The position numbers were made by a program, and so were the translations under genes. From the IMG/VR virus record IMGVR_UViG_3300036987_000045, positions 1 through 55,710 of that record: DNA of 55,710 bases, one strand, 5' to 3'. Within the stretch, counting starts at the first letter, position 1. Each line of letters opens with the position of its first letter. This document shows, in pieces, positions 1 to 55,710 of the stretch. A model generated the notes under the pieces. The model was not told the origin of the DNA. It made no database searches and saw nothing but the letters and a program-made list of their open reading frames with translations. This DNA is from a virus. Its lineage: Duplodnaviria > Caudoviricetes.

Positions 1-127
1 GCGATTAATGGTAATATATGCTGTCATGCATAGCGTCCATGTGGCATGGGCAAGTCTTAATAATTCCTAGCTCGTAGGTAGACATACACACCCCCGAGGC
101 AGGGTATGGACGCATCTTGTGCGGCGG
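1..127. repeat. Terminal direct repeat (identical to 55584-55710); circular assembly overlap
   Basis: Bases 1-127 recur exactly at 55584-55710. A 127-nt overlap is typical of a k=127 assembler. Confidence 0.95.
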
Positions 128-371
128 AAAGCGGAGCGTACTCGAAGAGCTACATTCTACTCGAAGAGCTAGTTTCTCCTTGGTGGCGTACTTGGTACAT
201 AGGATAGGCCCCAGTATTGGGTGTCCCAGTTGTATCCATTGTCCATATGTCCCCCGCGTTTCTGTTGTACGCGAACAATTGGAGTTTGTGAAAATTATTA
301 TTTGTCATATATGCACTTTTATCCTTGACAAGCGTTTTCAAATATGCCTTACTGATACACATAGGAGATAT

Positions 372-914
372 GTGCTAGTGAGTTCCAACGAGAGCCAGGC
401 AATAACCAAGTACAGACAAACCTGTCGTCGGGGGTTGTCCCCGCGCCACAGGGAAGCGATGCGGCGGCTGGCCAGCGGGCAGTCCATCGCCCAGGTAGCC
501 GACCAGCTGGGCTACTCCAACAAGCACTTATCCACCATAGCTGCCTCGCCCCTGTTCAAACGGGAAATGGAGCGTATGCTCAACCGCATGGACCAGGCCG
601 CATACAATGCTCTCGCTGAACTCCGCCGCATCCAACCCAAAGCAGTTAAGACATACTCCGACCTCATGACCCAAGACGAGTTCCAAACCCTGCGCTTCAC
701 TGTGGCCAAGGACCTCCTGGACCGCACCGGCGTAGGTGTGGGCAAGATGATCCACACCCTAGAGCAGACCGAGTCCTACGAGCAGCGCTTGGCCAAGGTC
801 CGCCAGAAGATGACCGTTGAATCCACCCACTCCACTGACAGCCCAATAGAGATCATGGGTGGTCAGGAACTGTTGGAAGAATATGATAATGAGGTTGGGA
901 AGAAGCGTGGATAA
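372..914 (+). CDS. Probable terminase small subunit (HTH protein)
   Basis: HTH-like LSPRHREAMRRLASGQSIAQVADQLGYS and C-terminal AKDLLDRTG motif; lies upstream of terL. AGGAG at 363-367 supports a GTG start at 372 or 378 rather than 117. Confidence 0.65.
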   Translation: MLVSSNESQAITKYRQTCRRGLSPRHREAMRRLASGQSIAQVADQLGYSNKHLSTIAASPLFKREMERMLNRMDQAAYNALAELRRIQPKAVKTYSDLMTQDEFQTLRFTVAKDLLDRTGVGVGKMIHTLEQTESYEQRLAKVRQKMTVESTHSTDSPIEIMGGQELLEEYDNEVGKKRG

Positions 915-1539
915 GCAGAAGCGGAGAGCCAAACTGAAGGATGCTGGCATCTGCATAAAGTGTAGAGAGAAGCCTTCTGTCACCACTACGTTCTGTGCTA
1001 CCTGCGCTGAGGAGAACAATAAGTACCAAAAGAAGCTTAGGTTAAGTAGGCTGTCGCGTGGTCTATGTGCTTCTTGTAATTCTCCATCATTACCCGGCAG
1101 ATCTCTATGTGATAAGCATACAACGAAGCATAGAGAGCGCAGGAGAAATAGAGTAGCTAAAGGACTGTGTGGCAAGTGCGGAGCGCTAGCTGTTGGTGGG
1201 AAGATGTGCGAATCTTGTAGAGAGTTGTCGGCTATACAAGCGGATAAAATAAAACAAGAAGTAGTTAATGCATATGGTGGTATGTGCGCGTGTTGTGGAG
1301 AAGACAATCCCTTATTTCTGTCTATAGATCACATACATAATAATGGGGCAAAGCATAGGAGAAGTTTAGGCTCTGTTGGTAAGTCTGGTGGTTCTATTTT
1401 TTACTATTGGTTAAAGAGGCACGGATTTCCTCAAGATGACTATCAGCTTCTTTGTCACAACTGCAATCAAGGCAAGCGCTTAAATGGTGGCATTTGCCCC
1501 CATCAGCAGGAAACTGGAGGCATTCGTGCCTGCTCTTGA
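908..1539 (+). CDS. HNH endonuclease with N-terminal CxxC zinc-binding repeats
   Basis: Repeated G(I/L)CxxC units, then CACCGE..LSIDHIHNNG..LLCHNCN. More AT-rich than its flanks. Start uncertain (ORF track gives 859). Confidence 0.85.
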
Positions 1540-3283
1540 TATGGAACGCGCCGCCAAGGAATTTGAGTATTACTGCTCATATTTCCTCAAGATCCGTTCC
1601 AAGTCCCGGGAGACGATCCCCTTCCGCCTCTGGTACCCATCCCAAGCCCTGATCTGGCGCAGCATCAAACGGGACCTCGACGCCCAACGTCCGATCCGCA
1701 AGATAATCCTCAAGCCCCGCCAAGCAGGCGCATCCACACTTTCCGAGGCATTCCTCTTCTGGCAGGTACATACTGAGCCGGGGACCCATGCCCTTGTCCT
1801 GTCCATGGACCGGGACTCAGCAAGCTACATCTTTGAGATGGCCCGTAACTTTTACGAGTGCCTCCCTGTTGAGCACCGCCCCATGAAGCGGTATTCGAGC
1901 AAGCGTGAACTGGTATTTGAGAACCCCAACGAGAAAACCCGCTCCGCCAACCCCGGCCTCAAGTCCCGCATTGAGGTCCAGACCGCTGGCAAGTACATCC
2001 CACCCCGCGGCGCAAACTTCAACCTGGTTCACTTCTCCGAGGTCGGTTTTTGGAACAATGCTGAGGACATCGTCCCAGCTATCATTCCCATGGTCCCCTA
2101 CCTCCCCCGCACTGCGATCATCTATGAGTCCACTGCCAACGGGGTAGACAACTTTTTCCACGACGAGTGGGAGGCAGCCGAAGCGGGCGACTCTGCCTTT
2201 GACCCAATCTTCTTCCCTTGGTTCATTATGCAGGAATATGCCATCCCCTTCATCGACGCCAAGGAGAAACGGGCCTTCTCCGCTAGCCTGGATGACGACG
2301 AAAAGGAAGTCCGCAAAGAGTTTAAGCTGTCCCTGGAGCAGCTCAAGTGGCGGCGCTTTAAGATCACCGAGCTGAACGGAGACGTTGACAAGTTCCGCCA
2401 GGAGTACCCCTCCAGCGCTGCTGAAGCCTTCATTCTATCCGGCGACCCCATCTTTGATCGCAACGTGCTCAAGCGTGTCGTCACCCGCGACCCAATCTGG
2501 ACCGGCGACATTGACATGCACGACGAGAACCTGCGCAAGACCCCCGAGGGCCTGCTCCAGATCTGGGAACACCCCCACGAGAAGGGCGACTACGTCATCG
2601 GCGTAGACGTGTCCTCCGGTACCGCTGCTGACTACTCCTGCATGTGCGTCCTCAAACGTACCTGGCCCAACGGCTTAGCTGAACAGGTGGCCGAGTGGCA
2701 CGGCAAAGTGGACCCAGTCATGCTAGGCAAGCTAGCCGTCATCCTAGCCCGCTACTACAACAACGCGATGCTCACCATTGAGATAAACAACCACGGTCTG
2801 ACGACCCAAGCCGAAGCCAACCGCCACTACTGGAACTTCTACCGCTGGCAATACTTCGACCGCATTGGCCGAGGCTACACCCAGAAATTAGGTTGGGACA
2901 CCAACGTTAGCACAAAACCCATCCTGGTCGACCGCTGCCGGGCCTGTATGCGTGACGGACTGGTAGGCATATCGTCCCAGGGCCTGCTCCAAGAACTGTG
3001 GACCTATGTAAAGATTCCTGGTACAATGAGCTTCGAGTCCGAGGGCGGACACGACGACCGGGTAATGGCCTTCCTGATTGCCCTGACCACGCTCTATATT
3101 GAGGACCCCAACGCGATGTACGACATCGGTCACGCTATCCCCATCGCTGAGGGCGTAGGTGTTCACCAGAGCATGATCAAGTCCCCGGCCCTGGGCGCAG
3201 ACGTAATGGTCGCCCCTATTTGGGACATACGCGATCCGAGAGGCGGCGGACAGAAGCTAGACTTGAATTGGAGGAACCTGTGA
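1526..3283 (+). CDS. terL: Terminase large subunit
   Basis: LKPRQAGAST (Walker A region), LVHFSE (Walker B), ESTANG, nuclease motifs YVIGVDVS and HDDRVMA. GGAGG at 1516-1520 precedes an in-frame GTG at 1526. Confidence 0.95.
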   Translation: MPALDMERAAKEFEYYCSYFLKIRSKSRETIPFRLWYPSQALIWRSIKRDLDAQRPIRKIILKPRQAGASTLSEAFLFWQVHTEPGTHALVLSMDRDSASYIFEMARNFYECLPVEHRPMKRYSSKRELVFENPNEKTRSANPGLKSRIEVQTAGKYIPPRGANFNLVHFSEVGFWNNAEDIVPAIIPMVPYLPRTAIIYESTANGVDNFFHDEWEAAEAGDSAFDPIFFPWFIMQEYAIPFIDAKEKRAFSASLDDDEKEVRKEFKLSLEQLKWRRFKITELNGDVDKFRQEYPSSAAEAFILSGDPIFDRNVLKRVVTRDPIWTGDIDMHDENLRKTPEGLLQIWEHPHEKGDYVIGVDVSSGTAADYSCMCVLKRTWPNGLAEQVAEWHGKVDPVMLGKLAVILARYYNNAMLTIEINNHGLTTQAEANRHYWNFYRWQYFDRIGRGYTQKLGWDTNVSTKPILVDRCRACMRDGLVGISSQGLLQELWTYVKIPGTMSFESEGGHDDRVMAFLIALTTLYIEDPNAMYDIGHAIPIAEGVGVHQSMIKSPALGADVMVAPIWDIRDPRGGGQKLDLNWRNL

Positions 3284-3447
3284 TGACAGATAGATTCGCT
3301 CAAATTATGGACCGCCAGCTCACCACCGACAGGGAAGGTGAGGCTGAGCGCCAAGCGTGCCCCCGTGAGACGAAGGGCCGCAAGACCAAAGGTGAAGGCA
3401 AGGGTCGCAAGACCCGTAGACGCATGAAAGTTCGGGGTGGCCGATGA
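3283..3447 (+). CDS. Small protein with a very basic C-terminus
   Basis: TGATG coupling to terL with a GGAGG RBS; ends KGRKTKGEGKGRKTRRRMKVRGGR. Confidence 0.55.
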   Translation: MTDRFAQIMDRQLTTDREGEAERQACPRETKGRKTKGEGKGRKTRRRMKVRGGR

Positions 3448-4058
3448 GCGCAAACAAGGTCCGCGCCAAGCGTAAGGAAATGGACGCGCCCGACGTCAAC
3501 CCTGAATTTGAGGCCCTGGAGACCGCGGCCAACCTGCTGATTGACTCCTTTCCCAATGAGTCCACCCGAGCTATTCTCCGTGAGACGGCCCGTTCCCAGT
3601 TCATCCCCCTGTGGATGCTGATAACCGGCATCGTCCAACGCTCCTACGACAATGGGGAACATACCGCACCCATCATTGATCCCATGTGGCTAGCCGCCAA
3701 CCCGATCAAGTTGGGTGAATTCGGTAAAGTGATATGCCAGACCTGCGGTAACGACTTTACGCCGCGGTGGCCAGGGGAGAAATACTGTGGTTCTTACTGT
3801 GGAATTGCTGGGTATCGGAGTCGGATTACTGCTGATCGAGCGACTCATAACCCACCTCCTACGACTTACAAAGTGGGTGAGGAGCCGCCGGGCGTCAGCC
3901 GTAGTACCATCTATCAAGACGAGTCCGACGGAAGAAGCGATGCGTCTGATGACCTGGGAGCGCAAGTTGGTGAGCTGGGAAGCCTCCCTGAACGAGAGGA
4001 CCCAATCGCCGTCATCGAACGTGAAGCGCGCCTCGGTATTGCAGAAAAGCTGGCTTAG
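3444..4058 (+). CDS. Hypothetical protein with a zinc-finger-like motif
   Basis: ATGA overlap with the upstream gene; CQTCG...YCGSYC motif. Confidence 0.7.
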   Translation: MSANKVRAKRKEMDAPDVNPEFEALETAANLLIDSFPNESTRAILRETARSQFIPLWMLITGIVQRSYDNGEHTAPIIDPMWLAANPIKLGEFGKVICQTCGNDFTPRWPGEKYCGSYCGIAGYRSRITADRATHNPPPTTYKVGEEPPGVSRSTIYQDESDGRSDASDDLGAQVGELGSLPEREDPIAVIEREARLGIAEKLA

Positions 4059-4061
4059 CCT

Positions 4062-4411
4062 ATGAGTCGGAAGAAGATAGGAGAAGCAGCGGTCTTAGCA
4101 AAGAAACGCCGAGCCGCTATGCATTTGTCGTCGGATAAGGCTCGTTACGAGCGATTGAAGGCAGCTGGTTTGTGCCCTGTTGTGGTGAAACAGAATTAGC
4201 TTTTCTTTCCATTGACCACATAAACGGCGGAGGGCGACAACATTTTAAGGAGATAGGCCACAGTAAGATAGAACTTTGGTTAAGAGACAATAACTATCCG
4301 CCTGGATTTAGGGTGCTGTGTCATAATTGTAATCACGGTCGTCATGTCAATGGTGGTATCTGTCCTCATCAAGAAAAGGTAAATAGGTTATGGCTGGTAA
4401 AGACCCATTAG
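4062..4411 (+). pseudogene. Second HNH endonuclease, split by a frameshift near 4175
   Basis: ATG 4062 reads ...RYERLKAAGLCP and stops soon after. The -1 frame continues CCGETELAFLSIDHINGGG...VLCHNCN...NGGICPHQ, paralogous to 908-1539. Confidence 0.7.
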
Positions 4412-6141
4412 TAGAAAAGCTCAATAAGATGTTTGATGAGAGCAAGGCCGTAAAAGAGGTGGTCGCTAAAGAGCGTCAATGGGATAGCGCCAACGATCTT
4501 ATTAGAGGCCAGCAGTTACCACCAGATCATCCTAGGTATAAGCCAGAAGCAGTACTGAATTTATTGCGCCCTATTATTAATAGAAAAACTAGTATGTTAA
4601 CGGACACCAAGCCCCGCTTCTCGGTCAACCCCACTCGTCGGGGCACCAAGTTTGCCAAAGCCGCGGGCCTCCTAGACGAAGTTGCCAACGCTTGGTGGGA
4701 CGACCAGGGCATCGACATGTCCATCATGCGTGCCTTAGTCTACGCCCAAGCCTTCGGGATATGCATCACCCAAACCCGATGGTCCCCCTCAGACCAGGAA
4801 GTAAAGTTCGACGTCATCGACCCGCGTAACTTCTACGTCGATCCCTACATCCTGACTCCCGATCAGCTCCCCGATGCCGAATACGTCATCCTTGAGGAGA
4901 CCCCACCCCTGGCCCAGGTCAAGCTGCGCTTCGGGGACGCCGCCAAGGACCTGTCGCCTTGGGCACCTCCTAGCAAACCGGGGGAAGGGGGCGGCTTGGT
5001 TCGACAGGCCCTACGCAAGCTCAGCGGCCCCTTTGCTGGCAAGAACACCGGCACCGCGATTCAGCGGGCACTCCTGCGCCACTACTGGATCAAGGACTAC
5101 TCCTACGAGGACATTGAAGTCACCAAGGAAGACAAGACCGTAACCGTCCGCAAACAGAAGTATCCCGGCGGGCGCTACATTGTCTACGGTCACGACGATG
5201 TCATCCTGCACGACAAACCCAATCCGTACTTCGATCTGACACACCCCTTCGACATGATGGATTGGTACATGGACCTGGACAGCCCCTGGGGCGACAGCGA
5301 AGTCTGCACCCACCGCTCCCCCCAGCTCCTCCTGAATAAGCTGGCCGAGCTGATCGCCGAGAACGCTATGCTCATGAACAATGCCATCTGGATCTGTGAC
5401 AACTCTGCCTTCCCGGCTAGCGAGGGACCCGACGGCTGGGGCCAGCTGACCAACGCCGCTGGTGCCGTAATTCGCAAGCGCCAGGGCACCGAAGTGAAGC
5501 GGGAGTACCCAGGGGGTGTTCCCGGCTCAACGATGCAGATGCTTAACTTTCTCCAACAATTTATCGAGCACACGGGCGGCACCCCCGACATCATGTCCAA
5601 AGGCAAAGCAGGCAACGTCCAATCCGGGTTGGGTATCGAGGCACTCCAGATGAACGCCGCTGCTCCCATCCGCCTGTCGGCCCGCGTCCTCGAGTCCCTG
5701 ATCCAGCGGGTCGGCCAGAAGTACATCTCCCGTGTAATCCAGTTCTACCCCGATGAACGGGTGTTCCACATTGCCGGACCCGACGGCAGTTTCAAGGAAT
5801 ACACCTGGATACGCAAACAGTTCCGGGAGGCATTGGACCTACCCTCCCTCCGCGACGCGCACAAGGACTTCCGCTTCCGGGTCGCCCCTGGATCATCGCT
5901 CTCTCTGACCAAGATTCAACGGGGACTAATGGCCGTGCAACTCTACCAGCTCGGCTGCGTAGATCGACAGAGCGTACTCGAGGCGGTCGAGTGGCCGGAT
6001 TGGGAAGACACGCTTAGACGTACGATTCAAGAGCAGATGGCGGGTCTCGAACCCGGCGGGCCAGCGGCGATGAAGGGGAAAGGTAAGACTGGTAAGAAAG
6101 GACCTATGCAGCGCCAGGCGAAGATTGCCGGGAGGATGTAG
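4390..6141 (+). CDS. Portal protein (P22/podovirus-like)
   Basis: 583 aa following terL; N-terminal NLLRPIIN, IDPRNFYVDP and a C-terminal helical region typical of P22-like portals. Confidence 0.85.
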   Translation: MAGKDPLVEKLNKMFDESKAVKEVVAKERQWDSANDLIRGQQLPPDHPRYKPEAVLNLLRPIINRKTSMLTDTKPRFSVNPTRRGTKFAKAAGLLDEVANAWWDDQGIDMSIMRALVYAQAFGICITQTRWSPSDQEVKFDVIDPRNFYVDPYILTPDQLPDAEYVILEETPPLAQVKLRFGDAAKDLSPWAPPSKPGEGGGLVRQALRKLSGPFAGKNTGTAIQRALLRHYWIKDYSYEDIEVTKEDKTVTVRKQKYPGGRYIVYGHDDVILHDKPNPYFDLTHPFDMMDWYMDLDSPWGDSEVCTHRSPQLLLNKLAELIAENAMLMNNAIWICDNSAFPASEGPDGWGQLTNAAGAVIRKRQGTEVKREYPGGVPGSTMQMLNFLQQFIEHTGGTPDIMSKGKAGNVQSGLGIEALQMNAAAPIRLSARVLESLIQRVGQKYISRVIQFYPDERVFHIAGPDGSFKEYTWIRKQFREALDLPSLRDAHKDFRFRVAPGSSLSLTKIQRGLMAVQLYQLGCVDRQSVLEAVEWPDWEDTLRRTIQEQMAGLEPGGPAAMKGKGKTGKKGPMQRQAKIAGRM

Positions 6142-6213
6142 TGGTGTTTGATCCAGAGAAGATTAAGATAAGAAACACGATAGACTTATTAAGGGATAAG
6201 GAAGAATTGCTAT

Positions 6214-6459
6214 ATGTATAAAGTTATAATTGCTGGCTACATAGCTGTTGGAATTGTTATGTGTATTCTGTGTATTCGTTGTATGCTTCATTTTAGATCG
6301 TCTGGGTGTAAGGTATTGTGGCGTAATTGTGTTGCCTATTGGCTAGCCCTTTTGTTGTTCTGGCCTATTGTTATGATCGTATCGCGTTTATATATGCGCA
6401 GGCATCCTAGTCCTTATATAGAGCAGTCTGTCGATAAGTGGTTGAAAGAAAAAGCATAG
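6214..6459 (+). CDS. Small two-TM membrane protein (moron-like)
   Basis: Two hydrophobic segments; AT-rich relative to neighbours. Confidence 0.55.
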   Translation: MYKVIIAGYIAVGIVMCILCIRCMLHFRSSGCKVLWRNCVAYWLALLLFWPIVMIVSRLYMRRHPSPYIEQSVDKWLKEKA

Positions 6460-6692
6460 TATGTAATTGATATTTGTAAGGTTTGAGTATACCTTTTAAG
6501 GTCCCTACTCGAAAACGCAGGCAGCGTCAGCGCCGGGCCTCTGACTAGGAGCGATACAAGATGGCAGCTGTTAAGCGCCCATACACACCTAACGCTCTTA
6601 CTCCAGAGGTGGCAGCGACTGCGCCGCGAAGAGACGCCCATTAGCATCTGTTGGGTGGCTCCTTCCTGCGTATCTTGACAGGAGGTGGCAAC

Positions 6693-6773
6693 ATGGCCAG
6701 ACGTAAACGTGGTCGGCGCGGTAAGCGCAAGGGTCGGAAGGGCCGCGGCAAGAAACGCGGCATGATCGTGTAG
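6693..6773 (+). CDS. 26-aa protamine-like Arg/Lys/Gly peptide
   Basis: MARRKRGRRGKRKGRKGRGKKRGMIV with a strong AGGAGGT RBS at 6680-6686; too short for the ORF track. Confidence 0.75.
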   Translation: MARRKRGRRGKRKGRKGRGKKRGMIV

Positions 6774-6790
6774 CCTAGCTACACACATCC

Positions 6791-6830
6791 AAGGGCGAGG
6801 GTAGTGGGTTCGCTCGCTACCCTCATTCCC
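6791..6830 (+). other. Stem-loop after the basic peptide gene
   Basis: GAGGGTAG...CTACCCTC inverted repeat without a U-tract; possible processing or stabilising hairpin. Confidence 0.45.
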
Positions 6831-6846
6831 AAGCAGGAGAACGACG

Positions 6847-7260
6847 ATGCCAGACGCAGGCGTAATTCAACAACTGATGCAATTAACTGGAGGCGGGGCA
6901 GGTGGCCCAGCTGAAGCCGGTCCCGGTGCAGCCGGTGCTCCTCCCGGCGGTGCCCCTGGTATGCCCCCTGGTGGCGCTCCTCCTGGTGCTCCAGGTGCCG
7001 CTCCAGGTGGCCCCGGCGCAGGTGGTCCGCCCCCCGACCCCCGTGAACTTATAATGGGCGGCTTGACAGCCCTTCAGCTTGGCATGTCCCAAATGGGCGG
7101 TGACGAGACCATGGCCAAAGTGCGCCAGCTGGTCCAGAAGTTTGCCGAGCGCATCATGAAGTCCAGTCCGCAGGGCAGGCAGGGTGCTGCAATGGGTGGT
7201 GCTGTACCGGGAGCCACTCCTCCGGGCGTCGGTCCCATGCCTGGCGGACCACAAGTATAG
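6847..7260 (+). CDS. Gly/Pro/Ala-rich head-module protein
   Basis: AGGAG RBS; low-complexity PPGGAPG repeats; sits between portal and scaffold. Confidence 0.75.
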   Translation: MPDAGVIQQLMQLTGGGAGGPAEAGPGAAGAPPGGAPGMPPGGAPPGAPGAAPGGPGAGGPPPDPRELIMGGLTALQLGMSQMGGDETMAKVRQLVQKFAERIMKSSPQGRQGAAMGGAVPGATPPGVGPMPGGPQV

Positions 7261-7375
7261 TCCTAAATGATGACGCGTAACACCAACACTCCGCTGACGC
7301 CGCGGCACCGGGGGACCCCATTAGGGATTTGCCTACCGATGAGCCTACGCACGACAGGGAGTGAGGAGAAGTGAT

Positions 7376-8137
7376 ATGGCAGCTAAACAACCCCAAGACG
7401 ATGACATCGACTTTGGGATAGACGTAGGCTCTCTAGGCGAGGCCGAACGTCCCATCTATGACAAGCTCAACCAGCAACTGCGTGCTGCTTGGCTTAAGAA
7501 GACCTCCGAGTTGGCTGAGGTAAAGAAGGGCTTTACCTCGGAGCAAGCCAAGATCAAAGCCGAACTCGATGAAGCCCAGCAAACATTGACTGCGTGGAAC
7601 GACTGGTATCAGCGTGAAGGCCAATACTTGACTCCACGGCAGCAAGCGCAGGCTATGGCGGAGGAAGGACTGGAGAACCCCAACGCACTCTTGCAGGAGA
7701 TCGCAACCCTGCGCCAAGAGTTCTCTCAAGCGGCGGACCGATATAACCAGGTAATCGCCAAGCTCCAACAGGACAATGCTTCGATGCAGCAAGCCTTTGG
7801 TCTCCACAACCAACTGGTTAATCTCCAGATCAAGCATCCCGATATGGACACCAATCGGTTGCTGGAAACGGCAAAGGAACGCGGCATCAAGGATCTAGAC
7901 CTAGCCTATCAGCTGGCCTATGGCGACGAGATTCGCAATAAGTCGGTTGAGGAAGAAGTCACCAAACGTGTGACCGAAGAGCGGGAGAAGTTCCAAGCTG
8001 AGCGGGATGTGGTAGACACTAAGCCCTCCTCGACTCGTTACAGCCCCCCGCCCGAGGCTGCATCTTATACACAAGCTGGTGACAACCTGTTGGCAAGCAT
8101 CCGCAAAGCAGGAACAGGTGGGCCAATAACCGATTAG
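7376..8137 (+). CDS. Capsid scaffolding protein
   Basis: Acidic coiled-coil protein directly upstream of the MCP; GAGGAG RBS supports ATG 7376. Confidence 0.75.
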   Translation: MAAKQPQDDDIDFGIDVGSLGEAERPIYDKLNQQLRAAWLKKTSELAEVKKGFTSEQAKIKAELDEAQQTLTAWNDWYQREGQYLTPRQQAQAMAEEGLENPNALLQEIATLRQEFSQAADRYNQVIAKLQQDNASMQQAFGLHNQLVNLQIKHPDMDTNRLLETAKERGIKDLDLAYQLAYGDEIRNKSVEEEVTKRVTEEREKFQAERDVVDTKPSSTRYSPPPEAASYTQAGDNLLASIRKAGTGGPITD

Positions 8138-8181
8138 CCTAGTCGAGCCTCACGCACACTAACTAAACGTGAGGACAAGAT

Positions 8182-9141
8182 ATGGACGCAAGAGAACTTA
8201 CAGCCCATATTCGTCAGCACTATATTCCGGTCCTAGTCGACCAGGTATTTATCTCCAACCCGCTCTTCACTCGTCTGCGGGCCAAAGATCAAATCATCAT
8301 CGACTCGGGTCGAGAGATTGTGCTGCCGTTTATCTTTGATAAACTCACGTCGGGTGCGTACGAGTTCGCCGATACATTCGACGTATCGTACAAGAAGACC
8401 GACGATTACATGACCTTCCAGTGGCGTGGTGCCTGGGTCAATGTCACTATTGACAACTGGTCCCTAGCCATTGGTAATGGGGTTGAGGGCGTGATCCCTC
8501 TCCTCGAGGCCAAGATGTACAATGCTGAGTCTACCCTGGTTGATATGCTGGGGTTCTGGACCATGGACCCGGCCTACTCTTCTACCAAGACTTGGGATGG
8601 TCTGTGGAACGGAGTTGACGACGGCAATACGTACACCACTTACGGCGCTATCACTCGTACCGCGGGCTTTACCTATGGTACTACCGGGTATGCCGCCCTG
8701 AACAGCTACGTAGATTCCACGGGTGGTCTGATCACCCTGGACCGCCTGCGCTATGCCATGGGCAAAGCAACCGTCGGCACCAAGAAGCCTGACTTGATTC
8801 TCTGTCGCCAAAACGTCTACGACCAGCTATGGTCTCGTGTCCAACCCCAGCAACGGTTCCTGGGCGACCGCCACAACGATCTGGTCAATGTAGGCTTTGA
8901 GGGTATCACCTTCGACGGTGCGGCCATCATGATCGACAACCACCTTCCTGAAGGTACGATCTATGGCCTCAACACCAACTACATCAAGATGTTCATTAAC
9001 AAGGACCGTAACTTCCACTTCTCTGATTGGCAGCGCCCGATCAACTCCGATCAGCGGGTGGCACAAATCCTGGTCATCGGTAACATGATGGTTCAAGCTC
9101 CTCGCCTGAACTTTAAGTTCACCGGCCTGACCGAATACTAG
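8182..9141 (+). CDS. Major capsid protein
   Basis: 319 aa after the scaffold; LVDQVFISNPLF, KPDLILC, GTIYGLNTNY and final N..QAPR pattern typical of HK97-fold podovirus MCPs. Confidence 0.9.
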   Translation: MDARELTAHIRQHYIPVLVDQVFISNPLFTRLRAKDQIIIDSGREIVLPFIFDKLTSGAYEFADTFDVSYKKTDDYMTFQWRGAWVNVTIDNWSLAIGNGVEGVIPLLEAKMYNAESTLVDMLGFWTMDPAYSSTKTWDGLWNGVDDGNTYTTYGAITRTAGFTYGTTGYAALNSYVDSTGGLITLDRLRYAMGKATVGTKKPDLILCRQNVYDQLWSRVQPQQRFLGDRHNDLVNVGFEGITFDGAAIMIDNHLPEGTIYGLNTNYIKMFINKDRNFHFSDWQRPINSDQRVAQILVIGNMMVQAPRLNFKFTGLTEY

Positions 9142-9153
9142 GAGGTATAGGCA

Positions 9154-9723
9154 ATGGGTGGCGTAACTAAAACCGGCTATAGCTCGGTATACGGTGGTGG
9201 GGCTGGCTACATCAATATTGGTGGCTGGAACACTACTCTTACTGACGTGTCCCAGACGGCGAAGGAATGCATTGGGGTCAAGCGTGTGGAAGGGGCGAAC
9301 ACTTACATGTACGTCCAACTTGGCACCTCGACTGCCTACAAGAACATGTTCCTGTCAATCTCTACGGGTTATCCCGACACCAACAACCTGACTGCTCCCT
9401 TCGGCCTGACTGCGAATGGTGTGGTCAGCACTGGTACCATCTGTAAGGGTATGACCATCGCTGACTCTCCGGTCTCTGGTGTATGCTACGCCTGGGTCTT
9501 GATTGAAGGGTTTGCGACTGGCTATGCCATGACGGATAGTGCTCTGGCTTACGGAGCGTTTGTTGGTCCGTCTACCTCTACCGCCAACACCCTGGACGCT
9601 GGCGTAACTGCGCTAACTAGGGTTGGTCAGGTGCTTAACGTCAGCGTTGCAACTGCCACTGCCCAGGTTGGTGCAGCTGGTAACTTGGTGTATTACAAGT
9701 TCAAGAGCCTGACGAGTATCTAA
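9154..9723 (+). CDS. Probable capsid cement/decoration protein (Thr/Ser/Gly-rich)
   Basis: Immediately after the MCP with a GGAGG RBS; YMYVQ...YAWVLIEG beta-rich pattern. Confidence 0.65.
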   Translation: MGGVTKTGYSSVYGGGAGYINIGGWNTTLTDVSQTAKECIGVKRVEGANTYMYVQLGTSTAYKNMFLSISTGYPDTNNLTAPFGLTANGVVSTGTICKGMTIADSPVSGVCYAWVLIEGFATGYAMTDSALAYGAFVGPSTSTANTLDAGVTALTRVGQVLNVSVATATAQVGAAGNLVYYKFKSLTSI

Positions 9724-9754
9724 TCACATAACCTAACCCAAACAAGGAAGAGGA

Positions 9755-10687
9755 ATGCGCCGCACACTGGTAGAATTTGAAGTCACAATGGAACAACTTG
9801 CCAAGATGTTCAGTGGCTCCAACGAACTAACTGTTCGCAGCTGGGAAAAAAGGTGGCTAGACAACGTGGTCGAAAACCTACGCACTGTAACTACACCTAG
9901 GCCCCTTAAGCAACTACTTACAAACGTCAACACTCATGTGGCGTTGTGTTGCGGCGCAGGTCCTTCCTTACGCAAACTGAAGAAACGGGCACCCCTCATT
10001 CCTCCTGAGTGGGGGGTGATCGCTTGTGATTACAGCCTGTTAGCGGTGCTTGAGGTTGGGATCAAACCCTTATTCGTAGTGACGATGGACGGGCATCAGG
10101 AAACCGAGCCAGCGGTTTTAGAGGGCTTTGCTCGCTTGGCTAAGGAGCATCCCGACGTACCAGTAATCGCTGACATTGTCTCCTGTCCCAGTGTCGTTGA
10201 GCAGCTTACCAACCCCTACTTCTTCCGTTCAATGGGGGAACACAGCAACACCCTTAACCGCTACGTCATGCAGCAGTGCCCTCAGATTGACCAAATAGGA
10301 CATGGGGGCAACGTCGGTTCGGTAGCATGTATCCTGGCCAAGTTTTGGTCCTTTGCCAGACACGTAGTCCTCATAGGCTACGACAGCGCCATGCGTGAGG
10401 GTACTTACAAAGAGAACTATTGGAACGGCAAGAACGGGGATGACGATAAGCAGTACGTCGAAGTGTGCGATGTCTACGGTCGCCCCATCATGACGATGGG
10501 CAACCTGCACAACTACAAGTGGTGGCTGGATCATTTCTGCTATATGAACAACGACGTCGAGTGGATCAACGCTAACGATGGCGGGTTCCTCGGCGTGTGT
10601 GGCCCGGATCGTAATTACAATCATTACACTTATTTACCTCTAGAGAAAGCTGTGGAGCACCTTAAGGACCACAGCATTGATGATTAG
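9755..10687 (+). CDS. Maf-family (motility associated factor, DUF115/MAF_flag10) glycosyltransferase
   Basis: ALCCGAGPSL, VIACD, GIKPLFVVTMD, GGNVGS, VVLIGYD and WINAN match the Maf/MptE-like signature series. Confidence 0.85.
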   Translation: MRRTLVEFEVTMEQLAKMFSGSNELTVRSWEKRWLDNVVENLRTVTTPRPLKQLLTNVNTHVALCCGAGPSLRKLKKRAPLIPPEWGVIACDYSLLAVLEVGIKPLFVVTMDGHQETEPAVLEGFARLAKEHPDVPVIADIVSCPSVVEQLTNPYFFRSMGEHSNTLNRYVMQQCPQIDQIGHGGNVGSVACILAKFWSFARHVVLIGYDSAMREGTYKENYWNGKNGDDDKQYVEVCDVYGRPIMTMGNLHNYKWWLDHFCYMNNDVEWINANDGGFLGVCGPDRNYNHYTYLPLEKAVEHLKDHSIDD

Positions 10688-10760
10688 GTTGTATGTCTGC
10701 TTTTAACTGACAACTGTCTGCATAAGGCAGACATAAACTGAATGATTAAGGAGCACGAAG

Positions 10761-11042
10761 ATGGCAACTACCTATACTGCAAGCGCTGCTAGCGGGTACA
10801 TGACCGATGTGATGGCCGATGTGATGATTGGTCCGTTCCGGTGTTTCACGGCCCACTACAGCTCTCCCAATGCAGCGACCGCATTGTTCACTCCGGGTAT
10901 GGCTAAGGTTGTCTTTGCCCATTGCCAGGACGCAGACCCGACCACATACCAGCAGACCGCCAATTCCATCGGCGGGATAAACTGTGAGTTCAGTGGGCTG
11001 GTAACTGGGTCAACTGGCTACGTATTCATCCTAGGATTCTAA
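10761..11042 (+). CDS. Small probable virion protein
   Basis: AAGGAG RBS; Thr/Ser/Ala-rich; lies in the head operon. Confidence 0.65.
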   Translation: MATTYTASAASGYMTDVMADVMIGPFRCFTAHYSSPNAATALFTPGMAKVVFAHCQDADPTTYQQTANSIGGINCEFSGLVTGSTGYVFILGF

Positions 11043-11043
11043 C

Positions 11044-11970
11044 ATGTCTCACGTATTACTAGGCGGAACTGGTACTCTAGGCAGAGCAATCACTAAGCTT
11101 TTACTAAGTACGACTCGCGATCGCATCAGGATTGTAGCTCGTAATGAGTACCAGATGGGACAGATGAAGCGTGACTTCCCAAACGACCGCCTAAGCTTCA
11201 TCATTGCTGACGTACGTGACGAAGACCGCCTCCGTCGGGTATTGAGGGATGCGGCCTACGTATATCATATGGCAGCACTGAAGCATGTACACACATGTGA
11301 GTACGATGTGCTTGAGGCGACTAAGACCAACGTTGAAGGCACAGCCAATGTCGTGCGGGCCTGTATAGACACAGGGGTCCTCAAGGCTGTCCTGGTCTCG
11401 ACAGACAAAGCAGTGGAGCCGACTACGTCCTACGGTGCGATGAAGATGGTAGCTGAGCGCATGTTTATCTACGGTAACAGTTACCGTGGCAGCAGCGGCA
11501 ACCCAGCCTTCCACTGTGTACGCTATGGCAATGTGCTTGGCTCCCACGGAAGCGTTGTGGAGGTTTGGCGACAGCGTCAAGCAGACGGAAAGCCCATTGG
11601 ACTATCCGATCCAGAGATCACCCGCTTCTGGTGGACACCCGAGGACGCCGCCGCTTTCGTTATACGCTCCATGGACATATGCAACGCAGGCGACGTACTT
11701 GTACCAATTATGCCCAGCTGCTCGCTAGCTCAGCTAGCTACCCTCATAGCGCCTAAAGCTAAACAGGAAAGGATTGCTGGGTATTCAACTGAGAAGACAC
11801 ACGAAGTACTCATTGCTCCATATGAGCTAGCCCAGACTACCGTTGTCGAGGATATGGCAGCTCTCCGTATCGCTTACCTTCATCCCACTGACGAGACGCC
11901 TTGGTCTGGCAGCTGCTTAAGTAGTCAGGCTGCTGTCTGCGTATCTGATGTTGCGAGGTGCTTAGCATGA
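11044..11970 (+). CDS. pseB: UDP-GlcNAc 4,6-dehydratase, PseB/FlaA1-like (Polysacc_synt_2 SDR)
   Basis: GGTGTLG, HMAALKHV, STDKAVEP, YGAMK, VRYGNVLGSHGSV, TRFW and EKTHE motifs. Confidence 0.9.
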   Translation: MSHVLLGGTGTLGRAITKLLLSTTRDRIRIVARNEYQMGQMKRDFPNDRLSFIIADVRDEDRLRRVLRDAAYVYHMAALKHVHTCEYDVLEATKTNVEGTANVVRACIDTGVLKAVLVSTDKAVEPTTSYGAMKMVAERMFIYGNSYRGSSGNPAFHCVRYGNVLGSHGSVVEVWRQRQADGKPIGLSDPEITRFWWTPEDAAAFVIRSMDICNAGDVLVPIMPSCSLAQLATLIAPKAKQERIAGYSTEKTHEVLIAPYELAQTTVVEDMAALRIAYLHPTDETPWSGSCLSSQAAVCVSDVARCLA

Positions 11971-12224
11971 GTTGGGTTAGATGTGGCTTTTGTTTATGGT
12001 TCAAAGAGGATGAAATTCCGATAGAACATTCTCTATCGGGTGATGGTGGCTGTTTGGTATTCTATCCCCACCACAAAGAGCCGCTATCAGTAAACTATAA
12101 TGATAGGTGCTCCCTTTGGACATGTCCTGTTTGTCTTCGCGATTATAAGAGAATACATGAGGATTGTATACCACAGTCTAAAGCGAGTAGACCTAAAGCC
12201 AAAAGGAAGCGTCGGAGAGAGTGA
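11967..12224 (+). CDS. Small Cys-rich hypothetical protein
   Basis: CxxC motifs; overlaps both neighbours. Confidence 0.55.
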   Translation: MSWVRCGFCLWFKEDEIPIEHSLSGDGGCLVFYPHHKEPLSVNYNDRCSLWTCPVCLRDYKRIHEDCIPQSKASRPKAKRKRRRE

Positions 12225-13135
12225 TGAGCTTCCGTTCAATGAAACTTGAGTTAATGAGCTTCATGCCTGAGATCAATGCTGTGCAAGCGGGCCTGCGCCT
12301 CAATCGCAGCTATCAGCATCTCTTGTCCTTGCACCCGTGGAGCTTCATCAAGGGTGAGGGCGTTACTAAGCTTGTTGGGACGGACACAACCGGAACCGTG
12401 TCAGTGACCAGTGGTACTGATACTGTGGCTGGAACGTCGACGACATTCGACTCTACCTACGTAGGACGCTTCATCAAGATTGACTCCAGTACCGTGTCCT
12501 ATGAGATCACCGCCTTCACTGCCCCACAAACGCTGACGCTTGAGGGTAACTTCAATGAGACTAGCGTAACCGATGGCGATTATGTAATCTATCAGCATCG
12601 CTATTCCAAACCCAGCGACTGCGCTGACATTATTGGTATACGCTATGACTGTGACATGCCTCAAATAACCAAGAGCTGGATCGACGCCATGGACCCCAAC
12701 CGCGAGTCTACTGGTCAGCCGCTCTACTGGCTTAACTACACCAACGCGCTTTGGGAAGTGTGGCCGGTTCCGGATGCAACCTACACGGTACGTCTGTGGT
12801 ACAACCGCAGCTTTGCCGACATGTCAGCCGAGACGGATACCTGTACCATACCCGAGAGTGTCGTCATTGCCCACGCTAAGCAAGAAGCGTGTCTGTACCT
12901 GGCTACGACACCCGGCACCGATCCCAAGGTAGCACAACACTACTTGCAGGTCTATACGCTTATGACGCAGGACCCAGGACCCACGAGCTTTCGTTCCCTA
13001 TGGCAAGCCGCGCTTGAGGAAGACACCCGCAAGCTGTCCCTGCCCAGGACCGTAATATCGGTTGGGCCGACCTATCCCGACAACAATGATTACCTAATGC
13101 GCCATGATGTAGGTGATCCCCGAGGTGCAAGATGA
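12221..13135 (+). CDS. Head-tail adaptor/tail tubular-like protein with an inserted Thr-rich beta domain
   Basis: HPWSF, YSKPSDC, GQPLYW and VWPVPD pattern of podovirus adaptor proteins. Confidence 0.65.
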   Translation: MMSFRSMKLELMSFMPEINAVQAGLRLNRSYQHLLSLHPWSFIKGEGVTKLVGTDTTGTVSVTSGTDTVAGTSTTFDSTYVGRFIKIDSSTVSYEITAFTAPQTLTLEGNFNETSVTDGDYVIYQHRYSKPSDCADIIGIRYDCDMPQITKSWIDAMDPNRESTGQPLYWLNYTNALWEVWPVPDATYTVRLWYNRSFADMSAETDTCTIPESVVIAHAKQEACLYLATTPGTDPKVAQHYLQVYTLMTQDPGPTSFRSLWQAALEEDTRKLSLPRTVISVGPTYPDNNDYLMRHDVGDPRGAR

Positions 13136-13488
13136 GTATCGGCAACGCTTGGCTTGGCAGCTTGGTGATGCAGAGTATTGATAATACTCAGGATCTAGCT
13201 ACTGGTAGCTTCACTATGACAACGCCGGTTCTCAGTGTTGCCAGCACAGTCGATTGGGCAACGGTGCGCATTGCCGATACGAGTGAGGTTATCTACATAT
13301 CTCTTACTCCTGCGGCTGGCGCAGCGTATTCCACCATTGTTTGGCAAGCTGAGACAAGCGGGCATAGTGCTTTCTTCTGGCAGCCCGACAGACCGCTGTT
13401 TCTGGCCCCTGGCGATTACCTTACCGTTAGGGTAACCAATGATAATACCAGCGGTACTGTCTACGGCAACATGCTGACGCTTTACTAG
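13132..13488 (+). CDS. Probable virion structural protein
   Basis: Beta-rich protein, translationally coupled within the structural operon. Confidence 0.6.
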   Translation: MSIGNAWLGSLVMQSIDNTQDLATGSFTMTTPVLSVASTVDWATVRIADTSEVIYISLTPAAGAAYSTIVWQAETSGHSAFFWQPDRPLFLAPGDYLTVRVTNDNTSGTVYGNMLTLY

Positions 13489-13497
13489 GAGGCGATT

Positions 13498-14160
13498 ATG
13501 CCAGGTTATATTGATGGAATGTCGCCACTTGTAGTCACAACGCTGGAAGCCACTGTCGTTGTGCAGTCGCCATATATTCAGGCTAGCGATACCGCTGGCG
13601 TCTTAGAGGTCCCTGACCCTGGTGTTGCTGATGAGCTGGCTGTTCTCAGTTCTGTACAGACTATGAGCAGCAAGACATTCCTCAATCCGGTCATCACCAG
13701 CGGTCTTTTGACTCAGCCAGTAGTGACTAGTGGCCTGTTCAGCGCCCCAACAATTGATACTGCCCTCATAAAGACCCCCGACATACGCATGACTGGTGGG
13801 GGCACGATGACAGGCGGCATTACGCACAATGTCATTGGGGGTACGCGTGTTGTAAAGACACAGGCTGCGGGAGCAACCAAGACCCTGGATCTGTCTACTG
13901 CCGACATATTTATCGTCGAGCTGACCCAATCCTGTACGCTGACCATTTCCAATGCTGGGTCAAGCAAGCTCTACCACGTCGTTGTTAAGCAGAACGTCAC
14001 AAACAGCTTTACAGGTATGAGCTGGATGACCGGATTTGTTAATCCCCTTGTTGCCAGCGGCCCCACACAGAGTACAAGTGCTGTGGACTTTTGGGAAGTG
14101 CTTTATGACGCACCAGCGGGTAAGCATTACGCCTTCGGTGCCAAGGATGTGCAGACATGA
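13498..14160 (+). CDS. Probable virion/tail protein (Thr/Ser-rich)
   Basis: GGAGG RBS; short xxPxI repeats and a C-terminal beta domain. Confidence 0.6.
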   Translation: MPGYIDGMSPLVVTTLEATVVVQSPYIQASDTAGVLEVPDPGVADELAVLSSVQTMSSKTFLNPVITSGLLTQPVVTSGLFSAPTIDTALIKTPDIRMTGGGTMTGGITHNVIGGTRVVKTQAAGATKTLDLSTADIFIVELTQSCTLTISNAGSSKLYHVVVKQNVTNSFTGMSWMTGFVNPLVASGPTQSTSAVDFWEVLYDAPAGKHYAFGAKDVQT

Positions 14161-16037
14161 GTTTGACTCTTATTCTTCCACGTAAGCTTGGCGAGGATGA
14201 TCTGGAGTGGGGAGATGGCTCCTTTACTTTCACCGATCCGGTCACTGGACTGCCCAACACAAAAGCCAGGATCAATCAAAGCACTGTTCCATATCCGGTT
14301 GATTCCTTTGATAGCCCTTATTGTTATTTCGTCCGTGGGGGTAGCGGGGACAATATACAGGATGCTATTACCGCGCTCGCTGGCACCAGCGCCTGTTTGG
14401 TCCTGGCGCGGGGAAACTGGGCCATCAACAGCGACCTAACTATTCCAGCCAACATCAGGCTTAGGATCAACAAAGGTACGCTGCTGTACATTGCCACTAC
14501 CAAGACGTTGACCTTTACAGGGACTCTGGATGCGGGGCGCTATCAAATATTCTCTCTAGTAGGAACCGGGGTCGTTGCCTTTGCTTCTAGTGAGACCGTG
14601 TATCCTCAATGGTGGGGAACCAATGTTACTGCTTCACTTAATTATGCTCTGGTCTCCGGAGCTGGGGTGGTTGATATTGGGGGAGACACCTATGTAATTG
14701 CCACTACTGTGCTATGGGACCTCAGCAAGTGTGACATGCGCGGGAATGGCGCGAAGTTTGATGCTACGGGTAACGCCGGGACTGCAATTCAGGTGTCTAA
14801 TGACAGCGCCGTAGCTAACGTCTTTTACCCCTGGAGCAGACGCAGAAGTGGGGGCTTTGAGATTGAGGGTGATAAGACTACCTATGCTGCCTGCGTGGGT
14901 TTAGAAGTTAATGGGTCTTATGAGATTTCCGGGTTAAGGTTGTATAATGTAGTAGCCCACGGATTCAATATTGCTCTTAATTTAGACCTGCCGTCATATA
15001 TCTATGGCTCGTCTTTCCGAGATTGTGCTTTTTATGATTCTGTCTATGCCTTCAAAGCAACACATGGCGGAGAAACGGTAACATTTGATAAGTGCTTATT
15101 CTTTAACTCTACCTATGGCTTTTATGTTGGCGACGAAGGCAAGTGGGTTCTTAATGATTGTCATATTGACTACAACAATCAAGCGGTTTATGCTGCTGGG
15201 TCAGCCAGGGTGACATTAAATGATCCTTTTATAGAGAGCAATGCAGATACGGACTACTGGCTCAAGTGTTCCGGGAGTTCTACTGCAATTACTTTGATAA
15301 ACGGGGTCATTGTCAATACTTGTGCCACCGCCAAGACTTACGAGATTGGCCTGGCCGATCAGTGTGGGGCTGAGGGGATTGTTGTCGATGGCACGTTACT
15401 GTCTGGATTTACGGCTGCAACCTACGGAGTTACCGATCTAATCAAGGTAACAGATTATACGGGGGCGGTGCAAATTCGAGGCTTACGTCCATTTATAACA
15501 AGCCCTGCCGCATATAATACAGCCAGGCTTATGCTGTCCTCTCACCTTAACTACTTGGCAGACGGTGGATTTGAAACTGCTTACACTACCGACTGGACCG
15601 CCTCAAGTGGAGCGGGGTACACTGCCCCAGCCCTGGATATTGTAGAGTTTCATGGCGGGGCTAAATCCCTCAAGTTTGCCCCTACGGTTGGCAATCAGAC
15701 TCAGATCATACGCTCTATTCCCTGCCGGGTCGGAGAATGGGGCCGCATGTCTTTTTGGCTAAAACAGGATTTATCCACTTCCACTGACACCTTCCGCATA
15801 GAGGCTGGTTATCTATCGGCGGACGGATCAGAGATACCCTACCATTCCAATGTCATTGACCTCAGCCAAGCGGGAACGCATTACGATGACTGGACGCACT
15901 TATGGATCACTCCGTATTACGTTGCCCCATCTGGCGCTGTATCAATTTACTTCAAGTTCAAAGTGGGGACTGCGGCCAGCGACGGCAATGGGGAGACCTA
16001 TATCGACGATGTCCAGATTAATATGTGGATTCAGTAG
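14157..16037 (+). CDS. Tailspike: right-handed beta-helix with a C-terminal carbohydrate-binding-like domain
   Basis: VYPQWWG, repeated pectate-lyase-like rungs, and a C-terminal NYLADGGFE...YIDDVQI CBM-like module. Confidence 0.8.
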   Translation: MSLTLILPRKLGEDDLEWGDGSFTFTDPVTGLPNTKARINQSTVPYPVDSFDSPYCYFVRGGSGDNIQDAITALAGTSACLVLARGNWAINSDLTIPANIRLRINKGTLLYIATTKTLTFTGTLDAGRYQIFSLVGTGVVAFASSETVYPQWWGTNVTASLNYALVSGAGVVDIGGDTYVIATTVLWDLSKCDMRGNGAKFDATGNAGTAIQVSNDSAVANVFYPWSRRRSGGFEIEGDKTTYAACVGLEVNGSYEISGLRLYNVVAHGFNIALNLDLPSYIYGSSFRDCAFYDSVYAFKATHGGETVTFDKCLFFNSTYGFYVGDEGKWVLNDCHIDYNNQAVYAAGSARVTLNDPFIESNADTDYWLKCSGSSTAITLINGVIVNTCATAKTYEIGLADQCGAEGIVVDGTLLSGFTAATYGVTDLIKVTDYTGAVQIRGLRPFITSPAAYNTARLMLSSHLNYLADGGFETAYTTDWTASSGAGYTAPALDIVEFHGGAKSLKFAPTVGNQTQIIRSIPCRVGEWGRMSFWLKQDLSTSTDTFRIEAGYLSADGSEIPYHSNVIDLSQAGTHYDDWTHLWITPYYVAPSGAVSIYFKFKVGTAASDGNGETYIDDVQINMWIQ

Positions 16038-16045
16038 GAGCAATA

Positions 16046-18553
16046 ATGAAGACTAGACTTCCAGGCGAAACTGTAATTACAATATCTCCTTCTGGTGGGA
16101 TGTTTGTTACTATACCCGGCGTGGGCGTGTTGGACATGAATATTCCTGGAATCAAATGGCTCCTCCGAGACGATTTCACTACGGCCCTCGGTGCTGGCAG
16201 TGTCAACGGCACCAACGCCGAGCCTGGGCCGGGGGTGAGGACGCTAACTGACACTAATAGCCTTGCGTCTATATCAGGTGGCAATGCTGTTATGACCGGT
16301 GCCAAGGGCGCGTCTACTTGGGGTGATCCGTGGTGGAGATATGCGAGTATTACCAGAAGTGCTGGTCAAATGTTTTTCTGGAAGGTTACATTACCGACCA
16401 CAGATAAGTTTAGGTACGTTGGATTTGGTTCCGGATCGACAACTTATCCCGCTATGTTTTATTTTTTAAATGATGGGACTTTTAAAGCGGCAAACAATAG
16501 CGGCGCTGGATCTGTAATTGGGACGTATGCAGCAAACACTTATTATATAGCCTTAATAGTTAAGGCGACTGGTTTTAAGTGGTATATAAAAGGAGGAATT
16601 TACACAAATTGGAGATATTTATACGACACAGTAATAAACACAGCAGCGCTAATTCCAGGTTGGGAAACTTATCAAACGTTAGACAACCTTCTTGTGGATT
16701 TTATACGCTTTCCAGCCGATAAATATCTATTTCCTCCTCTGATTTCTGATGGTTTTAGTATAGCAGGGATTTCAGATGGGTTGGCCCATGCTGAAGGTAT
16801 AGCAGGCGGCTTAGGTGCTGGTGGTGAAGGAGTAGCATGGCATTATCGTGACCCGTATCAGGATACTAAGACCTTGACACTCAAGGGTCAGTTGCATTGT
16901 CACAGCATACTAAGTGATGGAGATCAAACCCCCGCTGCCATAGTTACAGCTTATAGAGATGCGGGGTATGATTTTGTTGCCCTGACAGATCATTACGACG
17001 GAGCTATTTATCCAGATGTAGCAGATGATCCTGGAATTTCAGGAATAACCTTTTTGAAGGGTACTGAATCCGGCACTACCATTGGGGAAATGCTGTGCTG
17101 GAACATCACTACTGGCCGGACAGGTGCAGACCAGACGATAATAAATGCTTCCCTGGCAGAAGGTGGTTTAGTCGGCTGGCCTCATCCTGATCGGGGTGTG
17201 CCGATTACCCCAACAGTTACAAAGAACATTAGTCAGGGGATGCATTTACTTGAAGTCTACAATTACAAAGTTGTCATTGGTTTTAGTGAGGCCGAGGGCG
17301 ACGCTAGGGACCAGTGGGATAATCATCTAAGTGTAGGCAGGATTTGTTATGGCTTTTTTGCCGATGATTGTCACGATACTCCGAGCTTTGATCATGCTTG
17401 GGTAGTAGTCCATGCAGACAGCAATACTCCGGCAGCCATTATTGACGCCTTGAAAAACGGCAATTTTTATGGAACCCAGGGGCCGACCCTCACTCAGACA
17501 TTCGACAAGGCCACCGGAGTGATTACCGTAACCACCTCCGCTGCTTCTACCATTAGGTTTATTGGAGAGGGCGGAGCGGTGTTGCAGACCACTCCGAGTG
17601 TTACATCTGAGACTTATACTTTAGTCGGAACGGAACTTTATGTACGGGCAGAGGTCATCCGGGATAGTGATAGCAAATTAGCTTGTGGTCAACCCATCAT
17701 GCGAGACACTTGGAGTATTGCAGGAGGCAAGGCGTTAAACACTCCGCCCTTGAATGATGACGTTATTGTCAATGGTACTTTCGGCGCTGATACAGATTGG
17801 TCAAAAGATGCCTCATGGAGCATTGCTGCTGGTGTAGGCACTAAGGTAGCATCTGCCGACATTGAACGGATTTACCAAACAAACAAATTAACTCTTTATC
17901 AGGTTTATAAAGTAACCTGGGATATGTTAAACCGTACTGCTGGGGGTGCTTATCCAGCTCTATGCGCAAGTGGTGGACCTACACGGCAATTGGATGGGTC
18001 GTATGTTGATTATCAGATTACTGTGAACACAACGTTTAGCATTTATGGCAATGCAGCAGGAGCATTATCAATAGATAATGTAACTTGTCAAGAGGTTCCT
18101 TTGTCAAGTTGTATAAGAGGGGTAATTCAGAGCACCTCTGATACAATGGTCGAAGTTGATTTAACTGTTCCCGATGGGAGCTTTGGAGGACTTGCTTTAA
18201 ATTTAGACCATCCTGATTATCCGAGCAATTTTGTATTAATAACGGTAAGCAGGGAAAATGTTGCAAGAATAGTGGCCGCAAAGTATGTGAATGGCACACG
18301 GACACAACTATTCATCGCTACAATAACTTATGGTGCTGGTTATAAGTTAAGAGTAAGAAACATAGGGGGGACATATTATGTTTATTATAATAATCTATAT
18401 GTTAATAACGCTACTGTTGCCGATACAACCGTGATTGATAATTTATATATTGCTAAATTCAGTCCAGATAGCAATGTTCTTTTTGATAATTTTTTAAGTA
18501 ATCCTACTGGAGAGGGTGATGAGTTTGGGTTGTTTGATAAATTTATTCGCTAG
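16046..18553 (+). CDS. Multidomain virion protein with an internal PHP (CehA/McbA-like) metallohydrolase
   Basis: KGQLHCHSILSDG, YDFVALTDH, WPHP, LEVYN and DDCH motifs flanked by lectin/CBM-like beta domains. AGGAG supports ATG 16046. Confidence 0.8.
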   Translation: MKTRLPGETVITISPSGGMFVTIPGVGVLDMNIPGIKWLLRDDFTTALGAGSVNGTNAEPGPGVRTLTDTNSLASISGGNAVMTGAKGASTWGDPWWRYASITRSAGQMFFWKVTLPTTDKFRYVGFGSGSTTYPAMFYFLNDGTFKAANNSGAGSVIGTYAANTYYIALIVKATGFKWYIKGGIYTNWRYLYDTVINTAALIPGWETYQTLDNLLVDFIRFPADKYLFPPLISDGFSIAGISDGLAHAEGIAGGLGAGGEGVAWHYRDPYQDTKTLTLKGQLHCHSILSDGDQTPAAIVTAYRDAGYDFVALTDHYDGAIYPDVADDPGISGITFLKGTESGTTIGEMLCWNITTGRTGADQTIINASLAEGGLVGWPHPDRGVPITPTVTKNISQGMHLLEVYNYKVVIGFSEAEGDARDQWDNHLSVGRICYGFFADDCHDTPSFDHAWVVVHADSNTPAAIIDALKNGNFYGTQGPTLTQTFDKATGVITVTTSAASTIRFIGEGGAVLQTTPSVTSETYTLVGTELYVRAEVIRDSDSKLACGQPIMRDTWSIAGGKALNTPPLNDDVIVNGTFGADTDWSKDASWSIAAGVGTKVASADIERIYQTNKLTLYQVYKVTWDMLNRTAGGAYPALCASGGPTRQLDGSYVDYQITVNTTFSIYGNAAGALSIDNVTCQEVPLSSCIRGVIQSTSDTMVEVDLTVPDGSFGGLALNLDHPDYPSNFVLITVSRENVARIVAAKYVNGTRTQLFIATITYGAGYKLRVRNIGGTYYVYYNNLYVNNATVADTTVIDNLYIAKFSPDSNVLFDNFLSNPTGEGDEFGLFDKFIR

Positions 18554-18721
18554 GGGTAAAACAAGAGGAAGAAATGGCAGTCATCCGGGCCAAGCCGCTC
18601 TGGGATCAGTTTGACGGTTAAATGAGGGCGGCGCTCTGGTACAAGGCTAAGGAACGCGCCCAACGCCGGGCGATAAAAGAATTGGGCAGAAGCCATATTG
18701 CAAAGTAAGGGGAGAGGCAAA

Positions 18722-19105
18722 ATGGGTACCAGCAATATTGATTTCTCGCAGGTTGATTTCATTATTGGCGTAGCTTTTGGAGCCTGCACTTTAGCGTTGG
18801 TAGTGTTCTTTGCTGTAAAGATGAAGTTCATTAACTTTTCGGGGAATCATAGTAACTGTCCCATTCCGACAGCAACTATGGTATGTCCTGACCATAGCGG
18901 GATTACTGAGAACATAGGCTTCCTTTCGGGGGAGTGTAAGGCAATATGGAGTGAGGTCAAGGATATTAATTTGCGTCAAATAAATTTAAGGGAAAAGTTG
19001 CCTAAGGAGTACGTCAGCCGAGAAGATATGGCCGAGATCAAAGGCAGGCTGAAGACTATAGATGAGAAACTGGATGCTTATTTCTTACGCATCAGTCATT
19101 CTTAA
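18722..19105 (+). CDS. Single-TM protein with coiled coil (holin/antiholin-like)
   Basis: N-terminal TM segment; directly upstream of the endolysin. Confidence 0.55.
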   Translation: MGTSNIDFSQVDFIIGVAFGACTLALVVFFAVKMKFINFSGNHSNCPIPTATMVCPDHSGITENIGFLSGECKAIWSEVKDINLRQINLREKLPKEYVSREDMAEIKGRLKTIDEKLDAYFLRISHS

Positions 19106-19116
19106 GAGGTGCTACC

Positions 19117-19545
19117 ATGAATCCCCATCCTTGGTTGGAAATTGCTGAGTCAAAGCTAGGCGAACACGAGATCGCGGGAACCGCTGCCAACAGTTTCATC
19201 GTTGAGTGTTTGGAGTCCACTACTCTGGGAGCGCCCGATAATCAAAGTGACGAGACCCCGTGGTGCTCAGCGTTTGTCAATTGGTGTATAACTCAAGCTG
19301 GTCTAGAGGGTACTGATTCAGCTTGGGCACGCTCATGGCTAGAGTGGGGCAGAGAACCAGAGACCGACAATGAATGGGAAGGGGCGATATGTATCCTATC
19401 TCGGGGAGCGACCTCTGGGCATGTTGGGTTCGTCGTAGATTGGGATGAGGACAAAGTAAAGCTCCTTGGAGGGAATCAATCCGACTCGGTAAGCTATGCT
19501 TGGTTTCCCATGGAAAGGGTGTTAGGCTATCGTGTCCCAGCGTAA
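19117..19545 (+). CDS. Endolysin, TIGR02594-family (CHAP/NlpC-like peptidoglycan hydrolase)
   Basis: DETPWCSAFVNW, ARSWLEWG, GHVGF and LGGNQ motifs. Confidence 0.88.
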   Translation: MNPHPWLEIAESKLGEHEIAGTAANSFIVECLESTTLGAPDNQSDETPWCSAFVNWCITQAGLEGTDSAWARSWLEWGREPETDNEWEGAICILSRGATSGHVGFVVDWDEDKVKLLGGNQSDSVSYAWFPMERVLGYRVPA

Positions 19546-19816
19546 GATAAAAGAGTTCTGGATTGATCCACAGTCTGGGCAGTACTCGGCTTCCAGAGCG
19601 CTGCTTACTGTGCTTATAGCTGATATGCAGGTGCTTATTGTATGTGATCTGTGTGGGCTTAAGTTCAGCGCTTGGGCACAGTTTGCCATCATCGTCAGCG
19701 CGGTAGCGGGTATCTACTGGTTCAACAGCACGGCTAGGGTTTGGAAGGAGACGTACTCGGCTATGGGAACGATTAAGCCCCCGATTAAAGTGCCGAAGAG
19801 AGATGAGGAAGAGTAA
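19532..19816 (+). CDS. Probable holin
   Basis: Two hydrophobic segments, YSASR motif and charged C-terminus; in the lysis cassette. Confidence 0.65.
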   Translation: MSQRKIKEFWIDPQSGQYSASRALLTVLIADMQVLIVCDLCGLKFSAWAQFAIIVSAVAGIYWFNSTARVWKETYSAMGTIKPPIKVPKRDEEE

Positions 19817-20100
19817 TGTTTACTTATATTAAGATTGCTGTTCTTGCTGCCGCGGTCACCCTGGGTGCCTATGGTGCGTGGTACATTCAGGGAATACGTC
19901 TAGACAAGCTCAAGGCTGAGATTACAACCTACAAGGCCGAGATCGTATCTTACAAACGGGCAATGGAGATCTACGAACATGATGCCGAACTGGATCAGGC
20001 GATGGCTAAAGAAAAAGACCGGGTTAGCAAGCTTACTCCTGATGAGCTTGATATGGAGTTCGATAAGCTGCGGACCTACGGTAATAGCCCCAAAGATTAA
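19816..20100 (+). CDS. i-spanin (Rz-like)
   Basis: N-terminal TM plus coiled coil; overlapped by a lipoprotein gene. Confidence 0.75.
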   Translation: MFTYIKIAVLAAAVTLGAYGAWYIQGIRLDKLKAEITTYKAEIVSYKRAMEIYEHDAELDQAMAKEKDRVSKLTPDELDMEFDKLRTYGNSPKD

Positions 20101-20245
20101 GACAATCATCCCAGACCGCCCCCGGATCAGCTCGGACTATGAGGCGGCATTGAAGAAGTGCCCCGTCGATACGCAGAAGGCTGCAATTATGCACGAGTAT
20201 GAATGGCATTACTGGGCTGATAAAATGGTTGAGCGACTGAAATAG
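19979..20245 (+). CDS. o-spanin lipoprotein (Rz1-like)
   Basis: Basic N-terminus, hydrophobic core, lipobox-like SISC, Pro-rich mature part; alternate-frame overlap with the i-spanin. Confidence 0.75.
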   Translation: MMPNWIRRWLKKKTGLASLLLMSLIWSSISCGPTVIAPKIKTIIPDRPRISSDYEAALKKCPVDTQKAAIMHEYEWHYWADKMVERLK

Positions 20246-20253
20246 GATCATAC

Positions 20254-20970
20254 ATGCAACTATCCAATATCATAGCATTAACCAATAACCTACTGGATGA
20301 GGACGGCGTACGTCGGCCCAGCAGCACTGTTATTGATACCATCAATGATGGGTACAGGGTTGTGGCGGTCACGACTCAGGCGTGTGAGCGCAGTGTGTCA
20401 TATCGCTCAATAGCGGAGTCTCTGTTTCATTACTTGCCCATTGACTTCTACTCAGCTGTGAGTGTGTACTATGCAGGAACCAGGTTGTACCCAATACGCT
20501 TTCCGGACCTCTATGACCTCAATTCAGATTGGATGTCTGCCAGCACTGGTACGCCTCTGTACTATACGACCGTTGGGGCACTGACTTCTAATCCTCAACT
20601 TTGGCTCTATCCGGCACCCACGACAGTTGGAACGATTAGACTTACTTATGCCGCTGTGCCGGGTCCATTGCAAAATGATGCGGATGTACCTGAGTTTCCG
20701 CGTGATCATCACTATGTCCTGGTGTGGTGGACCTACGCTTGGGAATTGCTCAAGGAGCGCGGGGCAATCCTGGCCAACAAAGCATACCAAACATTCATTC
20801 GGTTTGTTGAGGAGAATGCCAGCTTGCAACAATATATCTACCGCAGGACCCCAGATCGGGATTGGGTCTCGCCGCCTTTAGATGCTGAAGCGGTACGGAG
20901 AAAGATGTTTAATCTTGAGCAGGCACTGACTAAGGCACCCTCAGTAGAGGAACAGGTACTAGGACAATGA
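20254..20970 (+). CDS. Tail adaptor-like protein
   Basis: INDG, GTPLYY, LWLYPAP and P..HH.LV pattern; resembles 12221-13135. Confidence 0.65.
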   Translation: MQLSNIIALTNNLLDEDGVRRPSSTVIDTINDGYRVVAVTTQACERSVSYRSIAESLFHYLPIDFYSAVSVYYAGTRLYPIRFPDLYDLNSDWMSASTGTPLYYTTVGALTSNPQLWLYPAPTTVGTIRLTYAAVPGPLQNDADVPEFPRDHHYVLVWWTYAWELLKERGAILANKAYQTFIRFVEENASLQQYIYRRTPDRDWVSPPLDAEAVRRKMFNLEQALTKAPSVEEQVLGQ

Positions 20971-21761
20971 CGCTGGATGAAATGCTCGACAGAATGCAAA
21001 CACAATTACGGCTGTCACCTATCATCAGTACTGATCATTTGCTGGACATGCTTCAGCAGTCAGTACAGCATTTCTGCCAGGCATCTCAGGTACTTGAGCG
21101 TTGGATCGTTATTCCGGTCAAGTCAGGGGTGACTCAGTACTGGCTGCCAGCTGATCATCAAGCTACAATTGGGGTGTACTACGACGAGCAGTTGCTGCCC
21201 TGGTGTACTCAGTATGACGCACAGCTTGTGTCGCCAACCAACCCGACTTATTATTATGAGGATGAGTGGAGCGATGACGCGTCTACGTATCTGTCCAGCT
21301 CCTTCCTGACGCAGTATGTGATGATGAGTGAGCTGATCCTACATTGGCTGTGTCGGGAACAGCCGTCCAAGGGACGCAAGGTGCTTACTTTAGTGGGCAC
21401 TCCATCGGCAGACGGGGACTATAACCATGGGGGTGCTCCCCCGTCTGGGATTGTTGATGGCGAGACGTACGATAGCACAGTGGTGTGGGGGTCCAGCCTG
21501 GGTGCTGCTGTAGCAGCATATTCGACCAACGGCAACTTGATGGTGTTCTATAAATACAGAGACGCTATTCCGACTGATGCTACAGATGATATTACGTGGC
21601 ATGACGCCTTGGCTACTGGATATATGGCCGGGGCGCTGTCGCTGGCAATGTCTACTGAAACCGATGAGTACGACCGCTATCGCAGTTGGTTGTACCGTCA
21701 AATTTCTGACATATTGGCGGGGTCTATGCGGGGGCTGGCGATTAATCGGAGGTTGCGGTGA
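20967..21761 (+). CDS. Tail adaptor-like structural protein
   Basis: MTLDEM...QYWLP...PTYYY pattern; coupled to the previous gene. Confidence 0.55.
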   Translation: MTLDEMLDRMQTQLRLSPIISTDHLLDMLQQSVQHFCQASQVLERWIVIPVKSGVTQYWLPADHQATIGVYYDEQLLPWCTQYDAQLVSPTNPTYYYEDEWSDDASTYLSSSFLTQYVMMSELILHWLCREQPSKGRKVLTLVGTPSADGDYNHGGAPPSGIVDGETYDSTVVWGSSLGAAVAAYSTNGNLMVFYKYRDAIPTDATDDITWHDALATGYMAGALSLAMSTETDEYDRYRSWLYRQISDILAGSMRGLAINRRLR

Positions 21762-22576
21762 GCGAGAAGAAGAAAGAGCCTGGCTTACTGTCACAGTTGC
21801 TAGGACTGCTTGGGCCTAAGGAGGCGGAAGCCGCCCCTTGGAAGCTGCCCAAGATGCCTCCATCCACAGAAAAGGCGGTTTGGGACAACGTAGCTAAGTT
21901 TGTTGATCAGCTCTTTGGCTTGGCAGAGGAAAGTGGTAGTTATGCTGGGCGCGTTAATCAAAGAGCTTTACAGCATTTAGGGGGTAAGAATGTTGGCGAT
22001 GGATCGTTTGGTTCGGTCTATGGATTCAAGCCCCAAGATTATGATGCACTAGCCGTTAAGCTTGGGCATTTGGATAGGGATGTCGCTTATGGGAACGATG
22101 TCAAAGGTATACCTCCTATATTGAAGGAGTACTCTAAGGGAGATAAGAACGCGATTGTCATGCCCTTTATCCCTGGCCCTCATTCAATGACGGCTGGGCA
22201 GGCAGCGTTGGCAGACGTACCCATTGATCCTTATTCAGCATTGGATCTGTTTAACATCATATCGGAGGCAAACAAGAAGGGGTTAAGCGTATTCGATGCG
22301 CATAGCAAGAATCTTATTCATGGCGGGGCAAGCTTGCGCAACCCATCTACATGGATGGTGGATCGTGGGGGTGTGGGTAAGTTAGATACGGCGCAGCAAG
22401 TAGGTAGGCGTCGGGCAATTCAGGACGAACTAGCCCAGTTCCTTCCTCAAGGTGGTGGGTTTTCCCGTGGTGGTATGATGCGTCAGCTACTTAAGAGTAA
22501 AGATGCCGAGAAGAGCTGGCCCGATCTTATGGAACTATTATATGAGGCACCAGAGACGCGGAGGTTCTTACCATAG
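21758..22576 (+). CDS. Protein kinase-like fold protein
   Basis: GDGSFGSVY (Gly loop), LAVK (beta3 Lys), IVMPFIPG, FDAHSKN (catalytic loop) and MVDRG (DFG equivalent), in the correct order. Confidence 0.7.
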   Translation: MSEKKKEPGLLSQLLGLLGPKEAEAAPWKLPKMPPSTEKAVWDNVAKFVDQLFGLAEESGSYAGRVNQRALQHLGGKNVGDGSFGSVYGFKPQDYDALAVKLGHLDRDVAYGNDVKGIPPILKEYSKGDKNAIVMPFIPGPHSMTAGQAALADVPIDPYSALDLFNIISEANKKGLSVFDAHSKNLIHGGASLRNPSTWMVDRGGVGKLDTAQQVGRRRAIQDELAQFLPQGGGFSRGGMMRQLLKSKDAEKSWPDLMELLYEAPETRRFLP

Positions 22577-24310
22577 ATGCAAATCCTAGTTGACAACTGG
22601 AGTAAGGGCCTTTGGACCGCGGGACCAGTTGGAAAGAATCCGCCTCAAACGCTCACTCGCCTCACCAACATGCAAGTCATGGATGAGGGCACAGTGGCAA
22701 CGCGGCCGGGGTGCTCCGTGTTTGCCGCGCTAGCCGATACGATTGATGGGGCGTATATATCCAACGATCACTTCTTCAAGACCTCGGATACCGAAGTGTA
22801 CAACTTGGTTGTGGATTTGGGGTTTACTCAAAGCGGACGCAGGCTCCGGGTTGCCGGGTTGGCGGCATACGGAATCGCTTCGGACATCACATTCTTCCCG
22901 ACGGCGATGAAGAAGTTCCACGAGGACGTGGTGTATAACTGGGGTATAAGCGTTGTCCCGAGTACGCCCACAGTTACGCCTCAGGGAGTAGCTGGAAACC
23001 TAAACGGTACGTATACCTACGTCATTTGTTTCTATAACTCGGTCACTGGTACGTTGGGTGCGAGGAGCGCTGTCAGCGCTGAAGGCGTAACGGATGGGGT
23101 TGCAACTGGACAGATCCAACTGACAGCTATCCCTACTACATGTACTGATACGCAGGCTGACGAGGTGTGGATCTTTAGGACTCAGGGCAGCGTAAGCGGT
23201 AGCTACTTTTATGTTGATCAGGTGGCGTTGGGCACAGCTACTTACACAGATAACATAAGTGATCTAGAGTTAGGCGAGGAAGTAAGCTACTACCATATCT
23301 CCCCGATTACCTGCAATGTGGCCGGGCGTTACAAGAGCCGCTTGCTGCTATTCGATACAACAGACAACCCCCGTTATAGCTATCCTTCTATGGGGTCTAA
23401 ACCGGAACAGTATGCTAGTAACTTCTACGAGATGGTTGCGGACTCAGGGGACACGATTGAGGCAGTCATGGCATTGGGTGACTATGCCTTTGTCTTTGGG
23501 CGGAACTCAATTTACCAGATGCAAGTGACCGAGGCGGATTTGATCTACACCGCCAAGCTCCCAACCGGAAGGGGCACGGTCAACGGGCGTACTGTAGCTA
23601 TGGGCACCAACGGGATATACTTTCTTAGCGATGATGGTGTGTACGTCATAAGTGGATTTACACCTACTAAGGTGAGTGGAATAGTTGATTCGATGTTCCG
23701 CGGTGTGGCTCGTGGGGGCTTGAGCACTATTGCCGATACTACCAAGGTTGCTGGCACATTTGTTGGAGGGCGCTACTATCTGACTTATTTTGGCGCTGAT
23801 GCTGTGTGGCACACACTTATTTATAATGAGACAGCTGGGAGATGGAAGCATTTTACTGGGTGGTTGTACACCGCTGAGCCTGTTACTGGGACCATGCCAA
23901 TTGTGGGACTGACCGATACTGTGGGTATTTGGGATTGGGACGCTACGACTGACAGCGCCACAGCGTTTACGTCTCTTTGTGGGTTTAATCTTCCCGGCAT
24001 TCCAACGACAATGCTTACGGACTTTAGGGGCTATCGTATAAGCGTTGAGTGTACAGGCAGCGTGCAGGTAGATCTATATGACAACGGAACGTTGATGTGG
24101 AGCGCCGAGCCACTTGTTGCGCCGACGTTTTACGATGGCTATAAGAAGTACAATGTCGAGCTGGGTGAGTACTTTGTCGAGCCAGAGATTGTAATCAGCA
24201 GCACCACACCCTTTACACTTAAGGCATTCGAGGCATTTGTCGAGCCGGTACGCAAAACCGGATTTGACTATACACGCCCGATGCAGACCGGGCAGACTGA
24301 GGCAGTGTAA
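22577..24310 (+). CDS. Tail nozzle/stabilisation protein (P22 gp10/T7 gp12-like beta-propeller)
   Basis: 577 aa; TRPG near the N-terminus, IYFLSDDGVY; lies before the ejection genes. Confidence 0.75.
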   Translation: MQILVDNWSKGLWTAGPVGKNPPQTLTRLTNMQVMDEGTVATRPGCSVFAALADTIDGAYISNDHFFKTSDTEVYNLVVDLGFTQSGRRLRVAGLAAYGIASDITFFPTAMKKFHEDVVYNWGISVVPSTPTVTPQGVAGNLNGTYTYVICFYNSVTGTLGARSAVSAEGVTDGVATGQIQLTAIPTTCTDTQADEVWIFRTQGSVSGSYFYVDQVALGTATYTDNISDLELGEEVSYYHISPITCNVAGRYKSRLLLFDTTDNPRYSYPSMGSKPEQYASNFYEMVADSGDTIEAVMALGDYAFVFGRNSIYQMQVTEADLIYTAKLPTGRGTVNGRTVAMGTNGIYFLSDDGVYVISGFTPTKVSGIVDSMFRGVARGGLSTIADTTKVAGTFVGGRYYLTYFGADAVWHTLIYNETAGRWKHFTGWLYTAEPVTGTMPIVGLTDTVGIWDWDATTDSATAFTSLCGFNLPGIPTTMLTDFRGYRISVECTGSVQVDLYDNGTLMWSAEPLVAPTFYDGYKKYNVELGEYFVEPEIVISSTTPFTLKAFEAFVEPVRKTGFDYTRPMQTGQTEAV

Positions 24311-24312
24311 CG

Positions 24313-25056
24313 ATGGGACGGATCATCATAACTTCAACCGGGTCAGCGGCAATGCGGGAGACCATCTTTGAGCTGGGTAAGCCTAGTGATATAGGCAACC
24401 GCGTACTGACACAGCGCGCAACGCAGGTTGGTTATGCTGGGTCTAGTACCATGCCGGGGAGGGAGGACCACAGGCATCCGGTGTTTTTGCTCTCTACTGT
24501 AGCGAACGTCAGCTTTCTTACTTCTACAGCTGGTATATCCGAGGGGTTCGCTAGGGGCGACCATGCACACTACGCCACGCCTGCGGGCTTACCCTTTGGC
24601 GGGTATGCTTCCAACGTCTCAGTTCTTACTAGCACGGGTGGCGTTACTAACTTAGCGTCTAGGGCGGATCACGTACATTATCTTAAGCCTGAGGCAACGG
24701 CCTCCAATGTGTCGTGGGGCACTAGTACAGCTGGTGTGTCCAGCAGTGTGTCCCGTGGCGACCACATGCATAGGATACTGCCGGGTGCACGGGTTGATGT
24801 CACCGCTACTAGAGGGACTAGTCAGTTGTATACTAATAATGGTAGTGGACCGATGTGGATAGGCATTTCTGTGGGTATGAGCTCGGTGCCCGCTGATGGT
24901 GTTCATCTAGAGATAGCAGGAGTGGATGTGGCACACGCGGATGCGGCCTTAGGGAACAGCGTCTTTCTCATGGGTATCGCTAATCCCACCGAGGGATATT
25001 TGCTGACCTGTACTGGCGGGGCACATATTGATCACTGGATTGAATATGGAATGTAG
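24313..25056 (+). CDS. Tail fibre/needle-like protein with RxDHxH repeats
   Basis: Four repeats REDHRH, RGDHAH, RADHVH, RGDHMH with Ser/Thr-rich spacers. Confidence 0.7.
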   Translation: MGRIIITSTGSAAMRETIFELGKPSDIGNRVLTQRATQVGYAGSSTMPGREDHRHPVFLLSTVANVSFLTSTAGISEGFARGDHAHYATPAGLPFGGYASNVSVLTSTGGVTNLASRADHVHYLKPEATASNVSWGTSTAGVSSSVSRGDHMHRILPGARVDVTATRGTSQLYTNNGSGPMWIGISVGMSSVPADGVHLEIAGVDVAHADAALGNSVFLMGIANPTEGYLLTCTGGAHIDHWIEYGM

Positions 25057-25071
25057 GAAATAGGAAGCCCT

Positions 25072-25704
25072 ATGAGTCACTTTATTGTTGCTACACCCGA
25101 TACCTTGCGAGAGTTCTGGCGGACACCCCCAGAGGGTAACCGTACCGAGGACTACGCTGGCGTGGGGCCAGAGAGAAGCAGCTTTCTGGTTAACTTGGTG
25201 AATCGCTTGCCGCGTCCTAGTAATATACTAGAGATAGGATGCAATTGCGGACGCAACCTTGAGGCGCTGCGGAAGGCCGGGTACACGGGATTGATGGGCA
25301 TAGACATACAGAACTGCACCAACGCGGTGAAGGAACACTTTCCAGGGCTGGCGTCAGAAGGGAGTTTTTGCTGGGAGCCTGCTGAGGATGTGCTGCCCGA
25401 TATGCCTAGTGACTCGGTAGACTTAATCTACAGCATGGTCGCGTTGACTCACATTCCGCCAACGCAGGCGGAGATAGTAACTAGGGCTATGGCGCGTATC
25501 GCTAGACAGAGCATTATTACGATTGAGGATGAGTACCGTGGATGGCCTTATCACACTGGTGATTGGGCGTTGCGGTTCTTCCCACGTAAGTACAAGGACA
25601 TATTTGAGTCTTTGGGATTTCAGCAAATGATCTATTATGAGGGCTACGAGATTGATCGGGATATTGATCGGTGGTTTACTACTAGAGTATTTACTAGGAG
25701 ATAA
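25072..25704 (+). CDS. Class I SAM-dependent methyltransferase
   Basis: ILEIGCNCGRNL (motif I), GIDI, DLIYSMVALTHI. Confidence 0.88.
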   Translation: MSHFIVATPDTLREFWRTPPEGNRTEDYAGVGPERSSFLVNLVNRLPRPSNILEIGCNCGRNLEALRKAGYTGLMGIDIQNCTNAVKEHFPGLASEGSFCWEPAEDVLPDMPSDSVDLIYSMVALTHIPPTQAEIVTRAMARIARQSIITIEDEYRGWPYHTGDWALRFFPRKYKDIFESLGFQQMIYYEGYEIDRDIDRWFTTRVFTRR

Positions 25705-25706
25705 CT

Positions 25707-26162
25707 ATGGCATACACTATCCGTAAGGCTACTCCTAAGGACGCGGGGATCATTGCCCACATGATGTTGGTGTGGGATGCCGAGTTGCCTAAGCATCTCC
25801 AGATGCTGAACGGAGACGCCCCTCATGCCGAGACCACGGCTAAGGCTATGACGACAAACCCAGAGTTCATCACTGAGGTAGTCGAGGAAGATGGCAAGAT
25901 TGTGGGTATGTATGTGGTGTCTAAGATTGAGGGATTGTTTTGTTCCAAGCCATATGGGATACTTAATGTAATGGTCTATCCCAAGTACCGTGGTGGTAAG
26001 ATGTACGGATTGCGTTTACTGGAGAGAAGTATTAAGGCGGCTAAGGAAGCTGGATTGGCTTGGCTGGAATCGTGTCCATGGGCAGATGCCCACGGGATGC
26101 ACTTTGTGCTTGAGCGACTCGGGTTTAATTTTATGTCCCGAGGCTATGCTCTGAGGTTCTAA
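25707..26162 (+). CDS. GNAT acetyltransferase-like protein
   Basis: IRKATPKD, VYPKYRGG and LERLGF; position before the ejection genes is common in podoviruses. Confidence 0.8.
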   Translation: MAYTIRKATPKDAGIIAHMMLVWDAELPKHLQMLNGDAPHAETTAKAMTTNPEFITEVVEEDGKIVGMYVVSKIEGLFCSKPYGILNVMVYPKYRGGKMYGLRLLERSIKAAKEAGLAWLESCPWADAHGMHFVLERLGFNFMSRGYALRF

Positions 26163-26164
26163 TT

Positions 26165-26947
26165 ATGGGAAGCAAGGGTGGCGGGGCTAAATCGAATGCA
26201 GGCGGTATGCTGAGTATGTCTGGTAGGCAAATTGGGTACAGCCAGCAGTTGGATGAGCTGGCTAATAGGCTGTACAACCAAGCGTTTAATACTCAGCAAG
26301 AATACCAGCGTCCTATATGGGACCAGATCATGGGAGTGTTGGGGTTTGGCACTCAGAATAAGGGAAGCGGGAAGTGGGCTTATCCAGAGGGCGGCGGGCA
26401 AGAGTCATTTGAAAGTAACCTCTTCCAGTTGCCTAAGTTCACTATGCAGAAGCAGGTAGCTGCCGCTAAGAAGAATATCGCCAACACGCCCCTATATGGC
26501 CCTATACAGAAGACTATGCTGAGTGGCGGGGTCGATATTCAAGGTATGCAGGGCTTACAAACCAATGCGCTAAGCACGGTACAGAATCTTATCCAGCAAA
26601 TGATGAGTGCTACCCAGGCCAGCTACAATGCTGATATTGGTGGCGGTCAGGGTCTCAAGGGTCTGTCGCTTAATGCCATGCAAAGTGCTGGACAGATGGA
26701 AGCTGGAGCGGCAGCGGCGCAGCAAAATGCCCAAAGGATAAATATGGAATCGCAAAGCGGAATGTTTAAGGGACTGGGTAGTATTGCTGGGACGCTGTTT
26801 GGGGTTGGTATGGCGGCAATGGGAGGCCCAGCTGGGATGCTTGGTTCGCTTGGTCTTGGTGGAGGAGCCAGCACAATTGGTGCTGCTTCCGCTGCGCCTG
26901 CGGCTGGGGCGGCAATGGACCCCAGTTGGTTCAGTGGCGGATTCTAG
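26165..26947 (+). CDS. Probable ejection/DNA pilot protein
   Basis: MGSKGGG start, Gln/Gly/Ala-rich, hydrophobic Gly-rich C-terminus. Confidence 0.65.
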   Translation: MGSKGGGAKSNAGGMLSMSGRQIGYSQQLDELANRLYNQAFNTQQEYQRPIWDQIMGVLGFGTQNKGSGKWAYPEGGGQESFESNLFQLPKFTMQKQVAAAKKNIANTPLYGPIQKTMLSGGVDIQGMQGLQTNALSTVQNLIQQMMSATQASYNADIGGGQGLKGLSLNAMQSAGQMEAGAAAAQQNAQRINMESQSGMFKGLGSIAGTLFGVGMAAMGGPAGMLGSLGLGGGASTIGAASAAPAAGAAMDPSWFSGGF

Positions 26948-26957
26948 GAGATAGATT

Positions 26958-27947
26958 ATGAGCTGGCTAAATGTAGCTGATTTTGGAACCGGGTTCGCTG
27001 GCGGGACGCTTGCTGGAAGCGAGTTGGTACACAACATAAATAAGGACCGACGGGATCGCCAAAAGCTGGAGCAGGATCAGCTGCTAGGGGCCATTGGTTT
27101 GTTACAGATAATGCCCCAGATTGCTGATCAGAACCCAGACCTGGCTAAACAGCTCTTTGGAGTAGCCCAGCAAATGGGCGGAAAGCCCATGGCTGGAATG
27201 ACACTACCCAGCTTTGACCCTATTGCTGCTGCCGAACGAGGGGCGCTTAAGGAAACCACTGGGCTAAAGGCCAAGATGGACGCGGTTAATAAGATGTTCC
27301 CGCCACAATCCCCGATGTGGTACAACGCTATGGGCTGGCCGGTGCCTAAAGCGGATACGCCAATGGTGAGTACGCCAGTGGGGGATATTCCGGCTAACGT
27401 CGCCTGGCGGTATATGCCCGAGATCATTCAAATGCAGGAGGAAATAAAGGCGTCTGCTAAGGCTAAATATAAGGTTGGAGGGGCTGGTGGAGGGGCTGGT
27501 GGAGGGGCTGGAGGCAAGAACCTGATTCCGTGGATCGTTGACTCCACTAAAGGAATAGCCCCCGGTAATGTGATGTATGCTCCGAAAGATAAGCCCCCCA
27601 CCCCTAACGCATTGCCGATGGTAGGTGCTGTGGGACAGCTTTACGGGCCGCAGATTGAAGAAGAGGTAACGTTATCGCCTATGATTCAAGATAATCTTCG
27701 AGGTATTGCTAAAAAGATTGCTAATGGGAATGCTTCGCCAGTTGACATACAATATTTTGAGCAGCATGGCGGGCAGCTTGGGCCTATGAAGGAAGGCGGA
27801 CTCTTATCCTACAATACTTATCCAGAGGTAAAGTTGCCGCCAATGACGAAGAAGGTCAAGAAGCGTGTCAAGGTTGGCGGTAATGTGCCTTCCCCAAATG
27901 CTGAGGATTATACCGATCCCAATAGGTACATTCAGTCACCATTTTAG
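26958..27947 (+). CDS. Probable internal virion/ejection protein
   Basis: FGTGFAGG N-terminus and position in the ejection module. Confidence 0.6.
   Translation: MSWLNVADFGTGFAGGTLAGSELVHNINKDRRDRQKLEQDQLLGAIGLLQIMPQIADQNPDLAKQLFGVAQQMGGKPMAGMTLPSFDPIAAAERGALKETTGLKAKMDAVNKMFPPQSPMWYNAMGWPVPKADTPMVSTPVGDIPANVAWRYMPEIIQMQEEIKASAKAKYKVGGAGGGAGGGAGGKNLIPWIVDSTKGIAPGNVMYAPKDKPPTPNALPMVGAVGQLYGPQIEEEVTLSPMIQDNLRGIAKKIANGNASPVDIQYFEQHGGQLGPMKEGGLLSYNTYPEVKLPPMTKKVKKRVKVGGNVPSPNAEDYTDPNRYIQSPF
27477..27512 (+). repeat. 12-bp tandem repeat x3 encoding a (GGAG)3 linker
   Basis: GGAGGGGCTGGT x2 followed by GGAGGGGCTGGA. Confidence 0.85.
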
Positions 27948-27956
27948 GAGTATGCT

Positions 27957-29165
27957 ATGGCACCACAAATGCCCCCAGAAGGTACTATTTCGCCTAGTGG
28001 TAAAGGAATCGTTAGAGGCGGTCAGTGGGTACCACTTTCGTCTACTCAAGCACCGGGTCCTGCGGGTAAGGCTGCTGTAGGTGCTGGACCTTTGGTGCCG
28101 CCTCAACTTGGTGGATTCTTGACGCGAAAGGAGACCAATCCTTATACTGGTAAAAGTGCGGTTGAATTAACACCCAGCATAGCTGGTACAGCAGAGCCGC
28201 CTGCAAGTGATCCCATGTTTGCCAATGTTCCTACTATCAGCCCTGGTGCAGCGAAAGCGTTGGGGGGTGGTTTAAGTGCTTTGGGTAAGGGGTTAGAGAT
28301 AGTCGATATACCCTTTAAGCTCTTACATTGGGGTACAGACAAGCTCATACGGCAACCGCTTAGCAAGATCCCGGTTACATCCAAGTCCCCGGTCATGTCC
28401 GAGGGCGTTGGTCAAGCGATGGCAGGAGTGCATACTGGGGACTTCCCAGATAAGTGGTCCAAGAAGGATGTATCTTATCCGCCTATCTCTGAGATTGCTC
28501 CTATAGCTGCTGAGTTTGCTGTGTTCGGCCCTTATACGAAGGCTTTATGGAAGAGCATTAAGGGGTTGGGGCGGATGACTGGTTTGATTAAGACGGCCCC
28601 CGGTATGCCCAAGATTCCTCCTGGGCTAGAGGGTGTTTTGGACAGGCCAGAGATCCTAAGTGAACCGCCTAGCGCTGCGGTTACTAGACGCTTATTAGGT
28701 AAAGCTGCTGCTGAGGAAGGTGTTCCGTTAGCGGCTGATGACATGGGCAAGGTGGCTGGAATTGAGGCCGCAGTCGAGGAGGCGTTGTTTGGGTCTAGGT
28801 CGATACGGCAACATGCGCCAGGCATGGGGAACATAAGCCCTACGCCTCCATCTCCCTTTACTGGGACCAATATACCGCGAGAGAGACTAGGTACGGAGAC
28901 AGCCCAGCTGAAGCGACAAGCAACCGACCCCAACCGGATAAATCGTATGATCAATCCCCCTCCGCCTACACCTACCACGCCTCCATTGGTACCTCCTGCG
29001 GCTAGGGGTATTCGTTATGCGCCAGGGATGGGTAATTTGGACATACCACCAGAGCGCTTTCATGGAGCTGTACCTCAAGAGCGTTGGGGCACCGAGACCG
29101 CTAAGCTGAAGCGTGCTATGCAGAATCTAGAACATATTAATTACTTGATCGGGAACATAAGATAA
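27957..29165 (+). CDS. Probable internal virion/ejection protein with a C-terminal duplication
   Basis: Pro-rich; two APGMGN...ER.GTETA.LKR units. Confidence 0.6.
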   Translation: MAPQMPPEGTISPSGKGIVRGGQWVPLSSTQAPGPAGKAAVGAGPLVPPQLGGFLTRKETNPYTGKSAVELTPSIAGTAEPPASDPMFANVPTISPGAAKALGGGLSALGKGLEIVDIPFKLLHWGTDKLIRQPLSKIPVTSKSPVMSEGVGQAMAGVHTGDFPDKWSKKDVSYPPISEIAPIAAEFAVFGPYTKALWKSIKGLGRMTGLIKTAPGMPKIPPGLEGVLDRPEILSEPPSAAVTRRLLGKAAAEEGVPLAADDMGKVAGIEAAVEEALFGSRSIRQHAPGMGNISPTPPSPFTGTNIPRERLGTETAQLKRQATDPNRINRMINPPPPTPTTPPLVPPAARGIRYAPGMGNLDIPPERFHGAVPQERWGTETAKLKRAMQNLEHINYLIGNIR

Positions 29166-31672
29166 TGCCTCCGATTCCAAAGATACCCCTTAAGTCGCTA
29201 GGCGATGTAACAGAGATACTTACCAACGCTTTGAAGTCTACGGGTAATAATCTCTATAAGGCGGAGCAGGAAGCGTTAAAGCTAGTGCCTAAGGTCCAAC
29301 ATCCCCTGGTGCAAAAGGGGTTACCGCGTATATTTGAGGAGCATCTAGTTAGCTCTGGTATGAAACCAGATCAAGCTAGAGTATTTAATGCGGTTAAGTA
29401 TTATCATGATGCCACTGGCATGGGCTTACAGACGCCTAATACGTGGCCACACTTTCTAGAGCCGGTCATGGAGGCGGAGCTTAAATCGCCTAAGCAGGTA
29501 CGTGGTCCGTCGCGCTTGCTTATAAAGACGAAGAAGCAGCATTCAGTTTGGAGTCCTAGCAACGTAAACGAGTATTATTTTGGTACTGAGGGTAATTTGT
29601 CCTATGACGCGTTAGCGGCACGTCTGGCAATCGACGCTGGTAAGGGTGCTCAGCAGTCGTATTGGGGGAGCTTGTTTAGTGGATATCAAGGAATTGGACG
29701 CGGGCTTAGTAAGCTCAAGCCGTCTCCGTTCGTGCGGGACTTACAGAGTACGTTGGGCGCAGCAATTGACAGCGGAGTGGTTGGTAAGTACCACGCACTA
29801 GAGGAACAGGCTTCCAAACTTAGGGACATATTGCGGACGACCAAGAAGCAATCAGTAACCAAGGTGACCGCGGCTGCACTTGAGAAGCTACAACCCCAAG
29901 TCAACGAGGCGTACCGCGCCGTTGAGGCGTACCGAATACCCTTTTTGCATCGGTGGGCGCAGAAGGAACCCGCCATACGCATGGGTCTGGCGTTGGAACC
30001 TAAGATGCATCCATGGGCGGAGAAGATGCTTAATCCTCAAGAGAAAAAGATCGTCGCTCGGGCGAGGGAGTATTTAGGTGGCGTTAAGGCTGAGGCTGAT
30101 GCATTGGGTCTGCCGATGATCAGCGGTGAGTATGCCCCTCATACATGGGGAACGGTGTCTAGGTTATTGAGTGGCAAACATCGTGAAGCGGCCCTCAATC
30201 TATTTGATACAAAGGTGCGTCCCGACGTCAAGTGGTCTCAGCGAGTGCCTGGATCACTCAACTGGATGCCGGACATTGATTTGATGATGCGTATAGCTAT
30301 CAACCAGTCCAATGACAAGTTTGGTAAGACCAAGCTGCTAAAGAAATGGTATTCGTACTTAGAGGGCGCTAAGGGTACGCAATGGGAGGGTAAGGGTCTG
30401 CGGCAGGTTAAGCCGGATGCGTATAACTATGCTAAGACTTGGCTCAATGAGCATCTTGAGGGGGATAGGGTGGCTAGCGGATTCGGTCGTGCGGTTGATT
30501 GGATTGTGTGGGCCGAGTACTTAAGTAAGATTGGAGGTTCGCTATCGGTTGCAGTTAAGCATGGATTCAAACCTTTGTTCATGCTGGCGATGCATCCAGT
30601 ACAGACTATCAAGGCTTCCCCGATGGCCCTTAAATCCGGTGTACGCATGGGGCTTAAGCGGCTAGGAATGGATGTCAATATTGGGATGGAGGACCGCGTC
30701 TTACAGCAGCTGCTGAGTAGTAAGTATATCTACCGCGCAATGTCTGGGCTAGAAGAGACGATGGAGGGCAAGAACAAGATACTGCGCGCTATTGAGGTCA
30801 CTAGTTCAGCCCCAGTTACTTTGGTCGAGTATCTAGAACGTGGTATGTCGGCGTATGCAGCAATGATGAAGGGTATGAAGAAGGATCTAAATTATCATGA
30901 GATGATGCGTGGGGTGTACCAGACCATGTTGGACATCAATTTCATGGGTAATATTGATCGTCCTTACTGGTTGGATGGACCTCTGCGTAGGTTGTCTTTG
31001 CTGTTCTTTTATACACCCTTTAAGATCGTGGAGAGGACCTTTGGCAAGTGGCCCATAGGAAGTGCGGCACACTTAGCTGAAGTGTATCGTAATCGTGGGC
31101 AAGTGATCCAGGGCTTAGGCAATGCGCTTACAGCAAAGGACTATAAGTTGTTTAAGGAGGGTCTGGTTAAGGCAACGCTTAAGGCACCCAAGGACGCTTT
31201 CGGCACTAGCTACACCCAGAACTTGGTGCGGTCCTTGATCACCGTTGGGGCGCTGAACGAGTTGAGTAAGGCGACTACCGATACGTCTATCTTGGGACAC
31301 ATTGTGCATTTACCTGGATTGCGGTCTGGGGCACAGGGCACACAAATCACTATGCCTCCCTATATAGATGTGTATAATAAGTGGTTGGAACAAGGCGGTG
31401 ATGCGTTGGCGATTAGACAGGTGCTGTTCGATCATTTCTGGCCCACAATGGCGATGAAGGCCCACCGCATTTCTAGTGGGGACATCCCAGAGATATATGG
31501 TGGTAGCGCTCTACGTTATCTATCATCCTTTCCCAAGCTGTCGATACAGAAAGATATGACTGAGGAGAGCGCAGATAGAAGAAGGCCGTCGCTTGAGCGT
31601 AAGCGTAAACGTTATGAGGAGTACCGCGAGCGCAATATACCCCCGGCGATACTACGTTTTATGGGAGACTAA
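29165..31672 (+). CDS. Large internal virion/ejection protein
   Basis: 835 aa, basic and helical, with LLFFYTPF (LPD-like motif); last large gene of the late operon. Confidence 0.65.
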   Translation: MPPIPKIPLKSLGDVTEILTNALKSTGNNLYKAEQEALKLVPKVQHPLVQKGLPRIFEEHLVSSGMKPDQARVFNAVKYYHDATGMGLQTPNTWPHFLEPVMEAELKSPKQVRGPSRLLIKTKKQHSVWSPSNVNEYYFGTEGNLSYDALAARLAIDAGKGAQQSYWGSLFSGYQGIGRGLSKLKPSPFVRDLQSTLGAAIDSGVVGKYHALEEQASKLRDILRTTKKQSVTKVTAAALEKLQPQVNEAYRAVEAYRIPFLHRWAQKEPAIRMGLALEPKMHPWAEKMLNPQEKKIVARAREYLGGVKAEADALGLPMISGEYAPHTWGTVSRLLSGKHREAALNLFDTKVRPDVKWSQRVPGSLNWMPDIDLMMRIAINQSNDKFGKTKLLKKWYSYLEGAKGTQWEGKGLRQVKPDAYNYAKTWLNEHLEGDRVASGFGRAVDWIVWAEYLSKIGGSLSVAVKHGFKPLFMLAMHPVQTIKASPMALKSGVRMGLKRLGMDVNIGMEDRVLQQLLSSKYIYRAMSGLEETMEGKNKILRAIEVTSSAPVTLVEYLERGMSAYAAMMKGMKKDLNYHEMMRGVYQTMLDINFMGNIDRPYWLDGPLRRLSLLFFYTPFKIVERTFGKWPIGSAAHLAEVYRNRGQVIQGLGNALTAKDYKLFKEGLVKATLKAPKDAFGTSYTQNLVRSLITVGALNELSKATTDTSILGHIVHLPGLRSGAQGTQITMPPYIDVYNKWLEQGGDALAIRQVLFDHFWPTMAMKAHRISSGDIPEIYGGSALRYLSSFPKLSIQKDMTEESADRRRPSLERKRKRYEEYRERNIPPAILRFMGD

Positions 31673-31687
31673 TTTAAGGAGAGCACC

Positions 31688-32017
31688 ATGAGCATCATCC
31701 GTTTCTACAACGTACCGGCCACGTCAGAATATTTTGCTATTGGAACAGCGTGTTCCGAAGCGTTGACTACAGCCAACTACTACATGTCTACAGGTTATGT
31801 GCGTGGGCAAGGCGCACAATCTGTATTTGGAACGCTGGAGGGCGCTGACCTGCGTTTTAAAATTAACGGTAGCGCCCCCGCAACGAGTTGTGGTCATATC
31901 TGGTACAAGGGAGATTCTATCTTCTTTGACGACCTGGGTATACTGCAAAATCTCCAACTGCTTAACGAAGCAGCGTTGGCTACAGCATACGTACACTTTA
32001 CATACTTCTACGGCTAG
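31688..32017 (+). CDS. Small probable virion protein
   Basis: AAGGAG RBS; LRFKING.AP...GH motif; its stop overlaps the convergent gene's stop in CTAG. Confidence 0.6.
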   Translation: MSIIRFYNVPATSEYFAIGTACSEALTTANYYMSTGYVRGQGAQSVFGTLEGADLRFKINGSAPATSCGHIWYKGDSIFFDDLGILQNLQLLNEAALATAYVHFTYFYG

Positions 32018-32205
32018 TCCTGAGGAGGGGTCGCTGCACTCTCTGGTAGTGGTCCCTCTGGGTAGCCCTCCCAGGGACAGGGTTTGTTATGGTGGCTAGT
32101 GTCGACGGGGCAGTCGCACTTGCCATTTACGTACCAGTAGCATTCATTGATACGCAGGTCCTTAGCAACAGTGAACCAGGGCTTGTAGTTATGACATTTG
32201 TTCAT
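32014..32205 (-). CDS. Small Cys-rich hypothetical protein
   Basis: Coupled to the neuB-like gene; last gene of the minus-strand operon. Confidence 0.5.
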   Translation of the reverse strand: MNKCHNYKPWFTVAKDLRINECYWYVNGKCDCPVDTSHHNKPCPWEGYPEGPLPESAATPPQD

Positions 32206-32996
32206 ACGTATTTACTCCAGCGTTTGCGCCACTCGAGGACATCCGGTCTATCAGGTGGCACATAGTCATCCTCGTAGGAATCCCCGAATACAGGCTGCAA
32301 TTCCAGCGTTCGTACAGTGATCTCACGTAGGTTCTCAACGTCTACGGCACATTGCTGATCCGGGGTCTTGTTGTCCAGTATGTCCTCCTTGAGATGGAAC
32401 TCCAGTTGTTTGGCATCGTAGGCCAGAGCGATGGGCAGGAGATTTTCCCATTCCGGTGTGTGACATGACCAACCAACATAGGGCTGGATCATCATGTCTT
32501 CCATAATGTCGGCCAACAGTGATATGCGACTCATGCAGGCCAGGTCCAGCGGGGTTGGGTACATGGATACGCAATGCATTAGGCATACGCTACCGCTGTA
32601 AGGATCAATCGTCTCGCAGAGCTTAAGCAGCTCGTCCTCATTCATACCACCAGTCGAGATCATTACCGGCAGGCCGGTAGAGCAGCACTCCCGAACCAGC
32701 TCGTAATAGGTGGACTCGACGCTAGCAATCTTCAGTGCTAGGGGCTTACGCGGCAGGGCATAGTCTAGGTCCGCTGGGCAGAAGACGCTAGGTACCCAGA
32801 ACTCTGGTAGGGGCCAGTTGCGGTTAAAGGTCTTCTCACTGAAGAGCTGAATCTTTACTATGGCATTGGCAGAGATAGCGTAGTTGACCAGGCGATCATA
32901 TAGCTTGCGATTGCCTTTGTGGTTCGTGCCCAAGTCAGCGTAGACGTTGATCTGGTCTAGGAGGGGGAGGCCGATGTCTTTGTTGGTGTCGTTCAT
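32202..32996 (-). CDS. Nonulosonic acid synthase, NeuB/PseI family
   Basis: ADLGTNHKG, KIQLF, KIASVE, PVMISTG, LMHCVSMYPTP, VGWSCHT and LEFH; no C-terminal SAF/antifreeze-like domain. Confidence 0.9.
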   Translation of the reverse strand: MNDTNKDIGLPLLDQINVYADLGTNHKGNRKLYDRLVNYAISANAIVKIQLFSEKTFNRNWPLPEFWVPSVFCPADLDYALPRKPLALKIASVESTYYELVRECCSTGLPVMISTGGMNEDELLKLCETIDPYSGSVCLMHCVSMYPTPLDLACMSRISLLADIMEDMMIQPYVGWSCHTPEWENLLPIALAYDAKQLEFHLKEDILDNKTPDQQCAVDVENLREITVRTLELQPVFGDSYEDDYVPPDRPDVLEWRKRWSKYV

Positions 32997-33181
32997 AGCT
33001 CTACTTCCTCCATATTGGCGGTTTTGCTCACGCAGAAGGGACAGACGTAAAAATCATGTTTACTCATTATGTTTTCTACGGTGTAATTACCGAGTGTGTC
33101 TCGCTCCCACTTAGCGATCATATACTTTGCTCCACACTCACACTCGAATGCCATTGGTCTTCCTAGTGTCTGTACGCTCAT
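32993..33181 (-). CDS. Small zinc-ribbon protein
   Basis: CECG...CPFC; ATGA coupling with both neighbours. Confidence 0.55.
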   Translation of the reverse strand: MSVQTLGRPMAFECECGAKYMIAKWERDTLGNYTVENIMSKHDFYVCPFCVSKTANMEEVEL

Positions 33182-33978
33182 ATCGCTACTCCATTGATAG
33201 CGTTCCATGCACGCCATCCGTCAAATAGGCTGGGGGTTACGGTCAGGTCCCAATCCTCGATTGCCTGAAGCCATACCTCAACTACGGTTTGGTAGGACTC
33301 GTTGATTTGGGTGTCGTGGGCCGGGGACTGCCAACTCAATTCCTCACTGCTGCCGTCGGCCATCTGTACCACGATGCCCCGGCGGTACGTCGCGCTGTGC
33401 CAGCCGGATTGGATTGTGGTCAGTACGCCGCTGTGGTGCTTTATCAACATGCTGTATGCGTCCATACTAAGGGACTTGAGTGTAGAACGGGACTCGACGT
33501 GGACACGCTCGGCGGCACCGAAGAGCCATAGGGCCATGTCAACCTCATGGAGATTGATACGCGTTATGCCTTCCTGATAGTAACATGTCTTGCGATAGTC
33601 TGTGTCTCGCCAGCTAGCTAGATCATAGTCAAAGTACAGATGGGCACTGACAATGTGTTTACCAACCAGACGCGTTTCCAGCTCTCGCATAGAGTGTACG
33701 AAGCGCCAGTTGGAGGCGGTCATGTTGGGCACTTCAGCTAAATACAATGTGGGGCTACGATGATATGTTATTGGACCCTCACATAAGATAGGGATGCCTA
33801 AATTGTAGGCATAGTCCAGATGTGCTTCGTGAGCGACAGGCGGACTAGCAATTATCACAGCATCCCTTCGCACAAACGAGTCCCTTGGCCCCGCTATTGT
33901 AGGCTCATGCCCAAGCGTACGCAGTATGCGTTCGTAGCGTTTACCGGCGCTACCGTCCCCTATTACTAAGATTTTCAT
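33178..33978 (-). CDS. Gfo/Idh/MocA-family NAD(P)-dependent oxidoreductase
   Basis: MKILVIGDGSAG, VIIASPPVAH, ILCEGP (EKP variant), NWRF and HEVD..LWLFG. Confidence 0.85.
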   Translation of the reverse strand: MKILVIGDGSAGKRYERILRTLGHEPTIAGPRDSFVRRDAVIIASPPVAHEAHLDYAYNLGIPILCEGPITYHRSPTLYLAEVPNMTASNWRFVHSMRELETRLVGKHIVSAHLYFDYDLASWRDTDYRKTCYYQEGITRINLHEVDMALWLFGAAERVHVESRSTLKSLSMDAYSMLIKHHSGVLTTIQSGWHSATYRRGIVVQMADGSSEELSWQSPAHDTQINESYQTVVEVWLQAIEDWDLTVTPSLFDGWRAWNAINGVAI

Positions 33979-34031
33979 GCTACCCTTCCTTTCCTCTAAG
34001 CATAGATAGAGATCGTTCAAATTTAGTGCAA

Positions 34032-34604
34032 TTAAGACGATTGTAGCCCCGGTGGAGCAGATTTGAAGCGGGAGCCTCTGCCTTGTTCGACTAGCTTCCT
34101 TTTTGCCTCCGCTGAAAGGATTGCGCCCTTTCTGGTTCGACGCGCTCCTACCAATTCACATACCTCTTGTAAAACGGATAGAGGAAATCTTATATCCATT
34201 GTAAAGCGTCCGTCAAACGTAAGGGCTATGGACGCTTCTTTAACTGCGCGGAGAACCTTATTCCCCAATTGCTTGGTTGTATACAGAGTGAATAGCTTGG
34301 CTTTATCATCGAATAGGTAGATGATGCTACCATTCGAGCATAGTATCCACTCGTACCAGTGCAGAGCTTCTTTTTTGAACTCAGGGCGCTCTACGACAAA
34401 GGATGGATCTATCCCCATTCTGTACCTGTACTTGGTCAGCTTTGCCAATGTACCCCACTTACTAGACCAAACCTTCTCTAGTTTCTTCTTCCATAGATAA
34501 TGCTCCGGGGTTTTTCCATCCACAACCTTTGTTAGGATTACACCACCCACATTCGCCTTAATTAGTAGTTCTGGCGTGGCTTCCATACTTCTTCCTCCCC
34601 TCAA
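34032..34604 (-). CDS. Hypothetical basic protein inserted in the sugar cluster
   Basis: 190-aa ORF with a C-terminal LSAEAKRKL; no recognised enzyme motif. Confidence 0.6.
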   Translation of the reverse strand: MRGGRSMEATPELLIKANVGGVILTKVVDGKTPEHYLWKKKLEKVWSSKWGTLAKLTKYRYRMGIDPSFVVERPEFKKEALHWYEWILCSNGSIIYLFDDKAKLFTLYTTKQLGNKVLRAVKEASIALTFDGRFTMDIRFPLSVLQEVCELVGARRTRKGAILSAEAKRKLVEQGRGSRFKSAPPGLQSS

Positions 34605-35199
34605 TCATACGTTTAACTAGTAAGTACTCCTCACTTGTATCCACGCTTATCTTGGCTCGTGGGTCCAATATGCTTACCCGGACACGCTCGACAGGGAGCA
34701 TGGAGTACAGCATCGGCGTAACATGTTCCCTTCCATAAGGACTAGTATCTAGCTCGCTTACCTTCCTGAGAGCGTGTGCCGGGAACAGCTCCATGTCCAA
34801 GCCATCTGGATCAAGTGGGCGGTTGGTGTACAGCGTATCGCTGTCCATGTCACAACGCATAAGGAAGCGCTCGATTAGTTCCTGGGTGAGCATAGGGCAA
34901 TCGGCTGTTAGACGCAGGACCCACTGGAACTCCATATCATAGTACCCCTGCGCCTTGTCCAGAGCAACTATGAATCTGGTCAACACGTCGTCTGGCGTAT
35001 GGTGTGCGGCAAAGGGCACCTTCATGTCCCGGCATATGTCCATGATGATTGTATCTGTAGCCGGACACGCTACGATCTTAGGAAAGGGCGCTGCCTCGAC
35101 TACGTAGCTAAACATAGGCAAGCCGTGTATCGGCAGCAATGCTTTGCCGGGGAGACGAGTGGAGCCTACGCGTACTTGTATAATGCTTAGGACGATCAC
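34558..35199 (-). CDS. Acylneuraminate cytidylyltransferase-like, SpsF/PseF family
   Basis: IIQVRVGSTRLPGKAL, DDVLTRF, RLTADCP, PDGLDMELF, REHVTP and SVDT.EY. Confidence 0.9.
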   Translation of the reverse strand: MIVLSIIQVRVGSTRLPGKALLPIHGLPMFSYVVEAAPFPKIVACPATDTIIMDICRDMKVPFAAHHTPDDVLTRFIVALDKAQGYYDMEFQWVLRLTADCPMLTQELIERFLMRCDMDSDTLYTNRPLDPDGLDMELFPAHALRKVSELDTSPYGREHVTPMLYSMLPVERVRVSILDPRAKISVDTSEEYLLVKRMIEGRKKYGSHARTTN

Positions 35200-35354
35200 T
35201 CTAGTTTACCCCCGTGCCTTATTGCCCACTCCTCAAGCAGCGTTACGCGGGCCTCAAGATCAGCTACGCGTGTCTCCAAAGAGACCTGCTTAGATGGAAG
35301 CGACGCCGCAACGCAGACCAGTACCATGATTATCAAGAACACGATCTTCTTCAT
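35196..35354 (-). CDS. 52-aa membrane-anchored coiled-coil peptide
   Basis: MKKIVFLIIMVLVCVAAS...LETRVADLEARVTLLE; coupled at both ends; not in the ORF track. Confidence 0.6.
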   Translation of the reverse strand: MKKIVFLIIMVLVCVAASLPSKQVSLETRVADLEARVTLLEEWAIRHGGKLE

Positions 35355-35794
35355 GCCTTTCTCCATTCCAATATGACACAGGGTCGGTGTTTAACGATCT
35401 GTGCATCTGCTATCGTGAATCCGCATGTGGTAAACAGGCGTAGGCTATGGGTGTTGCCTACAATTACCGTAGCTTGCAAACGGTCATACTGTCGCTTTAA
35501 GAACTCTATACACTGCTTGCCGTAGCCCTTGCTACGGGCCAAAGGATTTACGGTTATGCCCACGTCGTCACCTATCACCTGCATGATCGCTACTGGCCCA
35601 CTGTCGTTTTCAGCAATACAGATGTCCTCGTTTACAATCGCCCGATGCATCCATTCCCAATGCTTCTCAATTGTTGGGGTTCGGTTCAGGCTCCAGAAGG
35701 CTGTCTGTTGCTCCATGCGCCAGGCATAAAGCATCCACAGATCACTCATACGTACGCGTCTAAACGTTAGGGCTGGGTCTCTCTCCATCGACAT
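35351..35794 (-). CDS. PseH-like GNAT N-acetyltransferase
   Basis: DL..LYAWR, EKHWEW, ARSKGYG and N..SLRLF..CGF. Confidence 0.82.
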   Translation of the reverse strand: MSMERDPALTFRRVRMSDLWMLYAWRMEQQTAFWSLNRTPTIEKHWEWMHRAIVNEDICIAENDSGPVAIMQVIGDDVGITVNPLARSKGYGKQCIEFLKRQYDRLQATVIVGNTHSLRLFTTCGFTIADAQIVKHRPCVILEWRKA

Positions 35795-36852
35795 AATACC
35801 TCCACTAGTCTATGTATTTGATTCCGCGTCTGCGACAACGCCACACTTATCCACCCCGGAAACAAGATCCCCCGATCGAAACAGTATCCAGTCGCGTCAC
35901 GGGTCTGCGACGAGGGAAGCATGACCTCGAAACGCTCGTTTAACCCGTTGGTAGCGAATCCAACATCATGAAGCACATCCCGAAAGAATTGCCCCAGTTC
36001 GCTTAGCTGAGACGGAATAGCAAGCGCACGATACGCTGCCAGCGTACGCATAGCAATGTCCAAGGACGTATTTTCACCATTGTTTGTGCCCGAGAAGTGA
36101 ACCTCGCTGATAAGTTTATCCATGAGAGCCTTCCGTCCAGTACATGCTGATAGAGCCGCTCCCTGGGCCATCGCCTTACCATAGCAATAGAGATCGGCTT
36201 TAATACCAATCGAGTGCATATACCCCCCGAGCGTGTGCCGGTAGCCGAGGATAACTTCGTCGCTAATGAGTACGATCCCGTGCTCATCGCATACCTCCCC
36301 TAAATGCTCCAACCACCCGACAGGCGGTACCTCTATGGATTTGGGCACTGGCTCAACAACGATAGCCGCAACCGACAACGGGGCCATTAGGTCAAGCGGC
36401 TGGCCGAACGGCAACACGATAGCCGGGGTCGGTGGGTACCCGGCTTGATGCCAGCCTATTGGTCCGAACTCTGACGCAGTACCATGGTAGGACTTATCAA
36501 ATATAACTATGTTCTGGCGGCCTGTGGCGGCCCTGGCAAGACGCACGGCACAACTGAGGGCGTCACTACCAGATTTGAAGAAACGCACCGCCTCCGTGCC
36601 CATAGCGTCACAGAATTGGTTAGCAAAGTCGCGTTCGTTCATCCAGGGAAGAGATGCAGCTGGTCGAAACACCGAGCTGAAATAATCATAGCCCAACGTA
36701 TTCGCCCCCAACGCAGAGGCCCAGTCGTCATACTCCTTACCATTGCTGAGCTTAATGACCGAGTCTCGAGCATCCGTAACCCATAGATTCTTAGTCTTGT
36801 CTGGCCAAATAGATCGCTTGCTCGTAGTACTGGTGTTATTGACTAGATGCAT
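35767..36852 (-). CDS. Class III PLP aminotransferase (glutamate-semialdehyde aminomutase-like)
   Basis: YDDW..LG, VRFFKSGSDA..AVRLARA.TGR, SYHG, EPV, LISDEVILGYR and YGKAMAQG. Confidence 0.9.
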   Translation of the reverse strand: MHLVNNTSTTSKRSIWPDKTKNLWVTDARDSVIKLSNGKEYDDWASALGANTLGYDYFSSVFRPAASLPWMNERDFANQFCDAMGTEAVRFFKSGSDALSCAVRLARAATGRQNIVIFDKSYHGTASEFGPIGWHQAGYPPTPAIVLPFGQPLDLMAPLSVAAIVVEPVPKSIEVPPVGWLEHLGEVCDEHGIVLISDEVILGYRHTLGGYMHSIGIKADLYCYGKAMAQGAALSACTGRKALMDKLISEVHFSGTNNGENTSLDIAMRTLAAYRALAIPSQLSELGQFFRDVLHDVGFATNGLNERFEVMLPSSQTRDATGYCFDRGILFPGWISVALSQTRNQIHRLVEVLCRWRETQP

Positions 36853-36880
36853 ATAATCCCCTTATTTGTCAGATTGTTTG

Positions 36881-37174
36881 TCAGATCGCCTCATCCACCA
36901 TCTGCGGAATCATTTCCACCTGCCAATCCTCCAGGGTGATCTCGGCCAGGTGGATCACGGCGTGGGCCATTTCGTGTGCCAGCTGTCGCATATCCGGCTC
37001 GTCCACATAGACAATTATGTTGCTGCCTTGATGGTAATAGGGGACGCGATCACAGAACATAGATGCGACTTCCGGAGAGAACTGGCGGATTTGTGGCATT
37101 GGCGGACAATCTATTACGGTGCCTGTAGCCTGTTCTACAAGGCGGCATACTCTTTACCAAAGTTCTTCGTTCAT
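36881..37174 (-). pseudogene. HExxH metallopeptidase-like gene with an in-frame TAA at codon 7
   Basis: AAGGAG RBS and ATG 37174 read MNEELW*RVCR..., in frame with LAHEMAH. Confidence 0.6.
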
Positions 37175-37187
37175 GGTTTCTCCTTCA

Positions 37188-37406
37188 TTATGATGATATT
37201 TTTTCATAGCTACTCTTTTCCCGCCTAATCATGTCGTACAAATCTTCTGGATTTATGATCCCTACATATTTACTAACTCGGTTGGTATAAACTCCATCGG
37301 ATACTTCGTCTATCTTAATCCAGCCGTCTTGATAATAGACGATGGTGCCATTTTGTATCGTAAGACCAGATGGAGTTAGGATTATTCCACATTCGTTATC
37401 GCTCAT
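37188..37406 (-). CDS. Hypothetical protein
   Basis: GGAGGAG RBS; ATGA coupling. Confidence 0.55.
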   Translation of the reverse strand: MSDNECGIILTPSGLTIQNGTIVYYQDGWIKIDEVSDGVYTNRVSKYVGIINPEDLYDMIRREKSSYEKISS

Positions 37407-37882
37407 GGCTTCTCCTCCATTATCGCCTTGACCTCGGGGCGACTTAAAATCTTACACGCCCCACAAGGTTCAATCTCCACTGGCACTTGTATACCATCTA
37501 CTGTTGCGCTTACTTTGCTGCAATAGCAACGCAATTCTTTTACTGTCTCCCGCACCAATGAGCGGAGGGCGGCGAGTTCTTTTAGCGTCCCTTTGGGCGC
37601 ATACTCTAATACCATATCTCCACAATAGCTTCCAGGTTTACCGATTATGGTATCATCTTTCATCCTTCCACCATCACGCCTTTTGTCGCCGAAGATATCG
37701 TCTGTACTATAGTCTCCCATCCCTTCCTCCCCGATAGGCATTTCTTCTATGTGACATTCCCATCCACACTTGGGGCAATAGCGTTGGTTTTTGTCAATAG
37801 ACTCCTTGCAGCATTTCGATTGAATCGGCGTTGTCATGTCAATCCCTTCGTATCCGCCATTTTTACTTGTCGCCTCTCCCAT
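37403..37882 (-). CDS. Hypothetical Cys-containing protein
   Basis: ORF in the operon with CxxC motifs; start uncertain. Confidence 0.5.
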   Translation of the reverse strand: MGEATSKNGGYEGIDMTTPIQSKCCKESIDKNQRYCPKCGWECHIEEMPIGEEGMGDYSTDDIFGDKRRDGGRMKDDTIIGKPGSYCGDMVLEYAPKGTLKELAALRSLVRETVKELRCYCSKVSATVDGIQVPVEIEPCGACKILSRPEVKAIMEEKP

Positions 37883-38117
37883 TGATCAGCAGCTAAGGCA
37901 GCAGCACCATTGTCCCACCCTTTGCGCAAGTAGTGATAGTACACTTCTCCCCAGCTTTCCCACTTTTTTCTTGCCATAATTCTCAACCTCGCCAGGCATT
38001 TCTAACCCGCCCCTGGCTGGCGGGGGTTACTGACATATACAAGGTTTGCAATTACACGCAGGGCAAATGTTGTATTTAGTCAATTTAACCACCCCCTCCT
38101 CTCGCAGTAGCGAAGTC

Positions 38118-38330
38118 CTACTTCCAGTTAATCGCATTATCTATGGCCACTTTTAGCTGTTCGGCAGAAACCGCATAACTGTGTCCTTCAACGTGCACGA
38201 TTACCAGTTTACCCTCATTCCATGGTCGTGGTACACGACACGATTGGATAGCCATTGATGGAGAGGGAGACGAATGTGCTACAACATTTCCGTCAACTGC
38301 ATAGATTTGAATTTCATTAATGACTTTCAT
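38118..38330 (-). CDS. Hypothetical protein
   Basis: AAGGAG RBS; bounded by 15-bp repeats. Confidence 0.6.
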   Translation of the reverse strand: MKVINEIQIYAVDGNVVAHSSPSPSMAIQSCRVPRPWNEGKLVIVHVEGHSYAVSAEQLKVAIDNAINWK

Positions 38331-38699
38331 GGTTTCTCCTTTTTCGCAGTAGCGAAGTTAATCTGCCAGCAATTTAAAAATGCGATACCGTTCTCTCCAG
38401 CCTACCGATTCACGCAAGATCGTAAACATTTTCCACATCTCAGGGTTTTTGTCATAATTGCAGGAGATACGGATTCTACCCCATAGTTCAAACAAGGTGG
38501 CCGATTGAGTATTTTTAACTCCCATCTTTCCCTTCTCCCTTTTAAAGTAAGCTCCGGTTTTGTCCAGGTCCAGGAACTGGTGGCTGTGGGCCGGATTCCC
38601 CACTCGGCTCCATTGCTTTGTGTCTGACAGGACTTACACCACCCACAGCATCCTATCGTCATAGGATCGTTACCACTACCCGGCGCTGTCACGCCGCCA

Positions 38700-39019
38700 C
38701 AGCCAAATCGTACTATTAATCAAATGTCTTAAATTGGGAATTATATATTTAATTCCTACCTCGTAGGTAGAGTTAAAGGGTCAAAAAACACGAAAATAGT
38801 CACGTCCATAGTCATAGCGATTTTGGCCAAAAATGGGTCTTAAGTAGTTGTAGTTATTTGTAAATTGGGTTTTGGCTTTTCTGACCCCCCCCTAAGGGGT
38901 ATAATAAAGGGGGTTACCCCCTCTCTTTCTCATATATAGGCCATAACTATATGTAATTATTAACATAAAGTACAATTCAGAGTAGTTTTAATATTGACTA
39001 TGACCGTGACTATGTTTTC
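38700..39019. other. Candidate replication origin
   Basis: AT-rich non-coding region right after the helicase gene, bounded by an imperfect inverted repeat with ATAGTCA/TGACTAT pairs. Confidence 0.5.
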
Positions 39020-40211
39020 ACTCCTTTAACAGCTTGTATACCCTCTCAACCGAGTCATATTCTACCTCTCCAGATTTGATTAAATTGGACAAGGACTGAT
39101 TCCATATCCAGATTCCAACCCGCCGTTTGTTACATCGCTGAGCTAGTCTTTCTTTACTTAATGGATTGCCCTCCAACACTCGTCGGATGTTCTCCTCAAG
39201 CTTGGCTATCTTACTATCAGCATCAATTGGATCAGCCTGCCGTCTGGCTCGAACCTGGTAGCGTAATAGGGCCACTGTCTTTCTGGCTGCCGACTCGGTC
39301 ACCATGTCGCTCTCATCGTTTAGTGCTATAAGCAGCATTAAGCGGTGACCAAAAGTATCAATGCGCTTGTCGAAGATAGAATTCTCCTGACTAAAGTACC
39401 AGTCAGCAAAGATCTTTCGCGCCATCGGAGTGATTGGCATTACATAAGGCGTCCCCCCTATTCTGTTTAAGCGATCAACCAGGCTTATGACCCGGCGCAG
39501 CTCCATTTGTAGCTCAGCGTACACCTCAGCCGGTAGTTGTATAGGCACTGGGAACTTCCTATCACTGTTGCCGATGACCACAAACAACCGATTGAGCAAA
39601 CCAATATCTGTAAACTGTTGGGTAAACATATGTTGGTAGCTGTCTAGCGTTGATGCAGCTAGTAATGCAAGTGCCCCATTTTCAATCTTTATTGAGTGTG
39701 TCTTAGTTAGGGACTGGAACCGCGCTGAATCAAACAACGTACATACAAAAGGCAGCAGCACCGAGGACTCAATCTTCATCTTTTGTATAAGAGCCTTAAG
39801 CTCATCAATAACCATCAACACACTGTTATTACTGGAGAAAGCCCTCGCCAGGCCCTCAGCACTACCTGCCCCTAAGACTGTGTTGAGCGTACCTAGTGGC
39901 AGCGTGTCAATGAAAAAGTCCAGCGTCTTGGTTATAGCTGTGGACTTACGAGCATCTGCGGACTCTCCTAGCAAAACTGTGTACAGACGTGGGGCAATAT
40001 TCAATTCTGATTCCAAGCGTATCCTATTAGCTGCTACATGACCTAAGACAGTTAGGTATGCCATAAAGAGAAAGTTCTCTGAAGGTTCCAGTGCTGTGGC
40101 CATCGCTTTAGCATACTTGGCGGCGGCCCCGGTCATCACGCTTTGTGGCCAATCAACAATCAGATCCCGCTTTACTCCAACTAGCTTGAGAGTCATGTAT
40201 GTGCTCTCCAT
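39018..40211 (-). CDS. DUF3987-type primase-associated helicase
   Basis: LYTVLLGESADARKS (Walker A variant), SAEGL, IDE and GLLNRL; adjacent to the polymerase. Confidence 0.75.
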   Translation of the reverse strand: MESTYMTLKLVGVKRDLIVDWPQSVMTGAAAKYAKAMATALEPSENFLFMAYLTVLGHVAANRIRLESELNIAPRLYTVLLGESADARKSTAITKTLDFFIDTLPLGTLNTVLGAGSAEGLARAFSSNNSVLMVIDELKALIQKMKIESSVLLPFVCTLFDSARFQSLTKTHSIKIENGALALLAASTLDSYQHMFTQQFTDIGLLNRLFVVIGNSDRKFPVPIQLPAEVYAELQMELRRVISLVDRLNRIGGTPYVMPITPMARKIFADWYFSQENSIFDKRIDTFGHRLMLLIALNDESDMVTESAARKTVALLRYQVRARRQADPIDADSKIAKLEENIRRVLEGNPLSKERLAQRCNKRRVGIWIWNQSLSNLIKSGEVEYDSVERVYKLLKE

Positions 40212-40221
40212 CCACGCCGAA

Positions 40222-42480
40222 TTATTCCAGCCAGCTGTTGTAACATACCTTAGTCTCCAGAGGAATAGTCAGGGGTTCGCCTCCAACGATTATCTCCCGC
40301 TCAATCACCTCGTGCATCAACGCAACGACAGCATCAATACAGCCCAAAGGACACTCGACAATCAATTCATCGTGGATCTGGAGAAGCAGATACGCACCAA
40401 TCGGTTTGAGTCTTAACCATAACTCCAACAGACCCAAGTTTATGTAGTCCCCAATCGCGGACTGCGGCTCGAATGCGTACGCTGCCCGGAACAGCTCATC
40501 ACCCCAACGCCCAAGGAACAGACGCTTACGCCCAAAGGCAGTTGAGAGGACGCGCTCGTTCTTTTGTAGGCGCTCCCTTACCTTAGCGTGCCACTTACGC
40601 ACCTGAGGGTAGGCCCGGTGGTAGCCTTCCAACAGCGTCTTGCCCTCTTTGTTGGACACCTTAAGGGTTGCTGCTAGTTGGTTGGGTCCTTGTCCGTAGT
40701 TGGAAGCGTGGTTGACGACCTTAGCGATATTGCGGCCCTTACTTCCAGACGGATATTCCGCCTCGCTACCACCAAAGAGAAGCGACGCCGTAAGAGAGTG
40801 GACATCGCGTTGCTCCTTAAACGCCGTTTGCATTGGGCCTTTAACGAGCCAGGCCACATACCTGTTCTCCGCTTGGGATAGGTCACCCTTAACAAAACAC
40901 ATCCCCGGTCGGGGGACAAAAGCTGCGCGTACGTGCTTCGGGATGTTTTGAAGGTTCGTCCCAGCACCATCAACTGCCTCTCTAGAAGAGAGACGACCAG
41001 TAACTGTGCCGCTGACAACGAACTCGGTGTGGATTGCTCCATCATAACTGACCTTAACGCGTTTAAGGTGGCTCGCCGCATCACGCAGTCTCCTCGTTTC
41101 CAACAATAAATCCGCTTCAGTATAGCCTCTAGCTGATAACTTACTCAACGCTTCCTTATCAACGGTCACATTACCCCGCTTACGGTGCGTGATAGACTTA
41201 GCGCCCAACGTCTCGTAGAACAACTCCTTCACTTGCTTGCTAGACTTGACGTTTATCTCCGCACCGACAAGCGTTTCCAGTTCAGTCTGTTTACCTTGGG
41301 CCATATCCAGCGTCTTCTCGATCGCGGCACCTAGCACAGCCTGGTCGATCAGCACTCCACGGTGCTGCATCTCAAACAGACACCGGGTCAGGGGCATTGT
41401 ATAGCCCAAGAAGAAGTCCAGCATACCCATTTCCGCTAGCTCTTTAAGCGCCCACTCATACACTTGATACGTCGCCATGCAGTCACGGGCATTGTATACC
41501 CACGTATCCAGATCCCCATGCTTACGACTGTCAATGGCATAGAAGTTAAGATCGCTGTGCATCGAGGCCAGGAAGTCCAGGTCGTGGGACAACTCTGGGC
41601 ACACTAGATGGTGTGCGTACATCGTATCGAAGAGGGCTGGAGCTGGGAACCCGATCAAAGGCGTAAGGAAGGTAAGGTCGAACTGCATATTCTGAGCGAT
41701 CTTACCAATACCCGGAGTACCAAAGAGCGTTTGCAGCAGGTGCCAAATCGTCGCCTCGTCGGTTGGCGACCACTGGTTACGGTAGCCGTTCTTAAACGGA
41801 ATGACCAGTGCATCATGACCGCTTACTGCCAACCCTAAGCACCGGATACGAGGGCCTAGCGTCTCAATGTCATAGGCAAACGCGCCAGCAGACTTACAAC
41901 GTTCGATGTACGCCTCTATTTCCTCTATACTAGGGTTGAGTGTAATCTTATAGCTAGGCTGAGTGTACCCGTTAATGCTGATGTCCTTAGCTTTTACCAA
42001 GTCACTGATGCCACAGGGGTGTTTACTATACTCCCTCAGGATGGCACTGGGATGAAGCATGGGTACGACCCAGGGACCATCAACCAGCGTACACTGCAAT
42101 ACACTACCCCGCCACTTGGACACTTCCTTCTTGATTCCGGTCAACGCGGTCAATGCCGTCTGCCCCGCAGCCACAATACACGTAGGCTGGACACGCCTAA
42201 CTATTTCCTCTAACCGTGGGTAGAACTCCTCAATTGTATAACCTAGTTCCCCTAGTCTAGCTAGCTCATTCTTCGGGGGGCGTACCGGAACCACGTTGTC
42301 AATGTAGATCTCCTCACGCCTAAGACCAGCTGCGGCGATGAGCTGGTTGAGCAAGCGTCCGGCGCGCCCAACAAATGGCTCACCTCGAGCGACCTCTTCT
42401 TCACCAAGAGCCTCCCCTACGATCATTAGCTTACAAGGGACGGGACCGACCCCGTTGACTTGTTTAGTGCCGCGTACCAT
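40222..42480 (-). CDS. Family A DNA polymerase with N-terminal family-4 uracil-DNA glycosylase and 3'-5' exonuclease domains
   Basis: VGEALG..E...PFVG.AG and LHPS (UDG); DIET and NMQFD (exo); DLSQAE, AKVVNHASNYG and QIHDE (motifs A, B, C). Confidence 0.93.
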   Translation of the reverse strand: MVRGTKQVNGVGPVPCKLMIVGEALGEEEVARGEPFVGRAGRLLNQLIAAAGLRREEIYIDNVVPVRPPKNELARLGELGYTIEEFYPRLEEIVRRVQPTCIVAAGQTALTALTGIKKEVSKWRGSVLQCTLVDGPWVVPMLHPSAILREYSKHPCGISDLVKAKDISINGYTQPSYKITLNPSIEEIEAYIERCKSAGAFAYDIETLGPRIRCLGLAVSGHDALVIPFKNGYRNQWSPTDEATIWHLLQTLFGTPGIGKIAQNMQFDLTFLTPLIGFPAPALFDTMYAHHLVCPELSHDLDFLASMHSDLNFYAIDSRKHGDLDTWVYNARDCMATYQVYEWALKELAEMGMLDFFLGYTMPLTRCLFEMQHRGVLIDQAVLGAAIEKTLDMAQGKQTELETLVGAEINVKSSKQVKELFYETLGAKSITHRKRGNVTVDKEALSKLSARGYTEADLLLETRRLRDAASHLKRVKVSYDGAIHTEFVVSGTVTGRLSSREAVDGAGTNLQNIPKHVRAAFVPRPGMCFVKGDLSQAENRYVAWLVKGPMQTAFKEQRDVHSLTASLLFGGSEAEYPSGSKGRNIAKVVNHASNYGQGPNQLAATLKVSNKEGKTLLEGYHRAYPQVRKWHAKVRERLQKNERVLSTAFGRKRLFLGRWGDELFRAAYAFEPQSAIGDYINLGLLELWLRLKPIGAYLLLQIHDELIVECPLGCIDAVVALMHEVIEREIIVGGEPLTIPLETKVCYNSWLE

Positions 42481-42651
42481 GTGTGTCCTCTTCCTTCATA
42501 ACCTTGGGCTCGCGGATTACAAGCATTTCTTCCTTACACACAGGACAATAGATAAATGTTGTGCCCTCATTCTTAAATTGCATAACGGACGTACTGCACA
42601 CAGGACACCAGAACGAACTATCAGAGTATTTGCTATTAGTCATGTATGCTC

Positions 42652-43287
42652 CTACGAACATTTAGCAGAGTTACGAACAATAATCCAGTACGAATGCCGC
42701 TTCCGTGCGTGCCGCTGGGTCTTCCAAAAGGGATGCTCTATGACCCCAGCTTTACGCGTCTTAATAATCAGATCACACGGACACATCCCCGCCTGCCGCA
42801 CAGCATTGATCAAATCTACAATACGCCAATGATAACGAGCACTTGTAACAAAATCACAGATCTTAACGAGCACAATGCCCTCTGGTATAAGTACTCGTCT
42901 GGCCTCCCGCATAAATGGGAGGAATGGATCGCAGTCACTTGTATACTCGCTGTACAGCCCTTTGATACAGCCAGGACTGCCGGTCTTAACCAGGTGGGGC
43001 GGGTCAAACACCAACACGTCCACACTTTTGTCCTTAAGCGGCAGGGCACAGTAATTTGCTATTCCATGCTTAACACGGGCCGGATCAAGATCGAAGCCGA
43101 AGGGCTGAATCGACACACCTTTCCACATGCGCCCCTTGCCATACGTCACATCAACCACTACTTTAGGGGGAACACGCGGATACAACGCCAACATATGCTC
43201 CATCAGCGAGGCATCGTCGCGTTCCCAAATACTGGTTAGTTTGTTATGAACGGATATACCATAGTCCCTATCTGCCCCGCTTACCAA
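42652..43287 (-). CDS. Probable DNA amino-methyltransferase (m6A/m4C)
   Basis: VDVTYGKG..W (SAM motif), VFDPPH and EARRVLIPEG; start uncertain. Confidence 0.7.
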   Translation of the reverse strand: MVSGADRDYGISVHNKLTSIWERDDASLMEHMLALYPRVPPKVVVDVTYGKGRMWKGVSIQPFGFDLDPARVKHGIANYCALPLKDKSVDVLVFDPPHLVKTGSPGCIKGLYSEYTSDCDPFLPFMREARRVLIPEGIVLVKICDFVTSARYHWRIVDLINAVRQAGMCPCDLIIKTRKAGVIEHPFWKTQRHARKRHSYWIIVRNSAKCS

Positions 43288-43513
43288 ACCGTTTCTCCTC
43301 CGACAGACGCTCCCTCAGGATTTCGCACTTTTCCAGGTACGCATCAATGTCTTCCCACTTGTCCATGAAGTCCTCCAGGGCACGGTTCATCACAGTCTTT
43401 AGTGCCCCGTAATCAGGGAACGTTCTGCGGAAGCGTCGCCATAAAGGCATACGTATCCTTACATGCAAAGAATGGTATTCAGCTGTGTCTTTCTTAGGTC
43501 CGGGCATGTACAA
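43268..43513 (-). CDS. Small ribbon-helix-helix-like protein
   Basis: LHVRI beta strand followed by helices; AAGGAG RBS. Confidence 0.45.
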   Translation of the reverse strand: MYMPGPKKDTAEYHSLHVRIRMPLWRRFRRTFPDYGALKTVMNRALEDFMDKWEDIDAYLEKCEILRERLSEEKRFGKRGR

Positions 43514-43638
43514 TCTCCTTCCTTATGAACAGGGGGCCTCCGACCGGCCCCCGAGGGCTATAGTCAATAAGCATTAACTAGCAACAGTTAACATATTACC
43601 GCGTTCCTTACTTCAAGTGTGGGCGCATACGTATTCTC

Positions 43639-44004
43639 TCAGCGCCCGGTGCGATACTTCTTGATGCGCGCGTTCAACTCGCCTTGATACTCCTCGTGCT
43701 GAACTTCGGCCCAAACGATCTTGCCGACCAGCTCATCGGGATCAACACCCATGCGGAAGTCCATCCCAGCCGCATCTGCAAATGCCTTGAGACGACGGGC
43801 GCTTCCAGCAGTGAGTACGAGCCGATCAAACACAGTACGTCCGGTGTACTGCGGATCGTTGACCACGTTGAGCCGCAGGTTGATCATGGAGTTGCCAGCC
43901 TGGGACTCGGCAGCCTCGGCTTCGGAGACCTGAAACTGGTAAGTGCCCTCGGGGAGTCCAGCGGACTCTTTGTCAATGTCAAAAGCCAAACTGATGATAG
44001 CCAT
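43639..44004 (-). CDS. DUF669-like single-stranded DNA-binding protein
   Basis: LPEGTY, SQAGN.MI.L, GRTVFD and HEEYQG; next to the Sak4-like ATPase. Confidence 0.8.
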   Translation of the reverse strand: MAIISLAFDIDKESAGLPEGTYQFQVSEAEAAESQAGNSMINLRLNVVNDPQYTGRTVFDRLVLTAGSARRLKAFADAAGMDFRMGVDPDELVGKIVWAEVQHEEYQGELNARIKKYRTGR

Positions 44005-44018
44005 ACGTGTGTTGCCTC

Positions 44019-44795
44019 CTACTTTTTAATAAGCGACCCACTGGTCGCTGGTTTAGCGTTTCCATCAAACAAGGACCCGAAGTTCTGCTCAATCTTCTCG
44101 GGCAACCCATCCTGTAGCCTAGTTCCAATAGTACCCATAAGAGGGGTCGGCTTAGTGATCCAGAAGTACGAGTCCCCACTGAACGCGCTCTGGAACCGGG
44201 ACTCAAATAGTGCCAGCAAGCGATTGGGCAGCTGCTTACCGTACACCAACGGGATCTCCTTGATACGCCCGCTCAGCTCGTCCTTTTCCATCATAATGTG
44301 AGAGACGAGGACAAAGTGCTTAGAGCGGGCCGCTGTACATACGCTAATAATCTCTACCAGCTTCTCGATCGCATCGCCATAGTCTGCCTGGGAATTGGGC
44401 TTGCTGCGTTTGTTGAGGTGCATCACCGCCTCTAGCACCACATTGGCTAACCCCGTTAGTCCGTCCAAAGCGATAGACTGCACGTCGTCACAGAGTAGGG
44501 CGGCGTTCAGGTCCCGTACCAACATCTGGTAGATCATACCGGATTCGCTAACCCGACTGCCGCGATCCACTCCACCGGACACCTGCCTTTGGGCTGAGTT
44601 GTAATCAATAACCAGCGTCTCGGTGCTTTCCATAGCCGCGGCGGAGAAGCGGCCCGGTGGCAGCTCGACGTACGGTACGCGCAACGCTACGAAGCCCTGC
44701 GGATCAAGGCTCAGGATCAAACGCTTAGGTGGGAGTGTACCCAACGAGCGCGTCTTCCCTGTACTCGGTTCCCCTATAATAATACAGTTACTCAT
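44019..44795 (-). CDS. AAA_24/Sak4-like ATPase (recombinase)
   Basis: GEPSTGKT, IALDGLT, DYG and VLVSH. Confidence 0.8.
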   Translation of the reverse strand: MSNCIIIGEPSTGKTRSLGTLPPKRLILSLDPQGFVALRVPYVELPPGRFSAAAMESTETLVIDYNSAQRQVSGGVDRGSRVSESGMIYQMLVRDLNAALLCDDVQSIALDGLTGLANVVLEAVMHLNKRSKPNSQADYGDAIEKLVEIISVCTAARSKHFVLVSHIMMEKDELSGRIKEIPLVYGKQLPNRLLALFESRFQSAFSGDSYFWITKPTPLMGTIGTRLQDGLPEKIEQNFGSLFDGNAKPATSGSLIKK

Positions 44796-44956
44796 TTAGC
44801 CTCCTTAATAATACCTAGTTTAAGTGCCGCGGCATAAAGTTGGGTAAGCTCGTGGTGACCACCAAGATTACCCAACTTGGTGTGGTAAAAATCAATTATA
44901 ATCCCACTATCAAATAGTAGTTCAGCTGCTCTCTTAGCCCATGACTCTAGCGTCAT
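44792..44956 (-). CDS. 54-aa hypothetical protein
   Basis: MTLESWAKRAAELLF...; ATGA coupling at both ends; not in the ORF track. Confidence 0.5.
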   Translation of the reverse strand: MTLESWAKRAAELLFDSGIIIDFYHTKLGNLGGHHELTQLYAAALKLGIIKEAK

Positions 44957-45186
44957 TCAGCCTCCTTTCCTACAGGGCCAGAATAGAGAATTTTGTGCTC
45001 TCCTGCGCCTCGCCAAGTGGTCTTAGCAACGATGCACATATCTTTACCAGTCTTTTCATTATAGAATACGCGTACGTGTATAGTGCCTCTCCAACTAGCG
45101 GCATATGTGTCAATACCACTACCCTTTGTGCCGCACCTAGTTGCCTCGCCTCTATTACCTTTAAGTGTTCCGTAGAAGTGACTCAC
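44953..45186 (-). CDS. Conserved small phage protein
   Basis: MSHFYGTLKGNRGEATRCG..SGI....ASW pattern; coupled ORF. Confidence 0.65.
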   Translation of the reverse strand: MSHFYGTLKGNRGEATRCGTKGSGIDTYAASWRGTIHVRVFYNEKTGKDMCIVAKTTWRGAGEHKILYSGPVGKEAE

Positions 45187-45416
45187 GACTCCTCCTTTAT
45201 GGCTTTAGTCTTCTTTTTGGCTGGCGTCTTCTTTTCCTTGATCGGGGGCAACTCCCGTTGTTCGTGTTTGGCAAGCAGCGCGTTTATGTCCCGGCGTACG
45301 TCCTCGTCAGTAGCGGGAAGCTCGTACAAGTACTTGTCGACCGCGCCTCCATCCCATAGAGTCGTACCCGCGGCGACGAAACGGCTACGAGTCAGCAGCA
45401 ACTTTAAGACTAGCAT
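45183..45416 (-). CDS. Hypothetical protein
   Basis: GGAGGAGG RBS before ATG 45416. Confidence 0.55.
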   Translation of the reverse strand: MLVLKLLLTRSRFVAAGTTLWDGGAVDKYLYELPATDEDVRRDINALLAKHEQRELPPIKEKKTPAKKKTKAIKEES

Positions 45417-45633
45417 TGTGGTCCTCCTCCAATGCCACGGCAAACTCCCTTCGCAGCACACTTAGGGCATCAATTACTTTATCTAGTTCCTCAAGCGAGT
45501 CGACGAAGACGGTTATCTCGCCACCATGCTTCAGTTCTATCAGCTTAAACGAGACGTATATCTGATTGAGATACTTTGCCCGCGGCCAAACATACGTTTC
45601 TACGTCTTTAAGTCCATGGATATTACCGTTCAT
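45385..45633 (-). CDS. Hypothetical protein
   Basis: GGGAGAG RBS before ATG 45633. Confidence 0.55.
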   Translation of the reverse strand: MNGNIHGLKDVETYVWPRAKYLNQIYVSFKLIELKHGGEITVFVDSLEELDKVIDALSVLRREFAVALEEDHNASLKVAADS

Positions 45634-45634
45634 G

Positions 45635-46570
45635 TCACTCTCCCGCGAATGGATGCCACCGATCGACCTCGAACAGCGACTCCCGTAAACGTTGCTCTTG
45701 CTCAGCATCCTGACACTTACACAGAATGTCGTAGTCACAGACCCGGTTAAACCGCGAACACGCTTTCGGCGCTCTCATAGGCCATATACCCGTGTCCCGG
45801 CACAGCGTGATCTTCATGACACACCACTTTACCCAATTATGCCACTCCTCGTAATCACGGGGGTAGATTTGGGCGGTGCGCCTATGTAAGTTGTCATGGA
45901 TTTTGAGGGCGTACTCACTCTCAGGGGGAAAGACTTCCATTTTCTTGGACAAACGGGGTACGATCAAGCCGTCAATGGCGATCTGTTTGGGATCAATGCC
46001 CGTCAGCTCCCGAGCCATGTACGCATAGCCAACCAGCTGCCAGTTTAATCTAGCCTGGGGCAGCCATATCATACCGGAAGTGCTCTTTAGATCAGTGACG
46101 GTGTTGTACGGGTCATCGGCTATGTAGTCGATGCGTCCGTAGTATAGGATCGAGCCCAGCTCGATCGCAGCCCCGATCTCAGTGTACAGGTCTTTGGGCT
46201 GGTCCCACTTCTGGTGATATGCATGGAGCATGACGCGTCCAATATAAGGGGTGCGCAGCGTGTCCTCCCAACCCAGTGACTCATACTTGCTGGTGTAGGA
46301 CTCGTCGAACGCGCTTAGGGCGCTTTGCAGATCTTTGGTTTGAGAGAGTGTGTCTCTGGCATGGTGGATAGCCGATCCGAACTCAAGTGCGGTGGCTGGG
46401 GGGCGGTCAATAGGGACAATACCTAGCTCGTAGCGGTTATAGTAATAACGAGCGCAATCACACAGGTCATTTAACTGTGTAAAATCAACCTCAAGCGGAG
46501 CAGTCCCCACGCTGTCAATAGGGAACGGGTGTTCGCTATCAAGGTCTTGCGGTTCCAAGGGCTTTTCCAT
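45635..46570 (-). CDS. PD-(D/E)XK RecB/Cas4-like exonuclease
   Basis: FGSAIH, GRIDY, TDLKS and QLVGY; Cys pattern C...C..C.....C for an Fe-S cluster. Confidence 0.85.
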   Translation of the reverse strand: MEKPLEPQDLDSEHPFPIDSVGTAPLEVDFTQLNDLCDCARYYYNRYELGIVPIDRPPATALEFGSAIHHARDTLSQTKDLQSALSAFDESYTSKYESLGWEDTLRTPYIGRVMLHAYHQKWDQPKDLYTEIGAAIELGSILYYGRIDYIADDPYNTVTDLKSTSGMIWLPQARLNWQLVGYAYMARELTGIDPKQIAIDGLIVPRLSKKMEVFPPESEYALKIHDNLHRRTAQIYPRDYEEWHNWVKWCVMKITLCRDTGIWPMRAPKACSRFNRVCDYDILCKCQDAEQEQRLRESLFEVDRWHPFAGE

Positions 46571-46582
46571 ATCGGTATCCTT

Positions 46583-46642
46583 ATGCTAACATAGGTTAAA
46601 ATAGGTTGTCAAGTACTTTTTTATGTGTCAAATGTTTGACAC
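46583..46642 (-). promoter_or_regulatory. Candidate sigma70 promoter with an adjacent palindromic operator
   Basis: Minus-strand TTGACA-N18-TAGCAT upstream of the Cas4-like gene; palindrome GTGTCAAA-TG-TTTGACAC at 46625-46642. Confidence 0.5.
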
Positions 46643-46984
46643 GTCGATTTACCATGGATCGAGGTCAGTGCAAAAGTCATTAATATAGGACAATACACGA
46701 CGAATCGCCCGCTTAGATTCTTCCTCGGCAACAGAATCTCCGCTGTTCCTCGTCCAATAAGCAGCAGATAATTTTCCTAACGCAGCTAAGCATGTGCCAA
46801 TGCAGGCAGCTTCCTCTTTATGCTTACGCTTGTTACGAGTCATTTTCATTCTCCTCAAATTTTGGTTTGTTGAAACGCCCGGTCGTTTCCGGCACTCAAG
46901 GCTGGACACGGTCGGGGGTGGTTCATTTAAGTTGGCACATTCCTTGCTCTAGACTAGCTAGTACTAGTTACCGCGATAAACGAG

Positions 46985-47023
46985 AAAAAGGGCCTACCGC
47001 TTTGTGAGCAAATAGGCCCTTTC
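46985..47023 (-). terminator. Rho-independent terminator
   Basis: AAAGGGCCTA...TAGGCCCTTT stem with a U-tract on the minus strand. Confidence 0.65.
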
Positions 47024-47138
47024 CTGTTGGGATCGTTATTCGGTTGTACGCGCCTCGAAGCAAGCTACCTATATAGTGGTAGAGCCTTCAAAGTTCTCAC
47101 TCGTCGGCGCGTTATTCAGTTGTAGGCGTTGCGTATTG

Positions 47139-47615
47139 CTAATGTGTTGTGCCGCTCCAAAGTCCCTTAGTAAACCGGCACTGGGATAATTCCACATCCT
47201 CGGAAATGCTTACGTCAGACAGCGTAATCTCCCCATCCTTGTCCTTGGTGTAGGTACACAGAGCAGTTACCGAATACCCAGACATGCTGCCCGATACCAA
47301 GATCGTATCCTGGGCATTGGGCAGATCCCGCACGCGCTTGTCAGGAATGGGATCGTCCTTGTCGATGTGTGCCATCCATGTATCGAATACGAGCACTACG
47401 GCATGTGCATTCAACGCGGCAGCGCGTTCCTTAAGTACTCTAGCCGCAGTATCCTTGCTGGCATCGGAGTCAAAGAACTCTATCTCCCGTACGTCCTGAT
47501 CGTCGTTGCCGTACAACATAATGGCAACTGGGAGAAGGTAGCCATCCTTGACTAGCGCACGTCGAGCTATCATCATAGCGCCGCGCACCACTTGATTCAG
47601 CTTGTATTTTGTCAC
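47139..47615 (-). CDS. Hypothetical early protein
   Basis: 158-aa coupled ORF with GAGGAGG RBS. Confidence 0.65.
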   Translation of the reverse strand: MTKYKLNQVVRGAMMIARRALVKDGYLLPVAIMLYGNDDQDVREIEFFDSDASKDTAARVLKERAAALNAHAVVLVFDTWMAHIDKDDPIPDKRVRDLPNAQDTILVSGSMSGYSVTALCTYTKDKDGEITLSDVSISEDVELSQCRFTKGLWSGTTH

Positions 47616-48016
47616 TTGTCGTCCTCCTCGCCTAGCTGATCCGACATAGCCTTCAACGCCTTAGCGAACTCGGCCATCGCGTCTTCTGGGCTGTGTAAAG
47701 ATTTGTGGCGACCTTTTGTCGCTAGTTCTCTGCTCTCCAGTACCGAGTCGCTTACCATTCTGGATAATATAACGCTGAACAGAGAGGCGGTTTTGGGATC
47801 GGCCTTACAACCAACGAGCGTTTCCCGTTCCAAGTCGATAGCCCAGAGGCCCGCATTACAGTGTTTTAGTGCCCATATAAGCGCCTGTCTGGTGGCCTGA
47901 TCGGTTGGCTTGACTGTTGCGAGTACGTCATCGAGAGTAATGTCGTTGTCGCTCTCGCACAGAGCTGCAACCACAGACTTGTTAATCAATCCCTTGTCAT
48001 CGTTCTTGTCTCCCAT
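47612..48016 (-). CDS. Hypothetical early protein
   Basis: GGAGG RBS. Confidence 0.6.
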   Translation of the reverse strand: MGDKNDDKGLINKSVVAALCESDNDITLDDVLATVKPTDQATRQALIWALKHCNAGLWAIDLERETLVGCKADPKTASLFSVILSRMVSDSVLESRELATKGRHKSLHSPEDAMAEFAKALKAMSDQLGEEDDK

Positions 48017-48019
48017 TGG

Positions 48020-48367
48020 TCAGTCCTCCTTCCTAAATTTGTCTAGATACTCGCCAAGGCCAAGCTCCTTGGCTAGCTCATCAATGCAGTCGTTCCAGCC
48101 TTCGGCATACACCTCGTCAACGTTTGGGGAGTACCCGTAGTCTTCAGGATCAATGCGATCACAATCGGGGCAGTATCCGTAGCCATCCTTTGGATCTACG
48201 CGATCACAATCACCCAAGTCCTCAAACCAACCAGGACAATCCATAGTCGCTTCCTTCTTCCCGGCCTCAAAGCCCTCATTGTACCCGATCTGCCAGCTAT
48301 CCTCTTCCATTGGGTTCTCCTCTTTATAGCTTATGTCGGCATCGTACTCGGTGAAGTGCTTGCCCAC
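48020..48367 (-). CDS. Acidic hypothetical protein with a duplicated CDR(V/I)DP.DxGY motif
   Basis: DCDRVDPKDGYGY and DCDRIDPEDYGY. Confidence 0.6.
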   Translation of the reverse strand: MGKHFTEYDADISYKEENPMEEDSWQIGYNEGFEAGKKEATMDCPGWFEDLGDCDRVDPKDGYGYCPDCDRIDPEDYGYSPNVDEVYAEGWNDCIDELAKELGLGEYLDKFRKED

Positions 48368-48376
48368 TCAGCCCTC

Positions 48377-48814
48377 CTAGTCGCCGTATACAGCCATCGC
48401 ACGCCGAGCCGCAACACTTAGCATAGCCATCTCCCGACGTAGCAGCTCCATCTCCCGATCCTTAGCGGCAATAGCGTCGGCCATGTTATTCAATGTGCTG
48501 ACTACCATGCGTAGCTCATCAACGAGGGATGAGGGCGTCTCGGTGGGCTCGGGTTCGGTCGTGCCTTGTAGAGCTGACACCTGGGTTGTCGTCATACGCG
48601 GGACGCCTAGGATCAATGCGTCTAGCTCGTCGAGCAGTACATGGTTTACGTGTAGGCGAGGCAACCCATACTTAGGATGTATCACGCGTGCCGTGCCCTC
48701 GAATACCTTACGCGCCCGTTTGCTAATAGAAGACAGCTTAGAAAGGGGCACTACGCCCAACTCCCGTGCCCGGTCGCACACAAAGCCAGTATAAAATCTG
48801 CTTGTTGTTACCAT
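48377..48814 (-). CDS. Hypothetical protein with C-terminal coiled coil
   Basis: GAGGAGG RBS. Confidence 0.6.
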   Translation of the reverse strand: MVTTSRFYTGFVCDRARELGVVPLSKLSSISKRARKVFEGTARVIHPKYGLPRLHVNHVLLDELDALILGVPRMTTTQVSALQGTTEPEPTETPSSLVDELRMVVSTLNNMADAIAAKDREMELLRREMAMLSVAARRAMAVYGD

Positions 48815-48817
48815 ATA

Positions 48818-49297
48818 CTAGTCCTCCTCTCTCCATTGGTTGTTAGTAAGTATGGCCCGCACATTGGCTATGGATACCTTAAACTTAGATGCAATCTCGC
48901 TGGACGGCATACCAGCGCGATCATACTTCCGTATATTGGCTACTTGTTCACTAGTCAGCTTAGCGTTCGGGTTCTCGTCTCTGCTAGTATGGTGGCTCCG
49001 GTGTTTAATGCTACATATGACTTCAAGGTTGCTCACGCGATTGTCTAATTTATTATGATTGCGGTGGTGGATATTGATCGTGGCTTGACACGGGCCGGAC
49101 AGGAGAAACGCTTCGGCTACAAGCTTATGAATGTACCGCGTATGCCGCGTTCCGTCTGCTAGATAAAGCTGTACAGACAAGTGGCCCCGCTTGCCCGGAA
49201 CCTTTGGGTTCATCGGGCCTTTGGGGCCGCGTACGTTACCAGCATCACTGATCATATAACCAGGGAAGCCGACGATGTCTTTCCAAGTCTCGTTCAT
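48818..49297 (-). CDS. NUMOD4-HNH homing endonuclease
   Basis: ETWKDIVGFPGYMISDAG (NUMOD4), IHKLVAEAF, HHRNHNKLDNRVSNL and a C-terminal HTH. Confidence 0.9.
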   Translation of the reverse strand: MNETWKDIVGFPGYMISDAGNVRGPKGPMNPKVPGKRGHLSVQLYLADGTRHTRYIHKLVAEAFLLSGPCQATINIHHRNHNKLDNRVSNLEVICSIKHRSHHTSRDENPNAKLTSEQVANIRKYDRAGMPSSEIASKFKVSIANVRAILTNNQWREED

Positions 49298-49455
49298 AAT
49301 AAGTATAGGAAAGTGGGGCCGCCCACCTCTCTAGTACGAGCGGCCCCGGTTAGCATTAACACGACTCAGGCGACTTCAGCACCAGCGCTCCGCCACCTAC
49401 GCCGATAGGGCTTCATAGCACTAGTACTGGTTAGGGTTAGCGTTGCGCTAGCGGG

Positions 49456-51657
49456 TTAGATATCGAAGTGGACACAAAGGTCGTTCAGCATATCCTGGAT
49501 CTTGCTGACACCGAGCAGCTCCTCCATCGCCTTGCCCATCTTCTCAGCAGGCGAGAGGATTCGCTCATCGCCACGGGATTCCAGCTGCAACTGGAATTCC
49601 TTCTGGATCGCCGCACCGATGATGTCCCGCCCGATAATGCGGATCTGCCTGATGTCGTCCACGTTGTTGCGGTGGACGGCATACTGCTTAGACGCTTGGA
49701 CGATCTGTTCGATGGTCCGGGGAACCTTGCCGCTGAGATGCTGCGAGGCTTCGGTCAGGTCCTCGTTAGCGTGGACCAGATCCATGCCGTACAGACGGAT
49801 GAGCTTCTCGACCTCGGGTGGTTTGGGCGGGTCAATGACGATGACGCCGTTGAACCGACTGACCAAGCCAGTGGCAATGGCACCGGGCCGGTTTGTGGTA
49901 AACACCGCCATGACCTCGGCACCCTTGGAGCCGACCGAGGCAACCGTGTTCATGATCTCCTGGGTCATGTCGTTGCGCTCGGCGTCCGAGCTGATGCGGT
50001 CGATGTCCTCAACGAACACCACACAGGGGCCGAGGGGCCGGGCCGCAACCAAGGCGTCGGGCACAGCCTTAAGGGACTTGACACTGATGAACGTAACGTT
50101 GACGTCGCGGCAGACGTTTGCCAAGGCCGCAGCCAGCACCGTCTTGCCTACGCCGTACGTCCCGCTGATAAGGACCGCGCCACCAAAGGGACGGCCCAGC
50201 TGCTTGAGTACCTCCCTCTTGGTGACGGGCGCTATGAGGTGGGTACCGATCTGGTCGAGGATCTCTTCACTGTAGATGAGGTCACTCATGTGGACGGGCG
50301 GATCGAGGAAGCGGGGCTGCTCGGTCCAATTGATCTCACCGAAGTCGTCTAGGGCTAGCTCTATGGCTTTGCCGCGGTAGATGGAGTGCTTCCGTACATA
50401 CTCGCGGGTTAGATCCGCCAGTTTGCGGACGAGGGGCAGATCCCGCTTGATAACCTCGCCGCGGATGCTGAAGATCATGCGCTTGTCCTTACGACCAATG
50501 CCGCAGGACAGCTCGCCTTTGATGCCGGGGATGCTGAACTCACCCCAGATCACTTCCTCGAAGACACCGGGATCGACCTCAACCGAGATGGACTTGGGCG
50601 GGATCTTGCCGAACATTGTATCGGTGGCCTTGACCCGGCCCCAGCCATGTAGCTTGCCCATGGCACGGGAGAACTGCACAGCGCCGTCCCAAGGGAAGCA
50701 GTCCGCGATGTCCTCAACAATGGCCATGACCTCGTTGTCTTCCTTTGCTTTGTCCAGCAGAAGCTTGGCCGCTTCCTCGGGGGGCATGGGAGTGGCACGG
50801 TAGGGCGTGCTGGGCAGGGCGATGTCGGGGCGGGATTCCCAGTTGATCTCGGCGTTCTTGGTCGGGTCGTCTTTCTTGGTAGTACTCATAGTCTCGTCTC
50901 CTTTTCCTTTGGTGCTCGGGCCATGCCCGGCGGTTACGGATGAACCACTGTCGGCCAACATCTCGTCGGCTTGCTTCATCAGCTTGGACAACTCACTCAT
51001 GTCCTCGCTGTCGCTGGTGTTGTGTTCATACCAGTACTCCATGGCGGCGCGTAGCTGCTTGCGGACAATGTCATGGTCGGTGTAGTTCCATGCCCGCCAG
51101 ACCTTAGGCGACAGTGTGTGGCTGTAGTCGCTTGGGTGATTGAACGTTTTGGCTCTCTGTCTCAATGAAGAGGGATCGGGGTTCCCTACACCGAGGGGGC
51201 AGTCCTCATCAAAACCCTCCAGCCAGGCAATAGGGATGAACAGCGTCCCTTTCCTGGCATTCCATTTCACCATGTACGGCTGCACGACACGTGGCTTGTA
51301 CTTCTCACACGCCGCCTCGCCATCGACAGCAGCCTCCATAATGTACCACTGCTTGCTACGCTCGTTGGCAACAGCAACCGCTGTCTCCAGTTCCTTCTCT
51401 ACCTCATCTATCGGGGAACAGTGCCAACTCCGATAGTCGGTGGATTTCTTGAAAGGCCAACCCCACTCGGGGTCGAGCGCCACACACCCCACCTTGATAC
51501 CTTCTTCTTCAGCAAATATCTCGAGGAACTTGCTGGGTAGACAGACTGTTGCAGCGCCCTCTCCCCTGTCTACAAGGATGGGCTGTCCCTGGTCAAGGTC
51601 GGCCTGGGACAAGTCGTCAATGTCTCCATTGGTTTTATTTATGTACCACACACACAC
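49456..51657 (-). CDS. AAA+ ATPase with a long N-terminal extension
   Basis: GTYGVGKT (Walker A), VVFVEDID (Walker B) and TTN (sensor 1); internal RBS and ATG at 50889. Confidence 0.85.
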   Translation of the reverse strand: MCVWYINKTNGDIDDLSQADLDQGQPILVDRGEGAATVCLPSKFLEIFAEEEGIKVGCVALDPEWGWPFKKSTDYRSWHCSPIDEVEKELETAVAVANERSKQWYIMEAAVDGEAACEKYKPRVVQPYMVKWNARKGTLFIPIAWLEGFDEDCPLGVGNPDPSSLRQRAKTFNHPSDYSHTLSPKVWRAWNYTDHDIVRKQLRAAMEYWYEHNTSDSEDMSELSKLMKQADEMLADSGSSVTAGHGPSTKGKGDETMSTTKKDDPTKNAEINWESRPDIALPSTPYRATPMPPEEAAKLLLDKAKEDNEVMAIVEDIADCFPWDGAVQFSRAMGKLHGWGRVKATDTMFGKIPPKSISVEVDPGVFEEVIWGEFSIPGIKGELSCGIGRKDKRMIFSIRGEVIKRDLPLVRKLADLTREYVRKHSIYRGKAIELALDDFGEINWTEQPRFLDPPVHMSDLIYSEEILDQIGTHLIAPVTKREVLKQLGRPFGGAVLISGTYGVGKTVLAAALANVCRDVNVTFISVKSLKAVPDALVAARPLGPCVVFVEDIDRISSDAERNDMTQEIMNTVASVGSKGAEVMAVFTTNRPGAIATGLVSRFNGVIVIDPPKPPEVEKLIRLYGMDLVHANEDLTEASQHLSGKVPRTIEQIVQASKQYAVHRNNVDDIRQIRIIGRDIIGAAIQKEFQLQLESRGDERILSPAEKMGKAMEELLGVSKIQDMLNDLCVHFDI

Positions 51658-51660
51658 CTC

Positions 51661-51954
51661 CTAGTCGAGTTGGCTAAGGACTGATTCGTTCTGTTTGATG
51701 CTGTATGCCGCAACGCGGACATGCGAAACGAATATGTCCCGGTTAAAGTTCTCGTTCGTTTCCCGCAGTTCCTGTACCAGCACCTCAATCAGGCGCAGGA
51801 ACTGCTCGTCAGTCAGGCTCAGCTCACGCGCAATCTTTACTGCCGTACGTGCCACCCAACTGAAGTGCCTCCCAACAAAGAACTTGGGCGAGCGAGGAGG
51901 ATGCCGCCCGCCCCCATTTCCGTGTTCCTTCATATCAGTACCTCCTCGTGACAT
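51661..51954 (-). CDS. Hypothetical early protein
   Basis: ORF with NENFNRDIF; RBS suggests ATG 51933. Confidence 0.55.
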   Translation of the reverse strand: MSRGGTDMKEHGNGGGRHPPRSPKFFVGRHFSWVARTAVKIARELSLTDEQFLRLIEVLVQELRETNENFNRDIFVSHVRVAAYSIKQNESVLSQLD

Positions 51955-51959
51955 AGAAT

Positions 51960-52373
51960 TTAGTGAACCGTCTTATTGGCATACGGCACGCTGTACGTGC
52001 CGTCATCTTTGTACAGCATCTCGATGGTGTCATGTTCACATCCAGTATTCCTGTCAACGACACCGCACATAGCCTCCATACAACGGCTGCCGACTCCAGT
52101 TGCAGGGTTGCCAACCAGATCCAGATACCGTTGGAACTGTTCAGGGCTAGAGGCTTGACGAACGCCTTCCGTCAGGTAACGGGCAATGCCGCAGACAATC
52201 TGGGCGATGGTCGTTAGGTCGGCTTCTACACTGCCCATAATGCCCGTTGCGTGGGTAGCGCCATCGTACTTACCATGAGTAACGATAAGTACTGACTCAG
52301 CTCCCAGGTGCTTAAGGGCTTTCGTCGCGGCCTCGGCAATCTTAGCCGCCATGTCGTGCTTATCCTTTTTCAT
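51960..52373 (-). CDS. Hypothetical early protein
   Basis: AGGAG RBS; N-terminus resembles 52548-52925. Confidence 0.6.
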   Translation of the reverse strand: MKKDKHDMAAKIAEAATKALKHLGAESVLIVTHGKYDGATHATGIMGSVEADLTTIAQIVCGIARYLTEGVRQASSPEQFQRYLDLVGNPATGVGSRCMEAMCGVVDRNTGCEHDTIEMLYKDDGTYSVPYANKTVH

Positions 52374-52547
52374 TGGGTTCTCCTATCTAGTGATAGCATT
52401 AACTGCTTGAGCCACACAGATCAACACACAGTAGAAACAAACCAGGAACAGTAGATCGTCCATAGTTACCTCCGCGTTATAGCCTGTCCAGCCACCAACA
52501 CACCGCGATCACGAACGCGCAACACACACCGAGCAGGATCGCAGTAT

Positions 52548-52925
52548 TCATAACGGTTTCACCAGCTTGGTTGTGGCAGTATAGGGCACCAGATGTTCTA
52601 GCTCCCCGCTTTGGGCCTGATGGCGCATTTGACGGAGAGCTTCTTGCTGGAAGTCTTCCGCATCTGAGGTGCTATTGGGGGCCGACACAACACCGAGACC
52701 AGCCCCAATCTCGTTGACAATCTTAGCCGCAGTCTGGGCAGTCAGATTGCCAATACGATTGTCTGTCAAACCTCCAAACACCAGCAGCACTTTGGTATGG
52801 TCTGGAGCTGCATGATCGTCACCGAGGTCCACCGAGATTATGGCAGCCTTCGCCCCGAGCCGCTTAAAAACATTCAGCGCCGCGTCCGCTATCAGTTCCG
52901 CTTTCTTCTCGTCATCCTTAGTCAT
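52548..52925 (-). CDS. Hypothetical early protein
   Basis: GAGGAG RBS. Confidence 0.6.
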   Translation of the reverse strand: MTKDDEKKAELIADAALNVFKRLGAKAAIISVDLGDDHAAPDHTKVLLVFGGLTDNRIGNLTAQTAAKIVNEIGAGLGVVSAPNSTSDAEDFQQEALRQMRHQAQSGELEHLVPYTATTKLVKPL

Positions 52926-52958
52926 CTTATTCTCCTCGCCGTCTCGTTTGCGGCACGA

Positions 52959-53330
52959 TCAAAGCAGCTTGGCCATAACCTGGCACAATGCCAGCGCCGC
53001 ACAGGAACCGAATAGCTCCTCTATAAGATCGCGGGGCAGACTCTGTACGCCTAAGGACTTGATGATCCCGTCCATATTCAGGTTGTCTTTCACCGCGTTG
53101 GCAATGTGCTGGCCACCTGCCTCGCCAACGCTTACACCTTTCAGCTCGGCAAGTTCCCTAGACATGTTGCCAACAATAGTGCCCAGAAGCATAGTAAGGC
53201 GCTTGGAGTCGGACTTGAAGTTCTCGATAAACTTGTCGATCAGCAACGCAGACAGCCTCTCGCTATACGACTTTCCTTCCTCGTTACCCACCTCGCTCTT
53301 GTTGGCAGCAAAGTCTTTACTCTTAATCAT
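52959..53330 (-). CDS. Hypothetical early protein
   Basis: AAGGAGG RBS. Confidence 0.6.
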   Translation of the reverse strand: MIKSKDFAANKSEVGNEEGKSYSERLSALLIDKFIENFKSDSKRLTMLLGTIVGNMSRELAELKGVSVGEAGGQHIANAVKDNLNMDGIIKSLGVQSLPRDLIEELFGSCAALALCQVMAKLL

Positions 53331-53440
53331 GGCTAGTCCTCCTTTTCCGTTGGTTGTTTATCATAACTACTGGTTCCTAGCTCCTCAAGACAAACCAAAG
53401 CCCTGTGTAAGCGGCTTTGGGTTGGATTCAAAAGCGAGGA

Positions 53441-53698
53441 CTACTCAAACGTCTCGACAATGTTGCTCTGCCTTTGTGAACGGGGAGTCTTAACTGGCTC
53501 GACAACCTTGACCATGCTAGCCTGCTCGGCGGTCATGGGACGGGAGGGCAGGCCCATGCTCCGCCAATATGCAGCCCACAGCTTCGCTGCCATGTGCTCG
53601 GCAGCGCGTGCCGCGTTGTACAGCTCGAGGCGTAGGGCCAGCTTGTCCTTCCCGTTCAGCTCGTTGACGTCCTTGGTGATTAGGTCTTGCCAGGCCAT
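53441..53698 (-). CDS. Hypothetical early protein
   Basis: GAGG RBS; tightly packed with neighbours. Confidence 0.55.
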   Translation of the reverse strand: MAWQDLITKDVNELNGKDKLALRLELYNAARAAEHMAAKLWAAYWRSMGLPSRPMTAEQASMVKVVEPVKTPRSQRQSNIVETFE

Positions 53699-53701
53699 AG
53701 C

Positions 53702-53917
53702 CTAGTCCTCTCTACCGCATGTGTACGCATACGCAAAATGTGGGGACGGCTCGACGCACTCCACACGACCAGGCCCCATGTCCCTGGTCAAGAGCGCGGC
53801 CAAATAAAAAGGGCGCGTAGTCGGCTGTTTCTGCCCGACACACACACCCCGGTGGTACACTTCCCGCACAATCTTGCTGGCGGGGGCCTTGGTCATCTTT
53901 ACGCGCTTAATTTCCAT
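53702..53917 (-). CDS. Hypothetical early protein
   Basis: GGAGG RBS. Confidence 0.55.
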   Translation of the reverse strand: MEIKRVKMTKAPASKIVREVYHRGVCVGQKQPTTRPFYLAALLTRDMGPGRVECVEPSPHFAYAYTCGRED

Positions 53918-54120
53918 TGGTTATTCCTCCTAGTCTAGAGTCCAGTTACCAGATAAGAAAATCGGCCGTAGGAAAAATCCATGCCCAAAGTGTACCATAT
54001 GGAGCACCTCTGTCAAGCATTATTTTAGCCTCCAACCTATTGAAATTATTCGCCTCATCATTTTCCCAAAAAAGGAATTGAACCAAAGACCAAAACCCCT
54101 TTTCCCTGTCTAGCCCGTTC

Positions 54121-54471
54121 CTAGTCATTATTCTCTTTAGCGCGTCGCTTACGCTCCCGTTCCACTTCCCTCTCGCGTCGCTTCATCGCGTCAATTTCCT
54201 CATTCAGCTTCTCGGTACGAACGCGATACGCCGAGTTCTCCCGACGTTTGATCTTGGTAACACGTTCATAATAGCTCTTGAAGTACGCGGCACGCTTCTC
54301 TTTAGCGCGTTCGCGTCGCTTATCCAGACAAATATCACACATACCAAAGCGCCTGGGAAAGTGTTCATACCCGCGGAACTGGTTACACTCCCCACAAAAG
54401 CGCCCCTCGATCTCGATCCCATGCTCAAACACGCGTCCACAGGTCTTACAGAACGGCTTCATCTTAGCCAC
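54121..54471 (-). CDS. Cys-rich basic early protein
   Basis: Three CxxC motifs and a basic tail; first gene after a consensus promoter. Confidence 0.55.
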   Translation of the reverse strand: MAKMKPFCKTCGRVFEHGIEIEGRFCGECNQFRGYEHFPRRFGMCDICLDKRRERAKEKRAAYFKSYYERVTKIKRRENSAYRVRTEKLNEEIDAMKRREREVERERKRRAKENND

Positions 54472-54535
54472 CTCGTCATCCCCCTTTAATGCTTATCACT
54501 TATAGCTTATATGTACTCGTTATGCATACTATTTA

Positions 54536-54563
54536 AGTATAGTCCAACGCGTACGTTTGTCAA
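54536..54563 (-). promoter_or_regulatory. Sigma70-type early promoter
   Basis: TTGACA-N16-TATACT on the minus strand. Confidence 0.65.
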
Positions 54564-54711
54564 TATAAAAAATATGTACACACGTTTACGGCTCAAGTCG
54601 GGACACAGGCTTCCGGCCGGGGCATGTTCATATCGAGCAAATGCTCATAAAAGTAACGTGTATCGCCTAGTCGTTTGCGGCACTTTTGCCTACTAGCCAG
54701 GGACTAGGCAT

Positions 54712-54740
54712 AAAAAAGGACGCGCTCTATTAAGCGCGCC
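54712..54740 (-). terminator. Rho-independent terminator
   Basis: GCGCGCT-TAATAG-AGCGCGT stem followed by CCTTTTTT. Confidence 0.55.
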
Positions 54741-54825
54741 AAATAATGTAATATTTTTCCATAGCTATCCAATATTCCCTCATTAACAACACATACTAGA
54801 TTGATAGTATATGGTCTTTTAGCAC

Positions 54826-54862
54826 AAGAAAAACCCGGACCCTGTAATAGCAATCCGGGTTC
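54826..54862 (-). terminator. Rho-independent terminator after the first early gene
   Basis: AACCCGGA...TCCGGGTT followed by TTTC. Confidence 0.65.
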
Positions 54863-54874
54863 TGTAGTTATGGC

Positions 54875-55240
54875 TTAAGCGATTTCAACCGCGCCTTTGC
54901 CACTTTTCTTACCACCCTCAGCGGTATCGTCAATCTTGATACCCAAAACCTTATGATTCGCTTTGGCTTTGGCCCTGATCAGCGGCAGAAGTTCTTCCAT
55001 AATGTCCTCTATCCCCAAAGTCAAAGTCAACCGTTTCACATCACCCTTGTCATTGACCTCGGCAGCGGAGGGAATGACAACCTCAATCTTCCCCTTGCCT
55101 AAATCGCGCCCAAAAACCTTGAACTGTTCCGCTGTAACGAACCCCTTCTGATTGATACCCACAAGCTTCAGGGTATGGCTCTTACCAAGAGCTACACAAG
55201 CATCCGCATACAGTTCCGCAACCTCTTTTTTGGCTTCCAT
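54875..55240 (-). CDS. First early gene, hypothetical protein
   Basis: AAGGGG RBS; has its own promoter and terminator. Confidence 0.7.
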   Translation of the reverse strand: MEAKKEVAELYADACVALGKSHTLKLVGINQKGFVTAEQFKVFGRDLGKGKIEVVIPSAAEVNDKGDVKRLTLTLGIEDIMEELLPLIRAKAKANHKVLGIKIDDTAEGGKKSGKGAVEIA

Positions 55241-55379
55241 GATATTTCCCCTTGGTTTGTTTTGATAGGTTGCCTCATCCCTATCAGAATTAAGCTAATA
55301 GCCTACAGGCGTCTTAATTCTCTCCGGTCCTTTGATCAATCCATGATCATTGTCAAAGAATGAATCAACCCTCCCTTTT

Positions 55380-55407
55380 ATTTTAACCATTGTACCAAGT
55401 ATGTCAA
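55380..55407 (-). promoter_or_regulatory. Sigma70-type early promoter
   Basis: TTGACA-N16-TAAAAT on the minus strand in the AT-rich control region. Confidence 0.55.
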
Positions 55408-55583
55408 GTAAATAATGAATAAATATTGTATTGACAGATATATTTTTTCTCTAGTCATATTTTTTCTAGCTAGGATCGTACGGCAGGAAAAATAACAGGG
55501 GACTAGTATATGTTTTTCATTTAGATTAATATTATTTATTGCAAGCAGCGTGCCAAATAAAAATATATGCCGCTAGGCGCTAG

Positions 55584-55710
55584 GCGATTAATGGTAATAT
55601 ATGCTGTCATGCATAGCGTCCATGTGGCATGGGCAAGTCTTAATAATTCCTAGCTCGTAGGTAGACATACACACCCCCGAGGCAGGGTATGGACGCATCT
55701 TGTGCGGCGG
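55584..55710. repeat. Terminal direct repeat (copy of 1-127)
   Basis: Exact match to bases 1-127. Confidence 0.95.

Follow-up and report, generated by a model that had tools for sequence, protein, structure and literature searches.

Why would a tailed phage keep a gene related to bacterial flagellin-glycosylating Maf transferases between its capsid and adaptor genes, while carrying sugar-synthesis genes elsewhere in the same genome? We examined this locus in the window, the whole 55,710-bp stretch of DNA analysed here, which is the complete genome of an uncultivated phage and makes up the entire IMG/VR virus record; its direct terminal repeats are exact over 127 bp. The location of the Maf-like gene beside capsid genes, together with most enzymes of a pseudaminic acid (Pse)-like pathway, suggests that the phage coats its own capsid with a sialic-acid-like sugar. 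In our preferred reading, to which we assign a probability of about 55%, the phage makes a CMP-activated, Pse-like nonulosonic or 3-deoxy-ulosonic acid mostly by itself, and a minimal Maf enzyme attaches this sugar to the phage's own virion.

Profile searches of the window identified terminase, portal, major capsid protein (MCP), an SU10-type adaptor, internal virion proteins and PolA, which, with the terminal repeats, confirms the phage origin. The seven ORFs that a first-pass annotation had assigned to a nonulosonic-acid glycosylation system are all present at the expected positions and strands, and each matches the Pfam family claimed for it at or above the curated cut-off, with E-values far beyond chance. 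These gene identifications therefore hold at the family level. None of the seven reaches an NCBIfam equivalog cut-off, and specific names such as PseB, PseI or PseF appear weaker than the Pfam assignments.

The central protein, of 310 aa (9755..10687, + strand), matches PF01973 MptE-like with 70.1 bits against a cut-off of 34.6 (E = 2.5e-19) and has no NCBIfam match; this is the former DUF115/Maf family, now named after the archaeal MptE kinase. Its AF2 model is confident (pLDDT 91.3), and the top Foldseek match is the Magnetospirillum Maf glycosyltransferase 5mu5 (E = 9.9e-9, 285 columns), compared with E = 1.2e-5, about 210 columns and a lower TM-score for the MptE kinase 8sd5. Judged on the predicted model, the match to Maf is thus both longer and stronger. 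MptE, a 6-hydroxymethyl-7,8-dihydropterin pyrophosphokinase of about 240 aa, belongs to the same Pfam family and shares the N-terminal nucleotide-binding half, with the GxGPS and DGD motifs aligned, but only the phage protein continues into a beta-rich C-terminal part, for which Maf has a counterpart. At the sequence level, the family profile finds only 8sd5 in the PDB (E = 2.1e-6) and no Maf, which counts against a virion-modifying role, and the single sequence retrieved nothing from the PDB; a viral 563-aa Maf-like protein (locus L101) does bridge the window protein to 5mu5 by sequence. The 42 homologues (45–79% identity; 39 of them 294–318 aa long, three shorter) share 60 invariant positions.

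In Campylobacter, Helicobacter, Aeromonas and Magnetospirillum, Maf (motility accessory factor) glycosylates flagellin with CMP-pseudaminic or CMP-legionaminic acid. The phage protein shares the PF01973 domain, with the fold of the central domain of 5mu5, and amounts to the ~300-aa catalytic core of Maf (310 aa versus a 666-aa 5mu5 chain) without the bacterial N- and C-terminal domains, a difference that also weighs against the virion reading. As in bacterial Maf systems, its gene occurs together with genes of the PseB-like, NeuB-family and cytidylyltransferase kinds, but it is a phage gene lying between capsid and adaptor genes, not one near flagellin, and its presumed acceptor is a virion protein. 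We accordingly describe it as a minimal Maf-type putative nonulosonic-acid transferase.

The putative first pathway enzyme, a PseB-like UDP-GlcNAc 4,6-dehydratase of the inverting type (11044..11970, + strand; Polysacc_synt_2, 231.4 bits against 20.2, E = 1.7e-68), is encoded in the late structural operon, away from the other sugar genes, and this separation counts against the virion reading. Its best NCBIfam match is TIGR03589 PseB (255.5 bits, under the cut-off of 407.75) and among PDB entries H. pylori FlaA1/PseB ranks first (2gn4, E = 2.9e-56), with the GGTGxxG, STDKA and YGAxK motifs aligned. The sugar cluster itself lies on the minus strand. Here a class III (GSA-aminomutase-like) aminotransferase gene (35767..36852; Aminotran_3, 103 bits against 30.5, E = 2e-29) overlaps by 28 nt with that of a GNAT N-acetyltransferase (35351..35794; Acetyltransf_3, 28.4 bits against 25.4, E = 3.1e-06; Acetyltransf_1, 27 bits), and one homologue (P0123) is an aminotransferase–GNAT fusion. 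The best NCBIfam matches of the aminotransferase are HemL-like, all under cut-off; about 39 phage-clade homologues share 40–67% identity with it, while cellular enzymes drop to 36% or less. The GNAT, which has no match to NCBIfam PseH, would act in a PseH-like role.

Further along the cluster, the SpsF-like cytidylyltransferase (34558..35199; CTP_transf_3, 63.5 bits against 22.6, E = 3.3e-17) finds the cytidylyltransferase 6oew as its best PDB match (E = 1.4e-12), in an alignment that includes the GSTRLPGK motif, and scores 22.1 bits against the PseF equivalog cut-off of 205.7. A Gfo/Idh/MocA-type oxidoreductase, putatively a tailoring enzyme (33178..34020; GFO_IDH_MocA_C3, 30.7 bits against 27, E = 3.5e-07), reaches only 20.3 bits with the N-terminal Rossmann model, under the cut-off of 24; the ORF listing extends to a TTG at 34020, and the likely start is an internal ATG at 33978, ahead of the Rossmann motif, as in the first-pass annotation; this is the only one of the seven ORFs for which the two sets of coordinates differ. 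The NeuB-family synthase (32202..32996; PF03102 NeuB, 78.4 bits against 22.1, E = 7.5e-22) is compact, with 264 aa forming a TIM barrel only and no SAF domain. Its NCBIfam scores are 68.5 for NeuB (cut-off 399.65) and 62.6 for PseI (cut-off 340.25), and its PDB matches are NeuB 1xuu/2wqp (E = 2.4e-11) and also PseI 8h2c. Eighteen SAF-less homologues share 40–71% identity with it, and across the 19 sequences there is little or no variation at the positions that align with the Lys, Glu and His of NeuB. Two more ORFs are embedded in the cluster: a 74-aa zinc-ribbon-like ORF (32993..33217; weak A2L_zn_ribbon match of 15 bits, under cut-off) and a 190-aa protein (34032..34604) with no Pfam, NCBIfam or PHROG match and only unnamed, mostly viral clusters in the Atlas.

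Neither a nucleotide-sugar hydrolase of the PseG or NeuC/LegG type nor a DegT/PseC aminotransferase was found anywhere in the window genome, so the host or an unrecognised enzyme would have to supply at least one step; the 190-aa protein is the sole unassigned candidate for the missing UDP-releasing step. The canonical PseB-PseC-PseH-PseG-PseI-PseF pathway is matched by a PseB-like dehydratase, a GNAT, a NeuB/PseI-family synthase and a CTP_transf_3 enzyme, and every equivalog score stays under its cut-off. Unlike that pathway and unlike bacterial Maf systems, the phage set lacks a DegT-type PseC and PseG and has instead a class III aminotransferase, a Gfo/Idh/MocA oxidoreductase and a synthase without SAF. 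As predicted from sequence, the pathway is non-canonical, and we know of no class III aminotransferase that acts at C4 of a UDP-sugar. Given these gaps, the SAF-less NeuB and a Maf reduced to its core, the sugar cannot be named, and it may be a different ulosonic acid from Pse. The description of the locus as an almost complete flagellin-glycosylation machine was therefore overstated, although the family matches behind it stand.

The analysis shows to which families the proteins belong, how they are predicted to fold, which residues are conserved, how the genes are arranged and which of them are kept or lost together; from this we infer the enzyme activities, the sugar, its acceptor and the benefit to the phage. 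Mechanistically, the PseB-like dehydratase would convert UDP-GlcNAc to a 4-keto-6-deoxy sugar, which the class III aminotransferase and the adjoining GNAT would aminate and N-acetylate. UDP would then be removed by a host enzyme or an unrecognised phage enzyme, the SAF-less NeuB-like synthase would condense the sugar with PEP, and the Gfo/Idh/MocA oxidoreductase could tailor the product. The SpsF-like cytidylyltransferase would form the CMP-sugar, and the 310-aa Maf-like enzyme would transfer it to Ser/Thr of a surface virion protein, most likely the 189-aa decoration-like protein encoded between MCP and Maf.

This last proposal draws on the capsid-module cassette, which runs MCP, 189-aa decoration-like protein, Maf, 93-aa ORF, PseB, 88-aa ORF and adaptor on one strand, with overlaps or gaps of at most 73 nt. 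Its upstream boundary is the MCP (8182..9141, + strand; phrog_9953 major head protein, E = 3.1e-37) and its downstream boundary the head-tail adaptor (12221..13135, + strand; PF24175 SU10_adaptor, 41.1 bits). The 93-aa protein (10761..11042, + strand) has no family match in Pfam or PHROG searches and is kept in two related loci (L003, L004) at 49–59% identity. In a single comparison it shows weak collinear similarity (E = 0.014) to an 85-aa ORF filling the MCP-adaptor gap of locus L005, and it is probably structural. The Cys-rich 88-aa ORF between PseB and the adaptor (11958..12224, + strand) has no family match, and no tblastn match in L005 or L006.

Among the three related loci retrieved through Maf (L002, L003 and L004), PseB follows Maf in all, and the decoration-like gene precedes it in two (L002, L004), while the third locus ends 393 nt upstream. 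Loci L005 and L006, which retain 63% identity to the window in TerL, 60% in portal and 75% in MCP (the value also seen for the MCP of L002), are without the decoration-like gene, Maf, PseB and the 88-aa ORF, leaving an MCP-to-adaptor gap of only ~330 bp; the adaptor, a 118-aa protein and a small ORF are retained in both. The record that holds these two loci, G001, contains no CTP_transf_3 and no homologue of the aminotransferase or of the sugar-cluster GNAT, but is only 79% complete, which counts against the joint-loss argument. G001 does keep a Gfo/Idh/MocA homologue (32% identity) adjoining a NeuB-like gene. The motifs of the PseB-like, NeuB-like and cytidylyltransferase proteins are kept in the window. 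The NeuB-like copy of G001 is changed at 10 nearly invariant positions, among them the ALKIAS Lys and the second of the His residues, and has thus lost catalytic residues. L002, in which the cassette is present, shares more MCP identity with L005/L006 (83.6%) than with the window (75.5%), so the cassette is ancestral and was lost once; the joint loss is then a single event in one nested lineage, and this limits its weight for the virion reading. Five contigs of matching length in bp are common to the aminotransferase and NeuB-like families and one, of 51,361 bp, to Maf and NeuB; this relative is missing among the aminotransferase homologues, again a point against the virion reading.

Beyond these relatives, 10 of 68 NeuB-bearing IMG/VR records also carry a Maf-like gene over the Pfam cut-off. 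In two other phage lineages, both with NeuB, Maf-like genes sit beside major capsid or tail genes. The first (G003, 99% complete) has the order MCP, 153-aa ORF, three PF01973 genes and SU10-type adaptor, and a sugar cluster with PseB-like, DegT, NeuB+SAF and CTP_transf_3 genes. In the second (G051), two PF01973 genes flank MCP and a third adjoins the major tail protein. Proximity of maf to major virion genes in genomes with neuB is thus found in these lineages, but not in the complete genomes G054 and G065, where the Maf-like gene lies ~10 kb and ~25 kb from MCP, which speaks against the virion reading. The virion-coating idea has gained comparative support from the conserved cassette, its joint loss and decay, and the Maf genes beside virion genes elsewhere, while the activity, sugar and acceptor are still deduced.

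Virus-encoded enzymes that glycosylate capsid or fibre proteins have precedent, including experimental work on mycobacteriophage virions, and the mycobacteriophage and giant-virus systems, as far as is known, use conventional glycosyltransferase folds with hexose or amino sugars. Capsid glycosylation is inferred from two glycosyltransferase genes in the Maravista genome (PMC11256854), and Megavirinae fibrils carry rare bacterial-like sugars made by the virus (PMC10117803). In the literature searched we found no report of a Maf-type enzyme or a nonulosonic acid on a tailed-phage virion, and no Maf-like gene was found among 50,697 GenBank phage records, in agreement with the first-pass annotation, which knew of no characterised tailed phage carrying the complete set.

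Could the sugar instead end on the host? That the phage makes or remodels a nonulosonic acid destined for host flagellin, pili, capsule or LPS, which could block superinfection or adsorption of progeny to debris or alter motility, is unlikely in our estimate. Bacterial Mafs act on flagellin, a Pse-making host would naturally supply the missing PseG and PseC steps, and the distant Maf-like genes of G054 and G065 fit this explanation as well. The only published phage-encoded nonulosonic-acid enzymes that we found also act on host capsule: in A. baumannii, the capsular Pse is turned into 8-epiPse by the products of two prophage genes, epaA, which combines CTP_transf_3 with an aldo-keto reductase, and epaB, an SDR (PMC12053666). 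The resemblance lies in phage-borne nonulosonic-acid genes and in the coupling of CTP_transf_3 to an oxidoreductase; in the window the cytidylyltransferase gene is near the Gfo/Idh/MocA gene, with the 190-aa ORF between. However, EpaA and EpaB are described there as two tailoring enzymes of temperate prophages that alter the capsule of a host and rely on its Pse pathway (PMC12053666), whereas the window encodes most of a pathway plus a transferase placed in the head module of an apparently virulent phage. The window ORFs scanned yielded no integrase and no other gene for lysogeny; since the genome also has PolA and terminal repeats, it looks like that of a virulent phage, and lysogenic conversion is therefore unlikely. 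Three further points favour the virion: Maf and PseB are placed within the head-to-adaptor operon and accompany the decoration-like gene, the Maf-like protein has none of the domains that flank the core in Mafs acting on flagellin, and the G051 Maf-like genes adjoin MCP and major tail protein.

If the sugar does reach the virion, which protein receives it? The 189-aa protein (9154..9723, + strand) has no match in Pfam or PHROG. Its AF2 model (pLDDT 74.1) finds capsid decoration proteins as top Foldseek matches (T1 capsid chain H, the phi29 gp8.5 head-fibre base and FCWL1), at E = 4.8e-3 and TM 0.45–0.52, none reaching E ≤ 1e-3. With an Atlas lead to Phage_cement_2 clusters, these marginal values make it resemble a decoration or cement protein. 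Ser and Thr make up 21.7% of its residues, compared with 12.5% on average (sd 4.1) across 67 window ORFs, but several neighbouring structural proteins are equally rich in them: 23.7% for the 118-aa protein, 22.7% for a 220-aa protein, 20.4% for the 93-aa protein and 20.1% for the adaptor. Another acceptor (MCP, the 93-aa protein, adaptor, tail fibres or tailspike), with a role in receptor binding or tail function and not in shielding, is accordingly conceivable but doubtful, and somewhat less probable than host modification. The Maf beside the G051 major tail protein and the three G003 paralogues suggest several acceptors, and the 153-aa ORF at the matching G003 position has no sequence similarity to the 189-aa protein. 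Against this, no structural gene other than that of the 189-aa protein is gained or lost together with Maf and PseB, while the adaptor, 118-aa protein and small ORF stay in L005 and L006.

It is very improbable that the 310-aa protein is an MptE-like (pyro)phosphokinase or other nucleotide-dependent enzyme, or that the sugar goes to DNA or another process with capsid proximity incidental: the family name, the 8sd5 profile match, sugar hypermodification of phage DNA (10.1101/2023.12.21.572611) and a UDG-superfamily domain in the window PolA point that way, but the Maf structural match and sequence bridge, the linkage to PseB and co-loss with CMP-sugar genes, a context of sugar and capsid genes with no folate or pterin genes seen among the window ORFs scanned, and the zero occurrences of nonulosonic, sialic, pseudaminic and NeuB in that DNA-glycosylation paper argue against it.

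Two further genes on the + strand are possible accessory modification genes: a methyltransferase (25072-25704; Pfam Methyltransf_23/25/11) and a second GNAT (25707-26162; Pfam Acetyltransf_1). A methyltransferase and GNAT pair also adjoins the G003 cytidylyltransferase, though the two pairs show no detectable similarity in sequence, and the second GNAT of the window is kept at 43% in G001, the genome without the Maf cassette.

The first-pass annotation had described seven ORFs of the window as an almost complete nonulosonic acid glycosylation machine, and HMM searches returned all seven at the positions and in the Pfam families that it had claimed, each above the curated cut-off. The plus strand carries the Maf-like gene (9755–10687; PF01973, 70.1 bits) and the PseB-like gene (11044–11970; Polysacc_synt_2, 231.4 bits), and the minus strand a NeuB-like gene (32202–32996; NeuB, 78.4 bits), an oxidoreductase gene with a marginal match (33178–34020; GFO_IDH_MocA_C3, 30.7 bits), and genes for a cytidylyltransferase (34558–35199; CTP_transf_3, 63.5 bits), an acetyltransferase (35351–35794; GNAT, 27–28 bits) and an aminotransferase (35767–36852; Aminotran_3, 103 bits). 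The agreement stops at the family level, since the finer labels PseB, NeuB, PseI and PseF all fall under their NCBIfam equivalog cut-offs: 255.5 against 407.75 for PseB (TIGR03589), 68.5 against 399.65 for NeuB, 62.6 against 340.25 for PseI, and 22.1 bits against 205.7 for PseF. No PseH equivalog in NCBIfam matched the GNAT, which is a generic one, and the Maf-like protein had no NCBIfam match.

At the residue level, the sugar enzymes of the window look intact. For the PseB-like protein, TIGR03589 is the best NCBIfam match and H. pylori PseB (2gn4, E = 2.9e-56) the best PDB match, in an alignment that pairs the motifs GGTGxxG, STDKA and YGAxK. In the cytidylyltransferase the GSTRLPGK loop is preserved, and the best PDB match is an SpsF-like unnamed cytidylyltransferase (6oew); KdsB-type NCBIfam models outscore the PseF model for this protein. 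N. meningitidis NeuB and PseI can both be aligned with the NeuB-like protein, and the positions that correspond to the Lys, the Glu and the two His of NeuB, which we take to be its catalytic residues, show little or no variation among 19 members of the family.

The pathway itself departs from the canonical one. Six-frame searches of the whole genome returned no match to PseG (TIGR03590, at E ≤ 1) and none to a NeuC/LegG-type Epimerase_2, and the DegT/PseC aminotransferase family (PF01041) reached only 8.9 bits (E = 0.025), within the class III gene. This gene encodes a shortened GSA-aminomutase-like class III enzyme with about 39 phage-clade homologues at 40–67% identity, cellular enzymes being sharply lower (at most 36%). 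The NeuB-like enzyme, of 264 aa, is a TIM barrel only, the SAF domain being absent; among its 18 closest homologues the shortest has 187 aa (a fragment) and the longest 279 aa, none long enough for that domain, and the family carries a conserved Arg-rich C-terminal tail in its place. A 190-aa protein of the sugar cluster belongs to no recognisable family and has only unnamed neighbours in the Atlas, which gives no support to its candidacy as a PseG substitute. Taken globally, the missing PseG, NeuC/LegG and DegT families, the class III enzyme, the SAF-less synthase and the 190-aa protein without a family point to a non-canonical Pse-like route that would be incomplete by canonical standards and whose product is not nameable from sequence. 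"Almost complete" is thus too strong a description of the set. Two of the steps seem to be ordered: in a metagenomic protein (P0123, 539 aa), the phage-clade class III aminotransferase is naturally fused to a GNAT acetyltransferase domain, and this, together with a 28-nt overlap of the two genes in the window, argues that amination and N-acylation would be consecutive. Each of the two sugar-gene sets also contains one small Cys-rich, zinc-ribbon-like ORF with CxxC pairs (11958–12224, plus strand, 88 aa; 32993–33217, minus strand, 74 aa).

The Maf-like and PseB-like genes are located in the head module. The order is major capsid protein (MCP; 8182–9141, plus strand, phrog_9953), a 189-aa decoration-like protein whose gene starts 12 nt past the MCP stop, the Maf-like protein, a 93-aa ORF, the PseB-like protein, the 88-aa Cys-rich ORF and an SU10-type head-tail adaptor (12221–13135, plus strand), all on one strand with gaps of at most 73 nt or overlaps. 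A promoter and terminator scan of 6000–14500 showed no departure from chance (promoter-like sites: 9, expected 7.0; terminator-like sites: 5, expected 6.4), so that the evidence for an operon is the tight gene spacing only.

These data lead to the hypothesis of a phage-encoded, non-canonical pseudaminic-acid-like pathway that would make the sugar, and of a minimal Maf-type transferase that would glycosylate virion proteins, the most likely acceptor being the 189-aa decoration-like protein. We give this combined reading a probability of roughly 0.55. Its main rival, which we consider unlikely, is that the genes modify structures of the host surface. There is a precedent of this kind, and it is also the nearest published case that we found: a prophage epaA/epaB pair converts Pse into 8-epiPse on the A. 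baumannii capsule (PMC12053666), which speaks for the rival, in which phage nonulosonate genes serve host-surface conversion; the pair also couples a cytidylyltransferase to an oxidoreductase, a likeness to the cluster of the window. As for the window, no flagellar genes were found among the ORFs scanned, and the Maf-like gene, as opposed to that of a bacterial Maf, has no flagellin or flagellar linkage, its neighbours being the MCP, the decoration-like protein, PseB and the adaptor.

Within the preferred reading of virion glycosylation, the 189-aa protein is the candidate acceptor. It matched no PHROG and no Pfam family even at E ≤ 10, the Phage_cement_2 model (PF09956) included, and has only 18 relatives among 1.84 billion representatives. 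Its AlphaFold2 model (pLDDT 74.1) gave as best Foldseek matches T1 capsid chains, the phi29 gp8.5 head-fibre base, FCWL1, Borrelia BB1 and HFTV1; the ten best matches are capsid, prohead, portal-vertex or phi29 head-fibre base entries, all of them marginal (best E = 4.8e-3, none at or below 1e-3, TM 0.41–0.52). The Atlas, an independent source, leads to clusters containing Phage_cement_2, with a structure TM of 0.53 to one that has PF09956 in 63% of its members. The protein is rich in Ser and Thr (21.7%, against a genome mean of 12.5%, sd 4.1, over 67 ORFs), and several neighbouring structural proteins are similar. This last observation favours a second rival, namely that the virion is glycosylated on another structural protein, to which we assign a somewhat smaller chance than to host modification. 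For the Maf-like and 189-aa families, complex prediction ended in "no answer", with a score of 0.00 where the mark is 0.32 and no controls, and counts neither way.

The assignment of the transferase relies on both sequence and structure. The PF01973 match (cut-off 34.6) covers profile positions 2–170 of 171 and rises to 71.5 bits in the six-frame search. Homologues of the protein number 42 (45–79% identity), 39 of them with 294–318 aa and three shorter (195–211 aa), and 60 positions are invariant in an alignment of 19 of these. The AlphaFold2 model obtained from the family alignment (pLDDT 91.3, pTM 0.90) has as its best Foldseek match in the PDB the Magnetospirillum magneticum Maf 5mu5 (E = 9.9e-9, 285 columns, TM by query 0.57), and the predicted fold corresponds to the central sialyltransferase-like domain of that enzyme. 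The next matches are chains of the archaeal pterin pyrophosphokinase MptE (E from 1.2e-5 to 1.7e-4, about 210 columns, TM 0.39–0.43), and the weak ones include eukaryotic sialyltransferases. Sequence comparison is less clear-cut: the single protein found nothing in the PDB. The least likely of the rivals, that the Maf-like protein is no glycosyltransferase or that its target is no protein, draws on the family profile, which finds only MptE there (8sd5, E = 2.1e-6, N-terminal half); we regard it as very improbable, and DNA glycosylation, also considered, as a target of low rank. The same profile scores 79.8 bits over positions 9–283 on a 563-aa Maf-like protein from another viral locus (L101); for the latter protein, 5mu5 heads the PDB matches (E = 1.2e-7), with MptE behind it.

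Bacterial Mafs are multi-domain proteins of some 600 aa in which the core is flanked by further domains on both sides, N- and C-terminal. Compared with them (the 5mu5 chain has 666 aa), the phage protein has one Pfam domain and the size of the core only. Because of the fold match to 5mu5 and the sequence bridge through the L101 protein, we propose that it is the catalytic core of a Maf-type enzyme minus the flanking domains, and not a typical family member. If the model is correct, it would work as a Maf, with putative transfer of a CMP-activated nonulosonate to Ser/Thr of a protein.

Comparison among relatives offers a natural experiment, in the form of a sister lineage that has lost the system. 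The Maf-like protein retrieved three loci (L002, L003 and L004; Maf identity 45–57%), one from genome contigs and two short ones from metagenome contigs; in IMG/VR, neither the single protein nor a profile scan found close relatives (34 pattern hits in the latter, 0 confirmed). PseB follows Maf in all three loci, the 93-aa gene is present in two and the adaptor is reached in two. The 189-aa gene lies upstream of Maf in two of the three, L003 ending 393 nt upstream of Maf. L002, a 10,817-bp contig binned in a bacterial MAG, consists of head and tail genes of a phage, in synteny with the window; that a phage contig was placed in the bin is more likely than that the MAG indicates the host.

Two further loci, L005 and L006, were retrieved through the MCP (identity to the window: TerL 63%, portal 60%, MCP 75% and adaptor 47–48%). 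Their MCP–adaptor gap is only about 330 bp, with no 189-aa gene, Maf, PseB or 88-aa ORF in these loci; an 85-aa ORF in the gap resembles the 93-aa protein weakly, in a collinear alignment (E = 0.014). The viral record that contains L005 (G001; 44,971 bp, estimated completeness 79%) has no match to PF01973 or CTP_transf_3 and no homologues of the aminotransferase or its GNAT. In the syntenic position it still has a Gfo-like gene (32% identity) next to a NeuB-like one (34%), with altered residues in the NeuB-like protein at 10 positions that are nearly invariant elsewhere, among them the Lys of ALKIAS, the Ser of STGG, the Glu-x-His of EFH and the Asp of PD. The cassette-bearing L002 is nearer to L005/L006 than to the window (MCP 83.6% against 75.5%; adaptor 64% against 46%), which makes the cassette ancestral, with one loss in the L005/L006 lineage. 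The loss of the cassette came with loss or decay of the distant sugar genes. Although only one event, this connects two gene sets that lie 22 kb apart and ties the 189-aa protein to Maf.

Some further contigs, matched on size and source only, suggest additional co-occurrence of the sugar genes: five are apparently common to the homologues of the NeuB-like protein and the aminotransferase, and one of 51,361 bp to those of the Maf-like and NeuB-like proteins, the matched relatives including also a contig of 35,995 bp. The 51,361-bp contig is not among the aminotransferase homologues. Near the decayed NeuB-like gene of G001 (locus L008) lie a caspase-like Peptidase_C14 gene (L008:13421–14185, plus strand, 48.9 bits) and a TSCPD-domain gene (L008:16096–16425, plus strand, 73.2 bits).

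A NeuB-family profile scan of IMG/VR gave 68 loci. PF01973 occurs at E ≤ 0.001 in 15 of the 68 NeuB-bearing records (6 of 50 and 9 of 18) and exceeds the Pfam cut-off in 10; two of the records, G051 and G055, have identical scores and may be the same virus. The layout of the head module in G003 (63.7 kb, 99% complete) is the same as in the window, with a phrog_9953 MCP (E = 4.4e-104), a 153-aa ORF, three PF01973 paralogues, a 147-aa ORF and an SU10-type adaptor. Its sugar cluster is nearer to the canonical one than that of the window, being formed by a PseB-like gene (36% identity), a DegT fragment, a NeuB with the SAF domain, a HisF-like gene, CTP_transf_3, a methyltransferase and a GNAT. The 153-aa ORF between MCP and Maf was considered as a homologue of the 189-aa protein and found unsupported (BLASTP E = 55, no Pfam match). 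G051, a siphophage fragment with a tape-measure gene and NeuB, has two PF01973 genes flanking the MCP; a third one (L097:7460–8719, minus strand, 419 aa) adjoins the major tail protein with an Ig-like domain (phrog_807), which suggests possible tail-tube glycosylation in this lineage.

The co-occurrence of neuB with a maf gene next to the MCP, a check proposed in the first-pass annotation, was found in G003 and G051, and a general rule that the Maf-like gene always stands beside the MCP had to be rejected. G054 and G065, complete genomes with direct terminal repeats and phrog_9953 MCPs, have longer Maf-like genes (646 aa and 602 aa), at distances from the MCP of about 10 kb and 25 kb, respectively. 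In G068 the distance is about 4 kb, and in G069, G070, G058 and G030 no MCP was located with the two models tried.

A wider reading, which we advance tentatively and with less confidence than the one for the window, is that a bacterial sialic-acid-like nonulosonic acid would be put on the virion by the phages themselves, in a group of uncultivated podophages with phrog_9953-type capsids and in one or more unrelated siphophage lineages. The stripped-down Mafs would no longer act on flagellin and would instead serve capsid decoration, capsid or tail proteins. The sugar route of the window lineage would be new, with a class III aminotransferase in place of PseC, a SAF-less NeuB-type synthase in place of PseI, and release of UDP by a non-PseG enzyme or by the host.

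The earlier remark that no characterised tailed phage is known with this set agrees with our searches. None of three different viral Maf-like proteins had a tblastn match in the 50,697 GenBank phage records. In the literature, which was covered in part, so that earlier reports are possible, we found no phage described as carrying a Maf/DUF115 gene and no phage particle described as bearing a nonulosonic acid. In the same GenBank records, the NeuB-like protein of the window had one match, a Moritella contig, a canonical viral NeuB had three, two of them uncultured viruses, and the PseB-like protein had five, mostly unannotated. Protein glycosylation by Maf with nonulosonates and virion glycosylation in phages are both known, and their combination is unreported in the sources searched.

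To our knowledge, virion glycosylation in tailed phages is barely explored, and the known cases use ordinary glycosyltransferases. If the proposed mechanism is true, a bacteriophage particle would for the first time be shown to bear nonulosonic acid, and Maf enzymes would gain a new class of substrates. It would also be a new chemistry of the phage surface, with plausible effects on charge, on the access of proteases or antibodies, on adsorption to mucus or debris and on capsid-sensing defences. A minimal Maf core of 310 aa, paired with a candidate substrate that is small and well defined, would lend itself to the study of how Maf enzymes, such as those acting on flagellins, choose their acceptors. 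The non-canonical enzymes (class III aminotransferase and SAF-less synthase) would in turn be of interest for glyco-engineering.

The genome that carries these genes is a complete IMG/VR virus record of 55,710 bp and of the direct terminal repeat class, and an exact 127-bp repeat was confirmed at both ends. On the plus strand, the region from 1.5 to 32 kb encodes the large terminase, portal, a probable scaffold, MCP, adaptor, a beta-helix protein, a lysozyme and internal-virion-like proteins, while the minus strand from 32 to 55 kb encodes a family A DNA polymerase, a PD-(D/E)XK nuclease and ATPases; no tRNA genes were found in the window. Its MCP has only 23–27% identity to those of cultured podophages (Mx8/Mx9, Brucella Tb-like phages, BUCT555), and blastn of both gene regions against the 50,697 GenBank phage records gave zero nucleotide matches. 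The terminal repeats, the gene content and the remote relation to cultured phages therefore describe the complete genome of an uncultivated, apparently virulent, podophage-like virus.

Several minor features of this genome deserve mention. The family A DNA polymerase (40222–42480, minus strand) has an N-terminal UDG-superfamily domain (PF03167, 84.4 bits), followed by 3'-5' exonuclease and polymerase domains, and its homologue in G001 shares 52% identity. Also in the replication module, a 733-aa protein (49456–51657, minus strand) ends in an AAA/STAND-like NTPase region (PF00004, 53.8 bits; nSTAND3, 29 bits) and may be primase-helicase-like or something else. In the interval between portal and scaffold, a 137-aa ORF without a family match (6847–7260, plus strand) consists mostly of Gly/Pro/Ala low-complexity runs, only a central stretch of 49 aa being kept (61%) in L005 and L006. 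An 842-aa tail-region protein (16025–18553, plus strand), adjoined by the 626-aa beta-helix protein (14157–16037), has a weak PHP-domain match under the cut-off (19.1 bits). Lastly, a methyltransferase and a second GNAT (25072–26162, plus strand) lie amid the internal-virion-like genes and may tailor the sugar or a virion protein; this GNAT is kept at 43% in G001, which has no Maf system, and in G003 a methyltransferase and GNAT pair adjoins the cytidylyltransferase gene.

Follow-up and report, generated by a model that had tools for sequence, protein, structure and literature searches.

A complete phage genome with a candidate pseudaminic-acid-type gene set that combines a class III aminotransferase with a SAF-less NeuB-family synthase

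The window analysed here, a record of 55,710 bp with direct terminal repeats and a completeness rating of 100%, is a complete phage genome. Its minus-strand operon (36852-32202), together with a PseB-like and a Maf-like gene, is best explained as a phage-borne pathway that makes, activates and transfers a pseudaminic-acid-type (Pse-type) nonulosonic acid, the most likely recipient being a virion protein. The same explanation sees in this pathway a reduced viral form of an arrangement found in bacteria, where Pse genes are accompanied by genes for cytidylyltransferase, class III aminotransferase and NAD oxidoreductase. This enzyme composition is unusual, yet not unique.

The operon is tightly packed and reads, in order of transcription, class III aminotransferase, GNAT, cytidylyltransferase, a protein without family match, GFO/IDH/MocA-fold protein and NeuB (Table 1). 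All eight of its ORFs, including two small ones that both lack a PHROG match, overlap or are spaced by at most ~53 nt, and no terminator-like site was found on the minus strand inside it. The aminotransferase gene comes first, with a ribosome-binding-site-like AAGGGG 8 nt upstream, and its end is overlapped by 28 nt by the GNAT 1 gene; NeuB is the last enzyme gene. For the GFO gene, the most likely start is the ATG at 33978 rather than the listed TTG at 34020, in keeping with the length of its relatives (261-301 aa). An earlier note, made from the sequence alone, had confined the pathway to 32202-36852, and it missed four genes that map outside: the PseB-like and Maf-like genes, which neighbour the capsid gene, and two that lie amid virion genes, for a methyltransferase and a second GNAT. 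The PseB-like gene belongs to the structural-gene arm; ~20 kb separate it from the operon, and it is encoded on the opposite strand. The Maf-like gene sits in the head-gene block, two genes past the major head protein gene.

Table 1. Candidate sugar-pathway genes and small ORFs of the phage genome
Feature	Position	Strand	Basis or remark
Class III (GSAM/HemL-like) PLP aminotransferase, 361 aa	35767..36852	-	Pfam PF00202 Aminotran_3 2e-29
GNAT N-acetyltransferase 1, 147 aa	35351..35794	-	Pfam Acetyltransf_3/1/7; phrog_1249 acetyltransferase
Small ORF, 56 aa, putative	35196..35366	-	hydrophobic N-terminal stretch; between GNAT and cytidylyltransferase
CTP_transf_3 cytidylyltransferase, 213 aa, presumed CMP-ulosonate synthetase	34558..35199	-	Pfam PF02348 3.3e-17
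Unknown protein, 184 aa from ATG (190 aa from TTG at 34604)	34032..34586	-	no family match
GFO/IDH/MocA-fold NAD-binding protein, 266 aa	33178..33978	-	Pfam PF22725 3.5e-07, PF01408 0.00097
Small Cys-rich ORF, 74 aa, putative	32993..33217	-	zinc-ribbon-like; both adjacent genes overlapped
SAF-less NeuB-family synthase (PEP condensation), 264 aa	32202..32996	-	Pfam PF03102 E 7.5e-22
Maf/MptE-like protein, 310 aa, presumed nonulosonate transferase	9755..10687	+	Pfam PF01973 2.5e-19
PseB-like UDP-GlcNAc 4,6-dehydratase, 308 aa	11044..11970	+	Pfam Polysacc_synt_2 1.7e-68
SAM methyltransferase, 210 aa	25072..25704	+	Pfam methyltransferase domains
GNAT N-acetyltransferase 2, 151 aa	25707..26162	+	phrog_1249 6.7e-09; Pfam Acetyltransf_1 1.3e-07

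Neither NeuB nor the PseB-like protein nor the cytidylyltransferase reaches an NCBIfam equivalog cut-off. The PseB-like protein scores 255.5 bits on PseB (cut-off 407.75) versus 171.6 on FnlA, and its best PDB match is 2gn4, a 'UDP-GlcNAc C6 dehydratase' (2.9e-56); the product of a PseB is a dead end without an aminotransferase or a reductase. The cytidylyltransferase scores 44.6 bits on the KdsB-type model and 22.1 on PseF, both far under cut-off, with 6oew ('Cytidylyltransferase', 1.4e-12) as best PDB match. For the Maf-like protein, PF01973 stands at 70.1 bits against a cut-off of 34.6; a PDB sequence match is absent, and phmmer matches it to Maf-like ORFs of two viral NeuB loci, L067 (2.2e-16) and L050. 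Of the 66 viral loci whose NeuB ORF is complete, 5 also have such an ORF. The methyltransferase, a possible sugar-tailoring enzyme, best matches TIGR03587 (pseudaminic acid biosynthesis-associated methylase) at 1.5e-08 and 35.1 bits, under the cut-off of 112.

That NeuB has only 264 aa and no SAF domain was borne out: PF03102 covers profile positions 77-238 only, and SAF gave no match. The loss is hardly a special trait: when the SAF-less family served as query, 40 of the 66 complete NeuB-like ORFs recovered from viruses were shorter than 300 aa. The altered motifs pointed out earlier are also real; the translation reads VGWSCHT and QLEFH where Campylobacter jejuni PseI has GLSDHS and IEKH in the alignment, so that both histidines are kept and the aspartate is lost. 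The protein has 18 relatives (187-279 aa, 40-71% identity). In the family alignment, K48, Q50, K89, E94, STG114-116, H179, E199, H201 and D213 are invariant, and a C-terminal PDRxxVLxWRKRW motif is conserved. By profile, the family is nearest to PseI: its best match is PseI 8h2c (5.4e-34), it scores 120.8 bits on C. jejuni PseI versus 71-72 bits on Neisseria meningitidis NeuB, and the PseI model matches all 15 family members examined, at best with 9.5e-29 versus 8.1e-25 for the NeuB model. The AF2 model (pLDDT 89.7) has 6ncs and 8h2c as top Foldseek matches (TM ~0.75). The better of these, 6ncs (E 3.2e-14, TM 0.75, identity only 21%), is a solved 290-residue NeuB chain from Leptospira borgpetersenii with which the phage profile aligns over residues 27-284, although the C-terminal PDRxxVLxWRKRW helix is the phage family's own.

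In the phylogeny that had been proposed, the phage family forms a separate clade (SH-aLRT 100) outside the PseI and NeuB clades, with a stem of 0.87, and groups with other SAF-less sequences. This placement favours a different, non-Pse ulosonic acid, for which the synthase would condense PEP with some other sugar or sugar phosphate, the product then being oxidised, aminated, acetylated and CMP-activated while the PseB-like enzyme serves another glycan. SAF-less NeuBs elsewhere do pair with a dehydrogenase and a cytidylyltransferase (2-Hacid_dh and CTP_transf_3 in L010, L015, L020, L071 and L146), several of them without PseB or DegT, and the distance of the PseB-like gene from the operon fits as well. 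We nevertheless consider this reading improbable: among the recognised phage genes, none codes for a phosphatase, an isomerase or another enzyme that could start such a route, the profiles score higher on PseI than on NeuB, a second viral lineage has PseB immediately upstream of its GFO and NeuB genes, and PseB (1e-60) is part of what the phage shares with the bacterial-type locus L127.

The claim that the enzyme set is non-canonical stands, now for the complete genome: PseB is present, and DegT-type PseC, PseG and NeuC are absent. A six-frame search of all 55,710 bp with DegT PF01041 returned a single sub-threshold signal of 8.9 bits, inside the class III aminotransferase gene, while PseG (TIGR03590) and the NeuC-type epimerase (Epimerase_2, PF02350) gave no match in the same six-frame search of the whole genome. 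In the control genomes, these models were positive in 14/14, 9/14 and 11/14 cases, respectively. Since PseB is present and PseC absent, the class III enzyme may simply replace PseC.

We give first place, at just short of an even chance, to the reading that the phage has a self-contained route to a CMP-activated sugar of the Pse type, used to glycosylate proteins, probably those of the virion, with the class III enzyme performing the amination. By homology, the PseB-like enzyme would form a UDP-4-keto-6-deoxy-HexNAc, which the class III aminotransferase might aminate in place of PseC; GNAT 1 would then N-acetylate the amine, as gene overlap and an aminotransferase-GNAT fusion in a relative suggest. 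A putative host activity or the GFO-fold protein may release the sugar from UDP, and the freed sugar would, again by homology, be condensed with PEP by the SAF-less NeuB, whose metal and PEP ligands are conserved. Homology likewise suggests that the cytidylyltransferase yields the CMP-sugar, and domain and context point to the Maf-like protein as its likely transferase. We lean towards a final sugar other than plain Pse5Ac7Ac because the canonical route has no use for a GFO-fold protein, a methyltransferase or a second GNAT. Several observations count against our first choice: no UDP-sugar hydrolase was recognised, the NCBIfam scores stay below equivalog level, NeuB branches outside PseI in the tree, and the PseB-like gene is remote from the operon.

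Release from UDP had earlier been tentatively assigned to the ORF at 34032-34604, an idea that did not survive. Its protein has no Pfam, PHROG or NCBIfam match, only 41 relatives in 1.84 billion representatives and, across 30 aligned relatives, no invariant column and no invariant polar residue; hhalign against the PseG profile gives a probability of 0.09%. The structure prediction that had been suggested (AF2, pLDDT 78.9) yields a small alpha/beta domain with a basic C-terminal helix and no Foldseek PDB match at E <= 0.001, and the nearest Atlas clusters are hypothetical proteins, catalogued as mainly viral. It is thus not recognisably an enzyme. More broadly, a UDP-sugar hydrolase was not found among five unknown phage proteins compared with the PseG profile (hhalign probability 0.06-0.11%).

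The class III aminotransferase has 36 full-length relatives at 50-67% identity, the next ones being at most 35% identical, with the Lys of GKA and the Asp of DEVILG invariant. One member, P0061 (539 aa), is the aminotransferase-GNAT fusion mentioned above. The top NCBIfam matches are GSA aminomutase models, far under cut-off, the best PDB match of the family profile is GSAM 5i92 (5.9e-42), and neither DegT entries nor nucleotide-sugar aminotransferases occur among the best 60 of 161 PDB matches. That its nearest solved relatives are GSA aminomutases counts against a PseC role, and we know of no class III enzyme that acts on an NDP-4-keto sugar. With GSA aminomutases, GABA transaminases and a lipopeptide synthase domain as nearest characterised relatives, and with the GFO scores weak and generic, one might suppose that aminotransferase and oxidoreductase act on non-sugar substrates, such as an amino-acid-derived acyl group or general metabolites, the link to sugar genes being positional only. 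This is very unlikely: the genes overlap translationally with sugar genes, fusions join the aminotransferase to a cytidylyltransferase (four loci) and to a GNAT (one), and the association with NeuB-family genes is seen repeatedly, in viral and metagenomic clusters as well as in published bacterial ones (PMC3694923, PMC7874193, in the portions of both that describe them).

The GFO-fold protein, with 19 relatives at 41-74% identity, several carrying an N-terminal KCPKCGY extension in the alignment, has the Rossmann motif GDGSAG, and its profile matches GFO-family entries, inositol dehydrogenases among them (best 1e-15). The Lys of the GFO-family EKP motif is catalytic; the motif reads EGP in all 15 phage-family rows, EKP in L127 and QKP in L031.

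The operon cassette is, judging by sequence relatives, conserved: relatives of NeuB, aminotransferase and GFO occur on equal-sized contigs, with 6230, 5996 and 11480 bp common to all three and 35995, 3115, 5952, 7704, 5992, 2215 and 2652 bp to pairs. The same six enzymes recur in a second viral lineage (L031/L021), arranged as PseB, GFO, SAF-less NeuB, GNAT (a GNAT 1 homologue, ~1e-13), unknown, cytidylyltransferase, class III aminotransferase; its 51.9-kb record, with a completeness rating of 80%, yielded no DegT. Metagenomic Pse clusters, too, repeatedly contain cytidylyltransferase, class III aminotransferase and oxidoreductase, usually with PseC. In four Pse-type loci (L073, L074, L101, L127) the first two are fused, with GFO or aldo-keto reductase genes adjoining. 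L127 reads DegT, NeuB+SAF, GNAT, PseB, methyltransferase, GFO, cytidylyltransferase::aminotransferase and resembles the phage in GFO (4.7e-13), cytidylyltransferase (the N-terminal half of the fusion, 2.6e-19), aminotransferase (6.3e-18) and NeuB (1.5e-14) as well as PseB; L101 has a PseI over the NCBIfam cut-off (343.7 vs 340.25) with DegT, PseB, aldo-keto reductase and the fusion. Unlike the phage, the fusion loci have DegT, a NeuB with SAF, a fused aminotransferase and a GFO that keeps EKP.

Fusions and the second viral lineage uphold the functional link proposed earlier between class III aminotransferase, NAD-type oxidoreductase, GNAT and cytidylyltransferase, and thereby make tailoring by oxidation, transamination and acetylation a reasonable reading. 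In the form first proposed, GFO-fold protein, aminotransferase and GNAT would act in this way on a (CMP-)nonulosonate and add a further acetamido group, with a Pse host supplying PseC and PseG; this we regard as possible but doubtful, the additional acetamido group included. To our knowledge, a triamino sugar of this kind has not been described. In favour, two GNATs are present in the phage, and the full Pse set including DegT accompanies the trio in L127 and L101. Against a PseC role, the class III enzyme is found alongside DegT in 5 of the 7 metagenome loci with such an aminotransferase, and its fusion to the cytidylyltransferase hints at a late step rather than an early one on the UDP-sugar. 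The oxidoreductase varies (GFO, AKR, SDR) while the aminotransferase is constant, as fits a simple alcohol-to-ketone step before a transaminase. Aeromonas islands, in the part of PMC7874193 devoted to them, show the same extras next to pseC and pseG, and this joint occurrence with DegT there and in cellular-type loci suggests that the ancestral role was probably not the PseC step. EpaA and EpaB, which remodel Pse at C8 (PMC12053666), are a precedent for cytidylyltransferase-linked redox tailoring. Against tailoring, the two missing enzymes, and just these, would have to come from the host, although the phage duplicates PseB, N-acetyltransferase, synthase and cytidylyltransferase; DegT is absent in two unrelated viral lineages; and the Lys-to-Gly change in 15/15 phage-family proteins makes ordinary dehydrogenase chemistry doubtful.

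The canonical CMP-pseudaminic acid pathway of C. jejuni and Helicobacter pylori runs PseB-PseC-PseH-PseG-PseI-PseF. The phage shares with it a PseB-type dehydratase, a GNAT, a synthase that by profile comes closest to PseI, a cytidylyltransferase of the CTP_transf_3 family and, for the transfer step, a Maf-family domain. It differs in lacking DegT-type PseC and PseG, in a NeuB without SAF and without ~30 residues after the second strand, and in its extras: class III aminotransferase, GFO-fold protein, methyltransferase and second GNAT.

The Shewanella Kdo8N pathway, earlier invoked as a model with KdnA as a class III enzyme, shares with the tailoring idea the chemical logic of oxidising, then transaminating, an ulosonic acid hydroxyl, but the enzymes are not homologous to the phage pair. 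KdnA is DegT-like: PDB 5k8b (Kdo8N transaminase) matches a DegT query (2.8e-45) and is not among the best 60 of 161 matches to the class III profile. KdnB belongs to the Fe-dependent alcohol dehydrogenases (cd08184) and not to GFO/IDH/MocA (PMC5125639), so the analogy is not supported. Likewise phage-borne are EpaA (CTP_transf_3 + AKR) and EpaB (SDR) from prophages of Acinetobacter baumannii, which turn Pse5Ac7Ac into the 8-epimer and thus remodel a nonulosonic acid, with a CTP_transf_3 domain coupled to oxidoreductases; according to PMC12053666, they need host psaA-F, modify the host capsule, use AKR and SDR reductases and, unlike the phage, come without aminotransferase, synthase or Maf. Group I polar flagellin islands of Aeromonas are ordered pseB-pseC-(aldo/keto reductase)-pseF-(class III aminotransferase)-pseG-(pseH)-pseI with maf-1, in the portion of PMC7874193 on these islands. 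They are cellular, serve flagellin (no flagellin gene is among the protein families recognised in the phage), keep pseC and mostly pseG, and have an aldo/keto rather than a GFO/IDH/MocA reductase; as in the phage, they combine a class III aminotransferase next to the gene for the cytidylyltransferase with a gene of reductase type, Pse genes and a Maf transferase. The Legionella pneumophila Sg6/Sg12 O-antigen block (GNAT-PseG-class III aminotransferase-cytidylyltransferase, in the section of PMC3694923 that presents it) likewise brings the same enzyme families as the phage together in one cluster.

The phage carries a real, conserved and non-canonical nonulosonate cassette, set in a complete 55,710-bp genome bounded by direct terminal repeats (completeness rating 100%), whose plus-strand arm spans ~117 to 32,017. 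Pfam searches and translation of six large minus-strand ORFs bear out the gene content reported for 32202-36852 in the earlier note; adjacent genes overlap or lie no more than ~53 nt apart and so form one translationally coupled operon. A promoter and terminator scan returned fewer sites than in shuffled sequence and carries no information. Four further genes, all outside the operon, had been missed, i.e. those for a Maf-like protein, a PseB-like dehydratase, a methyltransferase and a second GNAT acetyltransferase (GNAT2). No tRNA gene was found in the genome and no integrase among its recognised families. Separately, the phage encodes a family A DNA polymerase of 752 aa (40222-42480), a single chain with both a uracil-DNA-glycosylase-superfamily domain at its N-terminus and a 3'-5' exonuclease domain, as well as a 733-aa product (49456-51657) that has an AAA/STAND-like ATPase domain and matches phrog_10440 (function not assigned) at 1.3e-74.

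Features of the phage genome, with the arm given for genes listed as groups
Feature	Position	Strand	Basis or remark
Small and large terminase, P22/SU10-type portal	plus-strand arm	+	
Two SU10-adaptor-like proteins, beta-helix protein, lysozyme-like protein, internal virion protein	plus-strand arm	+	
Major head protein	8182-9141	+	
PF01973 (MptE-like) gene, Maf-like protein	9755-10687	+	two genes after that for the major head protein
PseB-like dehydratase	11044-11970	+	after the PF01973 gene
SAM methyltransferase	25072-25704	+	amid virion genes
GNAT2	25707-26162	+	amid virion genes
NeuB-family protein, 264 aa	32202-32996	-	Pfam; no SAF match
Small Cys-rich ORF, 74 aa	32993-33217		wedged in operon
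Small ORF, 56 aa			wedged in operon; hydrophobic N-terminus
GFO/IDH/MocA protein	33178-34020 (33978 from ATG)	-	Pfam
Family-less ORF	34032-34604 (34586 from ATG)	-	no family match
CTP_transf_3 cytidylyltransferase	34558-35199	-	Pfam
GNAT1	35351-35794	-	Pfam
Class III aminotransferase	35767-36852	-	Pfam
Family A DNA polymerase with N-terminal UDG-like domain, primase/helicase-like, Sak4-like, exonuclease, DNA methyltransferase	minus-strand arm	-	

Measured against the canonical pseudaminic acid (Pse) pathway, the PseB-like, NeuB-family and cytidylyltransferase proteins all score below the cut-offs of the specific NCBIfam models. The PseB-like protein has PseB as its best NCBIfam model (255.5 bits, the cut-off being 407.75; family-level membership only), matches Polysacc_synt_2 at 1.7e-68 and finds 2gn4, a 'UDP-GlcNAc C6 dehydratase', as its best PDB match (2.9e-56). 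The cytidylyltransferase lies above the Pfam cut-off for CTP_transf_3 and reaches 22.1 bits with the PseF model TIGR03584 (cut-off 205.7), and the NeuB-family protein, at 62.6 bits against 340.25 for the PseI model TIGR03586, falls outside canonical PseI. Two GNATs are present, with no match to a PseH-specific model at E <= 0.01, and the best NCBIfam match of the methyltransferase is a Pse-associated methylase model, below its cut-off. Together, the PseB-like, GNAT, NeuB, cytidylyltransferase and Maf-like genes are candidates for the first step, N-acetylation, condensation, activation and transfer of a Pse-type sugar.

Two textbook enzymes are missing, as the earlier note had stated. A six-frame search of the complete genome for DegT-type PseC (PF01041) reached no more than 8.9 bits, within the gene of the class III aminotransferase, and was positive in 14 of 14 control genomes. 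Whole-genome six-frame searches for PseG (TIGR03590) and for a NeuC-type epimerase found no match; the DegT, PseG and NeuC-type searches were positive in most controls.

The family-less ORF of the operon had been named as one possible source of the hydrolase step, a suggestion that family, structure and PseG-profile searches lead us to reject. Its 41 relatives, mostly of 135-200 aa, share a ~130-residue core and a basic tail, AGARRKRxLS, and among 30 sequences no column is invariant, only W, F and R nearly so. PHROG and Pfam searches returned no family, the AF2 model (pLDDT 78.9) had no PDB structure match at E <= 0.001, and an Atlas search recovered only hypothetical-protein clusters listed as mainly viral; the ORF may not encode an enzyme at all. 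Against a PseG-like profile of five sequences, its hhalign probability was 0.09%, within the 0.06-0.11% of the five family-less proteins compared. The other four (24313-25056, 26165-26947, 26958-27947 and 27957-29165) gave no signal as PseG substitutes either, in what is a weak test because single sequences were set against a thin profile. These four proteins of 247, 260, 329 and 402 aa flank the methyltransferase and GNAT2 genes, and the whole group at 24313-29165 may represent additional enzymes of glycan metabolism or virion proteins that are ejected.

The synthase itself is better defined. Its membership of the NeuB family is clear (PF03102, 78.4 bits against a Pfam cut-off of 22.1), and 18 relatives of 187-279 aa with 40-71% identity were recovered, all from metagenomes. 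Residues K48, Q50, K89, E94, S114-T115-G116, H179, E199, H201 and D213, which we take to be the PEP and metal ligands of NeuB, are invariant in this family (15-18 sequences), and the strings GWSCHT and LEFH, previously singled out as altered motifs, are indeed present in the translation. The family misses ~30 residues after the second strand as well as the entire SAF domain, and has an invariant C-terminal motif of its own, PDRxxVLxWRKRW. The missing SAF domain, though correctly noticed earlier, is no special trait: 40 of the 66 complete NeuB-like ORFs in the retrieved viral loci are shorter than 300 aa, a figure biased by a retrieval query that is itself a SAF-less family. In an AF2 model (pLDDT 89.7), the top Foldseek matches are all NeuB, PseI or SpsE, with 6ncs (a Leptospira NeuB chain, ~290 residues) and Campylobacter jejuni PseI (8h2c) best at TM ~0.75 and KDO8P and DAHP synthases far behind. 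The family profile scores 120.8 bits with PseI, 88-93 with SpsE-type proteins and 71-72 with meningococcal NeuB; moreover, all 15 family members searched match both the PseI and the NeuB models of NCBIfam, far below cut-off and with PseI slightly ahead. These scores suggest a slight lean towards PseI.

The phylogeny called for in the earlier note did separate the phage family from PseI, yet names no substrate. From the 148 loci retrieved with the NeuB alignment (L-numbers below), 102 complete ORFs of 240-400 aa were reduced to 84 by dropping near-copies with >60% shared 5-mers, and the 18 relatives were added. In the resulting tree of 102 sequences, the phage family forms one clade (SH-aLRT 100, stem 0.87) outside that containing the three sequences that exceed the PseI cut-off, and its nearest neighbour is the SAF-less viral L052; in each of the groups 'PseI_cut' and 'NeuB_cut', one row falls narrowly short of the cut-off (L002, 332.2; L105, 382.9). 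Because this clade is separate and long-stemmed, the tree, which holds no labelled LegI reference, assigns no substrate, and classification as PseI, LegI or NeuB on this basis was rejected. L052, L017 and L018 are viral contigs that have NeuB-like genes and a large terminase like that of the phage (~1e-42 to 1e-45); L052 also encodes a NeuC-type epimerase and shows a Maf-like phmmer match.

The class III aminotransferase has 36 full-length relatives (345-390 aa, 50-67% identity), beyond which identity falls to 35% or less, towards ordinary HemL-like proteins of 420-450 aa. The PLP lysine and the Asp of DEVILG are invariant, and one relative (P0061, 539 aa) is fused to a GNAT. Its nearest solved proteins are GSA aminomutases, the aminotransferase domain of a lipopeptide synthase and GABA transaminases, with no nucleotide-sugar aminotransferase among the best 60 of 161 PDB matches of the profile. 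The GFO-fold protein shares 41-74% identity with 19 relatives (P0184-P0202). Its GDGSAG dinucleotide motif is retained, as is a conserved His; the family motif EKP, found in L127 and as QKP in L031, reads EGP in 15 of 15 phage-family rows. The lost Lys is presumably catalytic in GFO-family enzymes; since the substitution is conserved, it is a feature rather than damage. Several relatives bear an N-terminal KCPKCGY zinc-ribbon-like extension, and the phage has its separate 74-aa Cys-rich ORF after the gene. Relatives of NeuB, the aminotransferase and the GFO-fold protein occur on contigs of equal size—three sizes common to all three proteins and seven more to pairs—which indirectly suggests that the cassette is conserved, the gene order of these 40-74% identical family members being deduced from contig sizes and not read directly.

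Close relatives of the phage were also sought directly. Nothing matched in a megablast of 32000-37000 against 50,697 phage records; tblastn against these records yielded only hits of at most 33% identity for the aminotransferase, many on records bacterial by name or annotation, and a single hit for NeuB (26.6%, on a bacterial record). In IMG/VR, no relative came up when the aminotransferase alignment, the Maf-like protein or the head protein at 8182-9141 served as query, and the NeuB alignment found there only relatives of up to 40% identity (up to 37% in matches over ~100 residues) and up to 36% in metagenome contigs.

The 148 loci, translated and searched with the phage proteins and seeds (Pfam on selected loci), are informative about the company kept by the class III enzyme. 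In the metagenome loci L073, L074, L101 and L127, which are of cellular type, it forms the C-terminal part of a ~685-696-aa fusion with CTP_transf_3, beside a SAF-bearing NeuB. DegT occurs in L073, L101 and L127, PseB in L101 and L127, and GNAT in L073 and L127 by Pfam scan, from which L074 was left out; in L101, an aldo-keto reductase stands beside the fusion and NeuB exceeds the PseI cut-off. L127, with the order DegT, NeuB, GNAT, PseB, methyltransferase, GFO and fusion, has five protein families in common with the phage (1e-13 to 1e-60). The accessory trio of bacterial Pse clusters (a class III aminotransferase next to CTP_transf_3 or fused with it, plus an NAD(P) oxidoreductase) lies in one operon in the phage, each member homologous to its L127 counterpart. 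The phage trio accompanies no complete Pse set, DegT and PseG both being missing. Among metagenome loci, DegT accompanies the class III aminotransferase in five of seven, within the retrieved stretch. Among viral loci, L031 and L021, a second viral lineage, share the order PseB, GFO, SAF-less NeuB, GNAT, unknown, cytidylyltransferase and class III aminotransferase, with no DegT found in their records (51.9 kb, 80% complete; 20 kb, 29% complete), and a third, L046, has DegT.

Some of these loci hold unusual architectures. L046 encodes a 772-aa protein (17503-19818) with a C-terminal class III aminotransferase and a first ~530 residues that match nothing, near a B12-binding radical SAM enzyme, GT2 genes, a SAF-less NeuB and a methyltransferase. 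L115 (3763-6219) encodes a protein of 819 aa in which a flavin amine-oxidase-like domain is fused to a full NeuB with SAF, next to a class III aminotransferase, an SDR, a cytidylyltransferase and a B12 radical SAM enzyme. A triad of SAF-less NeuB, a D-2-hydroxyacid-dehydrogenase-family protein and CTP_transf_3 recurs in the viral and metagenome loci L010, L015, L020, L071 and L146, joined by GT2 genes in the last four, by a NeuC-type epimerase in L010 and by a GT29 sialyltransferase-like gene in L015.

Homology shows a set comprising a PseB-type UDP-GlcNAc 4,6-dehydratase, a PLP aminotransferase, two GNATs, an NAD-binding GFO-fold protein, a PEP-condensing NeuB barrel whose active site is intact, a CTP-dependent cytidylyltransferase and a Maf-domain protein, and from operon structure, fusions and recurrence we infer that these act in one pathway. 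The PseB-like product would be aminated by the class III enzyme, acetylated by a GNAT, released from UDP, condensed by NeuB, activated by the cytidylyltransferase and transferred by the Maf-like protein. In this scheme, the aminotransferase would take the place of PseC, as nothing else in the complete genome could make use of the PseB product; tailoring would be left to the GFO-fold protein, the methyltransferase and GNAT2. Such a self-contained route to a Pse-type sugar is our leading but tentative reading, held at a little short of an even chance, since cellular clusters have the class III enzyme alongside PseC, not in its place, and show it joined to the enzyme of the last pathway step. The same observation fits better with tailoring by the GFO-fold protein, the class III enzyme and a GNAT on top of PseC and PseG steps supplied by the host, a rather unlikely alternative. 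We regard a different ulosonic acid as improbable and non-sugar roles of the aminotransferase and oxidoreductase as very improbable. A more far-reaching and rather unlikely reading is that the conserved aminotransferase, GFO-fold protein and GNAT, together with GNAT2 and the methyltransferase, yield a nonulosonic acid undescribed so far. This would be a sugar of the Pse type bearing a third amino group, acetylated or methylated, that forms with neither PseC nor PseG and is placed on the phage particle via a cut-down Maf-like enzyme. In a bolder variant, the Lys-less GFO-fold protein is no tailoring dehydrogenase but might replace PseG and release the sugar from its UDP through transient, NAD-dependent oxidation plus elimination. 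That the product is a new sugar is plausible but unproven.

The Maf-like protein carries a PF01973 (MptE-like/DUF115) domain at residues 37-215 (70.1 bits against a cut-off of 34.6), which we take to be the former DUF115, the domain of Maf flagellin glycosyltransferases. At 310 aa versus 602 aa for the Maf of L098, it is no full-length multi-domain Maf (~600 aa); it had no PDB sequence match, and Maf-like ORFs occur in five of the 66 viral loci whose NeuB ORF is complete. Its location in the head-gene block, together with the lack of a recognised flagellin gene in the phage genome, points to a virion protein as the glycosylation target. DNA hypermodification was set aside as a purpose, the genes not being linked to DNA and the transferase being of the protein-glycosylating Maf type. 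Freeman et al. 2023 reportedly described virion glycosylation in mycobacteriophages, a known precedent; for a nonulosonate pathway that a phage encodes and applies to its own virion, no description was found in the literature outside subscription journals.

Nonulosonic acids such as pseudaminic acid shape the recognition of bacterial surfaces. If the sugar does reach the virion, a sialic-acid-like coat would join the small number of glycosylated phage particles known. Additional cytidylyltransferase, class III aminotransferase and oxidoreductase genes are found in many bacterial Pse clusters with no chemistry assigned. With six enzymes, one transferase and neither PseC nor PseG in a complete 55.7-kb genome, the phage gene set is minimal and hence a compact test system for the aminotransferase and oxidoreductase, and could show whether Pse-type sugars form without the two textbook enzymes.

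Among known systems, the Kdo8N pair KdnB/KdnA, invoked earlier as a parallel, differs by family: KdnB is an iron-dependent alcohol dehydrogenase (PMC5125639, as far as its accessible text goes) and KdnA (PDB 5k8b) falls with DegT in a search against a DegT query, whereas the phage pairs a GFO/IDH/MocA oxidoreductase with a class III aminotransferase, so that the analogy survives only for its chemical logic. There are further published parallels. According to the available portions of the respective papers, group I polar flagellin islands of Aeromonas are arranged as pseB-pseC-(aldo/keto reductase)-pseF-(class III aminotransferase)-pseG-(pseH)-pseI with maf-1, two subgroups having no pseG (PMC7874193); a Legionella O-antigen cluster holds GNAT, PseG, class III aminotransferase and cytidylyltransferase in a row (PMC3694923); and the prophage enzymes EpaA (CTP_transf_3 plus aldo-keto reductase) and EpaB (SDR) epimerise Pse at C8 (PMC12053666). 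None of these three sources assigns, in those portions, a reaction to the class III enzyme. The combination of class III aminotransferase, cytidylyltransferase and oxidoreductase is of a kind known in bacterial clusters, and the phage cassette is a variant of it.
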